A stretch of 64,000 nucleotides of DNA from IMG/VR virus record IMGVR_UViG_3300018080_008188, positions 70,082-134,081 of that record; one strand, written 5' to 3'. Below the pieces are notes generated by a model. It searched no databases. It had not been told where the DNA came from and saw only the letters and a list, made by a program, of their open reading frames with translations. A program made the translations under genes and the position numbers. This DNA is from a virus. Position 1 is the first letter of the stretch, and each line of letters opens with the position of its first letter. Of this stretch, positions 1 to 64,000 are shown one piece after another.

Positions 1-12
1 AGATGTGCCACA

Positions 13-852
13 ATGTCCAGGCCATCCATTATCTGTAGCGTATGCTCCAAAAGCAAAAAGAACTGCTTGGTCAGCGGCTATCGGATGATTTGCGAATCGT
101 GCCATGCCAACAGCAAAAGAAAAAATTGTATCTGTACAGAATGTAAAGAAAAGAAAAGAATTTACTCTTCCAAGATGTGCTTTGCGTGTTTTTCGAAAGA
201 GCGATGGAGCGCGACACCATGCGAACGGTGCGGCTCGGTTCCAACGCTTGAAGGGAAATGCCGAACTTGCCGCTTGAAAAAGAAGATTTGTTCAAAATGC
301 GGAGTAACAGCCGTGATGGCATCAAAAAACATGTGCCACGCATGTTACAGGAAAAGAAGGCAAACCGAACGATGCTCGTCATGCGGCAGGGAATCCACCC
401 CATGCTTCAGAAACAGCGACGGAAGCATGATATGCAGGGCATGCTATCGCAAGCACAAACAACCAAAAAAGACCTGTTCGGCATGCGGAAAAACAAGCAT
501 TCTGTGCTCAAAGGGAATGTGTAGAAAATGCTGGATGAAAAGTCCAGACATGATGGCAAAAAGAGCATGCCGCTCGACGGAGGGCAGCATATCCGGACGG
601 AGCTGGAAAAAGCTTATGGACAGCCACTCATGGAGATGCTTCTATTGTGGGTCGAAGCTGCGCAGGCAAAACAGGTCCGTGGATCACATAGTTCCCAGGT
701 CCAAGGGCGGAAACAACGCTTTAAAAAACTTGGTACCATGCTGCAGATCCTGTAATTCGCGAAAAAGGAACAAAGACGCGTTGTTCTGGGCAACGAATGT
801 TTTTGGAGTCAAAAAGAAAATGATTCTGCGTATTTTGAGGGCATATCGATAA
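13..852 (+). CDS. HNH endonuclease with an N-terminal array of CxxC zinc-finger repeats
   Basis: C-terminal CFYC...SVDHIVPRSKGGNNALKNLVPCCRSCNSRK is a canonical HNH motif; 12 CxxC motifs precede it. Confidence 0.85.
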   Translation: MSRPSIICSVCSKSKKNCLVSGYRMICESCHANSKRKNCICTECKEKKRIYSSKMCFACFSKERWSATPCERCGSVPTLEGKCRTCRLKKKICSKCGVTAVMASKNMCHACYRKRRQTERCSSCGRESTPCFRNSDGSMICRACYRKHKQPKKTCSACGKTSILCSKGMCRKCWMKSPDMMAKRACRSTEGSISGRSWKKLMDSHSWRCFYCGSKLRRQNRSVDHIVPRSKGGNNALKNLVPCCRSCNSRKRNKDALFWATNVFGVKKKMILRILRAYR

Positions 853-1625
853 TGGCTACCGGACACAGGGTATTTTCAGACCTGTTTGATATTGAGCACT
901 TCGTAAAGCAGGTGGCAGTGTCCCAAGGCAAAAATCTGCTCATCGACTCCCTGCGCGAGCATTTCCGCAAGGACACGTTCTACAGATACGGAACCGACGC
1001 CTTCGGATTTCCGCTCACGCCGGATCTGACCGACCTTCCTCCGGACATCGGCGAGACGCGCACCACGCGCCTTTTCATCGGCGACATCTACAGGATGGAC
1101 AAAAGATACCTTCCGTCAATCACGGTTCGTCAGTCGGGCGGCAGCTACTATGCTATAAGCTTCAACCAGAACGAAACCACGAAATACAGGATCGACCTTG
1201 TGCTGGACGGTTACGGCGGTCGGTCCCTCCTCAAGGTTCCTACGCACAAGGTGTTTGTCGGGGGATGGAACCAGACATTCCAGGTGACAGTGGCTGCTGA
1301 AAGCATCCCAGACCGCGAGGAACTCGCGGACATCGTGTCGTCATACCTGATAGGCGTTACCAGGATTCCCACGCAGGAAGCGGGGCTGTTCATTAAAAAC
1401 GTGTCGTTCGGCGGTGAAAGCGAGGAGGACTGGGCGAACGAGAAGGTTTACCTGCAGAACATCAATGTGGAGACATTCTCGGAATGGAGGCGTGAGGTGC
1501 CCGTAAGCGGTCTTATAGAAACAATAAACTTCTGCTTCGATGTTGGAATATTCGGGTCCGATAGCACAGCAAACATCGTAACCACGCTCGGTCCCGAAGA
1601 TACGACGCTTGAAACCCCGATTTAG
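852..1625 (+). CDS. Virion structural protein, probable tail terminator/neck (tail-completion) protein
   Basis: 257 aa; start overlaps the HNH stop; lies just upstream of the sheath; LPSITVR and QVTVAAES..DREELADIV segments resemble tail-completion proteins; function mostly inferred from synteny. Confidence 0.45.
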   Translation: MATGHRVFSDLFDIEHFVKQVAVSQGKNLLIDSLREHFRKDTFYRYGTDAFGFPLTPDLTDLPPDIGETRTTRLFIGDIYRMDKRYLPSITVRQSGGSYYAISFNQNETTKYRIDLVLDGYGGRSLLKVPTHKVFVGGWNQTFQVTVAAESIPDREELADIVSSYLIGVTRIPTQEAGLFIKNVSFGGESEEDWANEKVYLQNINVETFSEWRREVPVSGLIETINFCFDVGIFGSDSTANIVTTLGPEDTTLETPI

Positions 1626-2119
1626 CCAGACCTTTCCCAATCCCTGACTGCGGCGCAGTTTAGGCATAGCATTTCGTGACCTTCCAGCTCTCTAACCAAT
1701 CTGTCCCACGACATATTTTTCGCCCTGCTGAATGCGAAAACCTTTCCTCCCTTCCAAAACCTGAAGACGGGCGACGGAAACATTCCTTGGCAGTCTGCAC
1801 ATATGCCTCCCCACATAGCGACAGCCGCTTCCACCTTTTCCTCGAATTTTGCCCGCTTGACGCTCTCTTGGCACTGCTTGCAGTAGCTCAGGGGCTTGCC
1901 GCTGCTGCGCCTTAGATGGAATTCTTCCAGGTCTTTTTCGCTGTTGCAGCGAACGCAGTATGCTTTGCCTTCCGGCGGCGACACGATGTACGATCTGCGG
2001 TTGTTGCTACCGAACGGTGAGCAGTCCAGGCAGAACTTTCTGCCAGAAAGCCTGACGGTTTTTCCATCCACATTGATTTGATTGGGGAAATCCTTTCCAC
2101 AGTTGCTACATTTTGGCAT
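1622..2119 (-). CDS. Zinc-finger / degenerate HNH-like protein (165 aa)
   Basis: Start reassigned to ATG 2119 (GGAGG upstream); CSNC, CLDC, CVRC, CKQC, CADC and LCLNC motifs as in phage HNH proteins, but the catalytic His residues are not evident. Confidence 0.6.
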   Translation of the reverse strand: MPKCSNCGKDFPNQINVDGKTVRLSGRKFCLDCSPFGSNNRRSYIVSPPEGKAYCVRCNSEKDLEEFHLRRSSGKPLSYCKQCQESVKRAKFEEKVEAAVAMWGGICADCQGMFPSPVFRFWKGGKVFAFSRAKNMSWDRLVRELEGHEMLCLNCAAVRDWERSG

Positions 2120-2135
2120 GTCGAGCCTCCTAATA

Positions 2136-2218
2136 TATGCGCACTTATTGATAGCATACAGAAAACCTAGCGGTTGCCTATGCCGCCTAAATATAGGTTC
2201 TATCAATAAAAACGCATA
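2136..2218. promoter_or_regulatory. Divergent pair of a conserved motif (CTATCAATAA-N3-CGCATA), candidate phage late promoters
   Basis: 2136-2154 (-) and 2200-2218 (+) are inverted copies matching at 16/19 nt; each points to a gene start (2119 and 2270); a third copy is at 34785. Confidence 0.55.
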
Positions 2219-2269
2219 GTCTTGAGGATTACGAATCCTTGGCATAAATCATGTGGAGGACTTCCCCAA

Positions 2270-4795
2270 ATGTCCAATATACCCGGAATTACAGGATATA
2301 TTCAACCTGATGCCCTTTCGCGCACCCGCACCCTTCAGAGGGCGGTTTCCATTCCAGGAGGATTGCGCGTTCTTTGCATCATCGGCGAAGGAAAGCGCGA
2401 AGAGGTCCTGGTGGACTCCGCCATTGGCGGAGGTGCCGATGGGCTGGACCCGACATTCACCAGCGCCGTTGGCGCTGTGGGACGATACTTCCAGACATCT
2501 TTTGCACCCATGGTTGAGAACAGGACCGAACTGTTCAAAAACGGGTCAACACTCAGAATCCTTGAAGACACTATCGATGCACAGTCGTTCTCGACACAAT
2601 ACGACGCTAGGATAGATCCAGAAACAGGTCAAATCGAGCTTCAGGGAGCCTCCATTGTGGATCAAGGGGGGTTGCTGTATAGCGCCAGCACAGGAAATGT
2701 CGGTGACGGATACCTGTCCACTCCTGTCCTTACTGACACAAATGCTCCAGCAGAAACCTGGACTATCAGATGCGCCAGCACCACCAAAGACAGCTATGGC
2801 GCGCCCATACGCGGTCAGGCAACCTTCACGGCGTCCGGAAGCGTAAGCGGGCAGCTGCTTGACGACTACGGACAGGCGTACACCTGGAAAAGCGACGGAA
2901 CGGCTGTCGACAACGGAGTGCTGCGCTTTGCAATATACAATCCGACCGGACAGCCGTTTGCGCAGGGCGACAGGTTCACCATCGAAGTGAGCAGCCATGT
3001 CCTACAGGACAGGGATTCCTTGGAGATCAGATATATTCCGGAGCTTGATATTAATGATCCGGAGACCTTCATCGACCCCGCAAAGCTGTACGAGAAGCAC
3101 GGGCAGCCAAGCCTGACCAACACTCTTTCCCTCGGCGCCCAAATGGCGTACGAGAACGGGGCTGCGGCCATCATGGCTCTACAGGCGGCTCCCCCTCTTC
3201 CGCGCAGGACGTCCGAAATCGTCCTGGCGGCGCGCGATGCGACTACAAGCCTCGGAGGCGCCTCTGGCGGCAGCGATGCTGAAGACTTGATCTTTCCGGT
3301 CGAAGCTCCTGGCAAACCCGACACCGACACCGCTGTTCATTTCTTCGTCATTGGAACGGACGGAGAAGAAACACAGATTTTTCCTAACAAGGTGGACTTC
3401 TATGACCCGGACATCACGGCGGCTTTCGCACAGTATGAAAGCAGCCAGTCCGATACGCTGCTGAAAGCCAGGTTCATGGACCCGGCGCAGACTGGCGTGC
3501 CGTATGCCTATACGGTTGTCAGTGACGATAAAATCGAGCAGGACGGGGCGGACGGATATCTGAACCCGTCTGGTGTGTCCAAGGCGATCTTCACTAGCGC
3601 ATCCATGCAGCTTACATCCGACGACCTAGGGAAAAACCTCGATTTTGTTACCGACACTGTCAATGAGGGGCGCTACGAGATTACGACCGTTATCAGCGCG
3701 ACTAGCGCCGAGGTGACGCGCGCATCCGGGAGCTTTGCGACCGAGACGACAATGAAGTGGCAGCTTCTTGCCTCCTCCGGAGAATCACAGCGTGTGCTGC
3801 TCACCAGCGACCTTGCGCTGGCTGCGGGGCAGGGTCTCAGAATCAGCTATATTGACTACAAGGACGCAGACTTTTTCGATGCCAACTGGGCCGATGCGAT
3901 CAGCGAACTGGAGAAGGTCGAAGCGCAAATTCTCGTTCCCATTCCAACCCAGACATTCAGCGCCATTCAGCAAGCCTTCAGGGTCCATGTCGAGCAAATG
4001 TCAACCATCTTCTATAAGAAGGAGCGCGTCCTATTTACTGGGGCGCAGGCTGGGCTTGATCCCTACAACGTCATCGGAACGGAGCTGGCCGCGGTGGAGG
4101 ACATAGGAATCCTGGAAGGCATCCAAGGAGACGACGCCGAAGAAATCCTTGCCGGAAACATCGAGGACCTCGCCAATTACGGGGTGTCCGCGAGCTTCGG
4201 CGACTCCTTTCGCGTAGTTTACTTCTATCCTGACGAGATCGTCAGGGTTGTCAACGGCTCCAGGGAAACGGTCCCCGGATACTACCTGGCGGCGGCTGCT
4301 GCTGGAAGGACTCAGGGAACGGTCAATGTGTCGATGCCGCTGACATTCAAGACGCTGACCGGATTCACAATCCTGAACAGCAAGCTGTACAGCCCCACGA
4401 TTCTGAATCAGCTTGGAAACGCAGGCATCACGGTCGTACAGCCCATCACGGGCGGCGGCAGGGTCCTTCACGGCAAAACCACCACGCAGAGCGGTGCTGC
4501 CGAGGAGGAGGAGATCTCCATCGTCTTCATCAGGGACCAGCTGTCCAGGACGACGCGCGCAAGGCTGCGCCCGTACATCGGCCAGCCGGAGGACCCGCTG
4601 CAGATTCCGACTCTCATCACGCAGATGACGAAACTGCTCGGGGCGTTCAAGTCCCAGAATCTCATCACCAAGTTCCAGAACCTTTCCGTGACGAGGGACG
4701 ATGTGGAGCCGCGGCAGTTCAATATTCGCGTTGAGGCGCGTCCGAACTACCCGTCCAACTGGTTCTTCGCGGACATCAGCGTCGGTGCCATCTAA
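2270..4795 (+). CDS. Contractile tail sheath protein (841 aa)
   Basis: ATG 2270 with GGAGGA RBS; C-terminal sheath domain (YLAAAAAG...LTFKTLTG...LGNAGITVV...TT...EEISIVFIRD...VTRDDVEPRQFNIRVEARPNYP); followed by tube genes. Confidence 0.9.
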   Translation: MSNIPGITGYIQPDALSRTRTLQRAVSIPGGLRVLCIIGEGKREEVLVDSAIGGGADGLDPTFTSAVGAVGRYFQTSFAPMVENRTELFKNGSTLRILEDTIDAQSFSTQYDARIDPETGQIELQGASIVDQGGLLYSASTGNVGDGYLSTPVLTDTNAPAETWTIRCASTTKDSYGAPIRGQATFTASGSVSGQLLDDYGQAYTWKSDGTAVDNGVLRFAIYNPTGQPFAQGDRFTIEVSSHVLQDRDSLEIRYIPELDINDPETFIDPAKLYEKHGQPSLTNTLSLGAQMAYENGAAAIMALQAAPPLPRRTSEIVLAARDATTSLGGASGGSDAEDLIFPVEAPGKPDTDTAVHFFVIGTDGEETQIFPNKVDFYDPDITAAFAQYESSQSDTLLKARFMDPAQTGVPYAYTVVSDDKIEQDGADGYLNPSGVSKAIFTSASMQLTSDDLGKNLDFVTDTVNEGRYEITTVISATSAEVTRASGSFATETTMKWQLLASSGESQRVLLTSDLALAAGQGLRISYIDYKDADFFDANWADAISELEKVEAQILVPIPTQTFSAIQQAFRVHVEQMSTIFYKKERVLFTGAQAGLDPYNVIGTELAAVEDIGILEGIQGDDAEEILAGNIEDLANYGVSASFGDSFRVVYFYPDEIVRVVNGSRETVPGYYLAAAAAGRTQGTVNVSMPLTFKTLTGFTILNSKLYSPTILNQLGNAGITVVQPITGGGRVLHGKTTTQSGAAEEEEISIVFIRDQLSRTTRARLRPYIGQPEDPLQIPTLITQMTKLLGAFKSQNLITKFQNLSVTRDDVEPRQFNIRVEARPNYPSNWFFADISVGAI

Positions 4796-4823
4796 GGCGC
4801 CGGCGCCCGCGCGCTGAGGAAGC

Positions 4824-5423
4824 ATGGCATCCGAATATCCGCAGACAGGAAGCAGAATCGACGACGACACGGTTCGCACCGGCCTTTCCACGCAGATGGT
4901 GGTCAAGTTCGACCATGCCACCGTCGGCGCGCTTCAGGAGCTTGCGATAAATCAAACGCGGGACATAGCGAGATGGGAGGAGATTGGAACGGACGGAATC
5001 GTCGACTCCCATCCGCGCCATGCGGCGCAGGTCAATCTGTCAGCAACCCGCATAGTGTTCGACGGCCTCAGGCTTCCGGAAGCTTTCGGAAGAGGATTTG
5101 TCAACTTACAGGCTCAGAGATTTCCTTTCGACATCCATATAATCGATCGCTCGGGCGGAGAAGGGGAATTCTCAATTGTCCACACATACCACAACTGCTG
5201 GTTCAACAGATATTCCACGCCGTACAGCGCGGGAAACTACATAATCTCCGAAGGGGCGGACATCTGGTGCGAGTTCGTCACTTCCATGCAGAACGGGAAG
5301 AATGTCGCCATCGGCGGAGCATCCGGCATAACGGTTGAGTCGGACAGCGTCGAGAGAAGCACGGACCTTCTCGGACAGCGCGGCAGCCTTGACTCTGCCG
5401 GGCTACGCACCATGCAGACATAA
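4824..5423 (+). CDS. Tail tube protein 1
   Basis: 199 aa directly after the sheath; EIGTDG, PFDI and HTYHNCWF..YS..Y pattern typical of myovirus tube proteins. Confidence 0.75.
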   Translation: MASEYPQTGSRIDDDTVRTGLSTQMVVKFDHATVGALQELAINQTRDIARWEEIGTDGIVDSHPRHAAQVNLSATRIVFDGLRLPEAFGRGFVNLQAQRFPFDIHIIDRSGGEGEFSIVHTYHNCWFNRYSTPYSAGNYIISEGADIWCEFVTSMQNGKNVAIGGASGITVESDSVERSTDLLGQRGSLDSAGLRTMQT

Positions 5424-5449
5424 AGAAAAAAACCACGGAGGATACGAGC

Positions 5450-6058
5450 ATGACCTATCCGGCAACGGGCTCGACTCTTGACAATGTCAACATTAGCACG
5501 GGCCTCAGCACCCAAATAGTCATCAGGGTTGGGGCTGTCACAGTGGGCGCCGTACAGCAGCTACAGGTTGCGCAAAACCGACCGATCTACAGGGGAGTCG
5601 AAATCGGGCTGGACGGCACGCTTGAGCTTGTGCCGAACCAGAGGACGGAAGTCACCCTGAACATCACAAGGCTGGTGTTCGACAGACTGAGGCTTCCAGA
5701 GGCTTTCGAGCGAGGGTTCATCAACATTCATGCGCAGCGATTTCCGTTCGACATCCAGGTGCTGGACAGGAGCGGCGGCGACGGCGAAAACATCGTGACC
5801 CATGAATATAAAAACTGCTGGTTTCAGCAGCTCCAGACGCCGTACAATGCCGACAACTACATCATCCTTGAGACCGCCACCATACAGGTCGAGGCAGCAA
5901 GCTCGACAGCCGGCGATGGAAACAAGAATGTAGCTAACGGAGGCGTTCGCGGGTTTGAGCCGTCCATCGACGACTACGAGCGCGAAGCCGACAGGGGCGA
6001 GCGGCGCGGCACGATGGATGTTCCAGGCGTCATCGCTGCGGCATTCTCAGAAGAATAG
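5450..6058 (+). CDS. Tail tube protein 2 (paralog of 4824-5423)
   Basis: Shares TGLSTQ, TVGA, LRLPEAF.RGF, AQRFPFDI, DRSGG.GE, NCWF and TPY...NYII with tube 1. Confidence 0.75.
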   Translation: MTYPATGSTLDNVNISTGLSTQIVIRVGAVTVGAVQQLQVAQNRPIYRGVEIGLDGTLELVPNQRTEVTLNITRLVFDRLRLPEAFERGFINIHAQRFPFDIQVLDRSGGDGENIVTHEYKNCWFQQLQTPYNADNYIILETATIQVEAASSTAGDGNKNVANGGVRGFEPSIDDYEREADRGERRGTMDVPGVIAAAFSEE

Positions 6059-6067
6059 CGACCCACG

Positions 6068-6097
6068 GTCCGGCGGAAACTCCGCCGGACTTCTCTT
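6068..6097 (+). terminator. Intrinsic terminator-like hairpin after the tube genes
   Basis: GTCCGGCGGA-AAC-TCCGCCGGAC perfect 10-bp stem followed by TTCTCTT (imperfect U tract, probably leaky). Confidence 0.6.
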
Positions 6098-6206
6098 CCC
6101 CTTCCGCCGGCAGGACGACTATGGCAGGCAAAAGCGACCCATCTTCATCGCATAGCGCTACAACAGAAACCGCCCCCGTTCGGGGAAGAAAGGACAAAGG
6201 TGTACA

Positions 6207-6773
6207 ATGGCAGAATTAAGGCATCCGACCATAGGAAAGGTCGGCAGCGGCGCACAGGTGCCGAATCGCTCCGGAAGCGCCGCAGGCGCATATGTATCAT
6301 CTCCGGCCGGCGACATTCTTTCCGGAGCCGCAGAGGCTGCGGAAAAGCAGCAGGGGCGCGCGGAAGAAGAAGAACATGCGGACATCACGTCTTCGCATAG
6401 CAGAAACGACCTGCAGTCGCTGGTGGAACTGGGAATGGTTGAAGACAGCATAACCATAGGCGCAAAAACATTCCGCATGCATACGCTTGACGACGATACG
6501 CAGGAAAATCTTCTCAAGCGCGCTTCGGAAGCGGGCGGAGCGGACGGATTCCTGATGCTCAGGCGCATGGTGGCCGCCATGGCAATAGAGACGGTCAACG
6601 GAAAGCCTGTCGAGAACTTCGCCGAAGGCTGTGAAAGCGACGACCCGGCGGACAGAAAAATATTCGTCGTTTCGAAGCTACAGAATGTAGTCGTCAACAG
6701 GCTTTATGAGTTCTACGAGCAGCTGGTCGGTCGCAGCAATGAAAACATCAATCCGGAGCAGGTAAAAAACTAG
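6207..6773 (+). CDS. Tail assembly chaperone (G-like product)
   Basis: 188 aa between the tubes and the tape measure gene; ends in the slippery sequence GTA AAA AAC TAG. Confidence 0.7.
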   Translation: MAELRHPTIGKVGSGAQVPNRSGSAAGAYVSSPAGDILSGAAEAAEKQQGRAEEEEHADITSSHSRNDLQSLVELGMVEDSITIGAKTFRMHTLDDDTQENLLKRASEAGGADGFLMLRRMVAAMAIETVNGKPVENFAEGCESDDPADRKIFVVSKLQNVVVNRLYEFYEQLVGRSNENINPEQVKN

Positions 6774-6797
6774 CGAAGGGGCCGTGGCACCGGCTCC
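6764..6797 (+). other. Programmed -1 ribosomal frameshift signal
   Basis: Heptamer A AAA AAC (6764-6770), 7-nt spacer, hairpin GGGGCCG-TGGCAC-CGGCTCC (6778-6797); the -1 frame is open to 7219. Confidence 0.75.
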
Positions 6798-7219
6798 GAT
6801 GGAAGCTCTGCAAAATCTGGGGAGTGCCCGCAGACGACCCGCGTTTCCTGAGAATAAACAACGCCCAATGGGTCTGGTATAGCGCCCAGATAGCGCAGGA
6901 CGAGGATGAAGAGTTTGAGCTGCTGCGCGACATGGCAGAGCACAATGCGATGTTCTGGAACCAGGAAGGCGTAAACCAGGTAAGGCAAGCGAGAAAGCGG
7001 ACATACAAGCTGAGCGACAGTGAGTTCGGAACCATGCTTGAATCCACTTTCGGTCGCAAGCTGAACGTGCCAGACGAGAGCAGTCGCATTCCCTTGGCAG
7101 TCCCGGCGGAAAAGAGCGCACCTTCGTCCGGCGGATGGAAAATGCGCGACGATGTTGATGCTGGAGCATATCTCGGAATGGAGCTTGACGATATTTCATT
7201 CACGCCCTTCAAGGAGTAG
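6770..7219 (+). CDS. Tail assembly chaperone C-terminal (GT-like) segment reached by -1 frameshift; fused product about 337 aa
   Basis: The -1 frame reads LAKGPWHRLRWKLCKIWGVPADDPRF... continuous with the 6824-7219 ORF; its own GTG start looks weak. Confidence 0.7.
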   Translation, partial: LAKGPWHRLRWKLCKIWGVPADDPRFLRINNAQWVWYSAQIAQDEDEEFELLRDMAEHNAMFWNQEGVNQVRQARKRTYKLSDSEFGTMLESTFGRKLNVPDESSRIPLAVPAEKSAPSSGGWKMRDDVDAGAYLGMELDDISFTPFKE

Positions 7220-7224
7220 CGCAA

Positions 7225-9462
7225 ATGGCTGACCCAAACGATGTGCAGCAAGCCACAATAGAGCGATGGCAAAGGCTCAACCACGAGCTTGAGCAGGCGA
7301 TAAAAAACCTGGACAGGCTGAAAGGCACCACTGGCGCGTCGTCCGACGCTGTCAACCGCGCCGGACAGGAAGCTGACGCCGCCTCGGACCGTGTTAGGAA
7401 GTTTTACCAGTCGTTGAGCCACACGGAGCGCATGTTTCTGGATAGCACGGCAGCCGGGCGCAAAATGGAAAAGCAGACGCACGCACTCAATGAAAAGATA
7501 TCTGACCTGCGAAAGTCGGCATCCGGAGCTGGCATAGGTCTGAAAAACCTGGCGGGGGGCGCGCTTGGAGCGGCAGCCTCAGCCGCAATCTTCGGAACTT
7601 CCGCAAAAAGTGCGTTCAACCCCTTGGGCGACACCGCCAAGGTAATGGATCGAATGTCCGGCGCCATGCGAAAACTCGGGTTAAGCAAAAGCATGGTTGC
7701 GAGGGGTCTTGGAATGCTTGGGGCGGCACTGAAGAATGCCAACGATGTGTTTAGGCAATACCATACAACCTTGAGCGTTGCAACCGCCCTTGGGTCAAAG
7801 TTCGGAAAAAATGTGAACGCCCTTCAACCCATTACGGTGGGATTTTCCAGGTCCCTGGAAGACATGTCTGCCGCGTTCGGATTCAGCGTGCCAGAAATAA
7901 ATAGAGCCGTGGACGCTGCCAGGAATGTTCCGGGCGTGTTCGAAGAGATGACAAATGCCAGCGAATCAAGCGCAGAAGCCGGAAAAGGCCTTATGGGCGC
8001 GATGCTGGCCTTGAAGGGTGCCGGCATGCCAGCAGCGGAAGCCGGCAGGCTTCTTGATCAGAGATACCAGCAATTCGGAGAAACGGGCATCAAGGTCGTG
8101 GAACAGTTAAGCGCCATGGTGAATGTTGCGGGGAAGATGGGCGTATCCACGGAACTGGCTAGGGAACAGATCACTAGGGCTAGCGCGCCGCTGGCCATAT
8201 TTGGAAGAAAGTCTGCTGATGCGGCGGCATCCTGGAAAACATTCATGTCGGCTCTCGGGAACCAGGTTCCGATACAGGAAGTCAGCAGGATGCTGAGCGA
8301 CCTGACGGGAAGAATAGCCAGCATGTCCGTTGAGAATCGCGCTTTCCTTTCGATGGTTTCAGGAGCGGGAAGGGGCATGGGCGCTCTTGGCGGAGCGCTT
8401 CGCATGGAGCTTGAGCTTCGCAGGGAAGGGGGTCTCGAAAAAAGCATAGACATGCTGATGAAAACCATAACGCGTTTTGGCGGGGGACGCGTGGTGACCC
8501 TTGAGCAGGCCGCGAGGGACCCCGGTCTTGCAATGCAGTTCGAAGTTCAGCGCAGGATGCTCGGACAGCTTGTCGGGGTACAGGGACAGAGCGCGGCAAG
8601 GATGCTGGAGGTGCTTCAGGGGGTACAGCAGGGCGGCGTATCTCAGCTGGAGGCATCCAAATCCATTCGCAATCTGACAATGCGCGGAAGCCGCCTACAG
8701 CAGGAAAGCGTGTCGAAAGGCGACAGGTGGCAGCAAGCGACGCTTCGCACAGCGGACCTCATGGACGAGCTTGTGAAAGTTGAAAGCCATAGTGGAAAAG
8801 CCATAGAGGACATGGCTAGAGACCTCAGGCGGGATGTGCGTGGGGGGGGCACTTTTCTTACCGGCAAAAACATCAGGCGCGCAGCAGCAGGAACCGGAGA
8901 AGCTATGTCGGCATTCGCCGGCGGGCTTCCGGATCTGGCAGACAAGGCTGTGGCACTGATGTCAGATGTTGCCCGCGCCGGCAGGCAAGAGCACCGGCGC
9001 GTTGTCGGAGAGCCTGTGCGCGCGGAGCGTCCGCCAAGGCGAGTTGAGCTTGTTCCGAGAGCCACGGTGGAAGCGCCGCGCCGTCGCGATGCCGGCGGCG
9101 GCAGAACTGAACTCGTGCCAATGCCTGGGGCTGCCGGCCTTTTCACTGGTCGCCGCGAACGAAGCGCGTTTCCCATGTTTCCGGAGCGCAGGCGGATAGA
9201 TGACACAATGCGGCCGGTGGCCGCAGCTGATAGGGGAGACATTCTGGCTGGAGATGTCAGGGTGGTCGGGCGCACAGAGGAAGCAAGGCAGCGCCGCGAG
9301 TTCGCTGAAAACATGCGCGCTGCACAGCAGCGCCCCAGACCCGGAGGAGAGCCGGAGCCCATACAGATTGCGATAAACGCGACATGCGCACAATGCAAAA
9401 GCGAGCTGGAAAAGCAAATCGTTGAAGTAAGAAACAATGCCCACGGAACAGGGCGAGGCTAG
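7225..9462 (+). CDS. Tape measure protein-like
   Basis: 745 aa, Ala/Gly/Met-rich helical composition; canonical position after the chaperones. Confidence 0.7.
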   Translation: MADPNDVQQATIERWQRLNHELEQAIKNLDRLKGTTGASSDAVNRAGQEADAASDRVRKFYQSLSHTERMFLDSTAAGRKMEKQTHALNEKISDLRKSASGAGIGLKNLAGGALGAAASAAIFGTSAKSAFNPLGDTAKVMDRMSGAMRKLGLSKSMVARGLGMLGAALKNANDVFRQYHTTLSVATALGSKFGKNVNALQPITVGFSRSLEDMSAAFGFSVPEINRAVDAARNVPGVFEEMTNASESSAEAGKGLMGAMLALKGAGMPAAEAGRLLDQRYQQFGETGIKVVEQLSAMVNVAGKMGVSTELAREQITRASAPLAIFGRKSADAAASWKTFMSALGNQVPIQEVSRMLSDLTGRIASMSVENRAFLSMVSGAGRGMGALGGALRMELELRREGGLEKSIDMLMKTITRFGGGRVVTLEQAARDPGLAMQFEVQRRMLGQLVGVQGQSAARMLEVLQGVQQGGVSQLEASKSIRNLTMRGSRLQQESVSKGDRWQQATLRTADLMDELVKVESHSGKAIEDMARDLRRDVRGGGTFLTGKNIRRAAAGTGEAMSAFAGGLPDLADKAVALMSDVARAGRQEHRRVVGEPVRAERPPRRVELVPRATVEAPRRRDAGGGRTELVPMPGAAGLFTGRRERSAFPMFPERRRIDDTMRPVAAADRGDILAGDVRVVGRTEEARQRREFAENMRAAQQRPRPGGEPEPIQIAINATCAQCKSELEKQIVEVRNNAHGTGRG

Positions 9463-9474
9463 GAGGAACTTGGC

Positions 9475-10332
9475 ATGGTCGATATCCCAGTCGACGGCAG
9501 CGTTGTTGCCGATCCGGCATTTGATGCGCTGAACGATCCCAACCGCCAGTTTAGCATAGTCAGGGAGACGGATCTCGAAAAGCACCCGCTGGTACAGGAG
9601 AATCCGGACATGCCCGACGGCAGGCGCAGGCGCAACCTCATGCGCTGGAGGGTTCCCGGCAAGGGTTTTGTGGACATGTTCATCAACCCCCAGCAGCTGC
9701 AGATCCAGGAGCGCAAAGTCATCAAGCGCACAAGAACAAAAGGCGGCTATGTCGTACAGTACTGGGGCGAGGAGCTTCCTGTCCTGAACATCAGCGGCAC
9801 CACGGCGTCGGCCGGAGTGGAGGGAATCAACATCCTGCGCGGAGTGTACAGGGCGGAACAGAACGCGTTTGAGCGCATTGCGCAGAGCCTTGCGGACAGG
9901 CTAGGAACATTCACTGCCGGAGCCGCCATCAGCAGCATCAGCAGCATGATTGCCGAAGGGGTAAGCGAACGCAACCTGGCGTCGAGCATATCGGGTCTCA
10001 CGAGCGCCGCTGTCACCAGCTTTCTGGGAGCCGGGCAGTCGGCACCCCTGCATCCAACATTGGCGTCTCTAGCGGTGTCCGCCGAGCTTTTCTACCAGGG
10101 GTGGGTATACCGCGGATATTTCGAAAGCTTTTCAGTCACTGAAGGCGTAAACATAGGTCCCGGTTTGTTTGAGTATGCAATGGCATTCGTGGCAACCGAC
10201 ATGCGCGGATACCGAAGCAATTTCATGCCGTGGCACAGGCATCCTGCCGACCGGGACGAAACGGGCAAGTTCTCCAACTACCGCGCTTCCGATTCCGGAG
10301 CGGTGCCGCCCAGCTTCAGGGAAGAAGTATGA
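9475..10332 (+). CDS. Baseplate / tail-tube initiator-like protein
   Basis: MFINPQQL...RTRTKGGYVVQYWGEEL..LNISGTT...YRGYFESFSVTE pattern; follows the tape measure gene. Confidence 0.6.
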   Translation: MVDIPVDGSVVADPAFDALNDPNRQFSIVRETDLEKHPLVQENPDMPDGRRRRNLMRWRVPGKGFVDMFINPQQLQIQERKVIKRTRTKGGYVVQYWGEELPVLNISGTTASAGVEGINILRGVYRAEQNAFERIAQSLADRLGTFTAGAAISSISSMIAEGVSERNLASSISGLTSAAVTSFLGAGQSAPLHPTLASLAVSAELFYQGWVYRGYFESFSVTEGVNIGPGLFEYAMAFVATDMRGYRSNFMPWHRHPADRDETGKFSNYRASDSGAVPPSFREEV

Positions 10333-13300
10333 CCATTCTTCTGTCGACCCAGTCAGATCTGACGGACAGCCGCGGTCTTGGCGGCATCCTGTTTGAAACG
10401 GCAAGGGACATAGGCATAGACGGATTTCCGGGACCTGGGACGGTTTCAAAAGCCCGCGGCAATATCGAATCGTTCCGCAAGGACGCGGCTGAGATCTTGT
10501 CGAACGCCATAGGCGGGAGCTTGCGCGAAGCCGGAGAGCCCAGCTTCGTTCATAGCGGGAAAAAGACGGTCGTTGGAACGAATGTTCCGGCCGGAGAGGG
10601 ATACATCCCGCCGCTGGAAAGCGCGTCAAACCGTACCGTCTATAGCCAGCAGCCGGTGGCAAGCGTGCTGATCAAAAAGCGCGCTTTCTCGTCCCTGAAT
10701 CACCTGTACGATCCGGTGCTGATGGACGATTCGGAAAAATGGTTGTTCCGTGCTACGAAGCGCTTGTTCATGAACAAGTGCGCTCAGATGCGCGATTACG
10801 AAATGCTCACCAAAATCAAGAAGCTCGCTGATCTGGGGTCGGAGGCAAGAACCGCACTGCTGTCTTTCATTACGAACTTCGGGGCGCAAATCAAGGAGAT
10901 AGACTCCCAGTTCTACGGGGGAGGGACTGCCGGGGCTTCGGATGTGGAAAGGGTTTCAGGCAGATCGTATGACTCCGGATCCAACTGGTTTACTTCCGCC
11001 ATGAGACTGGAAAGGCTGGCGAGGGCGAAGGAGCCCGTGGATTTTACCACATGGTTCTTCGAGCCGGACCTTCCGGTCGTCCCGGAACTCGGTCTTGGAA
11101 GCGGAGTGTTCGAAACCGCGCTTGTCACCAGCGCAAGCACAAGCCTGTCCCTTGACGGCTCCGGAACATGCTCCCTCTCTCTGCAGAATCCATACAACAT
11201 CATGATGATCACGGAAAGCGACATCGAAGATGCGCTTCGTCAGTCTGCGCTGTCCCCGCTGACCGCCGGCATCGGCAGTGCAGCTTCCCGTGCGCTGTCG
11301 TCGGCACAGAGGTCAGACGGATTTCTGCAGGAAAGTCGCCGCAAGCGCGGCACGAGCGCCATCACTTTCACGGTGAACATCGGAGGCGGAAGCGGCGTGA
11401 AGGCCGTGATCGACGCCATCGGGTATGAGATATTCTCGCAGGACGGAGAGGACAACTTCGACACCATACCGGACGGACACGACATGACGGACAACGAGCA
11501 GGCATGGTTCAAAGACGTGTACAGAAATCTAGGAGTGTACTCGTCGTCCGTGGCGAACAACATCATAAAGGGCAATCCGGCTTCTTCCAGGAAAGGCAAA
11601 TACAAGGAGGAGATGAAATATGCAAGGCGGATGCTGAGGCGGTTCTATCTGGGCAGATATGTCATACAGCCGATGGACCAGATCAGCGTCTTCATCGACG
11701 GCGGAACAAGAAGACCTGGGGAGGGAAACTCCATCGGCGACGACGAGTCCAGCGAAAAGGCAGATTGGCGGTTCTACACCGAACTCGGCGGCGGGGCCCT
11801 GGCGGATGTTTTCGGGCTCAAAGAAGGGCACCATGTCGACGACAGGCTTCTCCTGGAAGCGTATAAGCGCAGTGGGCAGCATTTGAAGTTTCATGACTTC
11901 AAGAGGCTGGCCGTTTCCGGGGGAGGCATGCATGTGTTTGGCGGTCTGGTCATGAGCGCAGACGGATCGTTCAACGCCGAAAGCGGAACGCATACGCTCA
12001 GCATCAGCGCCGGGTCGAACATGGAATGGCTCAAGATTTCCACCTACAATAAGAAGCCATCGCTGAAGCAGACAGACGGGATCGTTTACGATCCCCTTAC
12101 GCCGTTCACATTCAAAACCGATCCGGCTTCCGGCCTGCCCATAGGACGCCCGGAGCTTACGGATGTGAACAAGGAGATCCTTGCGAAAGCCACCAGCGTG
12201 GTAACCGGCGGAGCAAATGCCGGAAAGCTCATAGCGTCCAGCAGGGCACCGGAGGAGTTCAAGGACGTTGTTGATATAGGAGGGGCGCTGGTTCCGCTCT
12301 ACGACATGCCACCAGGCTTGAAATACAAATGGAAGGAAGGCATTGTCACCACCACATACGACATGTCGACCGTGGACCCCCTGGACAAGAGCAAAACAAA
12401 CGAGCGGCAGCTGCGCAGGGACATTGGGCAGTTCGCTTCAAACATGCCGTTTCAGAATATGGATGTTGCCAACATCATATCGTCTCTCGTCACCGGATTT
12501 CCGTACAATCCGGCTACATTCCTGACGAGCGCATTCAATACCGGTACATTTTCGACGGACACCACATTCAACAGCGGTCTCGACTATTTCCACAGCACCT
12601 TGGACTACCAGAAGTCGCTCAACCTTACGCACGGAAACTGGGCACCTTTCAAAATGCTGTCCACCAACCCAGGCCAGCTTGCGCGCGCATACGAGCTGCA
12701 GCTCAGGCTTACCAAGCAGTCGTCCGAGATACAGACCTTACAGACGCAGCTGGCGGAAGTCGGCGACAGCATTCTCAACAGCGATGCTTCCAGGACATCT
12801 CCAATCGGGGACAAGAATCCCGCCAGGGGAGACCTGTTGCGCAGCCAGAAAGCCCTGAATGAGAAAAAGGCCAGCCTTGAAAGCAAACTCAGAACGGCTC
12901 TCCAGAAGTTCGACGAAGACTTTACAACGGCAAAGCAGAAGCATGATGTGCTCGGAGTCAGCATGGCAGGGAACGATGTCACATTCGATCTCCGCGGTGC
13001 CAAAGATTCCGAGGACTATGCCTTCTTGGGAGACGAACTGATATTCTTGTCGCAGCGCCGGCGCGAAAATGTCATGTTCAACAGGGACAAGAATTATCTA
13101 ATAGTTTCCGACGAGTACGACAAGGACTTTGACATACAGGCTTTCAACCTGCAGCTTTCCGGCGCGAGCTTCAACATGTGGAGAAGCAACTGGAGACCGG
13201 TGTACGAACTGTGCAGGCAGGCTGCGGAAATCATAGACTTCGAATTCTTCATAAACACCCAGGGCCATCTTGAGCTGAGACCCCCGCAGTACAACAGGAC

Positions 13301-15194
13301 GCCGGTTTCCGTGTTCACCGCCATGATGACATTTGCCAGAACAACCGGAATCAAGCTGTTTCCAGACTTTCTGGAGAAGCTGGTCCTAAGCAGGACGGAA
13401 AGCCTTTTGAGAGACATAAAGGTTCTCGAATACAAGATGCAAAGGGAGATGGCGATACTAAACGATCCTGAAAATGCTACTGCGGAAAAGCTCGGAATCA
13501 AGTGGTTTGTCAAAGACGGTGAAGATTTGCCAAAAGCAATGGCGGAGCAGGAGCCTCTGGAAGAAAAACAGAGATCAAGAATCCTTGAAACGGTAAGAAA
13601 GCTCGGGGCAGAAGCCCAGACGATAGCAAGCCAACAGTTTGGTCTATTTTCATCCCGTTCTCAGGTGAACCTGATGCGAAGCCTAAAGGACAGTCCGTTT
13701 ACTATAGCTTCGGAGGAAATGTACAACCAGGCTGTCGAGAGCCTGGTCGTGCTCACCGGCAATCCGCGCAGAATATATGGGGAGTTCGAAGATGTAAAGG
13801 TGGGTGCCGCGAAGAACGGCAAGAGCACCCCGTCGAGCGACAGAGCGGCGGCCATTGGCCGCCTTAGCTCCTTTGTAAGCCGCAGGGCCAGGCTTCTGCG
13901 GAAGCTCGACAGCCATCTTGGGCAAGCCGAGGAAATCCTAGAGGTGAACGAGGGCGGGGGAACATCCCTAATAACCGGCGGCAGATGGGGTAGGCACATG
14001 CATGGGAACGCCGGCAGGAAAAACGACTTGTTCGACAAACTGGTTGTGGATGATGCCGCCAACATACTCGGGCACATGTCCGGTCGCCGATTCGTTATAG
14101 AAGACGATGTGATAAAGGAATCGAGCTTCAAGGAGAGCCAACCGGGCTTTACGCATGTGTCCGTGCAGGGGACGGAGCCGCTCATAGGCGAGAGACTTGG
14201 CGGCGCCAGCGCAGGAGTGCCTATTTTCCTGGCAATAGGCGTGGATTTCGACATGTGGAGGCAGTACGGGTTTCGGTCGGAAAAACCCTTCGAAAAGCCG
14301 TTCCTATGGAACGCAGAGCAGCAGTGCGCTCCGTACGCAAAAATGCTTCTGTCCCGGCAGCGCAGAAACATAGTCACCGGAAACATCAAGGTGATAGGAA
14401 ACGAATTCTACCAGCTGGGAGATGTGGTGTATGTAGCGGACAGGCAGCTTCTGTACTATGTTAATAGAATTTCGCACAACTTCGTGTACGAGGGCGATTT
14501 CTCGACTTCTCTTGAGCTGAACTACGGCCATCCTCCAGGAGAGTACATTCCGACGCCGACTGACATAATGGGCAAAAGCCTGTCAAACAAATACGACAAG
14601 CAGGCATCCTACCGTACCAGGCGCTTCGGTCCCGGCATGGGACCGTCTCAGGACATGGTGCTCGGAGCGGTGCTGTTTTCCGAAAGCGGTAGCGATTCGA
14701 CCAAGCTGGACCTTTTGCGAAGCGGTTCCGGGCACGGAAGGCGCAACTACGATGTTCTTGTCCGGGCGCTTGCCACAATGCGCAGCGAAGCCGTTTCGGA
14801 CGACAAGAGCCGCAATCCGCGTCTTCTGATACTTTCGTTCGGCGACAATTCAGACAAGTCGTCGCAGGAATCGAGGATGAAAAAAGTAAGCGACTGGTTT
14901 TTGAATCCAGAATCTGGAGCGCAGGCAAGCGACATGTCTGTTCCTTCATCTGCCATGTCGGCTGGAGGAAAGTTCGGCGGTATCAAACAGCTGGATCCAG
15001 CCAAGGTGGAAATCAGAACCAAATTCGTGCCTCAGCTGCTGCCGGTAGGCCAGCTTTCGTCAACCGATCTCAACCTCCTCAGAGAGGGGTCGACAGCCAG
15101 TCCGGACGCGCACGCGCTTGATCCGACGCTGAAAAACGTAATCGAGATAAGGCTAAGAAGACCGCCGCCCGGCGGATGGACGGAGCAGGACTAG
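10329..15194 (+). CDS. Large baseplate hub-like protein (about 1621 aa)
   Basis: Start reassigned to ATG 10329 (ATGA overlap); FEFFINTQGHLELRPPQYN and GNIKVIGN...LGDVVY...YYVNRISHNF...STSLELNYG resemble hub (gp27/gpD-like) proteins, with coiled-coil insertions. Confidence 0.6.
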   Translation: MTILLSTQSDLTDSRGLGGILFETARDIGIDGFPGPGTVSKARGNIESFRKDAAEILSNAIGGSLREAGEPSFVHSGKKTVVGTNVPAGEGYIPPLESASNRTVYSQQPVASVLIKKRAFSSLNHLYDPVLMDDSEKWLFRATKRLFMNKCAQMRDYEMLTKIKKLADLGSEARTALLSFITNFGAQIKEIDSQFYGGGTAGASDVERVSGRSYDSGSNWFTSAMRLERLARAKEPVDFTTWFFEPDLPVVPELGLGSGVFETALVTSASTSLSLDGSGTCSLSLQNPYNIMMITESDIEDALRQSALSPLTAGIGSAASRALSSAQRSDGFLQESRRKRGTSAITFTVNIGGGSGVKAVIDAIGYEIFSQDGEDNFDTIPDGHDMTDNEQAWFKDVYRNLGVYSSSVANNIIKGNPASSRKGKYKEEMKYARRMLRRFYLGRYVIQPMDQISVFIDGGTRRPGEGNSIGDDESSEKADWRFYTELGGGALADVFGLKEGHHVDDRLLLEAYKRSGQHLKFHDFKRLAVSGGGMHVFGGLVMSADGSFNAESGTHTLSISAGSNMEWLKISTYNKKPSLKQTDGIVYDPLTPFTFKTDPASGLPIGRPELTDVNKEILAKATSVVTGGANAGKLIASSRAPEEFKDVVDIGGALVPLYDMPPGLKYKWKEGIVTTTYDMSTVDPLDKSKTNERQLRRDIGQFASNMPFQNMDVANIISSLVTGFPYNPATFLTSAFNTGTFSTDTTFNSGLDYFHSTLDYQKSLNLTHGNWAPFKMLSTNPGQLARAYELQLRLTKQSSEIQTLQTQLAEVGDSILNSDASRTSPIGDKNPARGDLLRSQKALNEKKASLESKLRTALQKFDEDFTTAKQKHDVLGVSMAGNDVTFDLRGAKDSEDYAFLGDELIFLSQRRRENVMFNRDKNYLIVSDEYDKDFDIQAFNLQLSGASFNMWRSNWRPVYELCRQAAEIIDFEFFINTQGHLELRPPQYNRTPVSVFTAMMTFARTTGIKLFPDFLEKLVLSRTESLLRDIKVLEYKMQREMAILNDPENATAEKLGIKWFVKDGEDLPKAMAEQEPLEEKQRSRILETVRKLGAEAQTIASQQFGLFSSRSQVNLMRSLKDSPFTIASEEMYNQAVESLVVLTGNPRRIYGEFEDVKVGAAKNGKSTPSSDRAAAIGRLSSFVSRRARLLRKLDSHLGQAEEILEVNEGGGTSLITGGRWGRHMHGNAGRKNDLFDKLVVDDAANILGHMSGRRFVIEDDVIKESSFKESQPGFTHVSVQGTEPLIGERLGGASAGVPIFLAIGVDFDMWRQYGFRSEKPFEKPFLWNAEQQCAPYAKMLLSRQRRNIVTGNIKVIGNEFYQLGDVVYVADRQLLYYVNRISHNFVYEGDFSTSLELNYGHPPGEYIPTPTDIMGKSLSNKYDKQASYRTRRFGPGMGPSQDMVLGAVLFSESGSDSTKLDLLRSGSGHGRRNYDVLVRALATMRSEAVSDDKSRNPRLLILSFGDNSDKSSQESRMKKVSDWFLNPESGAQASDMSVPSSAMSAGGKFGGIKQLDPAKVEIRTKFVPQLLPVGQLSSTDLNLLREGSTASPDAHALDPTLKNVIEIRLRRPPPGGWTEQD

Positions 15195-15197
15195 AAC

Positions 15198-17474
15198 ATG
15201 ACCTACGTATCCAACCATATCAGGTTTGCCGTCGTAAAAAGCGTAGACTACGATCGCGGCTTGATGCGAACTACATGGCTGGATAGCAACGGGGAGGACG
15301 GTCCGGATGTTCCAATTCCGCACCCGGCCCAAGGGCGCGGGGAGGGAATATTCTCCGGCATAAGGCCGGGAATGCAAATAGCCCTAGACCTTGGCTCGTA
15401 CGAAAGGTATGTGCCGACCTCCATCGTGCCCATGCGCGCCTTTACCACCTCGGACATAAGCTATGCCTCAGAAACGCGCGTCGAGGATGTGACGCCTCCG
15501 CATGTTGAAGAGGGGGAAATCTGCATACAGGGACCGGCCGGCGGCCGGCTGTATTTCAACAGGTTGGCTGATGTCACTTTGGTAAACAGGCATTACGAGG
15601 GGCTTGTTTTGGGCGGCGATGAGGACAAGGAGCACAGGTGCTCGATACAGTTCGGAGCTCCTGTCGGCTACTGCGTGTCGCAGGCTGGGCTGAAAGCCGA
15701 GGGAATCGTCAGAAGGGACCTGCGCGACGACGAATCCGATTTTGACACGGCGATAGCGGACCCGATGACGGACATCGACTTCGAGCAGATTCTGGAAGAG
15801 GTCGGCAGGGACCCGTCAAAGGCCATAGCCATGTACACGCGCCATTCCGGGGCGGACAACGAGTCGAACGCCATGTCGACCGACCAGTTCAAAAACCCGC
15901 CGTTTGTGGAAAGGCGCACGGTCATGAACGAGTTCGGAGCGGACTGGCGCATCGGCACGCAAGACGAGGAAGAGGCGCTGCTGCGGGGCGAGAAGAACAT
16001 GATTGCCGTGCGGATCGCCGACGACAGGCGCGAGCGCAGAACGAACATTCTCAGCCTTTCATATGCTTTTCCGAACGAACTGATGGAGTCAGTAGACGGA
16101 ACGCTAGTGGATTTGTTCGGAAACCTGCTGGACGCAAACAGGCATGCGCTGCCGCTGCCGAACGACAAGAACGAAAAGCAGTGGTTTGAAGCGGCAATTG
16201 AGAACGCCCAGCACACAATAGCCATACACCGCGAAATAAACAGCAGGAAAGGATGGGGGTACAGATCAGACGGCCTCAGCCCGTTCAAGCACGAGGTGAA
16301 CCCGCAGGTGCCGGGCGATTCGTCGAACAATGCGCGCGATCGAAGCAGATGGTTTTTAGATGTGGACAAAGAGGGCTTTACGAAGGTCAACATACCGGCC
16401 ACATCAGAAACGGGAGTTGTTCCGGTCCTTGCCAGGTACGAAAATTCAAGCACCGTGGTTGTCGACGAGGGCGGAGAGGCCGGAAAAAGTGGAAGGCCGA
16501 AAGACGACATTCGCGCCCTGTTCAGACCTTCGCCTGAGAAAATGGACAGGAGGGATATTTTCCTTGACCAGTTCGGTCCCGGGGGAATTACTGTTTCCGG
16601 ACAGTCTCCGGGAGGCTCAAGCAGCCCCGTTCCCAGCAATAGGCTGGCCGGGGAGAAAACCAGCTGGATTGAAAGCAAAGACGGGAGCGCAAGCTCCAGA
16701 CAAACGCTTCCGGGCATCGTCCAAGCCGGAACGGCCTTTCATGACATCACCCGGACCGCCGTCGCGCTGCTGAACGGCAGCATCAACAAGTCCTCAGACC
16801 AGGCGCTCGGTCCAGCCGCGATATTGGCAGACCCGCCCGCCGTGTTTCAGACCGTAAATCGAGCGGTTCCTGACAGGAACATTTCTGTCTTGCTGGACAA
16901 GTTTGGAAGACCTGTCAACGCACCATATGCGGGAGGAAGAAGCCTGCAGGCAAATCTTGACGGTAGCCTGGAAATGTCCGTCGGAGCCAATACGGTCGAC
17001 CGGCTGTCGCTGACAATGAACACTGCCGGAGGAGTGGCTGCCAGGATTGGCAGGGACAGGATGGGGCGCAGCATGGTAATGCAGGCAGACGGAACCATAG
17101 CGCTTGAAGTGGGCGGGTTCGATTTCGTTGGTAGCTCATCTGGCGATACGGTCGACACTAGGTTTTCGGGAGGAGGAGTGCTGCGCAAGGACAGGCTTCC
17201 GAAAGATCAGACGGTCTTCAGGTCCGGCAAGGTGGTTATCCGGGTTCGCCGAAAAAGCCTGACGCAAGACGGTCCGGACGAAAGCGCGGACGACCAGGTA
17301 ATTATAATCGACGAAAACGGCATGAGTATAGAGGTGGCGGGGCGCATGAACTTCGTATCCAAGGGCGATATGACATTCAAGACCGGATCGCGCTTCATGG
17401 TTGACGCCGAAGCGATACAGCTTTACAACGGCAACGCTGCCAGGTTTGTGATAAAGAACAACAAGAAGATCTAG
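15198..17474 (+). CDS. Baseplate central spike (gpV/gp5-like) protein
   Basis: N-terminal OB-fold-like AVVKSVDYDRG..., C-terminal beta-helix-like repeats (IIIDENGMSIEVAGRMNFVSKGDMTFKT); follows the hub. Confidence 0.6.
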   Translation: MTYVSNHIRFAVVKSVDYDRGLMRTTWLDSNGEDGPDVPIPHPAQGRGEGIFSGIRPGMQIALDLGSYERYVPTSIVPMRAFTTSDISYASETRVEDVTPPHVEEGEICIQGPAGGRLYFNRLADVTLVNRHYEGLVLGGDEDKEHRCSIQFGAPVGYCVSQAGLKAEGIVRRDLRDDESDFDTAIADPMTDIDFEQILEEVGRDPSKAIAMYTRHSGADNESNAMSTDQFKNPPFVERRTVMNEFGADWRIGTQDEEEALLRGEKNMIAVRIADDRRERRTNILSLSYAFPNELMESVDGTLVDLFGNLLDANRHALPLPNDKNEKQWFEAAIENAQHTIAIHREINSRKGWGYRSDGLSPFKHEVNPQVPGDSSNNARDRSRWFLDVDKEGFTKVNIPATSETGVVPVLARYENSSTVVVDEGGEAGKSGRPKDDIRALFRPSPEKMDRRDIFLDQFGPGGITVSGQSPGGSSSPVPSNRLAGEKTSWIESKDGSASSRQTLPGIVQAGTAFHDITRTAVALLNGSINKSSDQALGPAAILADPPAVFQTVNRAVPDRNISVLLDKFGRPVNAPYAGGRSLQANLDGSLEMSVGANTVDRLSLTMNTAGGVAARIGRDRMGRSMVMQADGTIALEVGGFDFVGSSSGDTVDTRFSGGGVLRKDRLPKDQTVFRSGKVVIRVRRKSLTQDGPDESADDQVIIIDENGMSIEVAGRMNFVSKGDMTFKTGSRFMVDAEAIQLYNGNAARFVIKNNKKI

Positions 17475-17482
17475 GAGAAGGG

Positions 17483-19618
17483 ATGACGGCACCGAATCTT
17501 CCGGCACAGTTTCCCCTGCCGAGCAACGGCGGGCAGCCCATGACCTACGCAGAGTTGCTGCGGCAGCTTTCGTGCGTCTGCACCGCCGGCGTGCAGATAA
17601 AACCGACGGTTCCGCCCAGCGCTGCGATTGACCTGGGGGATGTGATAGCCGACTTTTCAAAGTACCTGACCGCATTCACGGCTCCATACAGCGTCCTGAC
17701 CATCGTCATGCAGGTAATCGCATGCATCATCGACGTTCTGTGCGCCATTCCGAATCCATTTGCGATAGTTCGGGCGATGATAAGGCTGTTCGGCACATGT
17801 ATTCCAGAATTCGTGCTGATCTTTCCGCAGTTCGCAATACCTGCAAAAGTGCTGTGCGTATTGAAAGTCATAATTGCGATCCTGAGATTCGTCCTTGAAG
17901 TCATCGTTCCGCTGATCGAGGACTTGATTCAGAACATAGAGATTCTCAAAGCTGCCATAGAAGACGGTAACGAAGACGCAAAAGCGGCGGCGGTGTTCAA
18001 GATAATCCAGCACATCAAGGAAATGTACAATATAGTCGAAATAATCGCCGCACTTGAGGCGCTTATCATCATGATCAAGGCGCTGATTTCCGCCGGCATC
18101 TCAATTCCGTGCGGCGGATCCGGCGGATCGTGCTCCGGATGCGGCGACGACCAGTGCCCGTCCGTAATCAAGCAATATGCTATCGACGGAACGGACGGCA
18201 TAATGTACATACTGTACTACTCGTCCGGAATCGAATACAGGCTCAGATTTGCATCGTCATCCAAGAGAAGCTCGTTTCTGACGCTTCGGGACTTCTTTCC
18301 GAACATAGACTATGCGTCCATAGACGACCTTGACAAGGTCCCATATGTGCTTGAGGTGGGAGCGGGATCCCAGATGCGCAGCTTTGCCGTCACCAGCGTG
18401 GACCGCAGCGGAACGCTAAACATTAGGCAGATAGAGAATGCGTATGCCGAAGACGGATACATGTCGAGCGTTTACAACCACATGGGCGTGGCAACTCCGG
18501 TGCCGAATCCGGACGACCAGGTGCGCTTCGGCACAAGCATCAGGACATTCCATGAAGTCGGCATAGATGACTATCTTGAGATATCCGACACGAATGCCAG
18601 CGGAAGCGAACTAAACTCCGGAACTTTCAAGGTCAACCTCGTATATGACGACTACAATGCAAGAATAGAAAGAACCGACGGAAACGGATGGTCTGCCGAC
18701 GCAACGCTCGATCCGAGCGGCGGAACCGGTCCCGGAGACCTTCTGGTATGGCGGACCGCGTTAACGGCGCCGTCGTTCTCCGGTCCGCAGCAGTTTTCGC
18801 TAAAGATAGACCACGAACTTCTAATAAAGCACAATCTCATAGGATCAGGGTGCCACCCCGAAGTCAGTGCCGCGGTGGAAGGGATAAGCAGCAGGTTCCC
18901 GTTCGTAACAAGCATCAGTCTGCCGGAGCTTCCGTCAGGAATCGATGTGAACGACGACGGAACAGTCGCTCTCATGCAGTCGTGTATCAGCTGCCTGTCT
19001 ACCATTGCGCCGAGCGACCTGGACGAACAGTATGTCCTCGACAATTACAATGTCATGGCTCAGGAGGCGGCTTCGTCCGCCGCATGCCTCGAAAGCGCGC
19101 TTTCGTCGGCTGCAGACGACCTGTCCGAATATGCCGAAGGCGTTTATCCGAGGCTGTTTTCCTCGGAGCAATCCACGCTTTCTTCCAACCGCGTGGTGCA
19201 ATATATCGGGGGCGATGTGGAGATAACCATAACCGCTCTTGACCACTCTGGAAACAGCATCAACGAAACCGTCCCGGAAGGAATGGTTGATGCCGAAATA
19301 TTTACGACTTTCGGTAATGTTGGGGAAGTTGAGGAGGTGGTCGGCGACGACGGCCTGCCCACTGGAGAATACAAGGCTACGCTGACAAGCGCGGAAGCGG
19401 GCATGGCAGAGGTGACCGGAAGCGTGGCGGGAATTTTCGTTAGTGATTTTGACGAGACTCCGCTTGACAGAACGCCGCCGGAGCCCCCTGTGCTTGTTCC
19501 CAGGTCCTTGGAAATACGCTTTGTGGAGCCGCCCGAGCAGCGCCGCAAGCATCCTGAAGAGCTTGGCGAAGGCGCCGGCTCCGCCGAGCCGCTCGGCATA
19601 GCCAAGACAAGGAGCTAG
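17483..19618 (+). CDS. Virion-associated protein with hydrophobic N-terminal helices, a Cys cluster and a C-terminal invasin-type Ig-like domain
   Basis: Hydrophobic segments at about aa 60-205; CGGSGGSCSGCGDDQCP; ITITALDHSGN...GEYKATLTSAEAGMAEVTGSVAG resembles Big_1. Confidence 0.5.
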   Translation: MTAPNLPAQFPLPSNGGQPMTYAELLRQLSCVCTAGVQIKPTVPPSAAIDLGDVIADFSKYLTAFTAPYSVLTIVMQVIACIIDVLCAIPNPFAIVRAMIRLFGTCIPEFVLIFPQFAIPAKVLCVLKVIIAILRFVLEVIVPLIEDLIQNIEILKAAIEDGNEDAKAAAVFKIIQHIKEMYNIVEIIAALEALIIMIKALISAGISIPCGGSGGSCSGCGDDQCPSVIKQYAIDGTDGIMYILYYSSGIEYRLRFASSSKRSSFLTLRDFFPNIDYASIDDLDKVPYVLEVGAGSQMRSFAVTSVDRSGTLNIRQIENAYAEDGYMSSVYNHMGVATPVPNPDDQVRFGTSIRTFHEVGIDDYLEISDTNASGSELNSGTFKVNLVYDDYNARIERTDGNGWSADATLDPSGGTGPGDLLVWRTALTAPSFSGPQQFSLKIDHELLIKHNLIGSGCHPEVSAAVEGISSRFPFVTSISLPELPSGIDVNDDGTVALMQSCISCLSTIAPSDLDEQYVLDNYNVMAQEAASSAACLESALSSAADDLSEYAEGVYPRLFSSEQSTLSSNRVVQYIGGDVEITITALDHSGNSINETVPEGMVDAEIFTTFGNVGEVEEVVGDDGLPTGEYKATLTSAEAGMAEVTGSVAGIFVSDFDETPLDRTPPEPPVLVPRSLEIRFVEPPEQRRKHPEELGEGAGSAEPLGIAKTRS

Positions 19619-19621
19619 CAG

Positions 19622-21295
19622 ATGGCAATGGCACCGATTTTCAAGTTCGACGTCATGGCGGTTGCAAAGGGCATTCTGGATGAAGTGGAGCGCCATCGGT
19701 CCTACCTGCCGGAATATGGCGGAAAGGATGGCACGCAGAATGTAAAGAACCGACCGGTAGAATCGAGGGTCAATACGTTTTTTCGCCTTGTCGGATTTCC
19801 ATCGATCGTGTCCGTACAGGCTGTTGACAAGAATTCGGATGTAATTGGGGGAAAGCCTGCTGATGCCAAAGTTCTGACGCCTGGATGGAGCAGATCTTCG
19901 AACATTAGGGCACTTAGCAACGCAAAGGTCAGAACATCCGAATCGGACAGCATCACCGTGCCAACGGCAGACGGCTCAAGCCGCGAAAAGCTGTCGCAGG
20001 CAGTTGTCGGTCGGGAAACCACGCTAAGCGTAATAGAGAATTCCATCGGAACATCATTCTTGAATAACGCAATGACGGCGGCTTTCAAGAATCCAATGCC
20101 GCTTGCCATGAACTATGTCAGGGGCTCCAAGGCGCAGACAAAAGGTCAGGAGTCCGCAGGTACGCAAGCAAAGTTCGACAGGGAAATCTACAAAAGGCTG
20201 TCTCCGTTTGCCACGAACTACATGGTGGTTACGCCTTCGAGCAGAGAGATTGCCAAACCGTTTCTGAGCGATCCGAGGGACGGGTTTCTTGTCAACGATG
20301 AGCTGAAGAGGCCGTTCCTGGAAACCGTTGCGCGAATTAGGCTGGCCAAAGCTCAGCAGAGTGAAAAGTCAGAGCAGCAGGAATATTTCGCGGAGGTCAG
20401 GCAAAACCTGACCAAAAGCACGGAATCGGCATACTCCAGCAAGGTGGAGCAGATGCTGATTGCCGACCTCGTGCCTGGGCAGGGAAGTCTTGTGGAGTCT
20501 TTCGTAGTGGAGCAGCTGCTGTCCGTAGTTCCCCAGATAGCCAAGAAATGGGTTTCGCTCATAAGGAGATTGGAGGACATCAAAAGGCAGGGAGATTTCA
20601 TTCTGACGCCGGTTACAGGCTCTTCCAGGCAGAGCCCGCTCGGCAAGCGCGCAAACACCCAGGCTTCGCTCCAGGTCTCCGGAAACACGGAGCTGAACAT
20701 GAGGATCAAGCAGATAGACGCGCGCGTAGAGGCGTCCAAGGCGCTTGTTGCCCTTCTGCCCATAGAGGAGTCCGTTTCCAAGAAAGACTGGGGATCGGAA
20801 GCCTATGCCAGGAATGTAATGTCGAACGCTCTTACAAGACCGTTCGTTTTCGTGCTTAGGCAGGATATGGACTACGAGCTGAAAAAGCTCAGCGATGAAA
20901 AGCGAAAACTCAACGAGCTTGTACAGAAGGCCGACAGGCTCAGGTTTGAAATGGAAATGATGACCGGCGAATTTGCCGGCCTATCGGTGGTTGATGTCGT
21001 ATTCACGATGACGGCTCTTTTCCTGGTGGACAGGCAGTACATTGTTGATATGTTTGACTCCAACACAGTCGACGAGATGAAAAAGGATAAAACGCTTTCA
21101 ACAATAGAAGCCAATCCTGGACCGGCAAAGGCATTGGCTGCGATTGGGGAGGTTGAGTCCAAGGTGAAGGACCTGTACGACCTACTGGATGCGTCGATAG
21201 CGTCTGCCATAATCAGGTCCAAGCGCACGCGCAACAAGCCACAGCATCCGCAGGCAAGGTCGAACAAAATAACCAGGACGGTGGAGGCAAAATAG
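19622..21295 (+). CDS. Hypothetical helical/coiled-coil protein in the baseplate cluster
   Basis: 557 aa ORF tightly packed between its neighbours; no recognisable motif. Confidence 0.6.
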   Translation: MAMAPIFKFDVMAVAKGILDEVERHRSYLPEYGGKDGTQNVKNRPVESRVNTFFRLVGFPSIVSVQAVDKNSDVIGGKPADAKVLTPGWSRSSNIRALSNAKVRTSESDSITVPTADGSSREKLSQAVVGRETTLSVIENSIGTSFLNNAMTAAFKNPMPLAMNYVRGSKAQTKGQESAGTQAKFDREIYKRLSPFATNYMVVTPSSREIAKPFLSDPRDGFLVNDELKRPFLETVARIRLAKAQQSEKSEQQEYFAEVRQNLTKSTESAYSSKVEQMLIADLVPGQGSLVESFVVEQLLSVVPQIAKKWVSLIRRLEDIKRQGDFILTPVTGSSRQSPLGKRANTQASLQVSGNTELNMRIKQIDARVEASKALVALLPIEESVSKKDWGSEAYARNVMSNALTRPFVFVLRQDMDYELKKLSDEKRKLNELVQKADRLRFEMEMMTGEFAGLSVVDVVFTMTALFLVDRQYIVDMFDSNTVDEMKKDKTLSTIEANPGPAKALAAIGEVESKVKDLYDLLDASIASAIIRSKRTRNKPQHPQARSNKITRTVEAK

Positions 21296-21296
21296 C

Positions 21297-21725
21297 ATGT
21301 CGTACGACCTGAAGCTGGAAAACAACGACCTTTCAATCAATCCGGACGGAACCGTCAAGACGGTCAGGGACAATGAAAAGCTGAAGCAGGATATTGTGCG
21401 CGCCATCCTGACGCCCGTTGGCGCTAATGCGTTCCATCAGTGGTACGGAAGCACCATCAATGCCGGCATCGTTGGAAGCGGCATGAGTGCCGGGCAGATA
21501 GAGGCGGAGGCAAAGAGGTCGATCCAGGAGACGCTCAACAACCTGATCTCTCTGCAAAAGACGCAAGCCAGGATACAGTATGTGTCTCCCGGCGAACAGC
21601 TTATGGCGGTTAGGGAAATAGAGGTTCTACAGGACGATATCGACCCGAGGCAGTTTCAAGTGACGGTCTATGCCCTTACAAGGCTTCTGACTCCGGTTGA
21701 AGAGACATTCACGATGTTAGTGTAG
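21297..21725 (+). CDS. Baseplate wedge / sheath-initiator protein (gp25/gpW-like)
   Basis: DLKL...EKLKQDIVRAILTPVG...FHQWYGS motif; 142 aa; precedes the J-like gene. Confidence 0.85.
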   Translation: MSYDLKLENNDLSINPDGTVKTVRDNEKLKQDIVRAILTPVGANAFHQWYGSTINAGIVGSGMSAGQIEAEAKRSIQETLNNLISLQKTQARIQYVSPGEQLMAVREIEVLQDDIDPRQFQVTVYALTRLLTPVEETFTMLV

Positions 21726-21758
21726 GCTTAAGCCACCCCATTTGGAGGGACCGAAAAA

Positions 21759-24700
21759 ATGGTCAGATTCAAAGGATACAACGAAGTCGTCCTTACCATG
21801 CTGGAGCAGCTACAGATGACGCAGCCACAGCTTGATACAAAGCCGGCATCCGTGGCCAGGGACCTTTTCATCGACGCCCAGGCGCAGCAGGTGTCCGACA
21901 TCGGCGAGCAGCTCAGGGAGATAGAGGAACTACAGTCCATTGCCAACATGTCCGGAGAGGAACTAACAAACTTTGGATTCAACTTCGGAGTTACGAGGCA
22001 ATCGGGAACCAGGTCCAATGGGACGGTGCTGTTTACCTTCCAGAGTATCACATCGGACACGATTATCGTGTCGGGAACTGTCACCAGCACGAGAAACGGC
22101 ATAATGTTTTTGACCATTTCCACAGTGTCGGTGCTGACATCGGATATCAATTCGCTCAGGGCCACGGCAACAAGATTCAGGGAAGAACTTGATGCCGCAG
22201 GCATAACGGACCAGTATGCGATCGAGGTAAGCGTACAAGCCCAAAATGCTGGGTCGATAGGGAACATTTCGTCTTACAGCATTGTCAACCACAGCGCGCC
22301 TGGCGTCAATGGAGTCACCAACATAGATTCGTTCAGCGGCGGATCTGACCTTGAGACTGATGCGGCGTTCCGCTCAAGAGTTCTGGCGCGGTTCGCAGGA
22401 GCGAACACCGGAACAGCGCTCGGATACAGAAGCCTGGTCCTTGCGCTGTCCGATACCGTAGATGCGCTTGTTGTGGAGCCCGGAGACCCACTTATGACCA
22501 GGGATGGATCCGTCGTGACGACCAACAGTGACGGGGAGCTGGTTGTGGCGCAACCTGGGACCGGAGGAAAAGTAGACATCTTCGTCATGGGCGAAAACCT
22601 GCAGTCGGGCACGGACAGCTTTATCTACAAGGAGCAGAGCGGGACCGGCGATCCGACGAACTCGCTGAATAACTACATTCTTGGTCAGAGTTCGCTCAGT
22701 CCGGATGAATCTCTTACGATCAGTACGCGGAGGCTGGCTGTCCTTTCGGAAGGTCAAGCCATTCCCCTACAGCCCGTGTCAAGCATCGTTTCCGTGAGCG
22801 GAAGCTCGTCAGGATCGGGATTTGCCGAACAATACGAAGATGACGCTGGCGTACTGCATGGAAATTACAAGCTCGTGAAGGACACCGGGTCTGCGGCTGG
22901 AAGCCCGTTCGGATTCGACAAGCTGGTATGGACGTCAGACCAGATAGACCTTGAAGACGAATCGCGCGTCAAGGGTCCGTTCAACGGAATAGACGCCCTG
23001 TCGTTCTCTGATGTACAGAAAGTGTCTGGCGTCAGCCAGGACACGCGCGTCACAAATGAAAACTCCAGAGTGTCGTCTGCTGACAGGAGTTCCGTGTATC
23101 TGACGCACGGACCGGTCAGGACTGTCAGCAGGGTATACAACTTCACCACGGGAGAAAGGTACACGGTTTCCTCCCAAAACCCGGACGGCACATCGGGGGA
23201 ACTGAACGAATCCAGAAGAATAACCATCAGTGGACGCACTTTGCCGACAGCCAGCGATGTGCTGCAGGTGGACTATGTATGGGCGCGTAGCGCCGACCCT
23301 GGCATTGATTTCGACACTATGTATCCGGAGCAGGACCTGATCAGTTCGGTCCAGGATTCCATAGACTGGGGCTTTCCTAACTACATCAGGGCTGAAAGAA
23401 CTCAGACGGACCTCGATTCGTACGGAAATCTGACGGCCACCGTCACATACGCAGCATCGCGGGTTATGTCTGTCAACTCCTTTCGCGAGGAGATGCTTGT
23501 GGTGCAGTCCGGTGCCACCGCAGGTCGCAAATCTGTTGAAACGACATATGCCGTGACGAATGTCTACAGCGCCATTGATGCCGACCAGAACCAGGCTGAA
23601 GTGTTCAATACCAATGAAGACGACGGAACTTTTTCAAATAGGCTGATTACCCTTCCGAGCGACACCCTTGCGGAAATAGGCGACCAAGTAACTGTGACAT
23701 ACAGCCTCTCAAACCTGATAGACGAGGATGGATACGGTTCCGCGCCTGTTCGCGGAAGGGTCATCACCATCCTTCCTTCCGACGCCGCCGGCGATGCGAC
23801 GCAGGTTTTGGTCCATTATGTGGCTGACTTTTTGAACCTGGTTCCGCAGAGCAGCATATCTGGTCTGCCAATTTCCGGAGACGGATACAATTCGTTTTCC
23901 GGAATCGACGGATACCAGCCTGTCCAGGACCTGTTTTCAGGTCCGGACCCGGTTGCTAACATGCGCAGATCCCCAAGCAGGCTGGAAGTGTCTGTTTCTG
24001 GAATTCCCGACCAAGGGCTGCTGGAGATAGCCGGCACCACGTTTACGAAAATCACTTCTGTGTTCACAGCTACAGCCGACGACAGCATAAACCTTGTCCC
24101 ATCCATCAGGTCGAGTCTTGGCCTTGCATCTGGCACCAGCCTTCCCGTCGGAGTGTATTTGGGGCGCGTTGTGTCCATTGAAAAAGTGCAGACGGACATC
24201 TACGGAAATGTAACGTCGGTGGACCATGAATTTGACATGACTAACTATACGCTGTGGAGCAACAGGTTCGACCTGGCCAATGCGCGCCAGGACACATCTC
24301 TGGGGCGCGGAAAAGTGTCATTGGCAGATGTTGGCAACAACACTTCCAGCCCGATCGTCACAGGAACGCAACTCAGGGCTGTATTCTACTATGCCAATCA
24401 AGGCGATTCTGAGCAGCTGTTCTTTTCCAAATCGGGAGCGGCCATTACCGACAAGGTTTTTGCAAAAATAGGATCCATCAGTAGAATTTCGGGATTTGCG
24501 AATTCTGCAGGCACAATCAGCGGAAGCCTGTCCGTAGATTCCCTGAACCAGCCGGATGTCAATGCGTCATACCTTGCCAGCTACAGCTACACGGCTCCGA
24601 AAGAAAACGAGCGCATCACAGTTAACTACGAGTATAACAAACTCATACAAGACGCCACATATGCTGTTGAAGACGGAAGACCCATAACAGCCGACGTCCT

Positions 24701-25016
24701 AAACAAAGAGTCCACGCAGGTTGAGGTGGATGTTGAAGCCACAATCATCGTGCTGCCGGCCTATGCGGCGCAGGAAGAAACCGTCCGCCAGAATGTGGCG
24801 GACAACATAGCGTCGTCCCTTACAGCATCGGCGCTTGGCACGACCATCGACGCTTCAGATGTGAGTTCGAACGCATATTCCGTGGAAGGCCTGGACAGAA
24901 TCACCATAGACAGGTTCAACAAGTCAGAATCTTCGGGAACCGTCAAAAGCCTGGCTGCCCAGAAGAACGAGAATTTCGTTGCTGGTTCGGTTGCGGTGAC
25001 AGTGGAGAGCAGATAA
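21759..25016 (+). CDS. Baseplate J-like wedge protein with a large central insertion
   Basis: FGVTRQSGTRSNGTVLF, VQAQNAGSIGNI and SGGSDLETDAAFRSR..GT..GY are Baseplate_J hallmarks; 1085 aa. Confidence 0.85.
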   Translation: MVRFKGYNEVVLTMLEQLQMTQPQLDTKPASVARDLFIDAQAQQVSDIGEQLREIEELQSIANMSGEELTNFGFNFGVTRQSGTRSNGTVLFTFQSITSDTIIVSGTVTSTRNGIMFLTISTVSVLTSDINSLRATATRFREELDAAGITDQYAIEVSVQAQNAGSIGNISSYSIVNHSAPGVNGVTNIDSFSGGSDLETDAAFRSRVLARFAGANTGTALGYRSLVLALSDTVDALVVEPGDPLMTRDGSVVTTNSDGELVVAQPGTGGKVDIFVMGENLQSGTDSFIYKEQSGTGDPTNSLNNYILGQSSLSPDESLTISTRRLAVLSEGQAIPLQPVSSIVSVSGSSSGSGFAEQYEDDAGVLHGNYKLVKDTGSAAGSPFGFDKLVWTSDQIDLEDESRVKGPFNGIDALSFSDVQKVSGVSQDTRVTNENSRVSSADRSSVYLTHGPVRTVSRVYNFTTGERYTVSSQNPDGTSGELNESRRITISGRTLPTASDVLQVDYVWARSADPGIDFDTMYPEQDLISSVQDSIDWGFPNYIRAERTQTDLDSYGNLTATVTYAASRVMSVNSFREEMLVVQSGATAGRKSVETTYAVTNVYSAIDADQNQAEVFNTNEDDGTFSNRLITLPSDTLAEIGDQVTVTYSLSNLIDEDGYGSAPVRGRVITILPSDAAGDATQVLVHYVADFLNLVPQSSISGLPISGDGYNSFSGIDGYQPVQDLFSGPDPVANMRRSPSRLEVSVSGIPDQGLLEIAGTTFTKITSVFTATADDSINLVPSIRSSLGLASGTSLPVGVYLGRVVSIEKVQTDIYGNVTSVDHEFDMTNYTLWSNRFDLANARQDTSLGRGKVSLADVGNNTSSPIVTGTQLRAVFYYANQGDSEQLFFSKSGAAITDKVFAKIGSISRISGFANSAGTISGSLSVDSLNQPDVNASYLASYSYTAPKENERITVNYEYNKLIQDATYAVEDGRPITADVLNKESTQVEVDVEATIIVLPAYAAQEETVRQNVADNIASSLTASALGTTIDASDVSSNAYSVEGLDRITIDRFNKSESSGTVKSLAAQKNENFVAGSVAVTVESR

Positions 25017-28000
25017 ATGGCAAACCTAAGGGTCCTCGGGCTTGAGGTAGTGTCAAACACTACGATACACATAACATTCACAGCCGACCTGGCGAGCGAG
25101 CTTGGAACTGCAAATGTGTCTGTCGAAGCGTCTGGCTCCAACGAATCGGACCCGGCGGTCAAGTCCGTTAGCGCATCCGGGTCCACGCTAATTGTGACAA
25201 TGCGTCCGCTGTATCCGATAAAGCAGTACAAAATAACCCTACAGTCTTCGACCGACCAGCCGTTCGCGGGCGCCTCCGGCGAACGCCTTGTGGAGGACGG
25301 TCGCACAAATGTACTGTATTTCATAGGATATGAGGGTGACAACGAGGTCAGGGACGCCATTATGGACTCCGTCTCCGGAGGCCTCTACAAGACGGATGGC
25401 TCCCTGATAAGGGATTCCATCAGACCGGGAGCCGATGCCCTGCTTCGCTCCAGGCATGATGCGGGTGAGGTGCGCTCGTCTCGCTTCATCACGGTAACGG
25501 CAGAAGACGAAAGCCACGAGCGCGGCTCGGGACCGACCGACAGGCTGGGCAACGAAGGGGCGTTCCAGCTGCTGCGCGTGGGAAGCAGTGCAACCGGCGC
25601 AACTTCGCGCAAAACGATCGAATTCGATCAGTTTCCGTCAGATCCTGTCAGCCTGCAGCAGAAAGAGGCTGTTGAGGAAGAGGTATCTAACACATCGAAC
25701 GAATCCAATAGCTTTACTGGTTTGCTCATTACATTGGCCAACGGACCCGTAATCAAGCTCTCCAGCCTGACCTTGGTGCGCGGAGCGAACGAATACGAGT
25801 ACGACATAGAAGCGTACAGATACGGCCTGTACAACAGCGGATATGACACGGACAACGCATATTCGGCCTTAGACATTAATGAGAACCAGGTGCGCCTCAG
25901 CAGCTCCGCGGTGGGACCCGGCTTTCCGTTGCCTCAGGGAAGCGACACGATAGTTGCTACATACTTGTACAAGCGTACCGGAAGAATTGTGGATTCCGAT
26001 ACAGTTGTGGTGACTTCGGTCGTTCCCGTCACGCGCGATAGCGTGCCGGCAGTAGCCACTACATTCTTTCTGGAGCACGCTCCGGTGGTTGACTCGTCCG
26101 GAGCAACTGCTACAAGCGGAGGAGTTACATGGCTTGATCCAAGCAAAAATTTCGATCCTATGCAGAAGCATCCAGCGTTCGTAAGCGAAGTGCCGTTCAA
26201 CGAATCGTCTCTTCCATCCGCACCCGGAGAATGGGCGGTTGAATACGGAACCGGAAGGGTCGTGGTAGCCGGAGTGAACGGCACAGGAACCGACGGAACA
26301 ACAACGGTTCCTCCGGTATCGTCGTATGATTACCTGAAGACTTTCGAAGAGGGGCTGGATTACAATCTGTTTCCCGACCTCAATGAAATAGCATCGGTTT
26401 CCGGCAGGAACCTGGACCAGTCGGAGCATGCGTCCGAGATATCGTTTGAATATGAAGACACATTTGCAAACGGAACGGACTTTTCATTCTCGTCGCATGT
26501 CGAAGTGCTGAACGAGCGCATTGAAAGCAGAGCCATAGGTGAAGTCGGCTTGAAGACTCTATACGGTCCGGTTACCAATGTCTTCCGCATATTCAACGAA
26601 ACTACGGGCGAGGTATATTCTGTAAGCAGAATAAGCGGAAACCAGGTATACTTCTCGTCTTCAACGCCGCCGGCGCTGATTGGGGTATCGCGCGAAGCCG
26701 TACAGTTCGAAAGCGTTTCGCAGGCTCAGATAGTGGTCACCGACACCATTAACATCATTGGGCAGACATTCGATGTATTCAAGGTGGAGCTTCCAAACGA
26801 CAGGATAGTCTCAGCCACGGGTGATTCCATAGGCGCCAGCTTCAACACTTCACTGTCGTTCTCAGACCAGGATGTGTTTGCGCGCGAGCTTTACTACGAT
26901 CCTGGCGATTCGGTTTCCGATAACCTTCTGCGCCTACAGCAGGACGGGGACTACATGGTCGACTATGACGGCGGCATTGCGTATGTGGCCGTGCCGGCGT
27001 TTTACGGGACAGACATAGGGGACGCCTCGTACAAGCGCGCTGCTGCCTATGCCGGGCATGCGCATGTGACTTCTGTGTCCAACATCTACAGGAGTCCGTC
27101 CCAGACGGCATCCAATGTCAAGACATTTGCCTTGGGCGAAATCGGAGACAGGACGGTGGAGATGCCGGACCTTGAAAGCGCCGAGGAAGGCTCCCTGCAG
27201 GTAATGTCGTCTTCAGGAAGCCTGTACATAGAGCCGTCGTACGATCCGATTATCGTCCGCCACATATTCCAGGCGGCGAATCTCAGGCTTTCGGCGGAGC
27301 CTGTTGATTTCGCAAGCGGCGCTTCAATAGGTTCGGATGGAAGCGTTACGCTTGACGCAGACGGAGTCGAGGTCATAGAGCCTGGGTTGGAAATCAAGGA
27401 CGGCGGAGCAAGAATGTTCGTGGAAGTGAAGCGACTGTCGACGATCGCCTCAGGGTCCGTACAGTTAGCCTTCCTGTACAATGATGCGTCCGACGCCTTA
27501 TTCCTATCCAAAAATTACGCTGTATACGATTCGACCGCCGACTACATGGCAATGGGCTCGGACGGATATGTCGATTCCGCAAGCAACAGGATTGTGCTGC
27601 CCAGCGGCGTCGGATCCGGAGCGGCGGGCATGTCCGTCACAGCCAGGTACCGTGCCAAGCTGGTTGCCGGAGCCACTGTCACGGCAAATTACACGCCCGG
27701 AAACATATTCATAGACTATACATACCTGCGGGATGAGATTCTTGTAAGTTACGAATATGGCGATAATTCGCTTGATTGGAGCATATCCGACGCCTTGTCG
27801 GAGGGCGAAACATATTTCGTGACTTACAAGTATGGAGCAATGCGCGATTCCCTGCGAGACAATTTCGGCGTCCTCACCGGCGTGGACGAGCTGTCAACCA
27901 TACCTTCGTCCGTAGACCGCGAAACATACAGAAACATGACGCGCGGAGCCCTACAGAGCTTCCTGAAAGGTCCGACAATACCCGCCATCAAGGAAATAGT

Positions 28001-31000
28001 TTCCACGGTTACGGGCGTCGATCCTGAGATCACCGAATCGGCGTTTCTGGAATGGATCCTTGGAAGGGACCATCTGAGCCTCAAAGAGATGGAGTTGTCC
28101 GGCTCGCCGGAGCCGCCCTCGTATGCTCCGGGAAAATTCGGAAACGGCCTTTTGATTGACGGAGATAGCCAAACGGCGCAAATACCAGCCACATCTAACA
28201 TGAGGTTTGCCGAAGGCACATGGGAGGCGTTCGTAACAACAAAATGGGCCGGACTGGAAAATGACGCGGAACTGACATTTGACTTGCTGTTTGACGGATT
28301 GAGGGTGGCGGATCGCATATTTATAGGGTCCAGCAACCTCAATCCGGAAACTGTCCCGTTCACCATCGATAGATACGACTCTACAGTGCTGGGCAAACCA
28401 ACATCGCTCAGGACGACCAACGGCTTTTTCATATGGTTTGATGCGGATGCCAACAAATGGCGCATGCGCACTCGTGCGCCGATAAGCGAAAGCAGGCTGT
28501 TCACCGGAACAATAACGACCAACGGCGGATTCAACGATGTGGCGGAAGCAGTTTCGGTTGACGGATATGCTGGAGAGTCTGGCGGTGGAATAAGCGAAAT
28601 CAATGACACCCTCATATCGACTGACAGTTCGGTGAAGTTCAGCTTTGTAGTCGACGGGTACGATTTTGCGAACATGACATTCGACTCGTACGGATCGGGG
28701 GATTATGCAGGATACGACGGAATAGATTTTCTTTCCGACAAGGTGCGATACCTGTTCGACACGGGTCCGTCAACCAGCAAAAATAGGATGTCTCTGTACA
28801 AAGATGGCAAAGGTTTTCTGAAGTTTCTGGTCAGGGATGCTAACGGGCGCATAAAGTCGCTAAGCTATAATATAAAAGACTGGGAATACGGAGAAACGCA
28901 TCATGTTGCGACCTCTTGGAAAATAGGCTCTTTCGAACAGCGCGATGAAATGCACCTGTTCGTGGACGGTCAAGAGGTTCCGAACACTTACAGATTCCGC
29001 GGTTCAGTGCCGCCTCCTTCCGGCGCATTGTTCATGGACGAGGCGGGAGAGGTGCTGGAATCCTCCGTGCCACGACCAGCGATGGGCGGATACGACATGA
29101 AGACGACGCAAGGGTCCAATGTCGTTACATTGCTGTCCCACGATCTTGTGACGGAAGGGGCGCAAGTCGGCGACCGCGTGGTTATACTGGACGACACGGA
29201 CGACGGGCTGGCCACGCGCACAGCGCCGTATGTATATGTCCTGAGCGTTGATGGAGAGCATGCCCTTAAGCTGGAGCGTGGTCCGGCAGGATCAGGAGTG
29301 CCGTACAATGCGCAGTCGACGCTTGACGATGTACAGTATTCGGTAAACCAGCTGACGCTCAAGACGAGCGCGGATCCGCAGAATGAAAAGGTGCGCGTGT
29401 TTTCCGTCAGGGCGACCGATGAAGTTGAACTGTTCGGTCCGGACACCACATATCCCGATTATTCGTTCGAGCGCGACGGCTACGAAGATTATGCGGTCGT
29501 CAACAACGGAGCGCCGGTGGGAACAAGCCTTGTGCTAAGAACATACGGTCTGACGCAGCAGGGATGTAGGCAGCTGGTATACATTTGGCCAAACAAGCAG
29601 ACGAACCTCATGAGAACAATAATGCCGCAGCCGACCGCCGTGTCCAAGATATTTGTGACGCAGCTGATAGCGCAGTCCACAAATGTGGAAAGCGGAATTT
29701 TTGCTGTTGTGGCAACAGTCGTTGGCGGTCATATGATACAGCTGCTGGTATCGAACCTGAATTTTTGCCAGCCGTCCAACACGACACATGGGAGAAGACT
29801 GACCGCAACCATCAACGGCGACAATTTCGACTTCTCTGGAGTGAACCAGCTACTGATTAACGGCACGACATACGATGGGTCCGGCACGGAGACACTTTCC
29901 TTCACCAAAACCGGCAGCATGACAACTTCAAAGTATTTCACCAGTATAAGCGGTGTCGTCGCCAGTTTCACATCTACGGATATTACAAGACCCGCAGGAT
30001 ATGTCGAAATGAGGGAGACCGTTCCGATAACGGAATCGGAAAACGGTGGAGACGCCGCCCTTGTCAGGCTGTCGGTGGAAGAGCAGTCTGGGCTAAACGG
30101 AACAGCCTCGGCTGGGCAGCATACATTGTATGACGGATATGCCAGGTTCGGTTCAAGCGACATCGGAAAAACGATAATAGTTTCGTCTCCGCCAGGAGCT
30201 GCCGGCGTATACACGATTTCCAACGTGGCGCTTGACCCGTCCGGAGCAGTAAGGGATTCCAGCACGGTGACGCTGTCCGGAACAGGGCTTCCATGGTCGT
30301 CCTCATACACCAGCATGGCGTGGACGATGTTAAATACATCGTTTGCCGATTCAGGCTTCGCAAACGGCCTGCTTACATTTGAGATAGAAAACTCCGGAGG
30401 CTCACCGTATCTTCTCACCAGGTGCTGGTACGAAGTCGAATTTCCAGCTTTTCTTGTGGTGCCGTGGGATTCTACGCCCGAAACACTGTTTGTTGGCTCT
30501 GACAACTCCGGAAACAACCAGGCAGGCGCAGTGATCGACGAAATGCGCATTCTCAGCGAAGCTTCCGACGACACCGGAAACGGCGAAACAACTCCGAGTT
30601 CTGGAAGGTCGATAACCACAGACGCTTTAGCAGTCAGAGAATATTCAACTACGAACCAAGCGCTTGGGCTGTTTCACTTCAACAACAGCGCAGAGAACGA
30701 AGCCAGCTTTCTGTCGTCTTTTTCGCAGGATGTGTTTCAGAGCGAAAACAGCGTCAATTCGCAATTCGGCCAGTCTGCCGTCTTCAATCGCGCAAACGGA
30801 CATTTGTCTCTGGACAACCAAGGAATATTCCAAAACAACGCAGGGACCGTAGAGTTTTGGATAAGCCCGCTCATGGACACCTATAACGACCCGACAAGAC
30901 GCTATTATGTGGACCTGTCCCCAGAACGCGTCGCCAGCGCAACAGCCCTGTCGCCCTTGGTAGTTCTTCTTCCGTTCAGGGTGCGGAGCGTCAGCGCCGT

Positions 31001-31871
31001 CACCATATCAGGGTCGGCTACAAACTATTTCACGGGAGGGTCACTGTCGTCTGACGGATTACAGATAATTTTGGGTCAGCCGCTTCCGGCGAACACCAGC
31101 ACGGTTTTGGCAACAGTCGTTCCGATAACCAGCCAAGGCGACAGGTTCAGCATATTGAAAGACGAGAATGGAATCCTGAAGCTTTCCGTGTCGGCAAGCG
31201 AAACGGATTATCAGATTTCCGCTCCGGTATATTGGAAAAGAAACACATGGCACCGGGTGTTGGCAGGATGGGACCTCAACAATGAGGATGACCAGGACCG
31301 TCTTGTGCTCATGGTGGACGGATCGGAAAGGGGAATAATCCGATATGGAACCGGTCTCAGGTACGGAGAGGGACATTTGTATGGCATGCCGACGGTGTTC
31401 GGAAGCGCCGACGCCGGATCGACAGCGTCCAGGAACATTCTCGCCGACATCAACTTGCTGGACTTCTTCAGCACCGTCAACATAGGCGGAGACTTTACGG
31501 GGCAGTACCCGGCAGTTGCGCGCATGGACAATATGCGATTCTCTAACTCTTTGCGTTCCATACAGTATCTTGGCGGAGACGGACCAGGAAAACTGATAGG
31601 ACAGGATTTGCTGTACACAAGCAATACGAACACCGCTTTTCCCGTAATCGAGGATGCCCTAACCACGCTTCTTCTGGACTTCGACAGTGACCAGTCGTCT
31701 GTTAGCACGGCAGAAGTCCGGGACGATGCCACGGGCATCTTCGATTTCTATGTGAACATCATAGACTCTTTCGGCCGCATTCCTAACACGGTTGCGGAAA
31801 ACATAATAGAAACGCTGATAAAGCGACTCAAGCCCGCTCACACGCGCGCTTTCGTCGATTTCGAGGATTGA
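25017..31871 (+). CDS. Giant baseplate wedge (P2 gpI-like) protein with Ig-like and LamG/concanavalin-like domains (2284 aa)
   Basis: RETYR...KGPTIPAIK motif and terminal IKRLKPAHT; LamG motifs GKFGNGL, HHVATSW..LFVDG, IDEMRI, GTVEFWI, WHRV..W..LMVDG, MDNMRFS. Confidence 0.65.
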   Translation: MANLRVLGLEVVSNTTIHITFTADLASELGTANVSVEASGSNESDPAVKSVSASGSTLIVTMRPLYPIKQYKITLQSSTDQPFAGASGERLVEDGRTNVLYFIGYEGDNEVRDAIMDSVSGGLYKTDGSLIRDSIRPGADALLRSRHDAGEVRSSRFITVTAEDESHERGSGPTDRLGNEGAFQLLRVGSSATGATSRKTIEFDQFPSDPVSLQQKEAVEEEVSNTSNESNSFTGLLITLANGPVIKLSSLTLVRGANEYEYDIEAYRYGLYNSGYDTDNAYSALDINENQVRLSSSAVGPGFPLPQGSDTIVATYLYKRTGRIVDSDTVVVTSVVPVTRDSVPAVATTFFLEHAPVVDSSGATATSGGVTWLDPSKNFDPMQKHPAFVSEVPFNESSLPSAPGEWAVEYGTGRVVVAGVNGTGTDGTTTVPPVSSYDYLKTFEEGLDYNLFPDLNEIASVSGRNLDQSEHASEISFEYEDTFANGTDFSFSSHVEVLNERIESRAIGEVGLKTLYGPVTNVFRIFNETTGEVYSVSRISGNQVYFSSSTPPALIGVSREAVQFESVSQAQIVVTDTINIIGQTFDVFKVELPNDRIVSATGDSIGASFNTSLSFSDQDVFARELYYDPGDSVSDNLLRLQQDGDYMVDYDGGIAYVAVPAFYGTDIGDASYKRAAAYAGHAHVTSVSNIYRSPSQTASNVKTFALGEIGDRTVEMPDLESAEEGSLQVMSSSGSLYIEPSYDPIIVRHIFQAANLRLSAEPVDFASGASIGSDGSVTLDADGVEVIEPGLEIKDGGARMFVEVKRLSTIASGSVQLAFLYNDASDALFLSKNYAVYDSTADYMAMGSDGYVDSASNRIVLPSGVGSGAAGMSVTARYRAKLVAGATVTANYTPGNIFIDYTYLRDEILVSYEYGDNSLDWSISDALSEGETYFVTYKYGAMRDSLRDNFGVLTGVDELSTIPSSVDRETYRNMTRGALQSFLKGPTIPAIKEIVSTVTGVDPEITESAFLEWILGRDHLSLKEMELSGSPEPPSYAPGKFGNGLLIDGDSQTAQIPATSNMRFAEGTWEAFVTTKWAGLENDAELTFDLLFDGLRVADRIFIGSSNLNPETVPFTIDRYDSTVLGKPTSLRTTNGFFIWFDADANKWRMRTRAPISESRLFTGTITTNGGFNDVAEAVSVDGYAGESGGGISEINDTLISTDSSVKFSFVVDGYDFANMTFDSYGSGDYAGYDGIDFLSDKVRYLFDTGPSTSKNRMSLYKDGKGFLKFLVRDANGRIKSLSYNIKDWEYGETHHVATSWKIGSFEQRDEMHLFVDGQEVPNTYRFRGSVPPPSGALFMDEAGEVLESSVPRPAMGGYDMKTTQGSNVVTLLSHDLVTEGAQVGDRVVILDDTDDGLATRTAPYVYVLSVDGEHALKLERGPAGSGVPYNAQSTLDDVQYSVNQLTLKTSADPQNEKVRVFSVRATDEVELFGPDTTYPDYSFERDGYEDYAVVNNGAPVGTSLVLRTYGLTQQGCRQLVYIWPNKQTNLMRTIMPQPTAVSKIFVTQLIAQSTNVESGIFAVVATVVGGHMIQLLVSNLNFCQPSNTTHGRRLTATINGDNFDFSGVNQLLINGTTYDGSGTETLSFTKTGSMTTSKYFTSISGVVASFTSTDITRPAGYVEMRETVPITESENGGDAALVRLSVEEQSGLNGTASAGQHTLYDGYARFGSSDIGKTIIVSSPPGAAGVYTISNVALDPSGAVRDSSTVTLSGTGLPWSSSYTSMAWTMLNTSFADSGFANGLLTFEIENSGGSPYLLTRCWYEVEFPAFLVVPWDSTPETLFVGSDNSGNNQAGAVIDEMRILSEASDDTGNGETTPSSGRSITTDALAVREYSTTNQALGLFHFNNSAENEASFLSSFSQDVFQSENSVNSQFGQSAVFNRANGHLSLDNQGIFQNNAGTVEFWISPLMDTYNDPTRRYYVDLSPERVASATALSPLVVLLPFRVRSVSAVTISGSATNYFTGGSLSSDGLQIILGQPLPANTSTVLATVVPITSQGDRFSILKDENGILKLSVSASETDYQISAPVYWKRNTWHRVLAGWDLNNEDDQDRLVLMVDGSERGIIRYGTGLRYGEGHLYGMPTVFGSADAGSTASRNILADINLLDFFSTVNIGGDFTGQYPAVARMDNMRFSNSLRSIQYLGGDGPGKLIGQDLLYTSNTNTAFPVIEDALTTLLLDFDSDQSSVSTAEVRDDATGIFDFYVNIIDSFGRIPNTVAENIIETLIKRLKPAHTRAFVDFED

Positions 31872-31894
31872 TATATCCAGCGGAGGAATTCCCG

Positions 31895-34714
31895 ATGAAC
31901 CAAAGGCTGTCTGTAGGACTAAAAAAAGTTAATTATTTCGACGGAATGAAGGTAACGCTAGATACTGTGTCCGACGAGCAATCACGCCATACGGGCATCG
32001 ACGCTGCGACCGTGGCAAATTTCATGGGCAGCGGAGTCGTAGAGCATGCGGCCGATCCGCTTGTAATCTTCGATACGCAAAGCCTCAATTCGACGCAGCA
32101 GGGAATGGCGGACGGCTACAGTTTCGACGGCCAAAATGTTTATGTTGGAAGCCCGCTTGTTTCCGTCAGCGATGCCGTCAAAGGCGTACAGCTGGCCGTT
32201 GTAATGACGGGTCTTGAGCTGGACGGTGCGGAAAAATCCAAGGTGGCTATAATAGGCGACAGCTTTGACGATTCGCTTATCCATGACGATCTCACCTTCC
32301 ATGAAAACGGCACTCAAATCACGCGCGGCAGGTATAAAAGCATCAGGGCGATTCTGTTCAACGACTTCGCAGGCAACCTGTTCGGAAGCAGGTTGCCAGC
32401 CGTTTCCGACGGATACGAATTCATAGGGCGATGCATCATTCGCGAAGCCAAAGCGTTGGAAGTGTCCACGGATACGCTGATGGCATACCAAAATGCGCAG
32501 CCGGACCAGTTCTTCAGCAGCTTTACGCCCTCCGCAGCCACCACCACGCTCAATGGAATGCTACAGGATGCCATAGGAGCTGACAAGTCCCTGTCCGACT
32601 TGGGCATAGGCTTTTCTTCAGTTAGTCAGAGAGAGTTAGTTGCCAGCGATGTGACAACCAGGATAGGGCAGAAATTTCAGGCTGACGGCACAAACATACA
32701 GAAGATTTCTGTTCTCCTGTCAGTCAAGAGAGATGCTACGGCATTGGCCGGTCACGAGTACGATTGGTCGGGACAGATTGTTCTGAGCCTACATGCCCTA
32801 CAGGCGCAAGTGGCTTGCCCGGTGGAGCCTGTTCCTGACAATCTTGAGGATTTCGACCCTGAACCGGCGGTGCTTTCGCAGTTGACGCTGGACCGCGGCA
32901 TGTTGGAAAAACAAGGTGTAGTTCTGGATGGATATGCACAGAAGGTGGATTTCGTGCTCACTGGGTCTACGATATCCGACCCTCAGAACACAACTCTGGC
33001 AAAAGATGCGCATTATGTTTTAACCGTCGGAAGGTCGGGCAATGCCACAACTGGAACGCTTCTTGTGGAAGAGGCGACTCATACTGCCCCGACGGGATAC
33101 ATGGTTGTATTTGACGGCGAATCATGGACAAATGTTGTGGAAAGCGACATGTGGTACGAAATACACGGAGACTATGCCAAGGTGTCCGACGGCATTTCAT
33201 ACCAGGACGGCGTGGGGACGGAAGTCCCGCGCCTTGACACCGACAGCGAGGGGGATGAAACTACATATGTGAAAGGCTACATTCCCTTGTACTCGTCCAG
33301 CAGGTCTGCAGCCAATTTCGTGCTGGTGGAAACGACCTCGGACTACAGCGACCCGCTCCAGGACCCGCGTACCGGCAACAATGTTTCTTCGCGGGTCAAA
33401 CCGGACCCTAACATATCCATTGTGGGAAGCTCTAGCATTTCCGGACTTGTGGCACTCAGCAAGACGCCAGTGGTGCTTGCTAATATGGAGGATGGCAATC
33501 CGCGCGGGAACCCTTCTTCAATTTCCGGAGAATCAGATCTTCCAGGTCTTGTTTACGGCAACAAAATCGACATTATCGACCCCGATGCCGACCTGAGGAA
33601 CCATAATCTTGTGGGCTCCATATTACAGCCAAACATTGCTACGAGCGGAACATATCGAATTATAAAACAGACGCTGTATGCGGACAGCTACGGAGATGTA
33701 AACGGGGATGGCAGCATAACAACGAACGATTTCCAAATCGTAAATTCCTGGCTGCCAGGCGGATACGACCTGTCAAACGCCGCGGACCAGCAAAAGATAA
33801 TGGACGGATATGTTTCCATTGAGCAGGTTCTTAGGGCGGATGTCAACGGAGACGGAAAAGTGGACGCTACGGACGCTGCGCTTATCCAGGCCTATATCGA
33901 CGGCACAATCAGCACGTTTCCGGCAGGAGGGGGGTTCTCCAGGATGAGGTTGGAAGTGGAAGAACTCACGGACCCGCTGGCATCCGATGCGGACATTCCC
34001 AACGACGATTCTGTGTTCGACACATCGCCTTTCTCGTCGGTACCTTTCGAAATCGAATATTTCGCAACATGGATTCCGGACAGGATCTCCATCTGCGACA
34101 TGAGAAGGCTTCTGCCGACAACATTCACTTCCGCTCCCAGCTCGACAGCGTCCGATTGTGACGGTGGAGAAAATGATTTCTTCGTGCCCAACGATCTTAT
34201 GATAGGCGACGGGCAAATTCTGAACGCCGATGGAACACACCATTCCGTGGATTTTGAGGTTGCGCATTTGACAATGATTATACCGGTGACAGATTCTTTG
34301 GGCGCGCCAACATTCATCGACGGATATATGGGAGTCAACTTGTTCAGCACATTTGTTGCGGAATCTGCGGACGGTCAGACAGCCGAAGGGTTTGGCGCTA
34401 TGAAATACGCTGACGGAACATATGTCCAGATATCAGACTTCTCTCTTGGAAAAGTGAAAATTTCAGCAGCTTTACAGTCGCACTCAAACACCTACGGCTC
34501 AAGCCCCATAGACGACATTGTCGGAGTCAACTATGATGCCGCAACCGGTTTGCTCACTTTGTGGATGAAATTTCTGTACGACGACGGGAGCGGAAACATA
34601 CCAGCTGCCCTGAGCACCAAAGTGCTGGTGACTGTATTTCTGAAAAAGGCCGGCTTTGCCAACCAACCGCAAACCATTACAGCAGGACAGGTGAGGACTC
34701 TTTTTGGCGTCTAA
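31895..34714 (+). CDS. Tail fibre/appendage-like protein containing a dockerin-type double Ca-binding repeat
   Basis: ATG 31895 with GGAGG; N-terminal VNYFDGMKVT..TVSDEQ resembles baseplate-attachment motifs; GDVNGDGSITTND and ADVNGDGKVDATDAALIQAYIDGTISTFP. Confidence 0.6.
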   Translation: MNQRLSVGLKKVNYFDGMKVTLDTVSDEQSRHTGIDAATVANFMGSGVVEHAADPLVIFDTQSLNSTQQGMADGYSFDGQNVYVGSPLVSVSDAVKGVQLAVVMTGLELDGAEKSKVAIIGDSFDDSLIHDDLTFHENGTQITRGRYKSIRAILFNDFAGNLFGSRLPAVSDGYEFIGRCIIREAKALEVSTDTLMAYQNAQPDQFFSSFTPSAATTTLNGMLQDAIGADKSLSDLGIGFSSVSQRELVASDVTTRIGQKFQADGTNIQKISVLLSVKRDATALAGHEYDWSGQIVLSLHALQAQVACPVEPVPDNLEDFDPEPAVLSQLTLDRGMLEKQGVVLDGYAQKVDFVLTGSTISDPQNTTLAKDAHYVLTVGRSGNATTGTLLVEEATHTAPTGYMVVFDGESWTNVVESDMWYEIHGDYAKVSDGISYQDGVGTEVPRLDTDSEGDETTYVKGYIPLYSSSRSAANFVLVETTSDYSDPLQDPRTGNNVSSRVKPDPNISIVGSSSISGLVALSKTPVVLANMEDGNPRGNPSSISGESDLPGLVYGNKIDIIDPDADLRNHNLVGSILQPNIATSGTYRIIKQTLYADSYGDVNGDGSITTNDFQIVNSWLPGGYDLSNAADQQKIMDGYVSIEQVLRADVNGDGKVDATDAALIQAYIDGTISTFPAGGGFSRMRLEVEELTDPLASDADIPNDDSVFDTSPFSSVPFEIEYFATWIPDRISICDMRRLLPTTFTSAPSSTASDCDGGENDFFVPNDLMIGDGQILNADGTHHSVDFEVAHLTMIIPVTDSLGAPTFIDGYMGVNLFSTFVAESADGQTAEGFGAMKYADGTYVQISDFSLGKVKISAALQSHSNTYGSSPIDDIVGVNYDAATGLLTLWMKFLYDDGSGNIPAALSTKVLVTVFLKKAGFANQPQTITAGQVRTLFGV

Positions 34715-34742
34715 TTATATGAAAAATTTAAATAAATAGACC

Positions 34743-34776
34743 AAAAGGGACCGAGACAATCGGTCCCTTTTTTCTT
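34743..34776 (+). terminator. Rho-independent terminator ending the tail operon
   Basis: AAAAGGGACCGA-GACAA-TCGGTCCCTTTT followed by a further T run. Confidence 0.85.
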
Positions 34777-34784
34777 TACAAAAT

Positions 34785-34803
34785 CTATCAATATATTGCC
34801 ATT
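34785..34803 (+). promoter_or_regulatory. Third copy of the CTATCAATA motif, upstream of the glycan cluster
   Basis: CTATCAATATATTGCCATT immediately after the terminator and about 40 nt before ATG 34841. Confidence 0.5.
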
Positions 34804-34840
34804 GGATAGAAGTAATCGTTTTATTTACGGGGAGCATCGC

Positions 34841-35008
34841 ATGACAGGAGAAAAAAAAGAACGCCGTCAGATCAACATTCGACTTGAGCGAGAACTACAT
34901 GATTTTCTTGTACAATACGCTCAAGACAACTACAAGACGGTCACGGCAGTTGTCCGCGAAATGATCGCAACGCTTTACAAACAGCAGCGGAAACGAGACG
35001 AAGAGTAG
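34841..35008 (+). CDS. Ribbon-helix-helix (Arc/CopG-like) DNA-binding protein
   Basis: ATG 34841 with GGAG; RRQINIRLERELHDFLVQYAQDNYKTVTAVVREMI. Confidence 0.75.
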   Translation: MTGEKKERRQINIRLERELHDFLVQYAQDNYKTVTAVVREMIATLYKQQRKRDEE

Positions 35009-35047
35009 TTTTCGAATCATCCAATCTTCTATAAAAGGATCAAAGAC

Positions 35048-37336
35048 ATGAAGATAAGATGGCATGGAATGCTCGGAACAAATCATTCTTGGGCATTTGT
35101 ATCTCAGGCCCTTGCAAGGGCGCAGGCGGACATGGGGCATGAAGTGTTCATGAAGTCCACGAACAGCCTGAAACACTTTCCAGAAGACCTGAAGCGGCAC
35201 CTGCTTGTGGGGCACCACTGCCACCCTAAAGAGCAGAATGCGTCCAGCAACGCAACATACCTGGACGAGCACGGCAACATCCGCAAGGAGAAGTTTCCGC
35301 ACCAAGGGGGACCGCCGGATCCGCAGGACATTAACAGGCCGTACGACCTGGAAATGGCCTATACCATCTTTCCGCAAGCGGCTCGCAGGTTTTTCCGCGA
35401 GACTCCGTGTAAAATGGTGATCTGGAATTTTGAAAGCAGCATTCTCATCCCAGGATGGCATCTGTACCATCACGCTCTCGACTACTTTCTTCCGTCGAGT
35501 CAGTTTTCTGCAGACATTTTCATCAACAATGGCGTTCCCAAAGAAAAATGCCCAGTTGTGCCGCACGGTGTATGCCTAGAGTCGTTCAATCCGGAAATTC
35601 CCCCGTTCAAACTGAAAACCGATAAGAAGTTCAAGTTCCTACATTGCGCCATACCGCATCACAGGAAACTACATGAACGCGTTTTGGCTGCATACTTGGA
35701 TGCTTTTACGGGCGACGACGATGTGTGCCTGGTGATGAAGACAAAAATCAAGGAGCCGAGTGCGGAAAAGCCTTTTGAGGTCAATGTTGGCAAAATTCTC
35801 AACAAGGCGATGAAAGGGCGCAAAAATCCTCCTGAAATAGAAATAGTCCAGACATTTGTTCCGAACATCGGATCGCTATATACTGCGTGCGACGCCATGG
35901 TGAGCATGAGTTCCACGGAGGGGTTTCATCTTCCCAGTCTTGAAAGCATGGCATGCGGTCTTGCCGTTATCGCTCCGCGCTACGGGGGTCAGCTCGAATT
36001 CCTGAATGACGATAATGCGATGCTAGTGGATTCTGGTGAAATGCTGGCGCCCGAAAGCATGCAGTATTGGCATTACGACAAAAAAGCTGTCGTTGGAGAT
36101 CCAAATGTTTGCCACTGCTCAGAGTTGATGAGAAAACTATACGAAGATCCGTCAGCCGAACGAGCCCGCACTGCAAACGCCCGCGAAAAAACTTTGAAAA
36201 AGTTTTCCTGGGAAAACGCTGCCAGTCAAGTAATGGAAATTGCCGAAGACGCAATAGCGCGCAAAAAATCAACGCTATCGACGCCTCAAAAACGAAGCGT
36301 TATGTATGTCATTCCGTATTCCATTGCCGGAGGGGCTGAGGTCTGGGTGCGCGAAACCATCAGGCGCCTCGATAGGAGCAGATACGAGCCAAGCATCGCA
36401 TGTCCGAATGGCATGTCGGAAAGCCTAAAAAAACTATTTGCGGAAGTGGATGTTCCATGCCTCGATCTTTACAAGGAAGGCCACGGTTTTGCCCTTATGG
36501 CCCTGATTGAGTCTCAAAAGCCGAACATAGTCCATTTTCACAACAGCCTACAAGTATACAATCTCCTGCTAAAAACGCTGTACGACAGCGCCTGGTCCGG
36601 AAGGATAGTTGAAACTGTCCACAGCGATCTCATGTGGAACGACTCTATGGCCAAAGTAGCGTCCAGGAAAAATGTGTCGCTGATTATAGCCGTGTCCAAC
36701 GACATGGCTCGCAAATTGGCAAAAAGGGGAAACAAGAATGTTGCGGTCCTCCCGCAGCAGGTGGACTGGGACAGGTTCAGGGTGCCGCGCAGCAGGAACA
36801 TTCTGGGGGAGGCTGGAAAGTGTTTCGAATTTGTTTTCGGCACCGTGGCAAGGCTGTCTCCGGAGAAGAACATACCCCTTGCGCTGGAATGTGCAAGAAA
36901 AACGCCGGATGCGCTTTTCGTTTTTGTAGGCGGCGGAACGCAGGAGAAGGTGCTTAGGCAGATGGCTGAGTCCGGAAAGCTGGAAAATGTCATGTTCACC
37001 GGAAGGCGAAGCGATGTGGAAAACTTCTATGCCGCCTTCGACGCCCTTCTGATCACATCGCGCATGGAAGGCATGCCTCTGGTGGCCCTAGAGGCGATGT
37101 CGGCAGGCGTGCCGGTGGTGGCTCCGAAGATCGGCGCGATTCCTGAAATAGTGTCAAGCGGCAAAAACGGCATTGTTGTTAGCAAATACGACCTGCCGAG
37201 CTTCGTCTATGCTTTGCGCAAAATAAGGGAAATGAACTGGAACGACTTGTCGGCCAAGTCGAAGATGCTTGCTGAGCGCATGGAGGACATGGGCAAAAAG
37301 GTTGACATAAATAGACTGTACGATTTGATGGGGTAA
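35048..37336 (+). CDS. Tandem double GT-B (GT4-like) glycosyltransferase
   Basis: Two GT4 signatures: STEGFHLPSLESMACG and SRMEGMPLVALEAMSAGVPVV. Confidence 0.9.
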   Translation: MKIRWHGMLGTNHSWAFVSQALARAQADMGHEVFMKSTNSLKHFPEDLKRHLLVGHHCHPKEQNASSNATYLDEHGNIRKEKFPHQGGPPDPQDINRPYDLEMAYTIFPQAARRFFRETPCKMVIWNFESSILIPGWHLYHHALDYFLPSSQFSADIFINNGVPKEKCPVVPHGVCLESFNPEIPPFKLKTDKKFKFLHCAIPHHRKLHERVLAAYLDAFTGDDDVCLVMKTKIKEPSAEKPFEVNVGKILNKAMKGRKNPPEIEIVQTFVPNIGSLYTACDAMVSMSSTEGFHLPSLESMACGLAVIAPRYGGQLEFLNDDNAMLVDSGEMLAPESMQYWHYDKKAVVGDPNVCHCSELMRKLYEDPSAERARTANAREKTLKKFSWENAASQVMEIAEDAIARKKSTLSTPQKRSVMYVIPYSIAGGAEVWVRETIRRLDRSRYEPSIACPNGMSESLKKLFAEVDVPCLDLYKEGHGFALMALIESQKPNIVHFHNSLQVYNLLLKTLYDSAWSGRIVETVHSDLMWNDSMAKVASRKNVSLIIAVSNDMARKLAKRGNKNVAVLPQQVDWDRFRVPRSRNILGEAGKCFEFVFGTVARLSPEKNIPLALECARKTPDALFVFVGGGTQEKVLRQMAESGKLENVMFTGRRSDVENFYAAFDALLITSRMEGMPLVALEAMSAGVPVVAPKIGAIPEIVSSGKNGIVVSKYDLPSFVYALRKIREMNWNDLSAKSKMLAERMEDMGKKVDINRLYDLMG

Positions 37337-37342
37337 AATCGA

Positions 37343-40300
37343 ATGAATGATATAACTCAGGGAATGTGGCGCGGACGATCGATTGGATCGAGAAGGGACA
37401 GTAGTGGCAAAAGATACACTGTTATGCTCGGCAGATCCGCCTTAATGTTCGTTCCTATTAAAGTGGAGCCCAATTCTCAGTACAGGTTTTTTGTTGAAGC
37501 CAAGAGAGAAAGCGGAAACGGCAAGGCGTTTTGTAACATATATTCAAACAAGAACTTCGATTTCAAGCAGGTGTATTTCGAACTGTCAGAAAGCGAATGG
37601 ATGCTGTACGAGGCTGTTTTGTCCACCGGAGAATTTCCGAAATCTATGCCCATGACCTTTAGAATTTGGCGGCCAAAAGACGGTAACGGAAATATTTTCA
37701 TCAGGAAAATCTCCATGGAGAAAATTGAAGACAAAGCCGTGGAAAACAGCGAGCCACCGGTTGTGCGCAAGCCTCTTGCCAGTGACCATGCTGTGGCTGT
37801 AAAATCTGTTGTAAAAACAAATACACAAACTGAAAAGCCAGAAGCCGAACCGCAAAAGCGCAGCAAAAAGAGAAGAACAAGACGCGCAAGAAGGATACAT
37901 GTAGGAAGGAGGGTCGCTGGCAGGACGTCCCTAGACAAAAACAAGCAAACGGAGCCATGTAAGGTGCTGCTTGTGTCTGGGAACCAAATCTTTCTGAAAA
38001 GGCTCGGAACAGATCTCAAAAAGCTGGGGTTTATTTGCTATGCTGTTTTGCCGAAAGACGGAGTACATACCGTAGCGCAAAACATGAAGCCGGATTGGAT
38101 ACATTTTCATATTGCGGACGACGCCACATCAGAATCGTCCAAAATAATGAACGGAATAATCAAGGCGTCTCCAGGCGCTGTCATAACTGCATGGTCCGAC
38201 ATCCCTAGCGACAGCAATGCGAAGTCTGTACTTTTGCGTGCAGATTTTGCCTTTGCTCCGGAAGAAACGCTTGAGGGCTGGAGCATAAGCGGAATCAACC
38301 CAAAGTCATGGGATGGAATGAACGCAACTGCCATTGAATCATTCCTAGAGTCGGAGGAATGCGAAATAAAATCACCAAAATCACCAAAATCTGTCAGCTC
38401 TGCCAAGCGTGCCAATCGTGCTAGTCGTGCCAGTCATGCTACAAGCAAAATGGTCGGACGCCGGAAAATTCAACGAAAAACAGTAAAGAAGATTCTGGCC
38501 TCCATAAACATCAACGACTTCATAACCCGACACAATCGAAATGCAGACGGAATTCGGGTTTTATACCTTCCGCTGAATTCTCTGGAAATCGGGCAAATGG
38601 GTATGGAGGCAGCCTTCCTGGAAAACGGATTTTGCTTGCGGGTGTTTGATTTTCGCAACGCCGCTCGCAAATGTAGACTGGTTGACGAGGCTTTTATTCA
38701 GCAGGCGAAAGAGTTTCAACCTCACTGGATACACATGCAGCTTCAGTTTTCCAACACAATTTCCCCTCTCACCGTGGCAAAAATCAAGGAGATGCTGCCA
38801 AACACCGTTATCACCAACTGGACCGGAGATTGCCGAAAAGAGGCGAACGGATATTTTGTCAATATTTCTGAGAAAGTAGATCTGTCGCTTATTAGTAGCG
38901 AAGGTCAGATCAACCTGTACAAAAGGGCAGGCACCCAAAATGTGGAATACTGGCAGATAGGAGTGGACCCGGATCAGTTTCATCCTCTTTCTGAAACTGA
39001 AAGGGTCGGTCTGAGGCAAGCCTATTCGCATGATATTGCCTTTTGTGCATCAAAAACTTCCAACAGCTCCTTTCCCGCAAGCTCTCTGAGGACCAGCATT
39101 GCCCATGAGCTTAAAAGGAAATATGGAAAAAGATTCGGTCTTTATGGTCGCGGATGGGGGAGGGGCAACCGCGGCGAAGTGGGTTACTATCGACAAAACG
39201 ATGTTTACAATGCATCGAAAATAGCAATTAGCGTCAACCATTTCAACAATGTCCGCATGTATTTTTCCGACCGGCAGCTAATTACCATGGCTTCCGGAGC
39301 ATTAGTGATTTGCCATTACATCCCAGGCTTGGAGGAGTACTTTGAAAACGGCAAAGACCTTGTGTGGTTTCACACAAAAGGGGAATGCTTTTCGCTGATA
39401 GACTATTACCTACAGCATCCGGAGGAGGCGAAGCAGATCGGGACCAGGGGGGCTCAGAAAGTACTTTCGCAGCATTCGTATTCCTGTAGGGTGAGAGAGC
39501 TGGCATTGCGCCTCGGCTTCGTAAAGTCGGAACGCGGGATAGACGAGTTTCGCCCGCTGTACAGACCCGCAGACAGAAGCCTGCGGGTTATGAGTTACTA
39601 TCCGAAAGCGACAAGGGAGTTCCTGTTCCGAAGAGATTTAACGGATTTGGAGCTTCAAGTTGTGCGCTGCGACCTGTTGCGAAATGCGGCTCAGTTCCAG
39701 CCCGATTGGCTACACATACATCTGCCAGACGGGCCTTCCGAGCTTCGCGCAAAAGAGGTTCAGGACATTCGCAGCAAAATCCCGGACATGACAATGACAG
39801 CATGGCTTTCCGACGACATTGGAGAAAATGACAGGCTTCTATCGAAGTTCCTCGACCATGTGTTTGTAAATACGAAAGAGCAGGCTCAGGACCTTCAGGC
39901 TTCCGGAGTACAAAGGCTGGACCAGTGGCCAATGGATATACAGGATTTCAAGAACGCCGCTTTGTTTCATAGGAGGGTGACTGAAATGTCAGAAAGAATT
40001 GCCATTGGTAAGCCAAAGGGAATCCAAATCCGCCGGGAAAACCGTAACGAGCAATTCGACATGAGCATAGTGATGGGAACTTACAACCGTCTTGATATGC
40101 TGGAAAACACCGTAAAAAGACTTTTCGACAGCGCCGGCGACCGCAAAATTGAGATCATCATCAATGATGCTGGCTCAACGGACGGAACCATCGAATGGCT
40201 TGAGGAAAATTCAAAAAGCTGTAGCATTGTGCCCATTTTTTCAGGAAAGAAGACGGGCATAACAAGAGCCTACAATGACGGTTTCAAGATAGCTCGCGGA

Positions 40301-41029
40301 AAATATGTGTCATGGTTCAGCGACGATGTTATGCCGGTTGGCAACGCCATCAAAAACATGTGCGAACTCATGGACGGGCTTGATCCGGAAGACATGGGCG
40401 CATATCCTATCCGGGATTCAAAGAATGCGCCTTTTCGCGTTCCGTTCCTGCTGGGGTTTCCCGCTCCCACGGTGGCTTGCATGTTCACCAGCACGCTAAA
40501 AAAGTACAACTACTGGAATACCGACTACCCGTATTACGGACAGGACAATGAAGTGAACGCCAGGGTGCTTCGCATGGGAGGCAAAATTGTTGTTTGTGAC
40601 ATCGCCCATGTAGACCATCTTAACAGACAGGACGATCTAAAGCATAAAAATGTAAAATCCTACTCCGCCATGGGTCATGGTCAGAAATTCCACATCATTC
40701 ATTGGAGATATGGAAAGCAGGAAGAACTAATGTATCCGAAAGTGCTGCTTGTCCCTTACAATTCGGCTAATGGTGACCATGTGCTGGCGGCACTCGAAAA
40801 GCTACGCAAACACTATCTAAACGCGCACTATTTTGTATCGAAAGAAGTCGACGGAATTTGCCTTGACGAGCACGATATCAAAAACCTGTCCTTGTCTTTG
40901 CCCGAATGCGGTCCAAGCCTATTTGAACATTATGACCTTACCGTAGCGGTATATCCGGACCGCTGCGAAGTTATAACGCCAAATGACCGGGTGCGGAAGA
41001 TGCGCTTTGCAAAAGAGATGTGGAAATGA
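37343..41029 (+). CDS. Multidomain glycosyltransferase: CBM-like jelly roll + CgeB-like GT-B + GT2 (1228 aa)
   Basis: N-terminal VEPNSQYRFFVEAK..W..Y jelly-roll pattern; YNASKIAIS..YFSDR..MASG..FENGKDLVWF (CgeB-like); SIVMGTYNR..IIINDAGSTDGT..FSDD (GT2). Confidence 0.8.
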   Translation: MNDITQGMWRGRSIGSRRDSSGKRYTVMLGRSALMFVPIKVEPNSQYRFFVEAKRESGNGKAFCNIYSNKNFDFKQVYFELSESEWMLYEAVLSTGEFPKSMPMTFRIWRPKDGNGNIFIRKISMEKIEDKAVENSEPPVVRKPLASDHAVAVKSVVKTNTQTEKPEAEPQKRSKKRRTRRARRIHVGRRVAGRTSLDKNKQTEPCKVLLVSGNQIFLKRLGTDLKKLGFICYAVLPKDGVHTVAQNMKPDWIHFHIADDATSESSKIMNGIIKASPGAVITAWSDIPSDSNAKSVLLRADFAFAPEETLEGWSISGINPKSWDGMNATAIESFLESEECEIKSPKSPKSVSSAKRANRASRASHATSKMVGRRKIQRKTVKKILASININDFITRHNRNADGIRVLYLPLNSLEIGQMGMEAAFLENGFCLRVFDFRNAARKCRLVDEAFIQQAKEFQPHWIHMQLQFSNTISPLTVAKIKEMLPNTVITNWTGDCRKEANGYFVNISEKVDLSLISSEGQINLYKRAGTQNVEYWQIGVDPDQFHPLSETERVGLRQAYSHDIAFCASKTSNSSFPASSLRTSIAHELKRKYGKRFGLYGRGWGRGNRGEVGYYRQNDVYNASKIAISVNHFNNVRMYFSDRQLITMASGALVICHYIPGLEEYFENGKDLVWFHTKGECFSLIDYYLQHPEEAKQIGTRGAQKVLSQHSYSCRVRELALRLGFVKSERGIDEFRPLYRPADRSLRVMSYYPKATREFLFRRDLTDLELQVVRCDLLRNAAQFQPDWLHIHLPDGPSELRAKEVQDIRSKIPDMTMTAWLSDDIGENDRLLSKFLDHVFVNTKEQAQDLQASGVQRLDQWPMDIQDFKNAALFHRRVTEMSERIAIGKPKGIQIRRENRNEQFDMSIVMGTYNRLDMLENTVKRLFDSAGDRKIEIIINDAGSTDGTIEWLEENSKSCSIVPIFSGKKTGITRAYNDGFKIARGKYVSWFSDDVMPVGNAIKNMCELMDGLDPEDMGAYPIRDSKNAPFRVPFLLGFPAPTVACMFTSTLKKYNYWNTDYPYYGQDNEVNARVLRMGGKIVVCDIAHVDHLNRQDDLKHKNVKSYSAMGHGQKFHIIHWRYGKQEELMYPKVLLVPYNSANGDHVLAALEKLRKHYLNAHYFVSKEVDGICLDEHDIKNLSLSLPECGPSLFEHYDLTVAVYPDRCEVITPNDRVRKMRFAKEMWK

Positions 41030-41661
41030 CACAAATCAAAAAAGAATGGAAGAGCTTTTTTAAAAACTGGTCCGCCATAAACACCGTCAGGATCCAATAC
41101 TGGTTTTTGAAAGAGATTATCAAGGCAACCAATGAAGACAGTTCACTTTTGGAACTGGGAGCAGGAAGCGGCTACACATCGCTTGTTGTGCGATTCTCAA
41201 ACAGGCCGAATGTTGTAGCGTCTGACATCGACTCGGAAGTCCTGAAGGGCGTCAGTGATCTTGTGCAAAACACACTGCCCGTCAAAAAGATTAACATGTT
41301 TGACACCGGCTTGCCTCCCCGATCCGTCGACTGCGTTTTCCACCAAGGCGTTCTTGAGCATTTTTCCGACAGTGAAATAGTGGCGCTTCTACATGAGCAA
41401 GGAAGAATTGCCAAAAAGATCGTTTTTGACGTGCCCAATTCGCGCAGGTTTGACAAAACCCAGGAGCACGGGGACGAAAGATTCCTTTCCGTTCGCCATT
41501 GGAAGCGCCTGATCGTGGAAGCAGGCCTGTCCATCGAAAAGGTTGAAGGCAGAAGAATGCCAAAAATTTTCGGAATTTTACCGGCCTTTTTGGGAGAGTC
41601 CCGATGGCTTAGGAAAATCTTTGGAACATCCAGCATTTTCGTATGTAGGCGGATGTCGTGA
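41020..41661 (+). CDS. Class I SAM-dependent methyltransferase
   Basis: LLELGAGSG motif I, SDID, DCVFHQGVLEHF; start could be 41026. Confidence 0.85.
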   Translation: MEMTQIKKEWKSFFKNWSAINTVRIQYWFLKEIIKATNEDSSLLELGAGSGYTSLVVRFSNRPNVVASDIDSEVLKGVSDLVQNTLPVKKINMFDTGLPPRSVDCVFHQGVLEHFSDSEIVALLHEQGRIAKKIVFDVPNSRRFDKTQEHGDERFLSVRHWKRLIVEAGLSIEKVEGRRMPKIFGILPAFLGESRWLRKIFGTSSIFVCRRMS

Positions 41662-42515
41662 AAGTGTCCATAGTTGTATCCGCATGCGACAACAGGGAAA
41701 AGCTGTTTGAGCGGTCTTTAAGATCCCTTGCAAGGCAAACTATGCCAAAAAGCGAATTTGAGGTCGTAATGGTGGACGATGCCGACCGGAAGGGTTTGCT
41801 AGATCTCTGTATGGCGGGGGCTGAACAGGGCATCAGGATACAATATATCAGAATAGACCCGTCAAAAAGCCATGTTCCGGCTGCTGCTTTTACACCAGCC
41901 TTGACAAACAATGTTGGCTTTCGCCATGCCAAGGGGAATGTCGTTGTAATTACGGGACCGGAAACGATCCATGGAAGAATGAATGTCGAAATCGCATCCC
42001 AGGTTCCAGAAAACCGCTGCGAATACGGACTTGTGTTTCGGGCCGGAAGAAAGTTTGCAGAATGGCTTGACGAACATCCTGAGCGAGCCGACCTTTCCGT
42101 CGAAAAGCTGCTAGGAGCACCTGGAGCGCAAGAAGACTGCCGAACACGCCTTCCGCACCCTCCGGCATACTGGTACTGGATGGCTGTACAGAAAAAAAAT
42201 GTCGAGGCTATCGGAGGATGCGACGAAGAGTTCATGATGGGCATTTGCGGGGATGATGACGATTTTGCAAATCGCATGAGAATGAGCGGAGTTATTCCAG
42301 TTTTCAACCACAAAATGATTGGAATACACCAGGACCATTCCGATACCGACAAAAATGATAACCACAGCGTTCGCTTTACCTCGAAATGGAGCGTTTTAAG
42401 AAAAATCAATCTTGCGCTTCTTCGGAAACGACTCCAGTCCGGCGACCCGGTCGCCAATCGCGACCATGTCTGGGGAAGCGCGGATACGGTGGTCAGCGCA
42501 TTGGAGTTAACATGA
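41658..42515 (+). CDS. GT2-family glycosyltransferase (GT7C-like C-terminus)
   Basis: KVSIVV..FEVVMVDD..NVGFRHAKG..IGGCDEEF..GDDDDFANR. Confidence 0.85.
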   Translation: MKVSIVVSACDNREKLFERSLRSLARQTMPKSEFEVVMVDDADRKGLLDLCMAGAEQGIRIQYIRIDPSKSHVPAAAFTPALTNNVGFRHAKGNVVVITGPETIHGRMNVEIASQVPENRCEYGLVFRAGRKFAEWLDEHPERADLSVEKLLGAPGAQEDCRTRLPHPPAYWYWMAVQKKNVEAIGGCDEEFMMGICGDDDDFANRMRMSGVIPVFNHKMIGIHQDHSDTDKNDNHSVRFTSKWSVLRKINLALLRKRLQSGDPVANRDHVWGSADTVVSALELT

Positions 42516-43306
42516 CTAAGATGTTTTTCGGCTTTGGGCACGGATTCGGAGGAACGCATCTTCTGGCTGATATGCTGGATGCCGTTCAAGGGGTGGATTG
42601 TAAGCATGAAAGGATTTGCCCGGAATCTCCACACGGCATGTTTACGCATTATTTGGCCGTGTATCGCGGCGAAAAAGACCCAAAAGAGATTGTGCTGGAA
42701 GAAAGGGCACCACTTGTCCGTCGAGTTTTGGCTTCGGGGAAAGTTTTCGGAGAAATCAACGGTCAGCTCGGCTTTTATGTCGGGGGAATTCATGATGTGT
42801 GGCCGGATGCCAAGTTCATATACATGACAAGGAATCCTAGGGAACAAATACGCACTTCTTTCAACACTGGCATGTTCGACTACGAAAACCCCATTTTCAA
42901 AGGCAGGAACCTGTGGTGGTGGCCGAAACCAAGACCGGACGATCCGTATGCCGACAAATGGGAATGCATGAGTGTTGTTGAAAAATGCGCATGGATGTGG
43001 GTTTTTGTAAACGACTTTTTTATGGAGCAAATGAAACGGATTCCCGAAAATCAGATTTTCCATTACCGCTTTGAAGAAATGATTGCCGGTCGGAATTTTG
43101 ACGAACTCTGCGATTTTCTGAATATCAACAGGGCAAACCGGAAAGAGATTACAAGGATCGTTTCGAAAAAAAGGGCAAAAACAGCCATTCGCGCAACAGC
43201 TCCGCTCCCCCCATGGGACGAGATGGATTCGAAAACCAAAAAGTCGATTGCCGACATAGCCGAAAAAACTGCCACGAAAATTGGATACGGAGGATTACAT
43301 GCTTGA
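42512..43306 (+). CDS. Sulfotransferase-family protein
   Basis: Start ATG 42512 (ATGA overlap); FGFGHGFGGTHLL loop, PDAKFIYMTRNP..IRTS, YRFEEM..LCDFL. Confidence 0.7.
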   Translation: MTKMFFGFGHGFGGTHLLADMLDAVQGVDCKHERICPESPHGMFTHYLAVYRGEKDPKEIVLEERAPLVRRVLASGKVFGEINGQLGFYVGGIHDVWPDAKFIYMTRNPREQIRTSFNTGMFDYENPIFKGRNLWWWPKPRPDDPYADKWECMSVVEKCAWMWVFVNDFFMEQMKRIPENQIFHYRFEEMIAGRNFDELCDFLNINRANRKEITRIVSKKRAKTAIRATAPLPPWDEMDSKTKKSIADIAEKTATKIGYGGLHA

Positions 43307-44000
43307 ACCGGAAAAGGCGTTCTCGTCAGAAAACTACCAGAGAGTGAACCGTGCGCGGCTTGACCATCTTGAATCGCTAGGTCTGGATCTTGAATCCAAA
43401 ACCGTACTTGAGGTTGGAGCTGGCATTGGCGACCTGACACAATTCTTCATCGACCGCGGATGTTCAGTGACAAGCACGGAGGGAAGACCAAGCAACTATG
43501 ATGTGCTGAAAAAAAGGTTTCCAGAGATCGATACCATGGTCCTAGACCTGGAAAACACCCCAAAAACATGCCCGTTTTCGGAAAAGTTCGACATCGTTTT
43601 TGCCTACGGAATTCTTTACCATTTGGGAAACCCGGCTCAGGCGCTGAAATACCTTTCAGAACTGACTAAAGGTATTTTGTTGGTGGAAACGCATGTGGCA
43701 TTCGGAGAAATGGACGAGGTGAAGCAGTGCGAAGACATATTACATGACCCGACGCAAAGCGTAAGCGGCAAAGCGTGCCGGCCGACTAGACAGTGGGTTT
43801 TCAACCGTCTGTCAGAAGCCTTCGACCATGTGTACCTTCCAATTACACAGCCGAATCACCCAAGGCTGTATCCGGAAAATTGGAAAACCATTCCGAAAGG
43901 CAAGCCTTTGGCAAGGGCGGTGTTCGTTGCTTCAAGGGAAAAATTGTCAAACCCGCGCCTTGTAAGTTCTGTTCCCATGGAACAGAAAAGGCTGGGATGA
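43299..44000 (+). CDS. Class I SAM-dependent methyltransferase
   Basis: VLEVGAGIG, TEGR, FDIVFAYGILYHL; start probably ATG 43299. Confidence 0.85.
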   Translation: MLEPEKAFSSENYQRVNRARLDHLESLGLDLESKTVLEVGAGIGDLTQFFIDRGCSVTSTEGRPSNYDVLKKRFPEIDTMVLDLENTPKTCPFSEKFDIVFAYGILYHLGNPAQALKYLSELTKGILLVETHVAFGEMDEVKQCEDILHDPTQSVSGKACRPTRQWVFNRLSEAFDHVYLPITQPNHPRLYPENWKTIPKGKPLARAVFVASREKLSNPRLVSSVPMEQKRLG

Positions 44001-44602
44001 GCGCAGGGACCGTGGAGAGACCTATGAAACTACATATCGGATGCGGCACAATTTATCTCAAGGACTATGTGAACATAGACGGCAAAGCCGATTTCATGGC
44101 AAACAACTGTCCTGCGGATGTCATGGAGAAGGTCGCAACCACTTTGGACAGGTATTACAAGCATCCTTTCGGTCATGGCGCGAAAAAGGTCGTTGTCGAC
44201 GCGCAGTTCGATATTGGTGGCGCTTTTCCGTATCAAAGCGGAACAGCTGAGGAAGCCGTAATGATGCATGTGCTTGAGCACTTTCCGCTTTACAGGGTGG
44301 GAGGCGTCCTGGAAGAGATTCGGCGCGTTTTGAAACCCGGAGGGGCTTTCGTGGTAGCCGTGCCGGATGTCAAGGGAATGGCCAAAATGCTTGCGGAAGC
44401 AGAAACGCCAGAAGAGGAAGATCTTGCCATTCGGTTCATACACGGAACGCAAAGGAACGAGTATGCCCATCACCTGTGCGGGTACACTCCGCGCACATTG
44501 AAAAGTCTTCTGTCCGAGCACGGGTTTGGAAAATTCCAAGAGCTTCCGAACATAAACTGCTATCCGGCCGTTCACTTGAAAGCGCACAAGATAGGTGACT
44601 GA
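43997..44602 (+). CDS. Methyltransferase type 11-like protein
   Basis: KLHIGCG..YVNID..HVLEHF..RRVLKPGG..VAVPD; start at 43997 or 44024. Confidence 0.85.
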   Translation: MSAGTVERPMKLHIGCGTIYLKDYVNIDGKADFMANNCPADVMEKVATTLDRYYKHPFGHGAKKVVVDAQFDIGGAFPYQSGTAEEAVMMHVLEHFPLYRVGGVLEEIRRVLKPGGAFVVAVPDVKGMAKMLAEAETPEEEDLAIRFIHGTQRNEYAHHLCGYTPRTLKSLLSEHGFGKFQELPNINCYPAVHLKAHKIGD

Positions 44603-45534
44603 TGAAAGTTGTTGTAACTGGAGGAACCGGCTTCCTCGGACGACATTTGGTTCGCGAACTGGAAAACCGCAACATGTACGCCCGTGTCCTGGACAGGGCG
44701 GGCGGGCCGGGACTGATTGATAAATCGTGGGCGCTTGAGCAAATTGAAGAAGAAAAGCCGGACGCCGTGATTCATCTGGCTGCCAAGTGCGGCGGAATCG
44801 GCGCAAACATGGCGAAGCCCGGAGAGTTCTTTCGCGATAACCTGCTTATGGGCGTCCACCTAATAGATGCCTGCCGGAAGCTCGATGTGCCCAAGACCGT
44901 TGTGGTTGGGACCGTCTGCTCATACCCAAAGTTCACATCGGTTCCGTTCCGGGAGGAAGATATCTGGGACGGATTTCCAGAAAAAACGAATGCACCATAT
45001 GGAGTCGCCAAGAAGGCACTGCTTGTCATGCTCCAGGCATACCGCCAGCAGTATCTCATGAACGGCATCTATCTGATTCCGGTCAATCTATTCGGACCCG
45101 GAGACTGCTTCGACCCAAACAGGTCTCATGTGATTCCTGCGCTTATTCTAAAATTCTGGCAGGCCAAACAGCGTGGCGACCGGTCGGTCACATGCTGGGG
45201 AACTGGAAGCGCATCCAGGGAGTTTCTGTATGTCGAGGACGCTGCTCAAGGAATAACAGACGCTCTTGAGCAATACGACGGATCAGATCCCGTCAACCTA
45301 GGCAACGGACGCGAGCATACAATTGCCGACCTGTCCGAGACCATCAAACGCATTGTCGGGTTTAAAGGGGAGATCGTGTGGGACAACACCAAGCCGGACG
45401 GGCAGCCCAGAAGGTGCCTTGACACATCAAAGGCAAAAGAGCTTTTTGGTTTTGAAGCCGCAACTGATCTGGAGGACGGTCTCAAGAAAACCTATGAATG
45501 GTTTCTCCAACAACCAATGGGATGCGGGTGCTGA
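44602..45534 (+). CDS. fcl: GDP-L-fucose synthase (GDP-4-keto-6-deoxymannose epimerase/reductase)
   Basis: VTGGTGFLG, HLAAKCGGIGAN, VGTVCSYPK, YGVAKK, NLFGPGD, SHVIPALI, WGTGSASREFLYVED, KPDGQPRR. Confidence 0.95.
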   Translation: MKVVVTGGTGFLGRHLVRELENRNMYARVLDRAGGPGLIDKSWALEQIEEEKPDAVIHLAAKCGGIGANMAKPGEFFRDNLLMGVHLIDACRKLDVPKTVVVGTVCSYPKFTSVPFREEDIWDGFPEKTNAPYGVAKKALLVMLQAYRQQYLMNGIYLIPVNLFGPGDCFDPNRSHVIPALILKFWQAKQRGDRSVTCWGTGSASREFLYVEDAAQGITDALEQYDGSDPVNLGNGREHTIADLSETIKRIVGFKGEIVWDNTKPDGQPRRCLDTSKAKELFGFEAATDLEDGLKKTYEWFLQQPMGCGC

Positions 45535-45535
45535 C

Positions 45536-46525
45536 ATGAAAAAGACGGCTTTGATAACCGGGGTGGCGGGTCAGGATGGGTCTCATCTTGCCGATTTTCT
45601 GCTTGAAAAGGGATATCATGTTATAGGGGTAATTCGCAGGAATGCGACCAGAAACCTGGAAAATGCCTCCCATCTGGAAAACCTGATCGACCTGGAGGAG
45701 GGGGACATCACCGACATGGCATCCATGCTGCGCATCATTCAGAAAAGCAGACCGAACGAACTCTACAGTCTAGCTGCGATGAGCCATGTACACACCAGTT
45801 TCGAGCAGCCGATCGCCTCGTTCCAGATTGATGCCATGGGCGTTGTCAACATTCTTGAAGCGGTAAAAACTCTTGGATACAGCACGCGCATCTTTCAAGC
45901 CAGCACTTCAGAACTGTGGGGCTCCTCTCCTCCGCCGCAGAATGAGGAAACCATCATGCGCCCGCGCAGTCCGTACGCCATCGCCAAGCTGGCAGCGCAT
46001 TGGATGGTTCGTCTGTACCGCGAAGCTTACAACATGTACGCTTGCTGCGGCATTACTCATAATCATGAAGGTTGCAGAAGAGGCCCGTTGTTCGTCACGC
46101 GCAAGATCTCAATGGGCGTTGCCAGATGCTTGAAAGATCCGTCTTTCAAACTGAAGCTCGGAAACCTTGACGCCGCCAGAGACTGGGGGCACGCAAAAGA
46201 CTTCGTCGAGGCTTTTTGGCTTATGCTACAACAGGAAAAACCAGATGATTATGTCATAGCGACCGGCGAAATGCATACTGTGCGCGAATTTGCTGAAAAG
46301 GCCTTTTCATGCGTTGGTCTTGACTGGCAAGACCATGTTGAAATTGACCGATTTCTGAAAAGACCGATCGAAGTGGAATCGCTTTGCGGAAATCCGGAAA
46401 AAATCAAGAACGAGCTTGGATGGGAGCCGGAAACAAAATTCGAAGACCTTGTGAAGCTCATGGTAAAGCACGATTGCCGGCTTCTGGGGGTGTGGCCGGA
46501 CGATGAGAAAAATAGCGAGAGGTAG
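45536..46525 (+). CDS. gmd: GDP-mannose 4,6-dehydratase
   Basis: ATG 45536; ALITGVAGQDGSHLA, LAAMSHV, QASTSEL, PRSPYAIAK, NHE..RG..FVTRKI, LGNLDAARDWGHAKD. Confidence 0.95.
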   Translation: MKKTALITGVAGQDGSHLADFLLEKGYHVIGVIRRNATRNLENASHLENLIDLEEGDITDMASMLRIIQKSRPNELYSLAAMSHVHTSFEQPIASFQIDAMGVVNILEAVKTLGYSTRIFQASTSELWGSSPPPQNEETIMRPRSPYAIAKLAAHWMVRLYREAYNMYACCGITHNHEGCRRGPLFVTRKISMGVARCLKDPSFKLKLGNLDAARDWGHAKDFVEAFWLMLQQEKPDDYVIATGEMHTVREFAEKAFSCVGLDWQDHVEIDRFLKRPIEVESLCGNPEKIKNELGWEPETKFEDLVKLMVKHDCRLLGVWPDDEKNSER

Positions 46526-46527
46526 GC

Positions 46528-47316
46528 ATGGCAAAAGTCGGAATCTACCTTCCGGCATACAATGCTGGAAAGTACATAGAAAGAACAATCAACAGCATCA
46601 AAGCTCAGGAAATGCGCGACTGGCAGCTTGTCCTGATAGACGACGCTTCGGACGACGACACCTTCGACAAGGCAGCGAAGGCCGCCGAAGGCGACCCGAG
46701 GATTTCGGCGCACAGGGAGGAAGAGCACTGCGGCCTGATAGGAAAGCTGAAAAACAAGTGTATTTCCATGCTGGACCAGAGCGAATACATTTGCCATGTC
46801 GGAGCGGAAGACCTGATTCCTCCGTATTGTCTGCGCATTTTCTGCCAGGCCATGGACGGGTCCCCTCATGTCGGAGCCGCTTGCGGAACATTCGTTGCGT
46901 TCGACAACCAAGGAAAACAGTGGCAGTTTCCGCATGTTGTCAGAGACAAGGGTTTCAGCAGTGAAAGGCTTATGAGATACATGTGTATGTATCCGCATAG
47001 GTTTTACCGCAGGGCAGTTGTGGAGAAAGTCGGCGGATACTCCGATGAGCTTTCGTCGGCCGTTGATTACGATCTGTCTCTGAGGCTGGACGAGACGACA
47101 GCTATCATGCGCCTTGAAAAACCCGTGACATACTATTACCGGCAGCACATGGAACAGGTGTCGCGCAGAGACCGCGTTCAGCAGGATGCCAATGCAAAAA
47201 AAGCCCTGCAGGATGCGATAGATAGGCGCGGGCTTGATTTGAAAATACAGAATGACGCCCCTCCGTTCGTTCTTTCCAAAAAGCAGCCTGAGCATTTCAT
47301 ATGGGGAAAGAAATGA
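46528..47316 (+). CDS. GT2-family glycosyltransferase
   Basis: LPAYNAGKYIERTINSI..LVLIDDASDD..VGGY..AVDYDLSLR..YYYRQH. Confidence 0.9.
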   Translation: MAKVGIYLPAYNAGKYIERTINSIKAQEMRDWQLVLIDDASDDDTFDKAAKAAEGDPRISAHREEEHCGLIGKLKNKCISMLDQSEYICHVGAEDLIPPYCLRIFCQAMDGSPHVGAACGTFVAFDNQGKQWQFPHVVRDKGFSSERLMRYMCMYPHRFYRRAVVEKVGGYSDELSSAVDYDLSLRLDETTAIMRLEKPVTYYYRQHMEQVSRRDRVQQDANAKKALQDAIDRRGLDLKIQNDAPPFVLSKKQPEHFIWGKK

Positions 47317-48140
47317 AAAAGAAAATTCTGGTGTGCGGATCCGCCGGGTTCCTGATGTCGAATTTTATGAGGTACATGATGTATCGAGACAATCAGCGGC
47401 AATACGACTTCGCAAGCGTCGACTGCCTTGCGGAACCGGCAGACATCAAGCGCGTTTACATAAACAGAAGACACAGTTTCCACATAGGCAATGTGCGCGA
47501 CAAAGAATTCATGGAACGCGTCATGTATGTCGAAAAACCAGATTTCATCGTGAACGGCGTTGGCTGCGCAAAAGGCGAGGTAGACATCGCCCGCTCAGTC
47601 TTCAAATCTACATTTTCACTCTTGGAATCATGCCCAGAAAATGCCATGGTTGTACAGGTTTCTCCTAGGAAAGACATGCAGCGCATAGGGCATGAAGCCA
47701 TGGACTATTGGGATATGACATCGTCGATCGTACAGAACAAGAGAGGCGCGAACATGCGCATTCCAAGATCGTTCGGCTTCAGAGACAGGCATGGAATGCT
47801 GGCGAATGTAATCAAGGCAGCCCTAGCTACAGAAAAACCGCAGTTTTTGAGCAACAGCAAAGAGCCGATGGCGTATGCGGAGGATGTGGCATCCAGAATC
47901 TGGTTCATTATAGAAAACGCAATGCGCGGAGAAATTAACATGCCGAGTTTGGGCTTGGTCAGCAGTGAGCAGATGTATGCTTTGTGTAACAAGGAATCTG
48001 GAATCCATGATGTTGAGTATGATAAAGATTTCGGGTGTGCTGAAAAATCTGACGACGGATGGGCAGCTGATTCAGAAAGCGTAGAACATGCTCTTATAAA
48101 AACAATTAAGTGGTTTAACATAAACAAATGGGCTTTATAA
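47313..48140 (+). CDS. Divergent NAD-dependent epimerase/dehydratase (RmlB-like), possibly catalytically inactive
   Basis: KILVCGSAGFLMSNF N-terminus and LIKTIKWF C-terminus resemble RmlB; no YxxxK seen. Confidence 0.6.
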   Translation: MKKKILVCGSAGFLMSNFMRYMMYRDNQRQYDFASVDCLAEPADIKRVYINRRHSFHIGNVRDKEFMERVMYVEKPDFIVNGVGCAKGEVDIARSVFKSTFSLLESCPENAMVVQVSPRKDMQRIGHEAMDYWDMTSSIVQNKRGANMRIPRSFGFRDRHGMLANVIKAALATEKPQFLSNSKEPMAYAEDVASRIWFIIENAMRGEINMPSLGLVSSEQMYALCNKESGIHDVEYDKDFGCAEKSDDGWAADSESVEHALIKTIKWFNINKWAL

Positions 48141-48195
48141 AATGTTATTATATACTACTATGTACAAACCCCCCTTCCTCCCGGCTGGCTTTAAA

Positions 48196-48224
48196 AAAAT
48201 ATCCGGTGTGCGCGAAAATGTCAA
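48196..48224 (-). promoter_or_regulatory. Sigma70-type promoter on the minus strand, antisense to the glycan cluster
   Basis: TTGACA-17 nt-TATTTT on the minus strand in the AT-rich intergenic region. Confidence 0.45.
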
Positions 48225-48244
48225 GGGTTTAAGGAGAAAAAATT

Positions 48245-49681
48245 ATGAATGACAAAAAACCCGTTAATCGAGTGGTGGTTACGGATGCGATCGGCGAAGT
48301 TGAAAGAGTAAAATCCGATGCTGAAATTATCAGGGAAAACGAAGAGCTTGAGGCATCCCTCAAGGGCGGGGATAAAAAGGAGGCACCCTTGGACCCTGAA
48401 GTGCTTGCTAAGCTGCGTGAAAAGCGGGAAAAGAAGGAGGATGAGCAGATGACCAGGGCCGTTGCCAAGCGGGACAGGAGCCTGTATTTCGGAGTGGTCG
48501 GGCTGGGTCAGGCAGGATCGCGGATAGCCGAGACATTCTACGAGATGGGATACGAGGCGTGCGCCATGAACACGGCTACGCAGGATCTGGAGTTCATAGA
48601 GCTGCCCGAGAACCGCAAGCTGTTTCTGCCGTACGCCCTGGGCGGCGCAGGCAAGGAACTCGACAACGGGCGGGCGGCCATCGAGCAGAACGCTGATGCT
48701 GTGACGAGCAAGATGGGCGAGATTTTCGGAGACGACCAGGAGGTGTTTATCCTGGCTGTCAGCGGCGGCGGGGGAACCGGAAGCGGCGGAGCGGAAGCCA
48801 TGGTGAGCTTGATGTCGCAGATGGGAAAGCCGGTTTGCGTCATATATGTGCTACCTATGGATTCCGAGGACTCGCTGAGCAAGCACAACGCGGTGACGAC
48901 GCTCGGGAAGCTCGCCAAGATGGCTAGCGAGAACATCGTGTCCACGCTGATAGTGGTGGACAACGCCAAGATCGAGCTGATCTATCCGGGACTCAGCAAG
49001 GCGGAGTTCTGGAGCACGGCCAACAACGCCATCGTGGCTCCGCTCCACCTGTTCAACCACCTGTCAGCCATGCCTACGCAGTACGACAGCCTGGATTCCA
49101 TGGATTTCGGGCGCCTGTTCCTGGGCGGCGACTGTTCGGTCTACGGGATGATCGAGGTGGAGAATTACATGGAGACTACCGCCATCGCGGAGGCCGTGCT
49201 GGAGAACCTGAAGGGCACGCTGCTGGCAAGCGATTTCGATCTGAGGGAGGCGCGCCTCGGAGGCTTCATGGTGACGGGAAGCCCGGAGGTCCTCAGGGAG
49301 CTTCCTGCCGAGAACATCCATTACGCCCAGAACATGATCAGCGAGGAGTGCGATTACGCCCAGCTGGTCAAGGGCGTGTACGAGCTTCCGATCGAGGAGG
49401 ACGTCGTGCGCGTGTACACCATGTTCAGCGGGCTCGGGCTTCCGTCGGCGCGTGTCGACGCCCTGAAGGACGAGGCGATGCAGCAGATGAGCCATGTGCG
49501 CGAGAAGGAAAAGACCCGCGCGTCGAGGATGTCGGTGGACTACGGAGCCGGCACCGAGACCCAGAACAAGGCTCAGGAAGTGCGCAGGATGATAGCGCAG
49601 AAGAAGTCCAGTTTCGGCAAGCTGACCACCAATGCAATGAAGCGCAAGCCAAAGGGAGTGGTGGATCGGAGAAAGCGATAA
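48245..49681 (+). CDS. Tubulin/FtsZ-superfamily GTPase (PhuZ/TubZ/CetZ-like)
   Basis: GVVGLGQAGSRIA, MNTATQD, GGAGKE, SGGGGTGSG signature, VVDN, T7-like LDSMDF; AAGGAG RBS. Confidence 0.9.
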   Translation: MNDKKPVNRVVVTDAIGEVERVKSDAEIIRENEELEASLKGGDKKEAPLDPEVLAKLREKREKKEDEQMTRAVAKRDRSLYFGVVGLGQAGSRIAETFYEMGYEACAMNTATQDLEFIELPENRKLFLPYALGGAGKELDNGRAAIEQNADAVTSKMGEIFGDDQEVFILAVSGGGGTGSGGAEAMVSLMSQMGKPVCVIYVLPMDSEDSLSKHNAVTTLGKLAKMASENIVSTLIVVDNAKIELIYPGLSKAEFWSTANNAIVAPLHLFNHLSAMPTQYDSLDSMDFGRLFLGGDCSVYGMIEVENYMETTAIAEAVLENLKGTLLASDFDLREARLGGFMVTGSPEVLRELPAENIHYAQNMISEECDYAQLVKGVYELPIEEDVVRVYTMFSGLGLPSARVDALKDEAMQQMSHVREKEKTRASRMSVDYGAGTETQNKAQEVRRMIAQKKSSFGKLTTNAMKRKPKGVVDRRKR

Positions 49682-49702
49682 ATGCCGACATAGGGAGTAA
49701 AA

Positions 49703-49936
49703 ATGAGCAGGATAGAATTTTTTCGCACGCTTCGGTACGATTCGACACAAAAATACCGAGAGGGCGATCTACTTTACCTCGCCAAGTGCGATACATGGAA
49801 TGGACCGCAGCTGACAAACAGGGGTCCGGGCATTCCCATTGGTCATGTTTGCCGCGTTCCTATAAATCCAGAAAATGGCGGAGATCCAACCATAGGGGTG
49901 TCAATTATGGATTGGGTTGACTGGGAGAAGATTTAG
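49703..49936 (+). CDS. Hypothetical protein (77 aa)
   Basis: GGAG RBS; fills the gap between tubulin and helicase. Confidence 0.55.
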   Translation: MSRIEFFRTLRYDSTQKYREGDLLYLAKCDTWNGPQLTNRGPGIPIGHVCRVPINPENGGDPTIGVSIMDWVDWEKI

Positions 49937-49945
49937 CTTTGTATC

Positions 49946-52498
49946 ATGGATAACACCGCTGTTATAACCGTCAATAATGTATGGTGCCGCCTCAGCGGCG
50001 TGAAAAACCTGGAGATAGTGGATGCGCTAGACGCAGAGCTTAGCTACTTCGTCGAAGGGCACAGGTTTATGCGCGCGTTCCAGCAGGGGTGGTACGACAA
50101 AAAGACGGAGCAATGGCGGAGATGGGACGGCAAGAAGCACCTGCTGACGCAGCGCATGGTGTTTCCGGCGGGCCTGCTGGAACGGGTGCGCAATTTTTTG
50201 GATTTCAACGGGGTGATTTACGATATTAATGACAAGCGCGAATCGCCGCGAGGCAAACCGTTGAAAATCACTGCTTACAAGCCCAGACCATATCAGAGCG
50301 AAGCTGTGGAAGCGGCCATGGCAAAGGGGCGCGGAATCATTCGGGCCGGCACGGGCGGGGGCAAATGCCTCGGTGTTGGAACACCTGTGTTGAGGTTCGA
50401 CGGATCCATCTGTAATGTTGAAGATGTGATGGTCGGAGATCTTTTGATGGGACCAGACAGCCAGCCACGTGCGGTGTTATCAACGACATTGGGGCGCGGT
50501 CCGTTATATCGCATAGTGCCCAAGCGTGGAAATTCGTGGATATGTAATGATGTACATGTTTTGACTCTCGCACACACTGTTACGGGAGAGGTTGTGGACA
50601 TTCCTCTCGACAAATATCAAAGACAGAATGGCAAATTCAAGCATGTTCACAAGCAGTTCTCCACGGGGGTAGATTTTGCGGCAGCAGAAACGCTCCCTTT
50701 GGATCCTTACTATCTTGGTCTGTGGTTCGGTGATGGGAGCAAATCTCTACAGAAATTCGCAGATGGCAGTCGCGCGGTTATGACCGCTGAAATATGGACC
50801 GAAGATTCAGAAATACGAGAGGCGGTTGAGAAGGCTTCTGAATGTTTTTATGGAATGAGAGTGACTATCAGAGATCCAGATCGTTGTCCAGGATATGCTA
50901 TAGTGAATAAAAAAAAGAGCCAAAGCAATCCATTTCTTGATCTTCTTCGATCTGTTGTTGGTCCGTGTGTCAGGGTACCGTCGCAATATCTGACTGCCTC
51001 CAGACAGGATAGGTTGGAATTTCTTGCTGGGTGGATCGATTCCGATGGGCATTTACACAATGGGTCGTATGATATTGTCCAAAAACGAGAAGACTGGGCC
51101 AATGCTGTTTGTTTTCTCGCTCGTTCCTTAGGATTTCGAGCCCTCAAAAGTGAAAAGTGGGTCAAAGACGGACTTTACCATCGGGTTTCCATTTCAGGCG
51201 AAACATCAACAATTCCTGTTCGGATACCCAGAAAAAAAGCAGCATTGCGTCGGCAGAAAAAAAATGCTCTTCGTACGGGATTTGATATTGAGTTCGTAGG
51301 TGAAGGGGCGTATGCTGGGTTTGAGTTAGATGGTGATGGGAGGTTTTTATTAGGAGATTTTACTGTCACTCATAATACGCTAATATCTTCAATGATCATC
51401 GCTCAATATAATGTGCCGACTATGATTTATGTCGTGGGCAAAGATTTGCTCCACCAATTCTACGAGGACATGGTGAAATGTTTCGGACCAGACGATATCG
51501 GAATTATAGGCGACGGCTATTGCGACGTGCGAAGATTCAATGTATGCTCGGTCTGGACCGCAGCCAAGGCGTTCGAGCTGAAGAGCAAGGTCTCGCTGGA
51601 TGATGAAGATTGGACTCCGGATGTTGTCGATTTGAATTCCGCCACTAAGGGCTTAATCAAGGGGGTCGTCCAAGGTGCGCAGCTCGCCATTTTCGACGAG
51701 GCGCACTTTCTGGCCTGCGATACGATACAGTCAATATTCAAGGCGGGCAAATCGTGCAGGTACATGTTCGGCTTGACGGGCACGGACTGGCGCGACGACG
51801 GGGCCGACCTGCTTCTGGAATCGGTCTGCGGTCCGCGCATATTCAATATGCCGGCATCGAAGCTGATCGAAACCGGATACCTCGTGCCTCCGAAGATTGC
51901 GATGCTGGAGGCTCCGCCGCGCGGCGACATCACCAACAGGATGTCGTGGCCGCAGGTGTACAGCAGGTACATCACCAACAACGATGTCCGCAACAGGATG
52001 CTGGCGGATTCTGCGCGGCAGCTTGTCAGCATGGGAAGAAAGGTCCTTATCCTGGTGCGTTACCTAAAACACGGAAAGAATCTTGTCGACATGCTGGACG
52101 ACATGCCAATCTATTTCGTAAACGGGGAGATGGACGGCTCCGAACGCAAGGATGTCAAGGAGCGGTTCGAGGCCGGCGAGTTCAGCTGCCTGGTCGCATC
52201 ATCCGTGTTCGACATAGGAGTCGACATCCCCAGCCTGGACGCGCTGATACTGGGCGGGGGCGGAAAGTCGACCGTCCGAGCGCTGCAGCGCATAGGGCGC
52301 GTCATACGCCTTGGAGACGAAGGGAAGAAAGATGCCATTGTCGTCGACATCATCGACAACGCAAAATATCTCGACAAGCACTCGGCAACAAGGATCGCCG
52401 TCTACGAAACCGAGCCGTTCTTCCAGATCAAGTTCCCACGGGGCTTCGACCGCCGCCGCCTCAAAAGGCCGGAAAACGTCCAAGCGAAAATCAAATAG
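49946..52498 (+). CDS. SF2 (UvsW/Rad25-like) DExH helicase containing an intein
   Basis: PRPYQ, GTGGGK|T, IFDEAH, GLTGT, GVDIP, QRIGRVIR. Confidence 0.9.
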   Translation: MDNTAVITVNNVWCRLSGVKNLEIVDALDAELSYFVEGHRFMRAFQQGWYDKKTEQWRRWDGKKHLLTQRMVFPAGLLERVRNFLDFNGVIYDINDKRESPRGKPLKITAYKPRPYQSEAVEAAMAKGRGIIRAGTGGGKCLGVGTPVLRFDGSICNVEDVMVGDLLMGPDSQPRAVLSTTLGRGPLYRIVPKRGNSWICNDVHVLTLAHTVTGEVVDIPLDKYQRQNGKFKHVHKQFSTGVDFAAAETLPLDPYYLGLWFGDGSKSLQKFADGSRAVMTAEIWTEDSEIREAVEKASECFYGMRVTIRDPDRCPGYAIVNKKKSQSNPFLDLLRSVVGPCVRVPSQYLTASRQDRLEFLAGWIDSDGHLHNGSYDIVQKREDWANAVCFLARSLGFRALKSEKWVKDGLYHRVSISGETSTIPVRIPRKKAALRRQKKNALRTGFDIEFVGEGAYAGFELDGDGRFLLGDFTVTHNTLISSMIIAQYNVPTMIYVVGKDLLHQFYEDMVKCFGPDDIGIIGDGYCDVRRFNVCSVWTAAKAFELKSKVSLDDEDWTPDVVDLNSATKGLIKGVVQGAQLAIFDEAHFLACDTIQSIFKAGKSCRYMFGLTGTDWRDDGADLLLESVCGPRIFNMPASKLIETGYLVPPKIAMLEAPPRGDITNRMSWPQVYSRYITNNDVRNRMLADSARQLVSMGRKVLILVRYLKHGKNLVDMLDDMPIYFVNGEMDGSERKDVKERFEAGEFSCLVASSVFDIGVDIPSLDALILGGGGKSTVRALQRIGRVIRLGDEGKKDAIVVDIIDNAKYLDKHSATRIAVYETEPFFQIKFPRGFDRRRLKRPENVQAKIK
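50366..51376 (+). mobile_element. Intein (337 aa) with LAGLIDADG homing endonuclease in the helicase Walker A motif
   Basis: Starts CLGVGTPV after GGGK; ends FTVTHN followed by Thr; YLGLWFGDG and FLAGWIDSDG motifs; DNA visibly more AT-rich than the flanks. Confidence 0.92.
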
Positions 52499-53189
52499 GC
52501 CTGTCTGTCGTGCGTGCGGCGCGGGTAAGGAAGTTGGATATTCCGGAAGCGGGGTGGAATACCCCGTTTTTTCATGTCCGAACTGCGGTCCGGATCCGGT
52601 CAACGAGTGGGAGAAGTGGTGGGACAGGTACAGCGGCTTGCACAGGGACCCCGAGAAATGGAGCCACAGAAAGCACGGGCTGGCATGCCTGGTCGGGTTC
52701 ATGTGCAAGGCGTATGCAGACTTCTACGGATGCCCGTACAGGTTCTCGTACACCTCGGCGGTGCCGTTCAAGGACAAGGACTTTGTCATGGCGCGGCGCA
52801 TATTGGCGATGTTCGATGGAAATGCCAAGATAGCGCGCAACTATGTCATATGGGTATATAAGTTCAAGGTGCGCACGGTCAAGTACCAGGTCACCAGCTT
52901 CGGATTTTTCGCGTCGCAAAAGTTCGTCAACGAATACAATCAGGCGAGGGCGCGCGCTGCGGTTCCGCGCCGCGCTGCGCGGCTTCCGGCTGATTTCCTG
53001 TCATGGTGCCTGGAGAGCGAGCCCGAAATTTTCGATCTTCAGGAGCTTGGGACCTGGAACGACCTTAACGGGCTTGTGACGCATGTGAAATCGTACGGAC
53101 CGGAAGGTCCGGAGGGCCGAGTGGTGTCCGAGGCCGTAAGGCGCGGGATGCTGCCTGCCGGTCCGGAGCATAGGAAACTGGAGGATTGA
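52476..53189 (+). CDS. Zinc-ribbon hypothetical protein in the replication module (start uncertain)
   Basis: CRAC...CPNC followed by a protein-like helical region; the upstream part of the track ORF overlaps the helicase and looks like shadow translation. Confidence 0.55.
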   Translation, partial: TSKRKSNRPVCRACGAGKEVGYSGSGVEYPVFSCPNCGPDPVNEWEKWWDRYSGLHRDPEKWSHRKHGLACLVGFMCKAYADFYGCPYRFSYTSAVPFKDKDFVMARRILAMFDGNAKIARNYVIWVYKFKVRTVKYQVTSFGFFASQKFVNEYNQARARAAVPRRAARLPADFLSWCLESEPEIFDLQELGTWNDLNGLVTHVKSYGPEGPEGRVVSEAVRRGMLPAGPEHRKLED

Positions 53190-53193
53190 TTCC

Positions 53194-53625
53194 ATGAATC
53201 TGGAAGATCTTGAAGGCAGAATGAGGGAGCACGGTGCCATCGTGTCTCTTTCAAACGGAGAGCAGGTGATGGGCGTGCTAAGCGAAGTCTTCGAGGCGCA
53301 AGGCAAGGTTTTTTGGGTACTTACGGGACCAGACCAGTTCGAGAAGGTCGATGTGGAGTTCATCGTCAACACGGACGAGGTCTGCTATGTCAAGACGAGT
53401 GCACAGAAGCGTGATGACCAGTACGATCGCATACCGGGCTACCGACGCGGGGCTCCGGAGCGCCGACCGAGCCAGTATGCGGAACGCATAGCGGTCGCGC
53501 GCATGCGTTCGACCAACCAAGATCTGTCCATGCGCTATCCGGAGGCGGACGGCTCGGAACTGAATGTTCCTACGCTTGAACGCAAAAGGTACCGGCCCAC
53601 CATTGTAGACGGCGAGGAAGAATGA
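53194..53625 (+). CDS. Hypothetical protein
   Basis: GGAGG RBS; 143 aa; ATGA coupling to the next gene. Confidence 0.6.
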   Translation: MNLEDLEGRMREHGAIVSLSNGEQVMGVLSEVFEAQGKVFWVLTGPDQFEKVDVEFIVNTDEVCYVKTSAQKRDDQYDRIPGYRRGAPERRPSQYAERIAVARMRSTNQDLSMRYPEADGSELNVPTLERKRYRPTIVDGEEE

Positions 53626-54302
53626 TAGCGCCCAAGAGAATAGAAGTGGAGAAGGCGAGGGTGGTGCGCGAATGCCCGTCATGCGGCGGAGCGTCCTGTC
53701 AAGCATGCCTGAAGTACTGCTGGTTCATAGACAAAATGGCGGAGACCGGCGTGCCGGTCGATTACTGGTTCAGGGAAATGAGGGGGTTTTACGGCGACCA
53801 GAGGTTCAAGGAGGCGGTCCTCAGGTATGCCGGTAGCCTGGAAGACGAATATGTCGGTGGAGGCGTGCTATGCCTTGTCGGGCACCGCGGCACGGGAAAA
53901 ACGATGGCTGCATGCGGGATCCTGAAGGCGGCGATGCTGGATAAGTACACTACCCATTACACGACGCTCGTGGAGGCGGTAGGCCTGCTGACATCCAGGG
54001 AGGCGCATGTATACAGGCGCAGCCTTAAGATGTGGGATTTCGTGGTGATAGACGAGGTTGACCAGAGGTACTTCGAGACGCCGGCCAGCAGGAGCCTGTA
54101 CGGCAACCAGTTCGAAAACATCCTGCGTGCGCGTGCGCAGAACAGGCTTCCGCTCGTGTTCTGTACCAATTCCGAGGATATAGGGCAGATTTTTGACGGC
54201 GAGTTCGGTGAGTCTTTCAGTTCGTTGGGTTCCCAGTTCTTCCGTGTGCTTCGTGCGGGCGGCAAGGACGCAAGAAAGGGCGAGGAGAAGCATGGTTCCT
54301 GA
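53622..54302 (+). CDS. DnaC/IstB-like AAA+ helicase loader
   Basis: CPSC..CQAC, Walker A GHRGTGKT, Walker B VVIDEVD, RAQNRLPLVFCTN; upstream of DnaB. Confidence 0.85.
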   Translation: MIAPKRIEVEKARVVRECPSCGGASCQACLKYCWFIDKMAETGVPVDYWFREMRGFYGDQRFKEAVLRYAGSLEDEYVGGGVLCLVGHRGTGKTMAACGILKAAMLDKYTTHYTTLVEAVGLLTSREAHVYRRSLKMWDFVVIDEVDQRYFETPASRSLYGNQFENILRARAQNRLPLVFCTNSEDIGQIFDGEFGESFSSLGSQFFRVLRAGGKDARKGEEKHGS

Positions 54303-55716
54303 GTTAGACATAAGGATGCTTGCGTACGCGCTGCAGGACGACAAGACGATGCTGTCCATGGCGTCAGCAGTCGAAGGCAAGTATTACCACCCGGATTGCC
54401 AGGCTTTCTGGAAGCTGGTGCTGAAATGCTTCACCAAGTACAAGGAAATACCAACTTCTAGGGTTCTTGAAACAGTATCAGGCTCAGCCTGGAATCAGGG
54501 GCTTTCCGACCTGTACGAGCAGGCATCTGTGTTGGAGATAGATCCGCGCGAATATCCCATGGATCTCGAAAACATGAAACGCAGGCACAACGAACGGGTG
54601 CTGCTGAAAGCTGGCGAAGCTGTTTTCAAAAACAATTTCGACGGAAAGGGCTTTGCGAACCTTGAAGAGGCGAACAAGGTTATGAAAAACCTGAGCGTCG
54701 ACATAGACCGTATCTATTCCCAGGAATCGTTTGAAGAAGGGTCTGCTGCAGACTGCGCTCAGGATGCTTGGAACGCATACTGTAGCAGAAGGGACAATCC
54801 TCAAGAAGCAGAGGGAATCCATGTGGGGTTCAAAGAATTCGACCGCATCACTAACGGTCTGCAGAAATCGGAGCTGATGCTGATAGGCGGAGAAAGCGGC
54901 GCCGGCAAATCCGCACTGATGATGAACATGTGCGTCAACGCATGGCTGGGAAAAAACAAGGTTCCCACACGGCTCGATCAGAAGGTTGGCGAACTGCGCA
55001 AGGGTCGTAGCATCGCGTATTTTTCTCTGGAGATGCCGTTCGAGGCATTTCAGAGAAGGCTACATGCCTGCGTGGCGGGAGTGCCGCTGTATGGCTTGCG
55101 CGACGGAAATCTTACTACCGATGAGACGGAACGGTACAGGGCGGCCCTGAGATTTATACAGAAATATCCACACCAATTCTATATCATTGACATACCGCGC
55201 GGGGCCACGATGCGCCATGTCGAGGTAAAGTATCTGGAATTGTGCCAGATGTATCCGGGCTTCGAACCGGAACTGGTAGGAATTGATTACATAACCCTTA
55301 TGAATACGCATGGTTCTGACGAAAAGGAGCAGGATTGGATAAAGCTCGGGAGGCTGTCGGAACAACTGCATGAGTTTGGCAGAGTATATGGTGTGCGAGC
55401 CATGTCTCCTGTACAATTAAACAGGCCTCCGAAAAAGGGAAGCGAGGCATGGCAGAGGCCGGATCAGGACAGGATCGCCAGAAGTTCGATGATGAGCCAG
55501 AATGCCAATATTGTCATAACTATAGAGAAGAGAAAGGATGAGCATCTGCTGAAGGATATGCGCGTACACATTATAAAGATGCGCGATGGCGAACAGAGCA
55601 TTCTGGAGCTTCAGAAGAGGCTGGACGTCATGCGCTTATATGATAGTATGGTCGATTGGTCACCACAAACCTATGCCGACGGTTATGGGCGGCAGGAGAA
55701 GCAGGATGCCGCATAA
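54292..55716 (+). CDS. dnaB: DnaB-like replicative helicase
   Basis: ATG 54292 with GAGGAG; GFKEFDRITNGLQKSEL..GGESGAGKS, FSLEM, IDYITLM, QLNR, IIKMRDG. Confidence 0.9.
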   Translation: MVPELDIRMLAYALQDDKTMLSMASAVEGKYYHPDCQAFWKLVLKCFTKYKEIPTSRVLETVSGSAWNQGLSDLYEQASVLEIDPREYPMDLENMKRRHNERVLLKAGEAVFKNNFDGKGFANLEEANKVMKNLSVDIDRIYSQESFEEGSAADCAQDAWNAYCSRRDNPQEAEGIHVGFKEFDRITNGLQKSELMLIGGESGAGKSALMMNMCVNAWLGKNKVPTRLDQKVGELRKGRSIAYFSLEMPFEAFQRRLHACVAGVPLYGLRDGNLTTDETERYRAALRFIQKYPHQFYIIDIPRGATMRHVEVKYLELCQMYPGFEPELVGIDYITLMNTHGSDEKEQDWIKLGRLSEQLHEFGRVYGVRAMSPVQLNRPPKKGSEAWQRPDQDRIARSSMMSQNANIVITIEKRKDEHLLKDMRVHIIKMRDGEQSILELQKRLDVMRLYDSMVDWSPQTYADGYGRQEKQDAA

Positions 55717-55924
55717 TATTGAGGTTGCGAGACTGCTTAACAGGACCTACAACAGCAAAACGGGTCGCCTGCTTTTAACTTTTGAGGTTACGGATCCGGC
55801 GATGAAGAGAAGGCTTCTGCGCGACGATGTTATTGTAAGGCTTGTTTTGGAGGAAAAAGAATGCCGATCTACGAGTACGAATGCCAAAAGTGCGAACACA
55901 GATTCGACCAATGGGCTCGAATGA
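55706..55924 (+). CDS. Small hypothetical protein
   Basis: ATG 55706 after AGGAG fills the dnaB-fmdB gap, but its 3' end overlaps the next gene by 64 nt. Confidence 0.4.
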   Translation: MPHNIEVARLLNRTYNSKTGRLLLTFEVTDPAMKRRLLRDDVIVRLVLEEKECRSTSTNAKSANTDSTNGLE

Positions 55925-56124
55925 GCGACCCGCCGCCGGACAAATGCCCAAAATGCGGGTCGGTCGAACTCGAACGCATCATATCTTTGACGGGCTGCGG
56001 ACAGGTGGAAATGGATGCCAGGGATCTGTACGAAAAAAAAATAAAGCCGGAAGCCAAGGAAATAGCTGACAAAATAAAAAACGGTGATGAGCAGGCGGCT
56101 GCCGACATTTTTGGCGAGTCGTAA
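55861..56124 (+). CDS. FmdB-family zinc-ribbon protein
   Basis: MPIYEYECQKCEHRF...CPKCGS..LERIIS. Confidence 0.88.
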   Translation: MPIYEYECQKCEHRFDQWARMSDPPPDKCPKCGSVELERIISLTGCGQVEMDARDLYEKKIKPEAKEIADKIKNGDEQAAADIFGES

Positions 56125-56153
56125 GTATTCGCTATTATTGAAAAAGAAAATTG

Positions 56154-56182
56154 TTGAATTTTGGGTTGCTCGTTCGTTTAAT
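56154..56182 (+). promoter_or_regulatory. Sigma70-type promoter upstream of prkA
   Basis: TTGAAT-17 nt-TTTAAT with an A-rich UP-like tract (AAAAAGAAAA) upstream. Confidence 0.5.
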
Positions 56183-56190
56183 TAGAAATG

Positions 56191-56238
56191 AGCGGCTCAG
56201 CAGAGGGTCTTTTTGGGACTGCTGAAGACCGCTTTTTT
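56191..56238 (+). terminator. Hairpin plus U tract in the prkA leader (terminator or attenuator)
   Basis: AGCGG/CCGCT and TCAGCAG/CTGCTGA stems followed by TTTTTT. Confidence 0.55.
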
Positions 56239-56278
56239 ATATGACAACCCACCATCCATCCACAGAAAAGGACGGCAA

Positions 56279-58252
56279 ATGAAAGTCATCATGAACAGCA
56301 AAGAAGGAAAAAAAGACCGCGAGAAGGATTCTGGCGGACAGGACGTGGTATCATTCATCGACGGACTGCAGCAGGAGGACAATCTCGAGCAGTGGTCCGG
56401 AACCCTTCGCGAATATCTGCCAATGGTTATTGAGGATCCGAAGCTGAACGATTCGGCTCACGCATATATGTGGCGGATGATTGCCGGCGCCGGCATCGAA
56501 TACGACAAGGATGATGAAAAGAAGGAAAAGCCGAGATACAAGTTTTTTGAGTCGGAGCTGTTTGGGATTGACGACACCATCAGGGAAACAATGGAGTATT
56601 TCGATTCAGCCGCTCGAGGGTCCGATGTCAGCAGAAGGCTTCTTCTCCTGTTTGGTCCAACGAGTTCAGGCAAGTCGGAGTTTGCCATACTTCTCAAAAA
56701 CGGTCTCGAAAAGTTTTCGCGCACCCATGAGGGGCGTGTGTTCGCAATAGACGGATGCCCCATGAACGGAAATCCGCTGTGCGCCATTCCCAAGCATATG
56801 CGTTCCAAGATCAGGGAGCAATACGGCTTGCACATAGAGGGCGATGTTTCGCCACCCATACAATGGAAAATCGACAACGAACTGGATGGAGACTTCTGGA
56901 AGCTGCCTGTCAAGAGGATCTTTTTCTCCGAAATGAACCGCGTCGGCATCGGAACTTTCCAGCCCGCCGATCCCAAGAACCAAAACCAGTCGGAACTTTC
57001 AGGCTCCCTAAATTACGCCCGCGTAACCGAATACGGCTCCGAAGCGCATCCGCTCGCCTATGATTTCAACGGGGAACTCAACATCGCCAATCGCGGACTC
57101 ATGGAATTCATTGAGCTGCTGAAAGTGGACCGCAAATTCAGGTACATTCTGCTGACCCTTGCCCAGGAAAAAAGGATCAAGTCGGACAGGTTTCCGCTTG
57201 TCCATGCTGATGAAGTGCTCCTGTCCCATACGAATGAGACAGAATACAAGAAGTTCCAGGCGCAGCAGGAGGAAGAGGCTCTGCACGACAGGATTATCGT
57301 AACCAAGTTTCCGTATAATTTGGTTCTGAACGATGAGATCAGAATCTACGAAAAGTTGATTTCGCGCACGCCGGGCTTTCAAAGCGTTCATATTGCTCCG
57401 CACACGCTGTGCGCGGCTGCCATGTTTGCAGTCCTGTCCCGGCTTGAAGACCCGAAGGATGTCAACATTGGTGTTCTGAAGAAGATGCGCCTTTACAACA
57501 ACGAAGATGTCGACGGCGTTTCCGACGAGGACAAGAAGCGGCTGCGCCAGGAAGCTGAGCGGGAGGGTATGGAGGGCATAAGCCCGAGGTATATCATCAA
57601 CCGCCTTGCCGTATGCTTTACAAAGCATGGAGCGACATACATCAGTCCCATCGACGCTTTGCGCAGCATCAAGGACGGATTCAGCACCAACGCAAAGCTG
57701 GCCAAGGAGGATATCGATGGGTACGAAGACCTGATATCCAAGGTTATCGAGGAGTACAACAAGATTGCGCGCAATGAAGTACAGAAGGCCTTTTTTCTGA
57801 ATTTCGAGGGCGAGATCAAGAATCTTCTCAACAATTACATCGACAATGCGTTGGCCGACCTCAATGAGGACAAGGTCAAGAATGAGTGGGGGGATTTCGA
57901 AGAGCCTGACTACCGCCTTCTCAGGAGCGTCGAGGAGAAGATCGGCATCACTGAAAGCGGAGCCGAGGCGTTCCGTCAAGAGGTAACGCGCAAGATGCTA
58001 ACTGCAAAGGCTGAAAATGGAGAGTACGACTACCGTGCCCATGCCCGTTTGCGCGAAGCCTTGCAGGAGCAGCTGTTTGCCGAGCGCAGCGATGTTATCA
58101 GGCTGACGGTGTCCGTGCGCAATCCCGATCCGGATGCACTCAAGAGACTCAACGAAGTCATCAAGACTCTTGTTGATCAGCATGGCTACACTCCTGAGAG
58201 TGCCAATGAACTGCTCAGGTATGTAAGCAACATAATGAGCAGAAACAGCTAA
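56279..58252 (+). CDS. prkA: PrkA/YeaG-family AAA+ serine protein kinase
   Basis: FFESELFGID, LLLFGPTSSGKS, GELNIANRGLMEFIELLK, HTNETEY, EALHDRI, PYNL, HIAPHTL, EGMEGISPRY, HGYTPESANELLRYV. Confidence 0.93.
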   Translation: MKVIMNSKEGKKDREKDSGGQDVVSFIDGLQQEDNLEQWSGTLREYLPMVIEDPKLNDSAHAYMWRMIAGAGIEYDKDDEKKEKPRYKFFESELFGIDDTIRETMEYFDSAARGSDVSRRLLLLFGPTSSGKSEFAILLKNGLEKFSRTHEGRVFAIDGCPMNGNPLCAIPKHMRSKIREQYGLHIEGDVSPPIQWKIDNELDGDFWKLPVKRIFFSEMNRVGIGTFQPADPKNQNQSELSGSLNYARVTEYGSEAHPLAYDFNGELNIANRGLMEFIELLKVDRKFRYILLTLAQEKRIKSDRFPLVHADEVLLSHTNETEYKKFQAQQEEEALHDRIIVTKFPYNLVLNDEIRIYEKLISRTPGFQSVHIAPHTLCAAAMFAVLSRLEDPKDVNIGVLKKMRLYNNEDVDGVSDEDKKRLRQEAEREGMEGISPRYIINRLAVCFTKHGATYISPIDALRSIKDGFSTNAKLAKEDIDGYEDLISKVIEEYNKIARNEVQKAFFLNFEGEIKNLLNNYIDNALADLNEDKVKNEWGDFEEPDYRLLRSVEEKIGITESGAEAFRQEVTRKMLTAKAENGEYDYRAHARLREALQEQLFAERSDVIRLTVSVRNPDPDALKRLNEVIKTLVDQHGYTPESANELLRYVSNIMSRNS

Positions 58253-58254
58253 AC

Positions 58255-59427
58255 ATGGACAGTTTCAAGGATATTTGGGACCTTCGAAAACCCGGCCGCC
58301 GCGATTCGTCGCGGCACCGGGAGAGGGTCAGGAAAGCCATACGGGAAAATCTTCACGACCTCATATCCGAGGAGAGCATTATTTCTTCGCACGGAAACAA
58401 GAAGGTAAAGGTGCCAATGAAGTACCTGGATCTTTGGAGGTTCAAGTACGGCAAGAACAGCGGACGAAAAATGGTTGGTCAAGGGGATGGCGACGAGGGT
58501 GATGTCATTGCCAAAGAAGGGAGCGGCAATGGACGCGGTCCCGGTCAACCTGGCAATCAGCCTGGAGAAGAGGTTTATGAAGAGGAGGTGGAGCTGGAAG
58601 AGGTCGTCGAAATGATGCTTGAAGACCTTGAACTGCCATTTCTGGAGGAGAAAGAAAAGCAGGTCGAGATTGAGACGGAGGAGGAGGTTTTCCAGGATAT
58701 TGCCGAGAAGGGTTTGCCAGCCAATGTTGACCGGCGGCGCACGCTGCTGCAGAACCTGAAGCGTAACGCCATGTCTGGCAAGGCATTCATCGGGGGGCTG
58801 AATAACGACGATTTGCGATACAAAGTGTGGGACAATGTTATAGAGAAGCATTCGAACGCGTCCGTAATTCTTATCATGGACAGGTCGTGGAGCATGTCGT
58901 CTGAAAAGAAATATATCGTAAAGTCTTTCTTTTTCTGGATGGTGAATTTTCTTCGGCGCAAATACAGCAGAACCGAGCTTGTGTTCATAGCCCACGATGT
59001 TGTTGCGCGGGAAGTGCCGGAGGAAGGCTTTTTCCAGATGGCGGACGGAGGGGGCACCAAAATTAGCTCCGGTCTACAGCTGGCTAAGGAGGTCATTGAT
59101 ACGAGGTTTCCCCCAAATGTTTGGAACAATTATGTTTTTTCATTTTCAGACGGGGAAAACTTTGGCGACGATAACAAGCGGTGCGTATCGCTGGTCAAGG
59201 AGCTGCTTGGAAAGTGCCAAGCCATAGGCTACGGCGAGGTACAGTTCAACGAGGAATTTTACAATTGGGCGGGATGGGGCGGACATTGGTCGACGCTGAT
59301 TGAGGAGTTCCATGAAGACACGGAGTTGTCTGCAAATTCGCATTTCACCACGGCGACAATCGTAAAGCGCGAAGATGTATACGGATGCCTGAAAAAGTTC
59401 CTTGTGATCGGAGAGGATGAAAGATGA
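58255..59427 (+). CDS. yeaH: YeaH/YhbH (DUF444) VWA-domain protein
   Basis: RHRERVRKAI, EDLELP, DDLRY, IMDRSWSM (MIDAS-like), VFIAHD, GGTKISSG, WNNYVFSFSDGEN. Confidence 0.92.
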   Translation: MDSFKDIWDLRKPGRRDSSRHRERVRKAIRENLHDLISEESIISSHGNKKVKVPMKYLDLWRFKYGKNSGRKMVGQGDGDEGDVIAKEGSGNGRGPGQPGNQPGEEVYEEEVELEEVVEMMLEDLELPFLEEKEKQVEIETEEEVFQDIAEKGLPANVDRRRTLLQNLKRNAMSGKAFIGGLNNDDLRYKVWDNVIEKHSNASVILIMDRSWSMSSEKKYIVKSFFFWMVNFLRRKYSRTELVFIAHDVVAREVPEEGFFQMADGGGTKISSGLQLAKEVIDTRFPPNVWNNYVFSFSDGENFGDDNKRCVSLVKELLGKCQAIGYGEVQFNEEFYNWAGWGGHWSTLIEEFHEDTELSANSHFTTATIVKREDVYGCLKKFLVIGEDER

Positions 59428-62129
59428 TCGACAAGCGCATGATGGACATGGAACGCCTTGCAAGGGAGCAAGGTCTTGACCCGTTCCCGGTTGTGTTCGA
59501 GAAGGTGACGCCAGACACGATGTACAATGTCTGCGCATACGGTCTTCCTACCAGGGCGCGCCACTGGAGTTATGGCAGGTCGTGGGACCATCAAAAAACG
59601 CATGGGCAGATGGGCTTATCGAGGGTATACGAAATGATTATCAACAACAATCCCTCGTACGCGTTCATGCTGGATTCCAACACAGCGACGCAGGACCTGT
59701 TCATAGCGGCGCACTGTATGGGGCATTCGGACTTTTTCAAGAATAATGTGCTTTTCAAGGACAGTGACAGGGGCATGGCGCGTCATGCCGCCGAGCATGC
59801 AAACAGGATAGACCAATACATCGAAGAATACGGCTTGGATGCAGTCGAACGCATGATGGACATAGCGTTTTCGCTTGACAGGCATATCGACTTCCACAAG
59901 GGTCAGTTTAGGCAAAAGTACGGCAAGCGCAAGATCGTCACACGTAAAAGGCATGTAAGGGAGTTTGACGATCTTCTTCGTCCAAAAGCCGGTCCAACTT
60001 TCGTCAAGGAGATAGTCAATGCCACCCTGCCTCCAAGACCCGAAAAAGATCTCATGTGGTTTTTGATCAATTATGCTCCGATTGAAGATTGGGAACGGGA
60101 CATTCTTGATATGGTGCGCGAAGAGGCTTTTTATTTCTATCCGCAGGCGATGACTAAGATACTTAACGAGGGATGGGCGTGCTTATGTCCGGATTCGTTG
60201 GTGTTTTCGCCAGAAAACGGACTTGTGCCGATACAGAATGTTGCTGACGATGCCCTTCCCGTCATGGACAGGTCGGGAAAAAAGCAGAAAGTGGTTGATA
60301 GATTTTCGGGACGCAAAAAGTGCCTGACTGTAAAGACAAAGCGCGGTTTTTCCGTTTCCGGCGCCGAGCGTCACGGCGTGCTTGTGTGGGACAGGCGTTT
60401 GAAATGGAAAATGCTGAAGGATTTGAGTCCAAAAGACAGCCTTGTTTTGCCTACTGGTCAGGAATGTTGGAGCAACAAGCTCGCAAGCCTTCCTGAGGTC
60501 AAAATGTCCGGCAGGGAAAGGGAAGGGTTTGTTTTTCCGCGTTTGCTTACAACGAAAGTTGCCAAGTTCTTCGGCTATTATCTTTCCGAAGGCCATATAG
60601 GAAAAGACCGTGAAATTATCCTCACCAACGGCGACCGCGGAATTGTGGAAGACATGGTGTCGTGCATCAAGGATGTTTTCGCGTATGAGGCAAACAAAAG
60701 ACAAGACGGCTCCAGATACAGGGTTTCCATATGCTCAGCCGGTTTTGCTGCGCTTGTTGAAGAAATGTTCGGAAACGGGTCAAGAAACAAGCATATTCCG
60801 CAAGAACTCTTAGCTTCTCCGAGAGAAGTTGTTATCTCGTTTTTGTCCGCGGCGTTTTCGGGCGATGGCGGGGCTTATGAAGATGGGTGTGTGCTGGCTC
60901 TTAGCACCGGCGTCAAATCTGTTGCCAGCACAATCCAGTTGCTTCTTTTGAATTTGGGGATTGTTTCTTCCATCTCAACATGTAGAAAATATGGATACGA
61001 GGATACATACCAGGTTTGGATAAGCGAGGCGGTTGGCAAGGAGCTTTTTTCAAGATACATGAATTCAAGCTCGCCGCAAAAGCAGGCAGCTCTTGATTCC
61101 ATGGTTTCTGCGAACAGGAAAAAGCCAATTTACAAATGGTCATATAGCCTGGATAAAAAATCGCTTTCTGAGCTGAATAAAAGACTGTCCGGAACAACCC
61201 AATCGGAGCAGAAGAAAAGCGGTCTTAATTTGTGGAGAATAAACAGCAAAAAAGAAATTTCTTTGTTCCAGATTTTAAGTCTTGAGGAAATGGGGATTTC
61301 CATTGATTTTCTAGGCATCGACAAAAGCTGGATATTGGATCGGGTCGACAGCGTTTCTAAGCCGTATATGTCGCAGGTGGTTGACATGACTGTCGAAAAT
61401 GTACATGAATACCAGGCTCAAGGTTTTGTAAACCACAATTCGTATTGGCACGCTGAGCTGATGTACTTGCATCCCGGGGTCAAGCCTGAAGAGCAGATGG
61501 AATTTGCCAGAACCCACGAGAAAGTCGTGCAGCCCGGCGGCAGCATGTTCAGAATTAATCCTTATTACTTGGGATACAGGATTTTCAAGGATATTGAAAA
61601 GCGCTGGGACGAGAAGCATAAGAATGGCGAATCGGAGCTTACGGGAAGGCAGAAGATGTTTCAAGTCAGAAGGGAAGAGGACGACATATCTTTTCTGCGC
61701 AACTATTTGACTGGAGAGCTTGTAACCGAGCTGGGGCTGTTCACTTTCGGCGAAACGGACGAGGACGACGACCGAAACCAGGATGGAGTTATACTGTACG
61801 AAATCAAAGAAAGAATGCGCGACGAAGTTGTGGAGTCCCTGGTTCGCCCCATGTACAACAACTATGCCCCCAAAATAGTCATAACGGATGCCAGTTCTGA
61901 GAAGCTGGTAATGAAGCATAGGAGCCGCGAGCTGGGCACTTTGGATTTCAAGCACGCGGAGAAAACGCTGGAACACATTTGGGAGCTATGGACCGCGCCC
62001 GTGGAACTGCACACTATAGACGACGAAGGCGAAAAGGTTGTCATAACTTTCGATGAAACCGGCATTTCACATCAAAGCGAAGAAGAGGAGCTTGAACTCT
62101 TCCTTGAGCTTGATGAGGATGGGGAATAG
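59424..62129 (+). CDS. spoVR: SpoVR/YcgB-family protein containing an intein
   Basis: YGLPTR..HWSYG, YEMIINNNPSYAF, AHCMGHSDFFKNN, YFYPQAMTKILNEGWA|SYWH, NPYYLG, DISFLRNYLT. Confidence 0.93.
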   Translation: MIDKRMMDMERLAREQGLDPFPVVFEKVTPDTMYNVCAYGLPTRARHWSYGRSWDHQKTHGQMGLSRVYEMIINNNPSYAFMLDSNTATQDLFIAAHCMGHSDFFKNNVLFKDSDRGMARHAAEHANRIDQYIEEYGLDAVERMMDIAFSLDRHIDFHKGQFRQKYGKRKIVTRKRHVREFDDLLRPKAGPTFVKEIVNATLPPRPEKDLMWFLINYAPIEDWERDILDMVREEAFYFYPQAMTKILNEGWACLCPDSLVFSPENGLVPIQNVADDALPVMDRSGKKQKVVDRFSGRKKCLTVKTKRGFSVSGAERHGVLVWDRRLKWKMLKDLSPKDSLVLPTGQECWSNKLASLPEVKMSGREREGFVFPRLLTTKVAKFFGYYLSEGHIGKDREIILTNGDRGIVEDMVSCIKDVFAYEANKRQDGSRYRVSICSAGFAALVEEMFGNGSRNKHIPQELLASPREVVISFLSAAFSGDGGAYEDGCVLALSTGVKSVASTIQLLLLNLGIVSSISTCRKYGYEDTYQVWISEAVGKELFSRYMNSSSPQKQAALDSMVSANRKKPIYKWSYSLDKKSLSELNKRLSGTTQSEQKKSGLNLWRINSKKEISLFQILSLEEMGISIDFLGIDKSWILDRVDSVSKPYMSQVVDMTVENVHEYQAQGFVNHNSYWHAELMYLHPGVKPEEQMEFARTHEKVVQPGGSMFRINPYYLGYRIFKDIEKRWDEKHKNGESELTGRQKMFQVRREEDDISFLRNYLTGELVTELGLFTFGETDEDDDRNQDGVILYEIKERMRDEVVESLVRPMYNNYAPKIVITDASSEKLVMKHRSRELGTLDFKHAEKTLEHIWELWTAPVELHTIDDEGEKVVITFDETGISHQSEEEELELFLELDEDGE
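60180..61439 (+). mobile_element. Intein (420 aa) with LAGLIDADG-type endonuclease in SpoVR
   Basis: CLCPDSLV start after NEGWA; VVDMTVENVHEYQAQGFVNHN end followed by Ser; FGYYLSEG and FLSAAFSGDG motifs. Confidence 0.92.
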
Positions 62130-62130
62130 C

Positions 62131-62673
62131 ATGCGCACAGTATGCATAACCGGGCATCGCCCGGACTCCTTCATTGTGTCACACTATTCTGTTGAAACGG
62201 TACAAAGGATAGCAGACGATGTCGCATCCGTCCTGAAGCGCGAATATGGTGATGAGCTGCAGTTCAATCTCGGCGGGGCAATCGGAGCGGACCAGTGGAT
62301 GGGTGCGGCGGCAATCGAGAACGGCATCAGGTATAATTTGTATCTGCCGTTTCATCCGTCGATACAGGCTCGTCACTGGAATGCGGCGCAAAGAAGCGAA
62401 TTGGACAGGCAGATAAAAAGCGCATCTGGAATATTCATTACAGATCCGGACGGAGATTACAACCCCAAAAGGTACTTCGAAAGAAACATCGCTATGGTCG
62501 ACAATGGAGACTTCACAGTGGCGTTCTGGGTCGGGCGCCGCAGAGGCGGAACATTCAACGCCATGAAGTATTCATTATCCAAATCCAAATTCGTATTCAA
62601 TGCGCTGGACGGATTCCGCCCGATTTTCAAGCAGGACCTTGAAGCCGGATGGACTCCTGAGCATATGCGCTGA
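62131..62673 (+). CDS. YspA/DUF1273-like SLOG-family protein
   Basis: ATG 62131; VCITGHRP, GGAIGADQ, LYLPF, RNIAMVD, GGTFN. Confidence 0.85.
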   Translation: MRTVCITGHRPDSFIVSHYSVETVQRIADDVASVLKREYGDELQFNLGGAIGADQWMGAAAIENGIRYNLYLPFHPSIQARHWNAAQRSELDRQIKSASGIFITDPDGDYNPKRYFERNIAMVDNGDFTVAFWVGRRRGGTFNAMKYSLSKSKFVFNALDGFRPIFKQDLEAGWTPEHMR

Positions 62674-62682
62674 GGTGTTCCA

Positions 62683-63297
62683 ATGTCCACAAAATCGTTA
62701 AAGTGGAATAAGTACTTTGTCACCAATGACGAAGCGCTTGAGATGATAGATGGGTGGAGAAATGCGGACTCCGCCGGCAAAAGTAAAATAGAGACAAAAG
62801 TGGTTTCTCGCCTGTCCTATCTGGTACAGTCGCGAATCAAAAGGCACAAGGGAAATTCGTTCTATGACGATCTTCTCCAGGAAGGAAAGATTGGTCTCAT
62901 GAAGGCCGTTCACGATTTCGATTCCGATCGCGGCACGAATTTTTTCAAATTTGCTACATGGCATATACAGACTCGCATTAGGCGCTTTCTGATGAAGGAG
63001 GTTTGTCGCTCGGAGTTTCCTTCAGGTCTTCATGTACATGATTCGGCGCAGCCAGAATTCGATGAGATGCTTGAGCGCAGCCAATCCGTTTCTATGGCCA
63101 TGCGATGTTTGCCCGAACGCGAAAAAGTTGTCATATCCATGAGATTTGGAATGTCGGGCGATTCGCCGCGCACTTTGCGCGAGATAGGGGAAAAGCTCGG
63201 CATATCTCGGGAACGCGTGCGACAGATAGAGATGAATGCGCTGCGCAGGTTGGGAAAAAGTCCAAGCATGATTTGCTTTGCGCAGGATGCTCGGTAG
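62683..63297 (+). CDS. Sigma70-family RNA polymerase sigma factor (regions 2 and 4)
   Basis: DDLLQEGKIGLMKAVHDFD..RG..F..FATWHI; LPEREK.VI..RFG..RTLREIGEKLGISRERVRQIE. Confidence 0.92.
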   Translation: MSTKSLKWNKYFVTNDEALEMIDGWRNADSAGKSKIETKVVSRLSYLVQSRIKRHKGNSFYDDLLQEGKIGLMKAVHDFDSDRGTNFFKFATWHIQTRIRRFLMKEVCRSEFPSGLHVHDSAQPEFDEMLERSQSVSMAMRCLPEREKVVISMRFGMSGDSPRTLREIGEKLGISRERVRQIEMNALRRLGKSPSMICFAQDAR

Positions 63298-63308
63298 GGG
63301 GCGCCGAT

Positions 63309-64000
63309 ATGGACATGACATATCTCGTCGGTAGCGAAGAGGAAACTGTGGGGCGCATACTTGCGGACGAGAAGCTCGCGAATTGCGGTCTTGGAAAAAG
63401 AAAAGTCACCACCTCGTTGCGCAGTTTTGGAGGGGACGAATTTGCGTGCTCGGTGTTTCTGAAGAAATATGCGCTCAGGGATGAGGACGACCGCATTTTG
63501 GAACTCACTCTTGACGAGGCGAAGCGCAGATGGGCAAGTGAAATAGCAAGCGCCGAGAAGCCTTTGGCCGACAGTAGTGGCAAGGGAAGCCAGGTTGTCA
63601 GGAACAGTCGTTACTTTTACAATCTTTACGAATATTTCCTGCCAGCGGGGCGTCAGATGTATGCCCTTGGCAACCGGTTCATCAGGGGAGCATCGTACTC
63701 CAACTGCTATGCTACGGAGCTTGACGACAGTCTTGAAGGCATCATGGGCGCCGCATACAGGATTTCCAAGACATATGCGTATGGCGGAGGCCAAGGACTG
63801 TGTATAGGTCCGCTGCGTCCGCACAATTCAAAGGTGTCCAACAGCGCCAGGATGTCCACCGGCGCTGTCAGCTTCATGGACCTTTTTTCTGTCGTGACTG
63901 GGCTGATAGGCCAGCATCATCGCCGCGGCGCCATCATGATTACCATACCTGTCGACCATCCGGATGTCGAGTTGTTTGTGAAAGCCAAGTCGGATGAAAA
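63309..64000 (+). CDS. nrdJ: Class II (adenosylcobalamin-dependent) ribonucleotide reductase, 5' part; runs off the window and is absent from the ORF track
   Basis: Manual translation: FGGDEFACSVFLKKYALRD...FLPAGR...SNCY...DSLEGI...GGGQG...LRP..SKVSN...STGAVSFM...RRGAIM...DHPDVELFVKAK. Confidence 0.85.
   Translation, partial: MDMTYLVGSEEETVGRILADEKLANCGLGKRKVTTSLRSFGGDEFACSVFLKKYALRDEDDRILELTLDEAKRRWASEIASAEKPLADSSGKGSQVVRNSRYFYNLYEYFLPAGRQMYALGNRFIRGASYSNCYATELDDSLEGIMGAAYRISKTYAYGGGQGLCIGPLRPHNSKVSNSARMSTGAVSFMDLFSVVTGLIGQHHRRGAIMITIPVDHPDVELFVKAKSDE

What the first reader, a model, noticed from the sequence alone, without database searches (positions are those of the whole stretch)
1206..34327. 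D-G-Y tripeptide recurs across six tail proteins: candidate modification sequon
Seen: by-eye count of 17 DGY motifs, with codons starting at 1206; 2705, 3551 (sheath); 18452; 23727, 23880, 23907 (J); 27561, 28560, 28653, 29475, 30132 (gpI-like); 32111, 32408, 32927, 33803, 34319 (fibre). Related DSYG/DDYG/DIYG motifs also occur. I found none in the tubes, tape measure, hub, spike, gp25-like or 557-aa proteins, and only 3 in roughly 9,000 aa of non-structural proteins. Codon wobble varies (GAC/GAT, GGA/GGC/GGG/GGT, TAC/TAT), which points to a protein-level signal. A rough composition estimate expects only a few. Known: Tyr O-glycosylation occurs on some bacterial S-layer proteins, and Tyr sulfation favours acidic neighbours. 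Inference: DGY marks surface loops modified by the adjacent glycosyl/sulfo/methyl-transferase cluster, or is a docking motif for a decoration protein.
Basis: partly seen in the sequence, partly recalled or inferred. Interest (0 to 1): 0.85.

Follow-up and report, generated by a model that had tools for sequence, protein, structure and literature searches.

The report
DGY tag on huge-phage outer proteins
The outward-facing tail, baseplate, fibre and neck proteins of this uncultured huge phage and its many relatives carry the tripeptide Asp-Gly-Tyr far more often than chance, probably as an attachment signal for sugars added by a conserved phage enzyme, although no modification has been shown.

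Summary
All 17 sites are in-frame DGY. The window's virion proteins carry 17 DGY against 1.9 expected from shuffles, and 1.8-2.9 after correcting for DG-turn bias. In the 134-kb record, DGY is the strongest outlier of all 8000 tripeptides: 44 observed, 6.8 expected, p 2.5e-21. DGF, NGY and EGY are not enriched.

The signal acts at protein level. It persists in 78 related loci spanning 27-57% GC. The same orthologues are DGY-positive or DGY-free in a relative.

Sites lie mostly in loops or insertions and move between orthologues. Pro is excluded at +1. The Tyr is replaced by polar residues, almost never by Phe.

A GT4-type glycosyltransferase domain (window 35048-36247) follows the fibre gene in 63 of 78 loci and occurs in 5 of 5 large relatives. 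The sulfotransferase occurs in 0 of 5 and PrkA in 2 of 5.

My best reading is a tyrosine O-glycosylation sequon, at about 45% confidence. No modification has been shown.

This scan has already noted the same motif on other DNA, in at least 29 genomes. I found no paper describing it.

The parts
852..1625 (+). 257-aa virion-module protein upstream of the sheath; DGY codons at 1206
   Evidence: No Pfam or PHROG family. The G006 orthologue (73% identity) also has 1 DGY.
2222..4795 (+). tail sheath (857 aa); DGY at 2705 and 3551
   Evidence: PHROG tail sheath, 3.3e-12.. The G006 orthologue has 3 DGY.
4824..17474 (+).
Evidence: 0 DGY in all of them, and 0 in their G006 orthologues. Weak PHROG labels.
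17483..19618 (+). 711-aa baseplate-region protein; DGY at 18452
   Evidence: Weak, sub-threshold Invasin_D3 hit. The G006 orthologue has 2 DGY.
19622..21725 (+). 557-aa protein and 142-aa gp25-like baseplate wedge protein, both DGY-free
   Evidence: PHROG baseplate wedge, 1.3e-11, for 21297-21725.
21759..25016 (+). Baseplate_J-like protein (1085 aa); DGY at 23727, 23880 and 23907
   Evidence: Pfam PF04865, 2.2e-22..
25017..31871 (+).
   Evidence: Homologues in 77 of 81 loci searched (L005-L085). The G006 orthologue has 8 DGY.
31868..34714 (+). 948-aa fibre or baseplate protein with a dockerin module; DGY at 32111, 32408, 32927, 33803 and 34319
   Evidence: Pfam Dockerin_1, 2.3e-11. AF2 model, pLDDT 86.9. 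92 aligned homologues average 5.5 DGY against 0.26 expected.
35048..36247 (+). GT-N: conserved GT4-type (GT-B fold) glycosyltransferase domain; candidate enzyme that reads DGY
   Evidence: Found just downstream of the fibre gene in 63 of 78 loci and in 5 of 5 large records. Profile matches GT4 structures. AF2 pLDDT 90 with a GT-B fold. Invariant E291 and near-invariant E299 give an E-x7-E spacing.
36248..37336 (+). second GT4 domain (Glycos_transf_1) fused to GT-N in this phage and its closer relatives only
   Evidence: Pfam, 1.9e-43. Full-length matches occur only in L008, L010, L017, L030 and L032; the others match residues 1-~400.
37343..48140 (+). variable glycan-building cluster: CgeB-like plus GT2 protein, GT2s, three methyltransferases, a sulfotransferase-like protein, Gmd and epimerases
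   Evidence: Pfam. Each member was found in only 0-24 of the 81 loci searched.

Best explanation
DGY, with a weaker D-[AS]-Y-G variant, is a short linear recognition signal on the outer surface proteins of this phage clade. It is most likely read by the conserved phage GT4-type glycosyltransferase encoded directly after the tail-fibre gene (GT-N, window 35048-36247).

Proposed mechanism, all inferred:
1. During late infection GT-N transfers a first sugar from a nucleotide sugar to the phenolic OH of the Tyr. It acts in the cytoplasm, on exposed loops and linkers of sheath, outer baseplate, fibre, neck and decoration proteins.
2. The variable neighbouring enzymes then extend and decorate the glycan. 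These are the second GT4 domain, the GT2s, the CgeB-like GT, the GDP-sugar enzymes and the methyl- and sulfotransferases.
3. Proteins that must pack inside the tail or head are kept free of the motif. These are tube-like proteins, tape measure, hub, major capsid protein and internal head proteins.

Shown here:
- the enrichment, its specificity and its protein-level nature;
- its conservation across the clade;
- its loop location;
- its turnover between orthologues;
- the co-conservation of GT-N.

Not shown:
- any glycan;
- Tyr as the acceptor;
- GT-N acting on protein.
For: 1. Strength and specificity. DGY is 44 observed against 6.83 expected, the top of 8000 tripeptides. DGF is 12/8.4, NGY 2/4.3, EGY 2/6.3 and SGY 4/8.3. 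In the pooled tail proteins of 78 relatives DGY is 986 observed against about 69 expected. DAY is 2.5x, EGY 0.3x, DGF 0.9x and DGW 0.4x (the printed 206 is my script's triple count of the DGY expectation).

2. Protein level. All 50 GAYGGNTAY on the coding strand are in frame. The enrichment holds from 27 to 57% GC. In five large records the coding strand carries 71-130 copies, the other strand 8-26, and the reversed-pattern control 17-50.

3. A trans-acting, lineage-level trait rather than a fold requirement.
- In the fibre family the motif occupies 44 distinct alignment positions.
- A well-supported subclade of 4 homologues (P0170, P0173, P0175, P0185) has 0 DGY, with 26 other GY.
- The same set of orthologues is DGY-positive or DGY-free in this phage and in G006.

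4. Sequon-like grammar.
- Pro at +1 occurs in 1 of 281 non-redundant sites (0.09x). K and R are depleted to 0.2-0.5x from -5 to +6. There is no positive flank preference.
- D-x-Y-G variants are also enriched: DAYG 4 against 0.3 and DSYG 5 against 0.4 in this phage's own virion proteins.
- The neck protein has a tandem DGY linker, which is intact in G006.

5. Exposure proxies. The D of the motif lies in coil or in an insertion at 37 of 44 positions, against 51% coil overall in the AF2 model. At 5 of 6 DGY columns the Tyr is replaced mainly by polar residues. Phe accounts for only 4 of 221 replacements, whereas other Tyr columns are mostly replaced by Phe. This pattern suggests the hydroxyl group matters.

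6. Enzyme link.
- GT-N is found in 63 of 78 loci. The 15 without it are mostly truncated, and one of them has GT-N elsewhere in its record.
- In five large records GT-N is in 5 of 5, the sulfotransferase in 0 of 5 and PrkA in 2 of 5.
- The two contigs of the DGY-free fibre subclade have no GT-N and no other GT in their flanks. The order there is fibre, epimerase, helicase.
- GT-N is a GT-B/GT4 enzyme with the E-x7-E spacing. A chlorovirus GT (3oy2) is among its top structural matches.
Against: - No modification has been observed. Everything about chemistry is inference.
- GT-N's nearest solved relatives act on lipid-linked sugars, small molecules or glucans (PglA, GlgM, BshA, MshA, PimA, glycogen synthase). 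None is a known protein glycosyltransferase.
- Phage GTs also modify DNA or host surface glycans (passage read in PMC12619734).
- The major capsid protein has no DGY, although it should be exposed.
- The co-absence evidence rests on one lineage with short contigs (42.7 and 8 kb) and a different gene order.
- The DGY-poor relative G001 has 5 DGY in its ~42-kb tail module. Its contig ends at the fibre gene, so its GT status is unknown.
- Some sites look structural. One DGY is conserved in 72 of 92 homologues and lies in a strand. In G006, DGY sits at a fixed place in 22-aa repeats and in a '..GYLxxKL' fibre repeat, where it alternates with FGY, PGY and LGY.
- A small GAC codon excess (41/44 against 182/246) is unexplained.
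Confidence: 0.45

Rival explanations
1. DGY is a non-covalent docking or recognition motif. A phage protein such as a decoration, cement or whisker protein or an assembly chaperone, or an environmental or host ligand, binds exposed D-G-Y turns on outer virion proteins. No chemistry is involved, and the neighbouring GT serves something else.
For: The same data on specificity, loop location, outer-protein restriction and turnover fit a short linear binding motif. The tandem DGY linker in the neck protein could recruit several copies of a reader. Several DGY lie within the first 10-26 residues of proteins, where attachment peptides often sit.
Against: No candidate reader protein was identified. 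A three-residue motif in many unrelated folds is a weak binding epitope. Polar replacement of Tyr and the near absence of Phe fit a reactive OH better than an aromatic contact. The co-conservation of GT-N goes unexplained.
Confidence: 0.17
2. DGY marks a covalent modification other than glycosylation, made by an enzyme not yet recognised. Candidates are Tyr sulfation, phosphorylation, nucleotidylylation, oxidation or cross-linking, or chemistry at the Asp-Gly bond.
For: An acidic context poor in basic residues resembles what I recall of tyrosine-sulfation sites. The window does encode a sulfotransferase-like protein and a PrkA kinase (note e1-6164010).
Against: The sulfotransferase is absent from 78 of 78 loci and 5 of 5 large DGY-rich records. 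PrkA is in only 2 of 5. The methyltransferases are in 0-2 of 78 loci. No other conserved modifying enzyme was seen next to the tail module.
Confidence: 0.13
3. DGY is only a favoured structural turn (a D-G turn followed by an aromatic strand start) that has spread by descent and convergence in beta-rich outer proteins. No trans-acting reader exists.
For: D-G is a common beta-turn, from general knowledge. One site is conserved in 72 of 92 homologues and lies in a strand. DGY occupies a fixed position in 22-aa repeats and in a fibre repeat in G006.
Against: Turn propensity does not explain the demand for Tyr over Phe, Trp or His (DGF 0.9x, DGW 0.4x), nor for Asp over Asn or Glu. The enrichment survives correction for DG and GY counts. 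Homologues of the same fold can have 0 DGY in 1150-1960 aa. Sites move between 44 positions. Equally beta-rich inner tail proteins have none.
Confidence: 0.1
4. The signal is at nucleotide level (a DNA or RNA motif GACGGATAY), or it is an artefact of gene calling or composition.
For: GAC is used in 41 of 44 motifs against 182 of 246 for other DG. GACGGATA occurs 28 times on the + strand and 2 times on the - strand.
Against: All 50 occurrences are in frame 0, with none in frames 1 or 2 of called genes. The Gly and Tyr wobble positions vary. The GGA preference is the general GGA-TAY codon-pair habit. The enrichment persists in relatives from 27 to 57% GC, where the codons differ.
Confidence: 0.02

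Closest known systems
Virion glycosylation of mycobacteriophages by phage-encoded glycosyltransferases (Freeman et al. 2023, Cell Host Microbe). I saw it only as cited and summarised in a passage of PMC12619734; the paper itself is not held.
   Same: Glycosyltransferase genes carried by a tailed phage next to structural genes. The proposed target is the virion's own proteins, and the proposed role is a glycan coat on the particle.
   Different: According to the passage read, the glycans there sit at the C-termini of capsid and tail-tube subunits. Here the capsid and tube-like proteins carry no motif. The candidate sites are an exact D-G-Y tripeptide scattered over loops of sheath, baseplate, fibre and neck proteins, in huge uncultured myophages. 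Glycosylation is not demonstrated here.
Tyrosine O-glycosylation of bacterial S-layer proteins (Paenibacillus alvei SpaA, Thermoanaerobacter). Passages read in the review PMC2943079.
   Same: O-glycosidic linkage of Glc or Gal to Tyr on a self-assembling surface protein is established chemistry in bacteria.
   Different: In the passages read, the glycan is transferred by an O-oligosaccharyltransferase, most likely during secretion. No Wzy_C-type transferase was found in the 134 kb held, and virions assemble in the cytoplasm. The passages I read define no sequon for the S-layer system ('sequon' and 'consensus' each occur 0 times in that review). The primary paper (Zarschler 2010) is not held.
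Bacterial and viral glycosylation sequons with an acidic determinant or atypical viral sites: PglB D/E-X-N-X-S/T, Bacteroidota D-S/T-hydrophobic, chlorovirus capsid glycosylation. All recalled from memory, not from any call.
   Same: A short position-flexible motif, an Asp as determinant, exclusion of Pro next to the acceptor, and gain and loss of sites between relatives.
   Different: Different acceptor residue (Tyr proposed), different motif, and a soluble GT4-type enzyme instead of a membrane oligosaccharyltransferase. None of these systems uses D-G-Y.
GT4 family of retaining GT-B glycosyltransferases (PglA, BshA, MshA, PimA, glycogen synthase, chlorovirus NY2A B736L-like 3oy2)
   Same: GT-N shares the fold, profile similarity and the E-x7-E spacing.
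   Different: 15-17% identity to the top structural matches (12-18% over the listed matches). A low-confidence insertion at residues 56-93. The acceptor is unknown, and none of the listed neighbours is a protein-tyrosine glycosyltransferase.

Membership tests
GT4-type GT-B glycosyltransferase (for window 35048-36247) | Two Rossmann-like domains (GT-B fold) | tested here: met
   AF2 model with pLDDT 90 and pTM 0.87. Foldseek probability 1.00 and TM 0.6-0.7 to PglA, GlgM, BshA, MshA and PimA.
GT4-type GT-B glycosyltransferase (for window 35048-36247) | Sequence-profile similarity to GT4 / Glycos_transf_1 enzymes | tested here: met
   A profile of 46 homologues hits 7mi0 at 1.5e-10, GlgA at 1e-7 and 3oy2 at 2.8e-5. 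On the whole 762-aa protein, Pfam Glyco_trans_1_2 matches residues 276-396.
GT4-type GT-B glycosyltransferase (for window 35048-36247) | E-x7-E motif in the C-terminal domain | tested here: met
   E291 is invariant and E299 nearly invariant in 46 sequences. The motif definition comes from a passage of PMC2943079.
Phage virion glycosylation system | Phage-encoded glycosyltransferase genes adjacent to structural genes | tested here: met
   GT-N lies directly after the fibre gene in 63 of 78 loci. The Pfam GT cluster spans 35048-48140.
Phage virion glycosylation system | Glycan demonstrated on virion proteins | not testable with these tools
   The clade is uncultured. The fibre protein finds no isolate among 50,697 phage records. 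No proteomic data were available.
Phage virion glycosylation system | The enzyme acts on protein rather than on DNA, lipid or polysaccharide | not testable with these tools
   The structural neighbours have non-protein acceptors.
Linear modification sequon (N-X-S/T type) | Short exact motif enriched over composition, specific at every position | tested here: met
Linear modification sequon (N-X-S/T type) | Position-flexible: sites gained and lost between orthologues and not required by the fold | tested here: met
   44 distinct positions in 92 homologues. A DGY-free subclade exists.
Linear modification sequon (N-X-S/T type) | Located on accessible surface loops | tested here: inconclusive
   By DSSP of the AF2 model, 37 of 44 positions are in coil or insertions, and Tyr is replaced by polar residues. 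No coordinates were available to compute solvent exposure, and some sites lie in strands or repeats.
Linear modification sequon (N-X-S/T type) | Presence of the motif tracks presence of the modifying enzyme across lineages | tested here: inconclusive
   Positive side: 63 of 78 loci and 5 of 5 large records. Negative side: only one DGY-free lineage, on short contigs without GT-N. One DGY-poor lineage has unknown GT status.
S-layer-type tyrosine O-glycosylation (O-OTase pathway) | Wzy_C/PglL-type O-oligosaccharyltransferase | tested here: not met
   PF04932 gives 0 matches in the 134-kb record, while the control rings in 9 of 14 genomes. The record is only about 25% complete.
Tyrosine sulfation | A sulfotransferase conserved together with the motif | tested here: not met
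   The Sulfotransfer_3 protein (42386-43306) is found in 0 of 78 loci and 0 of 5 large DGY-rich records.

The most novel reading that the evidence does not exclude
D-G-Y (with D-[AS]-Y-G) is the sequon of a soluble, phage-encoded GT4 enzyme. This enzyme O-glycosylates tyrosine on more than 15 outer virion proteins, giving a whole clade of huge phages (genomes up to ~470 kb, 27-57% GC) a self-made glycan coat. It would be the first defined tyrosine-glycosylation sequon and the first virion-wide glycosylation code in phages.
Probability: 0.4. Interest if true: 0.9.

Novelty: new variant of a known kind. Interest (0 to 1): 0.75.

Why it matters
If the tag is a glycosylation site, these phages coat their sheath, baseplate, fibres and neck with sugars made by their own enzymes. 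Such a coat could affect stability, adhesion, host recognition and escape from grazers or defences.

It would also provide a three-residue, portable tyrosine-glycosylation signal together with its enzyme, which would be useful for glycoengineering.

Even if the chemistry turns out to be different, a tripeptide enriched about 14-fold when pooled over the tail proteins of 78 related loci (about 21-fold in the fibre family) marks which proteins face outward. It also reveals a recognition system that nobody has described.

The hypothesis can be tested directly by co-expressing two genes and running mass spectrometry, without culturing the phage.

Tried and rejected
- Nucleotide-level signal. Rejected: all occurrences are in frame, the trait is independent of GC, and the GGA bias is explained by codon pairing.

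- Stop-codon recoding. This was prompted by an in-frame TGA replacing the Gly codon of a DGY in the neck gene. Rejected as a genome-wide feature: TGA ends 39 of 107 called genes, and no other such case was found.

- tRNA-based explanation. There are no tRNA genes in the 134 kb.

- Longer hidden motif or repeat family. The flank logo of 281 sites shows no positive preference.

- Isolate relatives. None: tblastn of the fibre protein against 50,697 phage records found nothing.

- More DGY-free lineages with context. Scans with P0173, with alignments of the DGY-free proteins and with the L086 fibre returned only DGY-positive relatives or the same contigs. The one metagenome scan returned L091 and L092.

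- Complex prediction. GT-N plus the 60-aa DGY linker after the TGA in the neck gene gave 'no answer' (score 0.01, below the mark). This is no evidence either way.

- Solvent exposure. It could not be computed because model coordinates are not given to the script box.

- Supplementary files of papers were closed and not consulted. They could hold site lists for S-layer or mycobacteriophage glycoproteins.

- Script slips. The script added the DGY expectation three times; the corrected expectation is about 69. One search timed out and was repeated with FastTree.

Full report
**What is there.** The window is the second half of a 134,081-bp virus record, at positions 70082-134081. An identical fibre protein also lies on a 254,806-bp contig, and the record is estimated to be about 25% complete. 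It is therefore a fragment of a huge phage.

- a 257-aa protein (852-1625);
- the sheath (2222-4795; PHROG tail sheath);
- a 711-aa protein (17483-19618);
- a Baseplate_J-like protein (21759-25016);
- a 2284-aa protein (25017-31871);
- a 948-aa fibre or baseplate protein with a dockerin module (31868-34714).

The ORFs between the sheath and the 711-aa protein have none, nor do the 557-aa and gp25-like proteins. My own labels for these ORFs are weak.

**Is it more than chance?** Yes.
- In the window's 17 virion-module ORFs (10,858 aa) there are 17 DGY. Per-protein shuffles give 1.91 +/- 1.39, with a maximum of 7 in 2000.
- Conditioning on the number of DG or GY dipeptides gives 1.83 or 2.89.
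- The non-structural part of the window has 3 DGY against 1.26 expected. The first 36 kb of the record has 0 against 1.53. Genome 36-71 kb (decoration, neck, fibres, tailspike-like proteins) has 24 against 2.24.
- Over 107 + strand ORFs (41,563 aa), DGY is 44 observed against 6.83 expected, Poisson p 2.5e-21. It is the most extreme of all 8000 tripeptides; the runner-up has p 2.3e-6.
- The motif is specific at each position: DGF 12/8.4, DGW 3/2.5, NGY 2/4.3, EGY 2/6.3 and SGY 4/8.3.

**Protein or nucleotide level?**
- GAYGGNTAY occurs 50 times on the + strand. 43 are in frame 0 of the genes I had called and none is in the other two frames. The other 7 are also in frame, inside + ORFs that my crude caller had replaced by spurious - strand ORFs.
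- The - strand has 3.
- GGA is used in 26 of 44 motifs, but GY not preceded by D also uses GGA in 44 of 71. This is a general codon-pair habit.
- GAC is somewhat over-used (41/44 against 182/246 for other DG), and I cannot explain this.
- The strongest argument comes from relatives (next section): the enrichment holds from 27% to 57% GC.

**Relatives.**
- The fibre protein has 120 homologues in the large protein collection, on contigs up to 461 kb.
- 92 aligned homologues carry on average 5.5 DGY against 0.26 expected. Only some sites are shared: one in 72 of 92 sequences and one in 57 of 92. Altogether DGY occupies 44 different alignment positions.
- Homologues at 27-35% identity still carry 2-9 DGY, apart from one with none (P0117).
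- 78 IMG/VR loci around fibre homologues show the same pattern. The 10 kb upstream (the Baseplate_J-like and 2284-aa orthologues) holds 3-19 DGY against 0.5-0.9 expected. The fibre gene holds 1-12 against about 0.2. The 10 kb downstream usually holds 0-1 against about 0.5.
- Pooled over 233 tail proteins (319,699 aa), DGY is 986 observed against about 69 expected, or 14x. The printed 206 is my script's triple count. DAY is 2.5x and all other D-x-Y, x-G-Y and D-G-x are near or below 1, except DGT (2.7x), DGQ (2.1x) and WGY (5x).
- In five large records, four of them at least 90% complete, the pattern occurs 71-130 times on the coding strand and 8-26 times on the other. A reversed-pattern control gives 17-50.
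- An orthologue-by-orthologue comparison with record G006 shows that the same proteins are DGY-positive in both phages. These are the decoration-like protein, 100-aa, 176/255-aa, 375/463-aa and 569/531-aa proteins, the neck protein, the tailspike-like protein, the 1797/1545-aa and 257-aa proteins, the sheath, the 711-aa protein, J, the 2284-aa protein and the fibre.
- The same proteins are DGY-free in both: the major capsid protein at 88% identity, the internal head proteins, the tube-like proteins, the tape-measure-like protein, and the 1654-aa, 758-aa, 557-aa and gp25-like proteins.

**Grammar and location.**
- From 281 non-redundant sites, no flanking residue is favoured. Pro at +1 is almost forbidden (1 of 281, 0.09x). 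Lys and Arg are depleted to 0.2-0.5x from -5 to +6.
In this phage's virion proteins DAYG is 4 against 0.3 and DSYG is 5 against 0.4, while DAY not followed by G is 2 against 3.6. One DAYG overlaps the usual 'YGD' start of a dockerin repeat; that consensus is recalled, not tested.
- In the AF2 model of the fibre (pLDDT 86.9), the D of the motif lies in coil, or in an insertion relative to the model, at 37 of 44 positions. Coil makes up 51% of the model overall.
- At 5 of the 6 columns where most Tyr belong to DGY, the Tyr is replaced in other homologues mainly by polar residues (T, N, S, K, E, Q, D); in the sixth it is replaced mostly by Ile and Leu. Phe accounts for only 4 of 221 replacements. 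Ordinary Tyr columns are replaced mostly by Phe. This is what one expects of an exposed residue whose hydroxyl group matters.
- Against a purely 'loop tag' picture: one site is in a strand and highly conserved. In G006, DGY also sits at a fixed place in five 22-aa repeats, and in a '..GYLxxKL' fibre repeat where it alternates with FGY, PGY and LGY.
- The neck protein carries a low-complexity run of five to six DGY. It is intact in G006. In this record it follows an in-frame TGA.

**Not a property of the fold.** A profile search of 1.8 billion representatives found 1165 family members.
- A well-supported subclade of four (P0170, P0173, P0175, P0185; 1153-1958 aa) has 0 DGY but 26 other GY.
- The relative G001 has the same gene order as this phage but only 5 DGY in its whole ~42-kb tail module.

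The motif therefore behaves as a trait of the phage lineage acting on many proteins at once. This points to a trans-acting reader.

**Which reader?**
- Directly after the fibre gene lies a 762-aa protein made of two GT-B glycosyltransferase domains.
- Its first ~400 residues (GT-N) are found just downstream of the fibre gene in 63 of 78 loci. The 15 without it mostly have under 3-4 kb of downstream sequence, and one of them has GT-N elsewhere in its record.
- GT-N is present in 5 of 5 large records.
- The sulfotransferase-like gene is in 0 of 78 loci and 0 of 5 large records. PrkA is in 2 of 5. The methyltransferases are in 0-2 of 78 loci.
- GT-N is a GT4-type enzyme. Its profile matches PDB GT4 chains (best 1.5e-10). 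Its AF2 model (pLDDT 90) has a GT-B fold, with PglA, GlgM, a chlorovirus GT (3oy2), BshA, MshA and PimA as nearest structures. E291 and E299 give the E-x7-E spacing.
- The two contigs of the DGY-free fibre subclade (L091 with 25 kb held, L092 with 8 kb) have no GT-N and no other glycosyltransferase. The order there is fibre, epimerase, helicase. That fibre gene is not next to J-like genes, so this is another kind of phage.

**Reading.** The best-supported explanation is that DGY is a recognition signal on outward-facing virion proteins, read by GT-N. It is most simply a tyrosine O-glycosylation sequon, with the variable neighbouring enzymes building the rest of the glycan. I put this at about 0.45.

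The reasons for not going higher are:
- no modification has been seen;
- GT-N's solved relatives act on non-protein acceptors;
- the capsid protein lacks the motif;
- the co-absence evidence is essentially one lineage.

The rivals are a non-covalent docking motif (0.17), another covalent chemistry by an unrecognised enzyme (0.13), a purely structural turn (0.10) and a nucleotide-level signal or artefact (0.02).

**Comparison with what is known.**
- Virion glycosylation by phage GTs is known for mycobacteriophages. There the glycans sit at C-termini of capsid and tail-tube subunits. I know this only from a passage in PMC12619734, because the original paper is not held.
- Tyr-linked glycans are established on bacterial S-layer proteins, where they are transferred by an O-oligosaccharyltransferase (passages of PMC2943079).
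- Neither system uses D-G-Y, a soluble GT4 as proposed initiating enzyme, or outer tail proteins as targets.
- No Wzy_C-type transferase is present in the 134 kb held.
- Full-text searches gave nothing on this subject: 'DGY motif' returned 0 papers; 'DGY' or 'Asp-Gly-Tyr' returned 393 papers, of which the 25 listed were unrelated; 'DGY' with 'phage' and 'tail' returned 1 unrelated paper.
- Within this scan, the same motif has already been noted on other DNA: 35 notes in at least 29 genomes, with follow-ups reaching similar readings. Other windows of this same genome were also noted. My tests were run independently of those notes and agree with them.

**Verdict.** The chemistry is unproven.

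Noticed in passing
L003:17739-17741 (genome 57739-57741, upstream of the window): The neck-protein gene is split into 345-aa and 297-aa ORFs by one in-frame TGA. The TGA stands exactly where relative G006 has the Gly codon of the first DGY of a tandem DGY linker; G006 has a single 661-aa ORF. It may be a nonsense variant, an assembly error or a read-through site. TGA is otherwise a normal stop here (39 of 107 genes).
   Followed up: partly
window 48245-49681: A tubulin/FtsZ-family GTPase (Pfam PF00091, 6.9e-15), like the PhuZ-type tubulins I recall from jumbo phages. It is conserved downstream of the glycan cluster in 13 of the 81 loci searched and in 4 more loci.
   Followed up: no
window 49946-52498: A helicase (ResIII + Helicase_C) interrupted by an intein with Hint and LAGLIDADG homing-endonuclease domains. 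The homologues in L091 and L092 are shorter and show only helicase domains in Pfam.
   Followed up: no
L095:3238-4629 (record G006): A 463-aa orthologue of genome ORF 46377-47504 contains five tandem 22-aa repeats, each beginning with DGY ('..I-DGY-S....PVK.VSPNR....'). This phage's own copy has 1 DGY.
   Followed up: no
L094:676-4830 (record G006): A 1384-aa fibre-like protein lying outside the main virion module has 12 DGY. Many lie in a repeated '..D-G-Y-L-x-x-K-L' unit that alternates with FGY, PGY and LGY versions.
   Followed up: no
window 31868-34714: The fibre or baseplate protein carries a dockerin type I module (residues 608-677). This implies a cohesin-like partner somewhere on the virion or the host; none was looked for.
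   Followed up: no
L091:1849-5193 (metagenome contig of the DGY-free fibre homologue): A ribonucleotide reductase large subunit interrupted by an intein with a LAGLIDADG domain. The same contig has a polysaccharide pyruvyl transferase but no glycosyltransferase.
   Followed up: no
record G005, 285316-287301 (- strand): The PrkA homologue of a 442-kb relative contains one in-frame TGA within an otherwise full-length match (65% identity).
   Followed up: no
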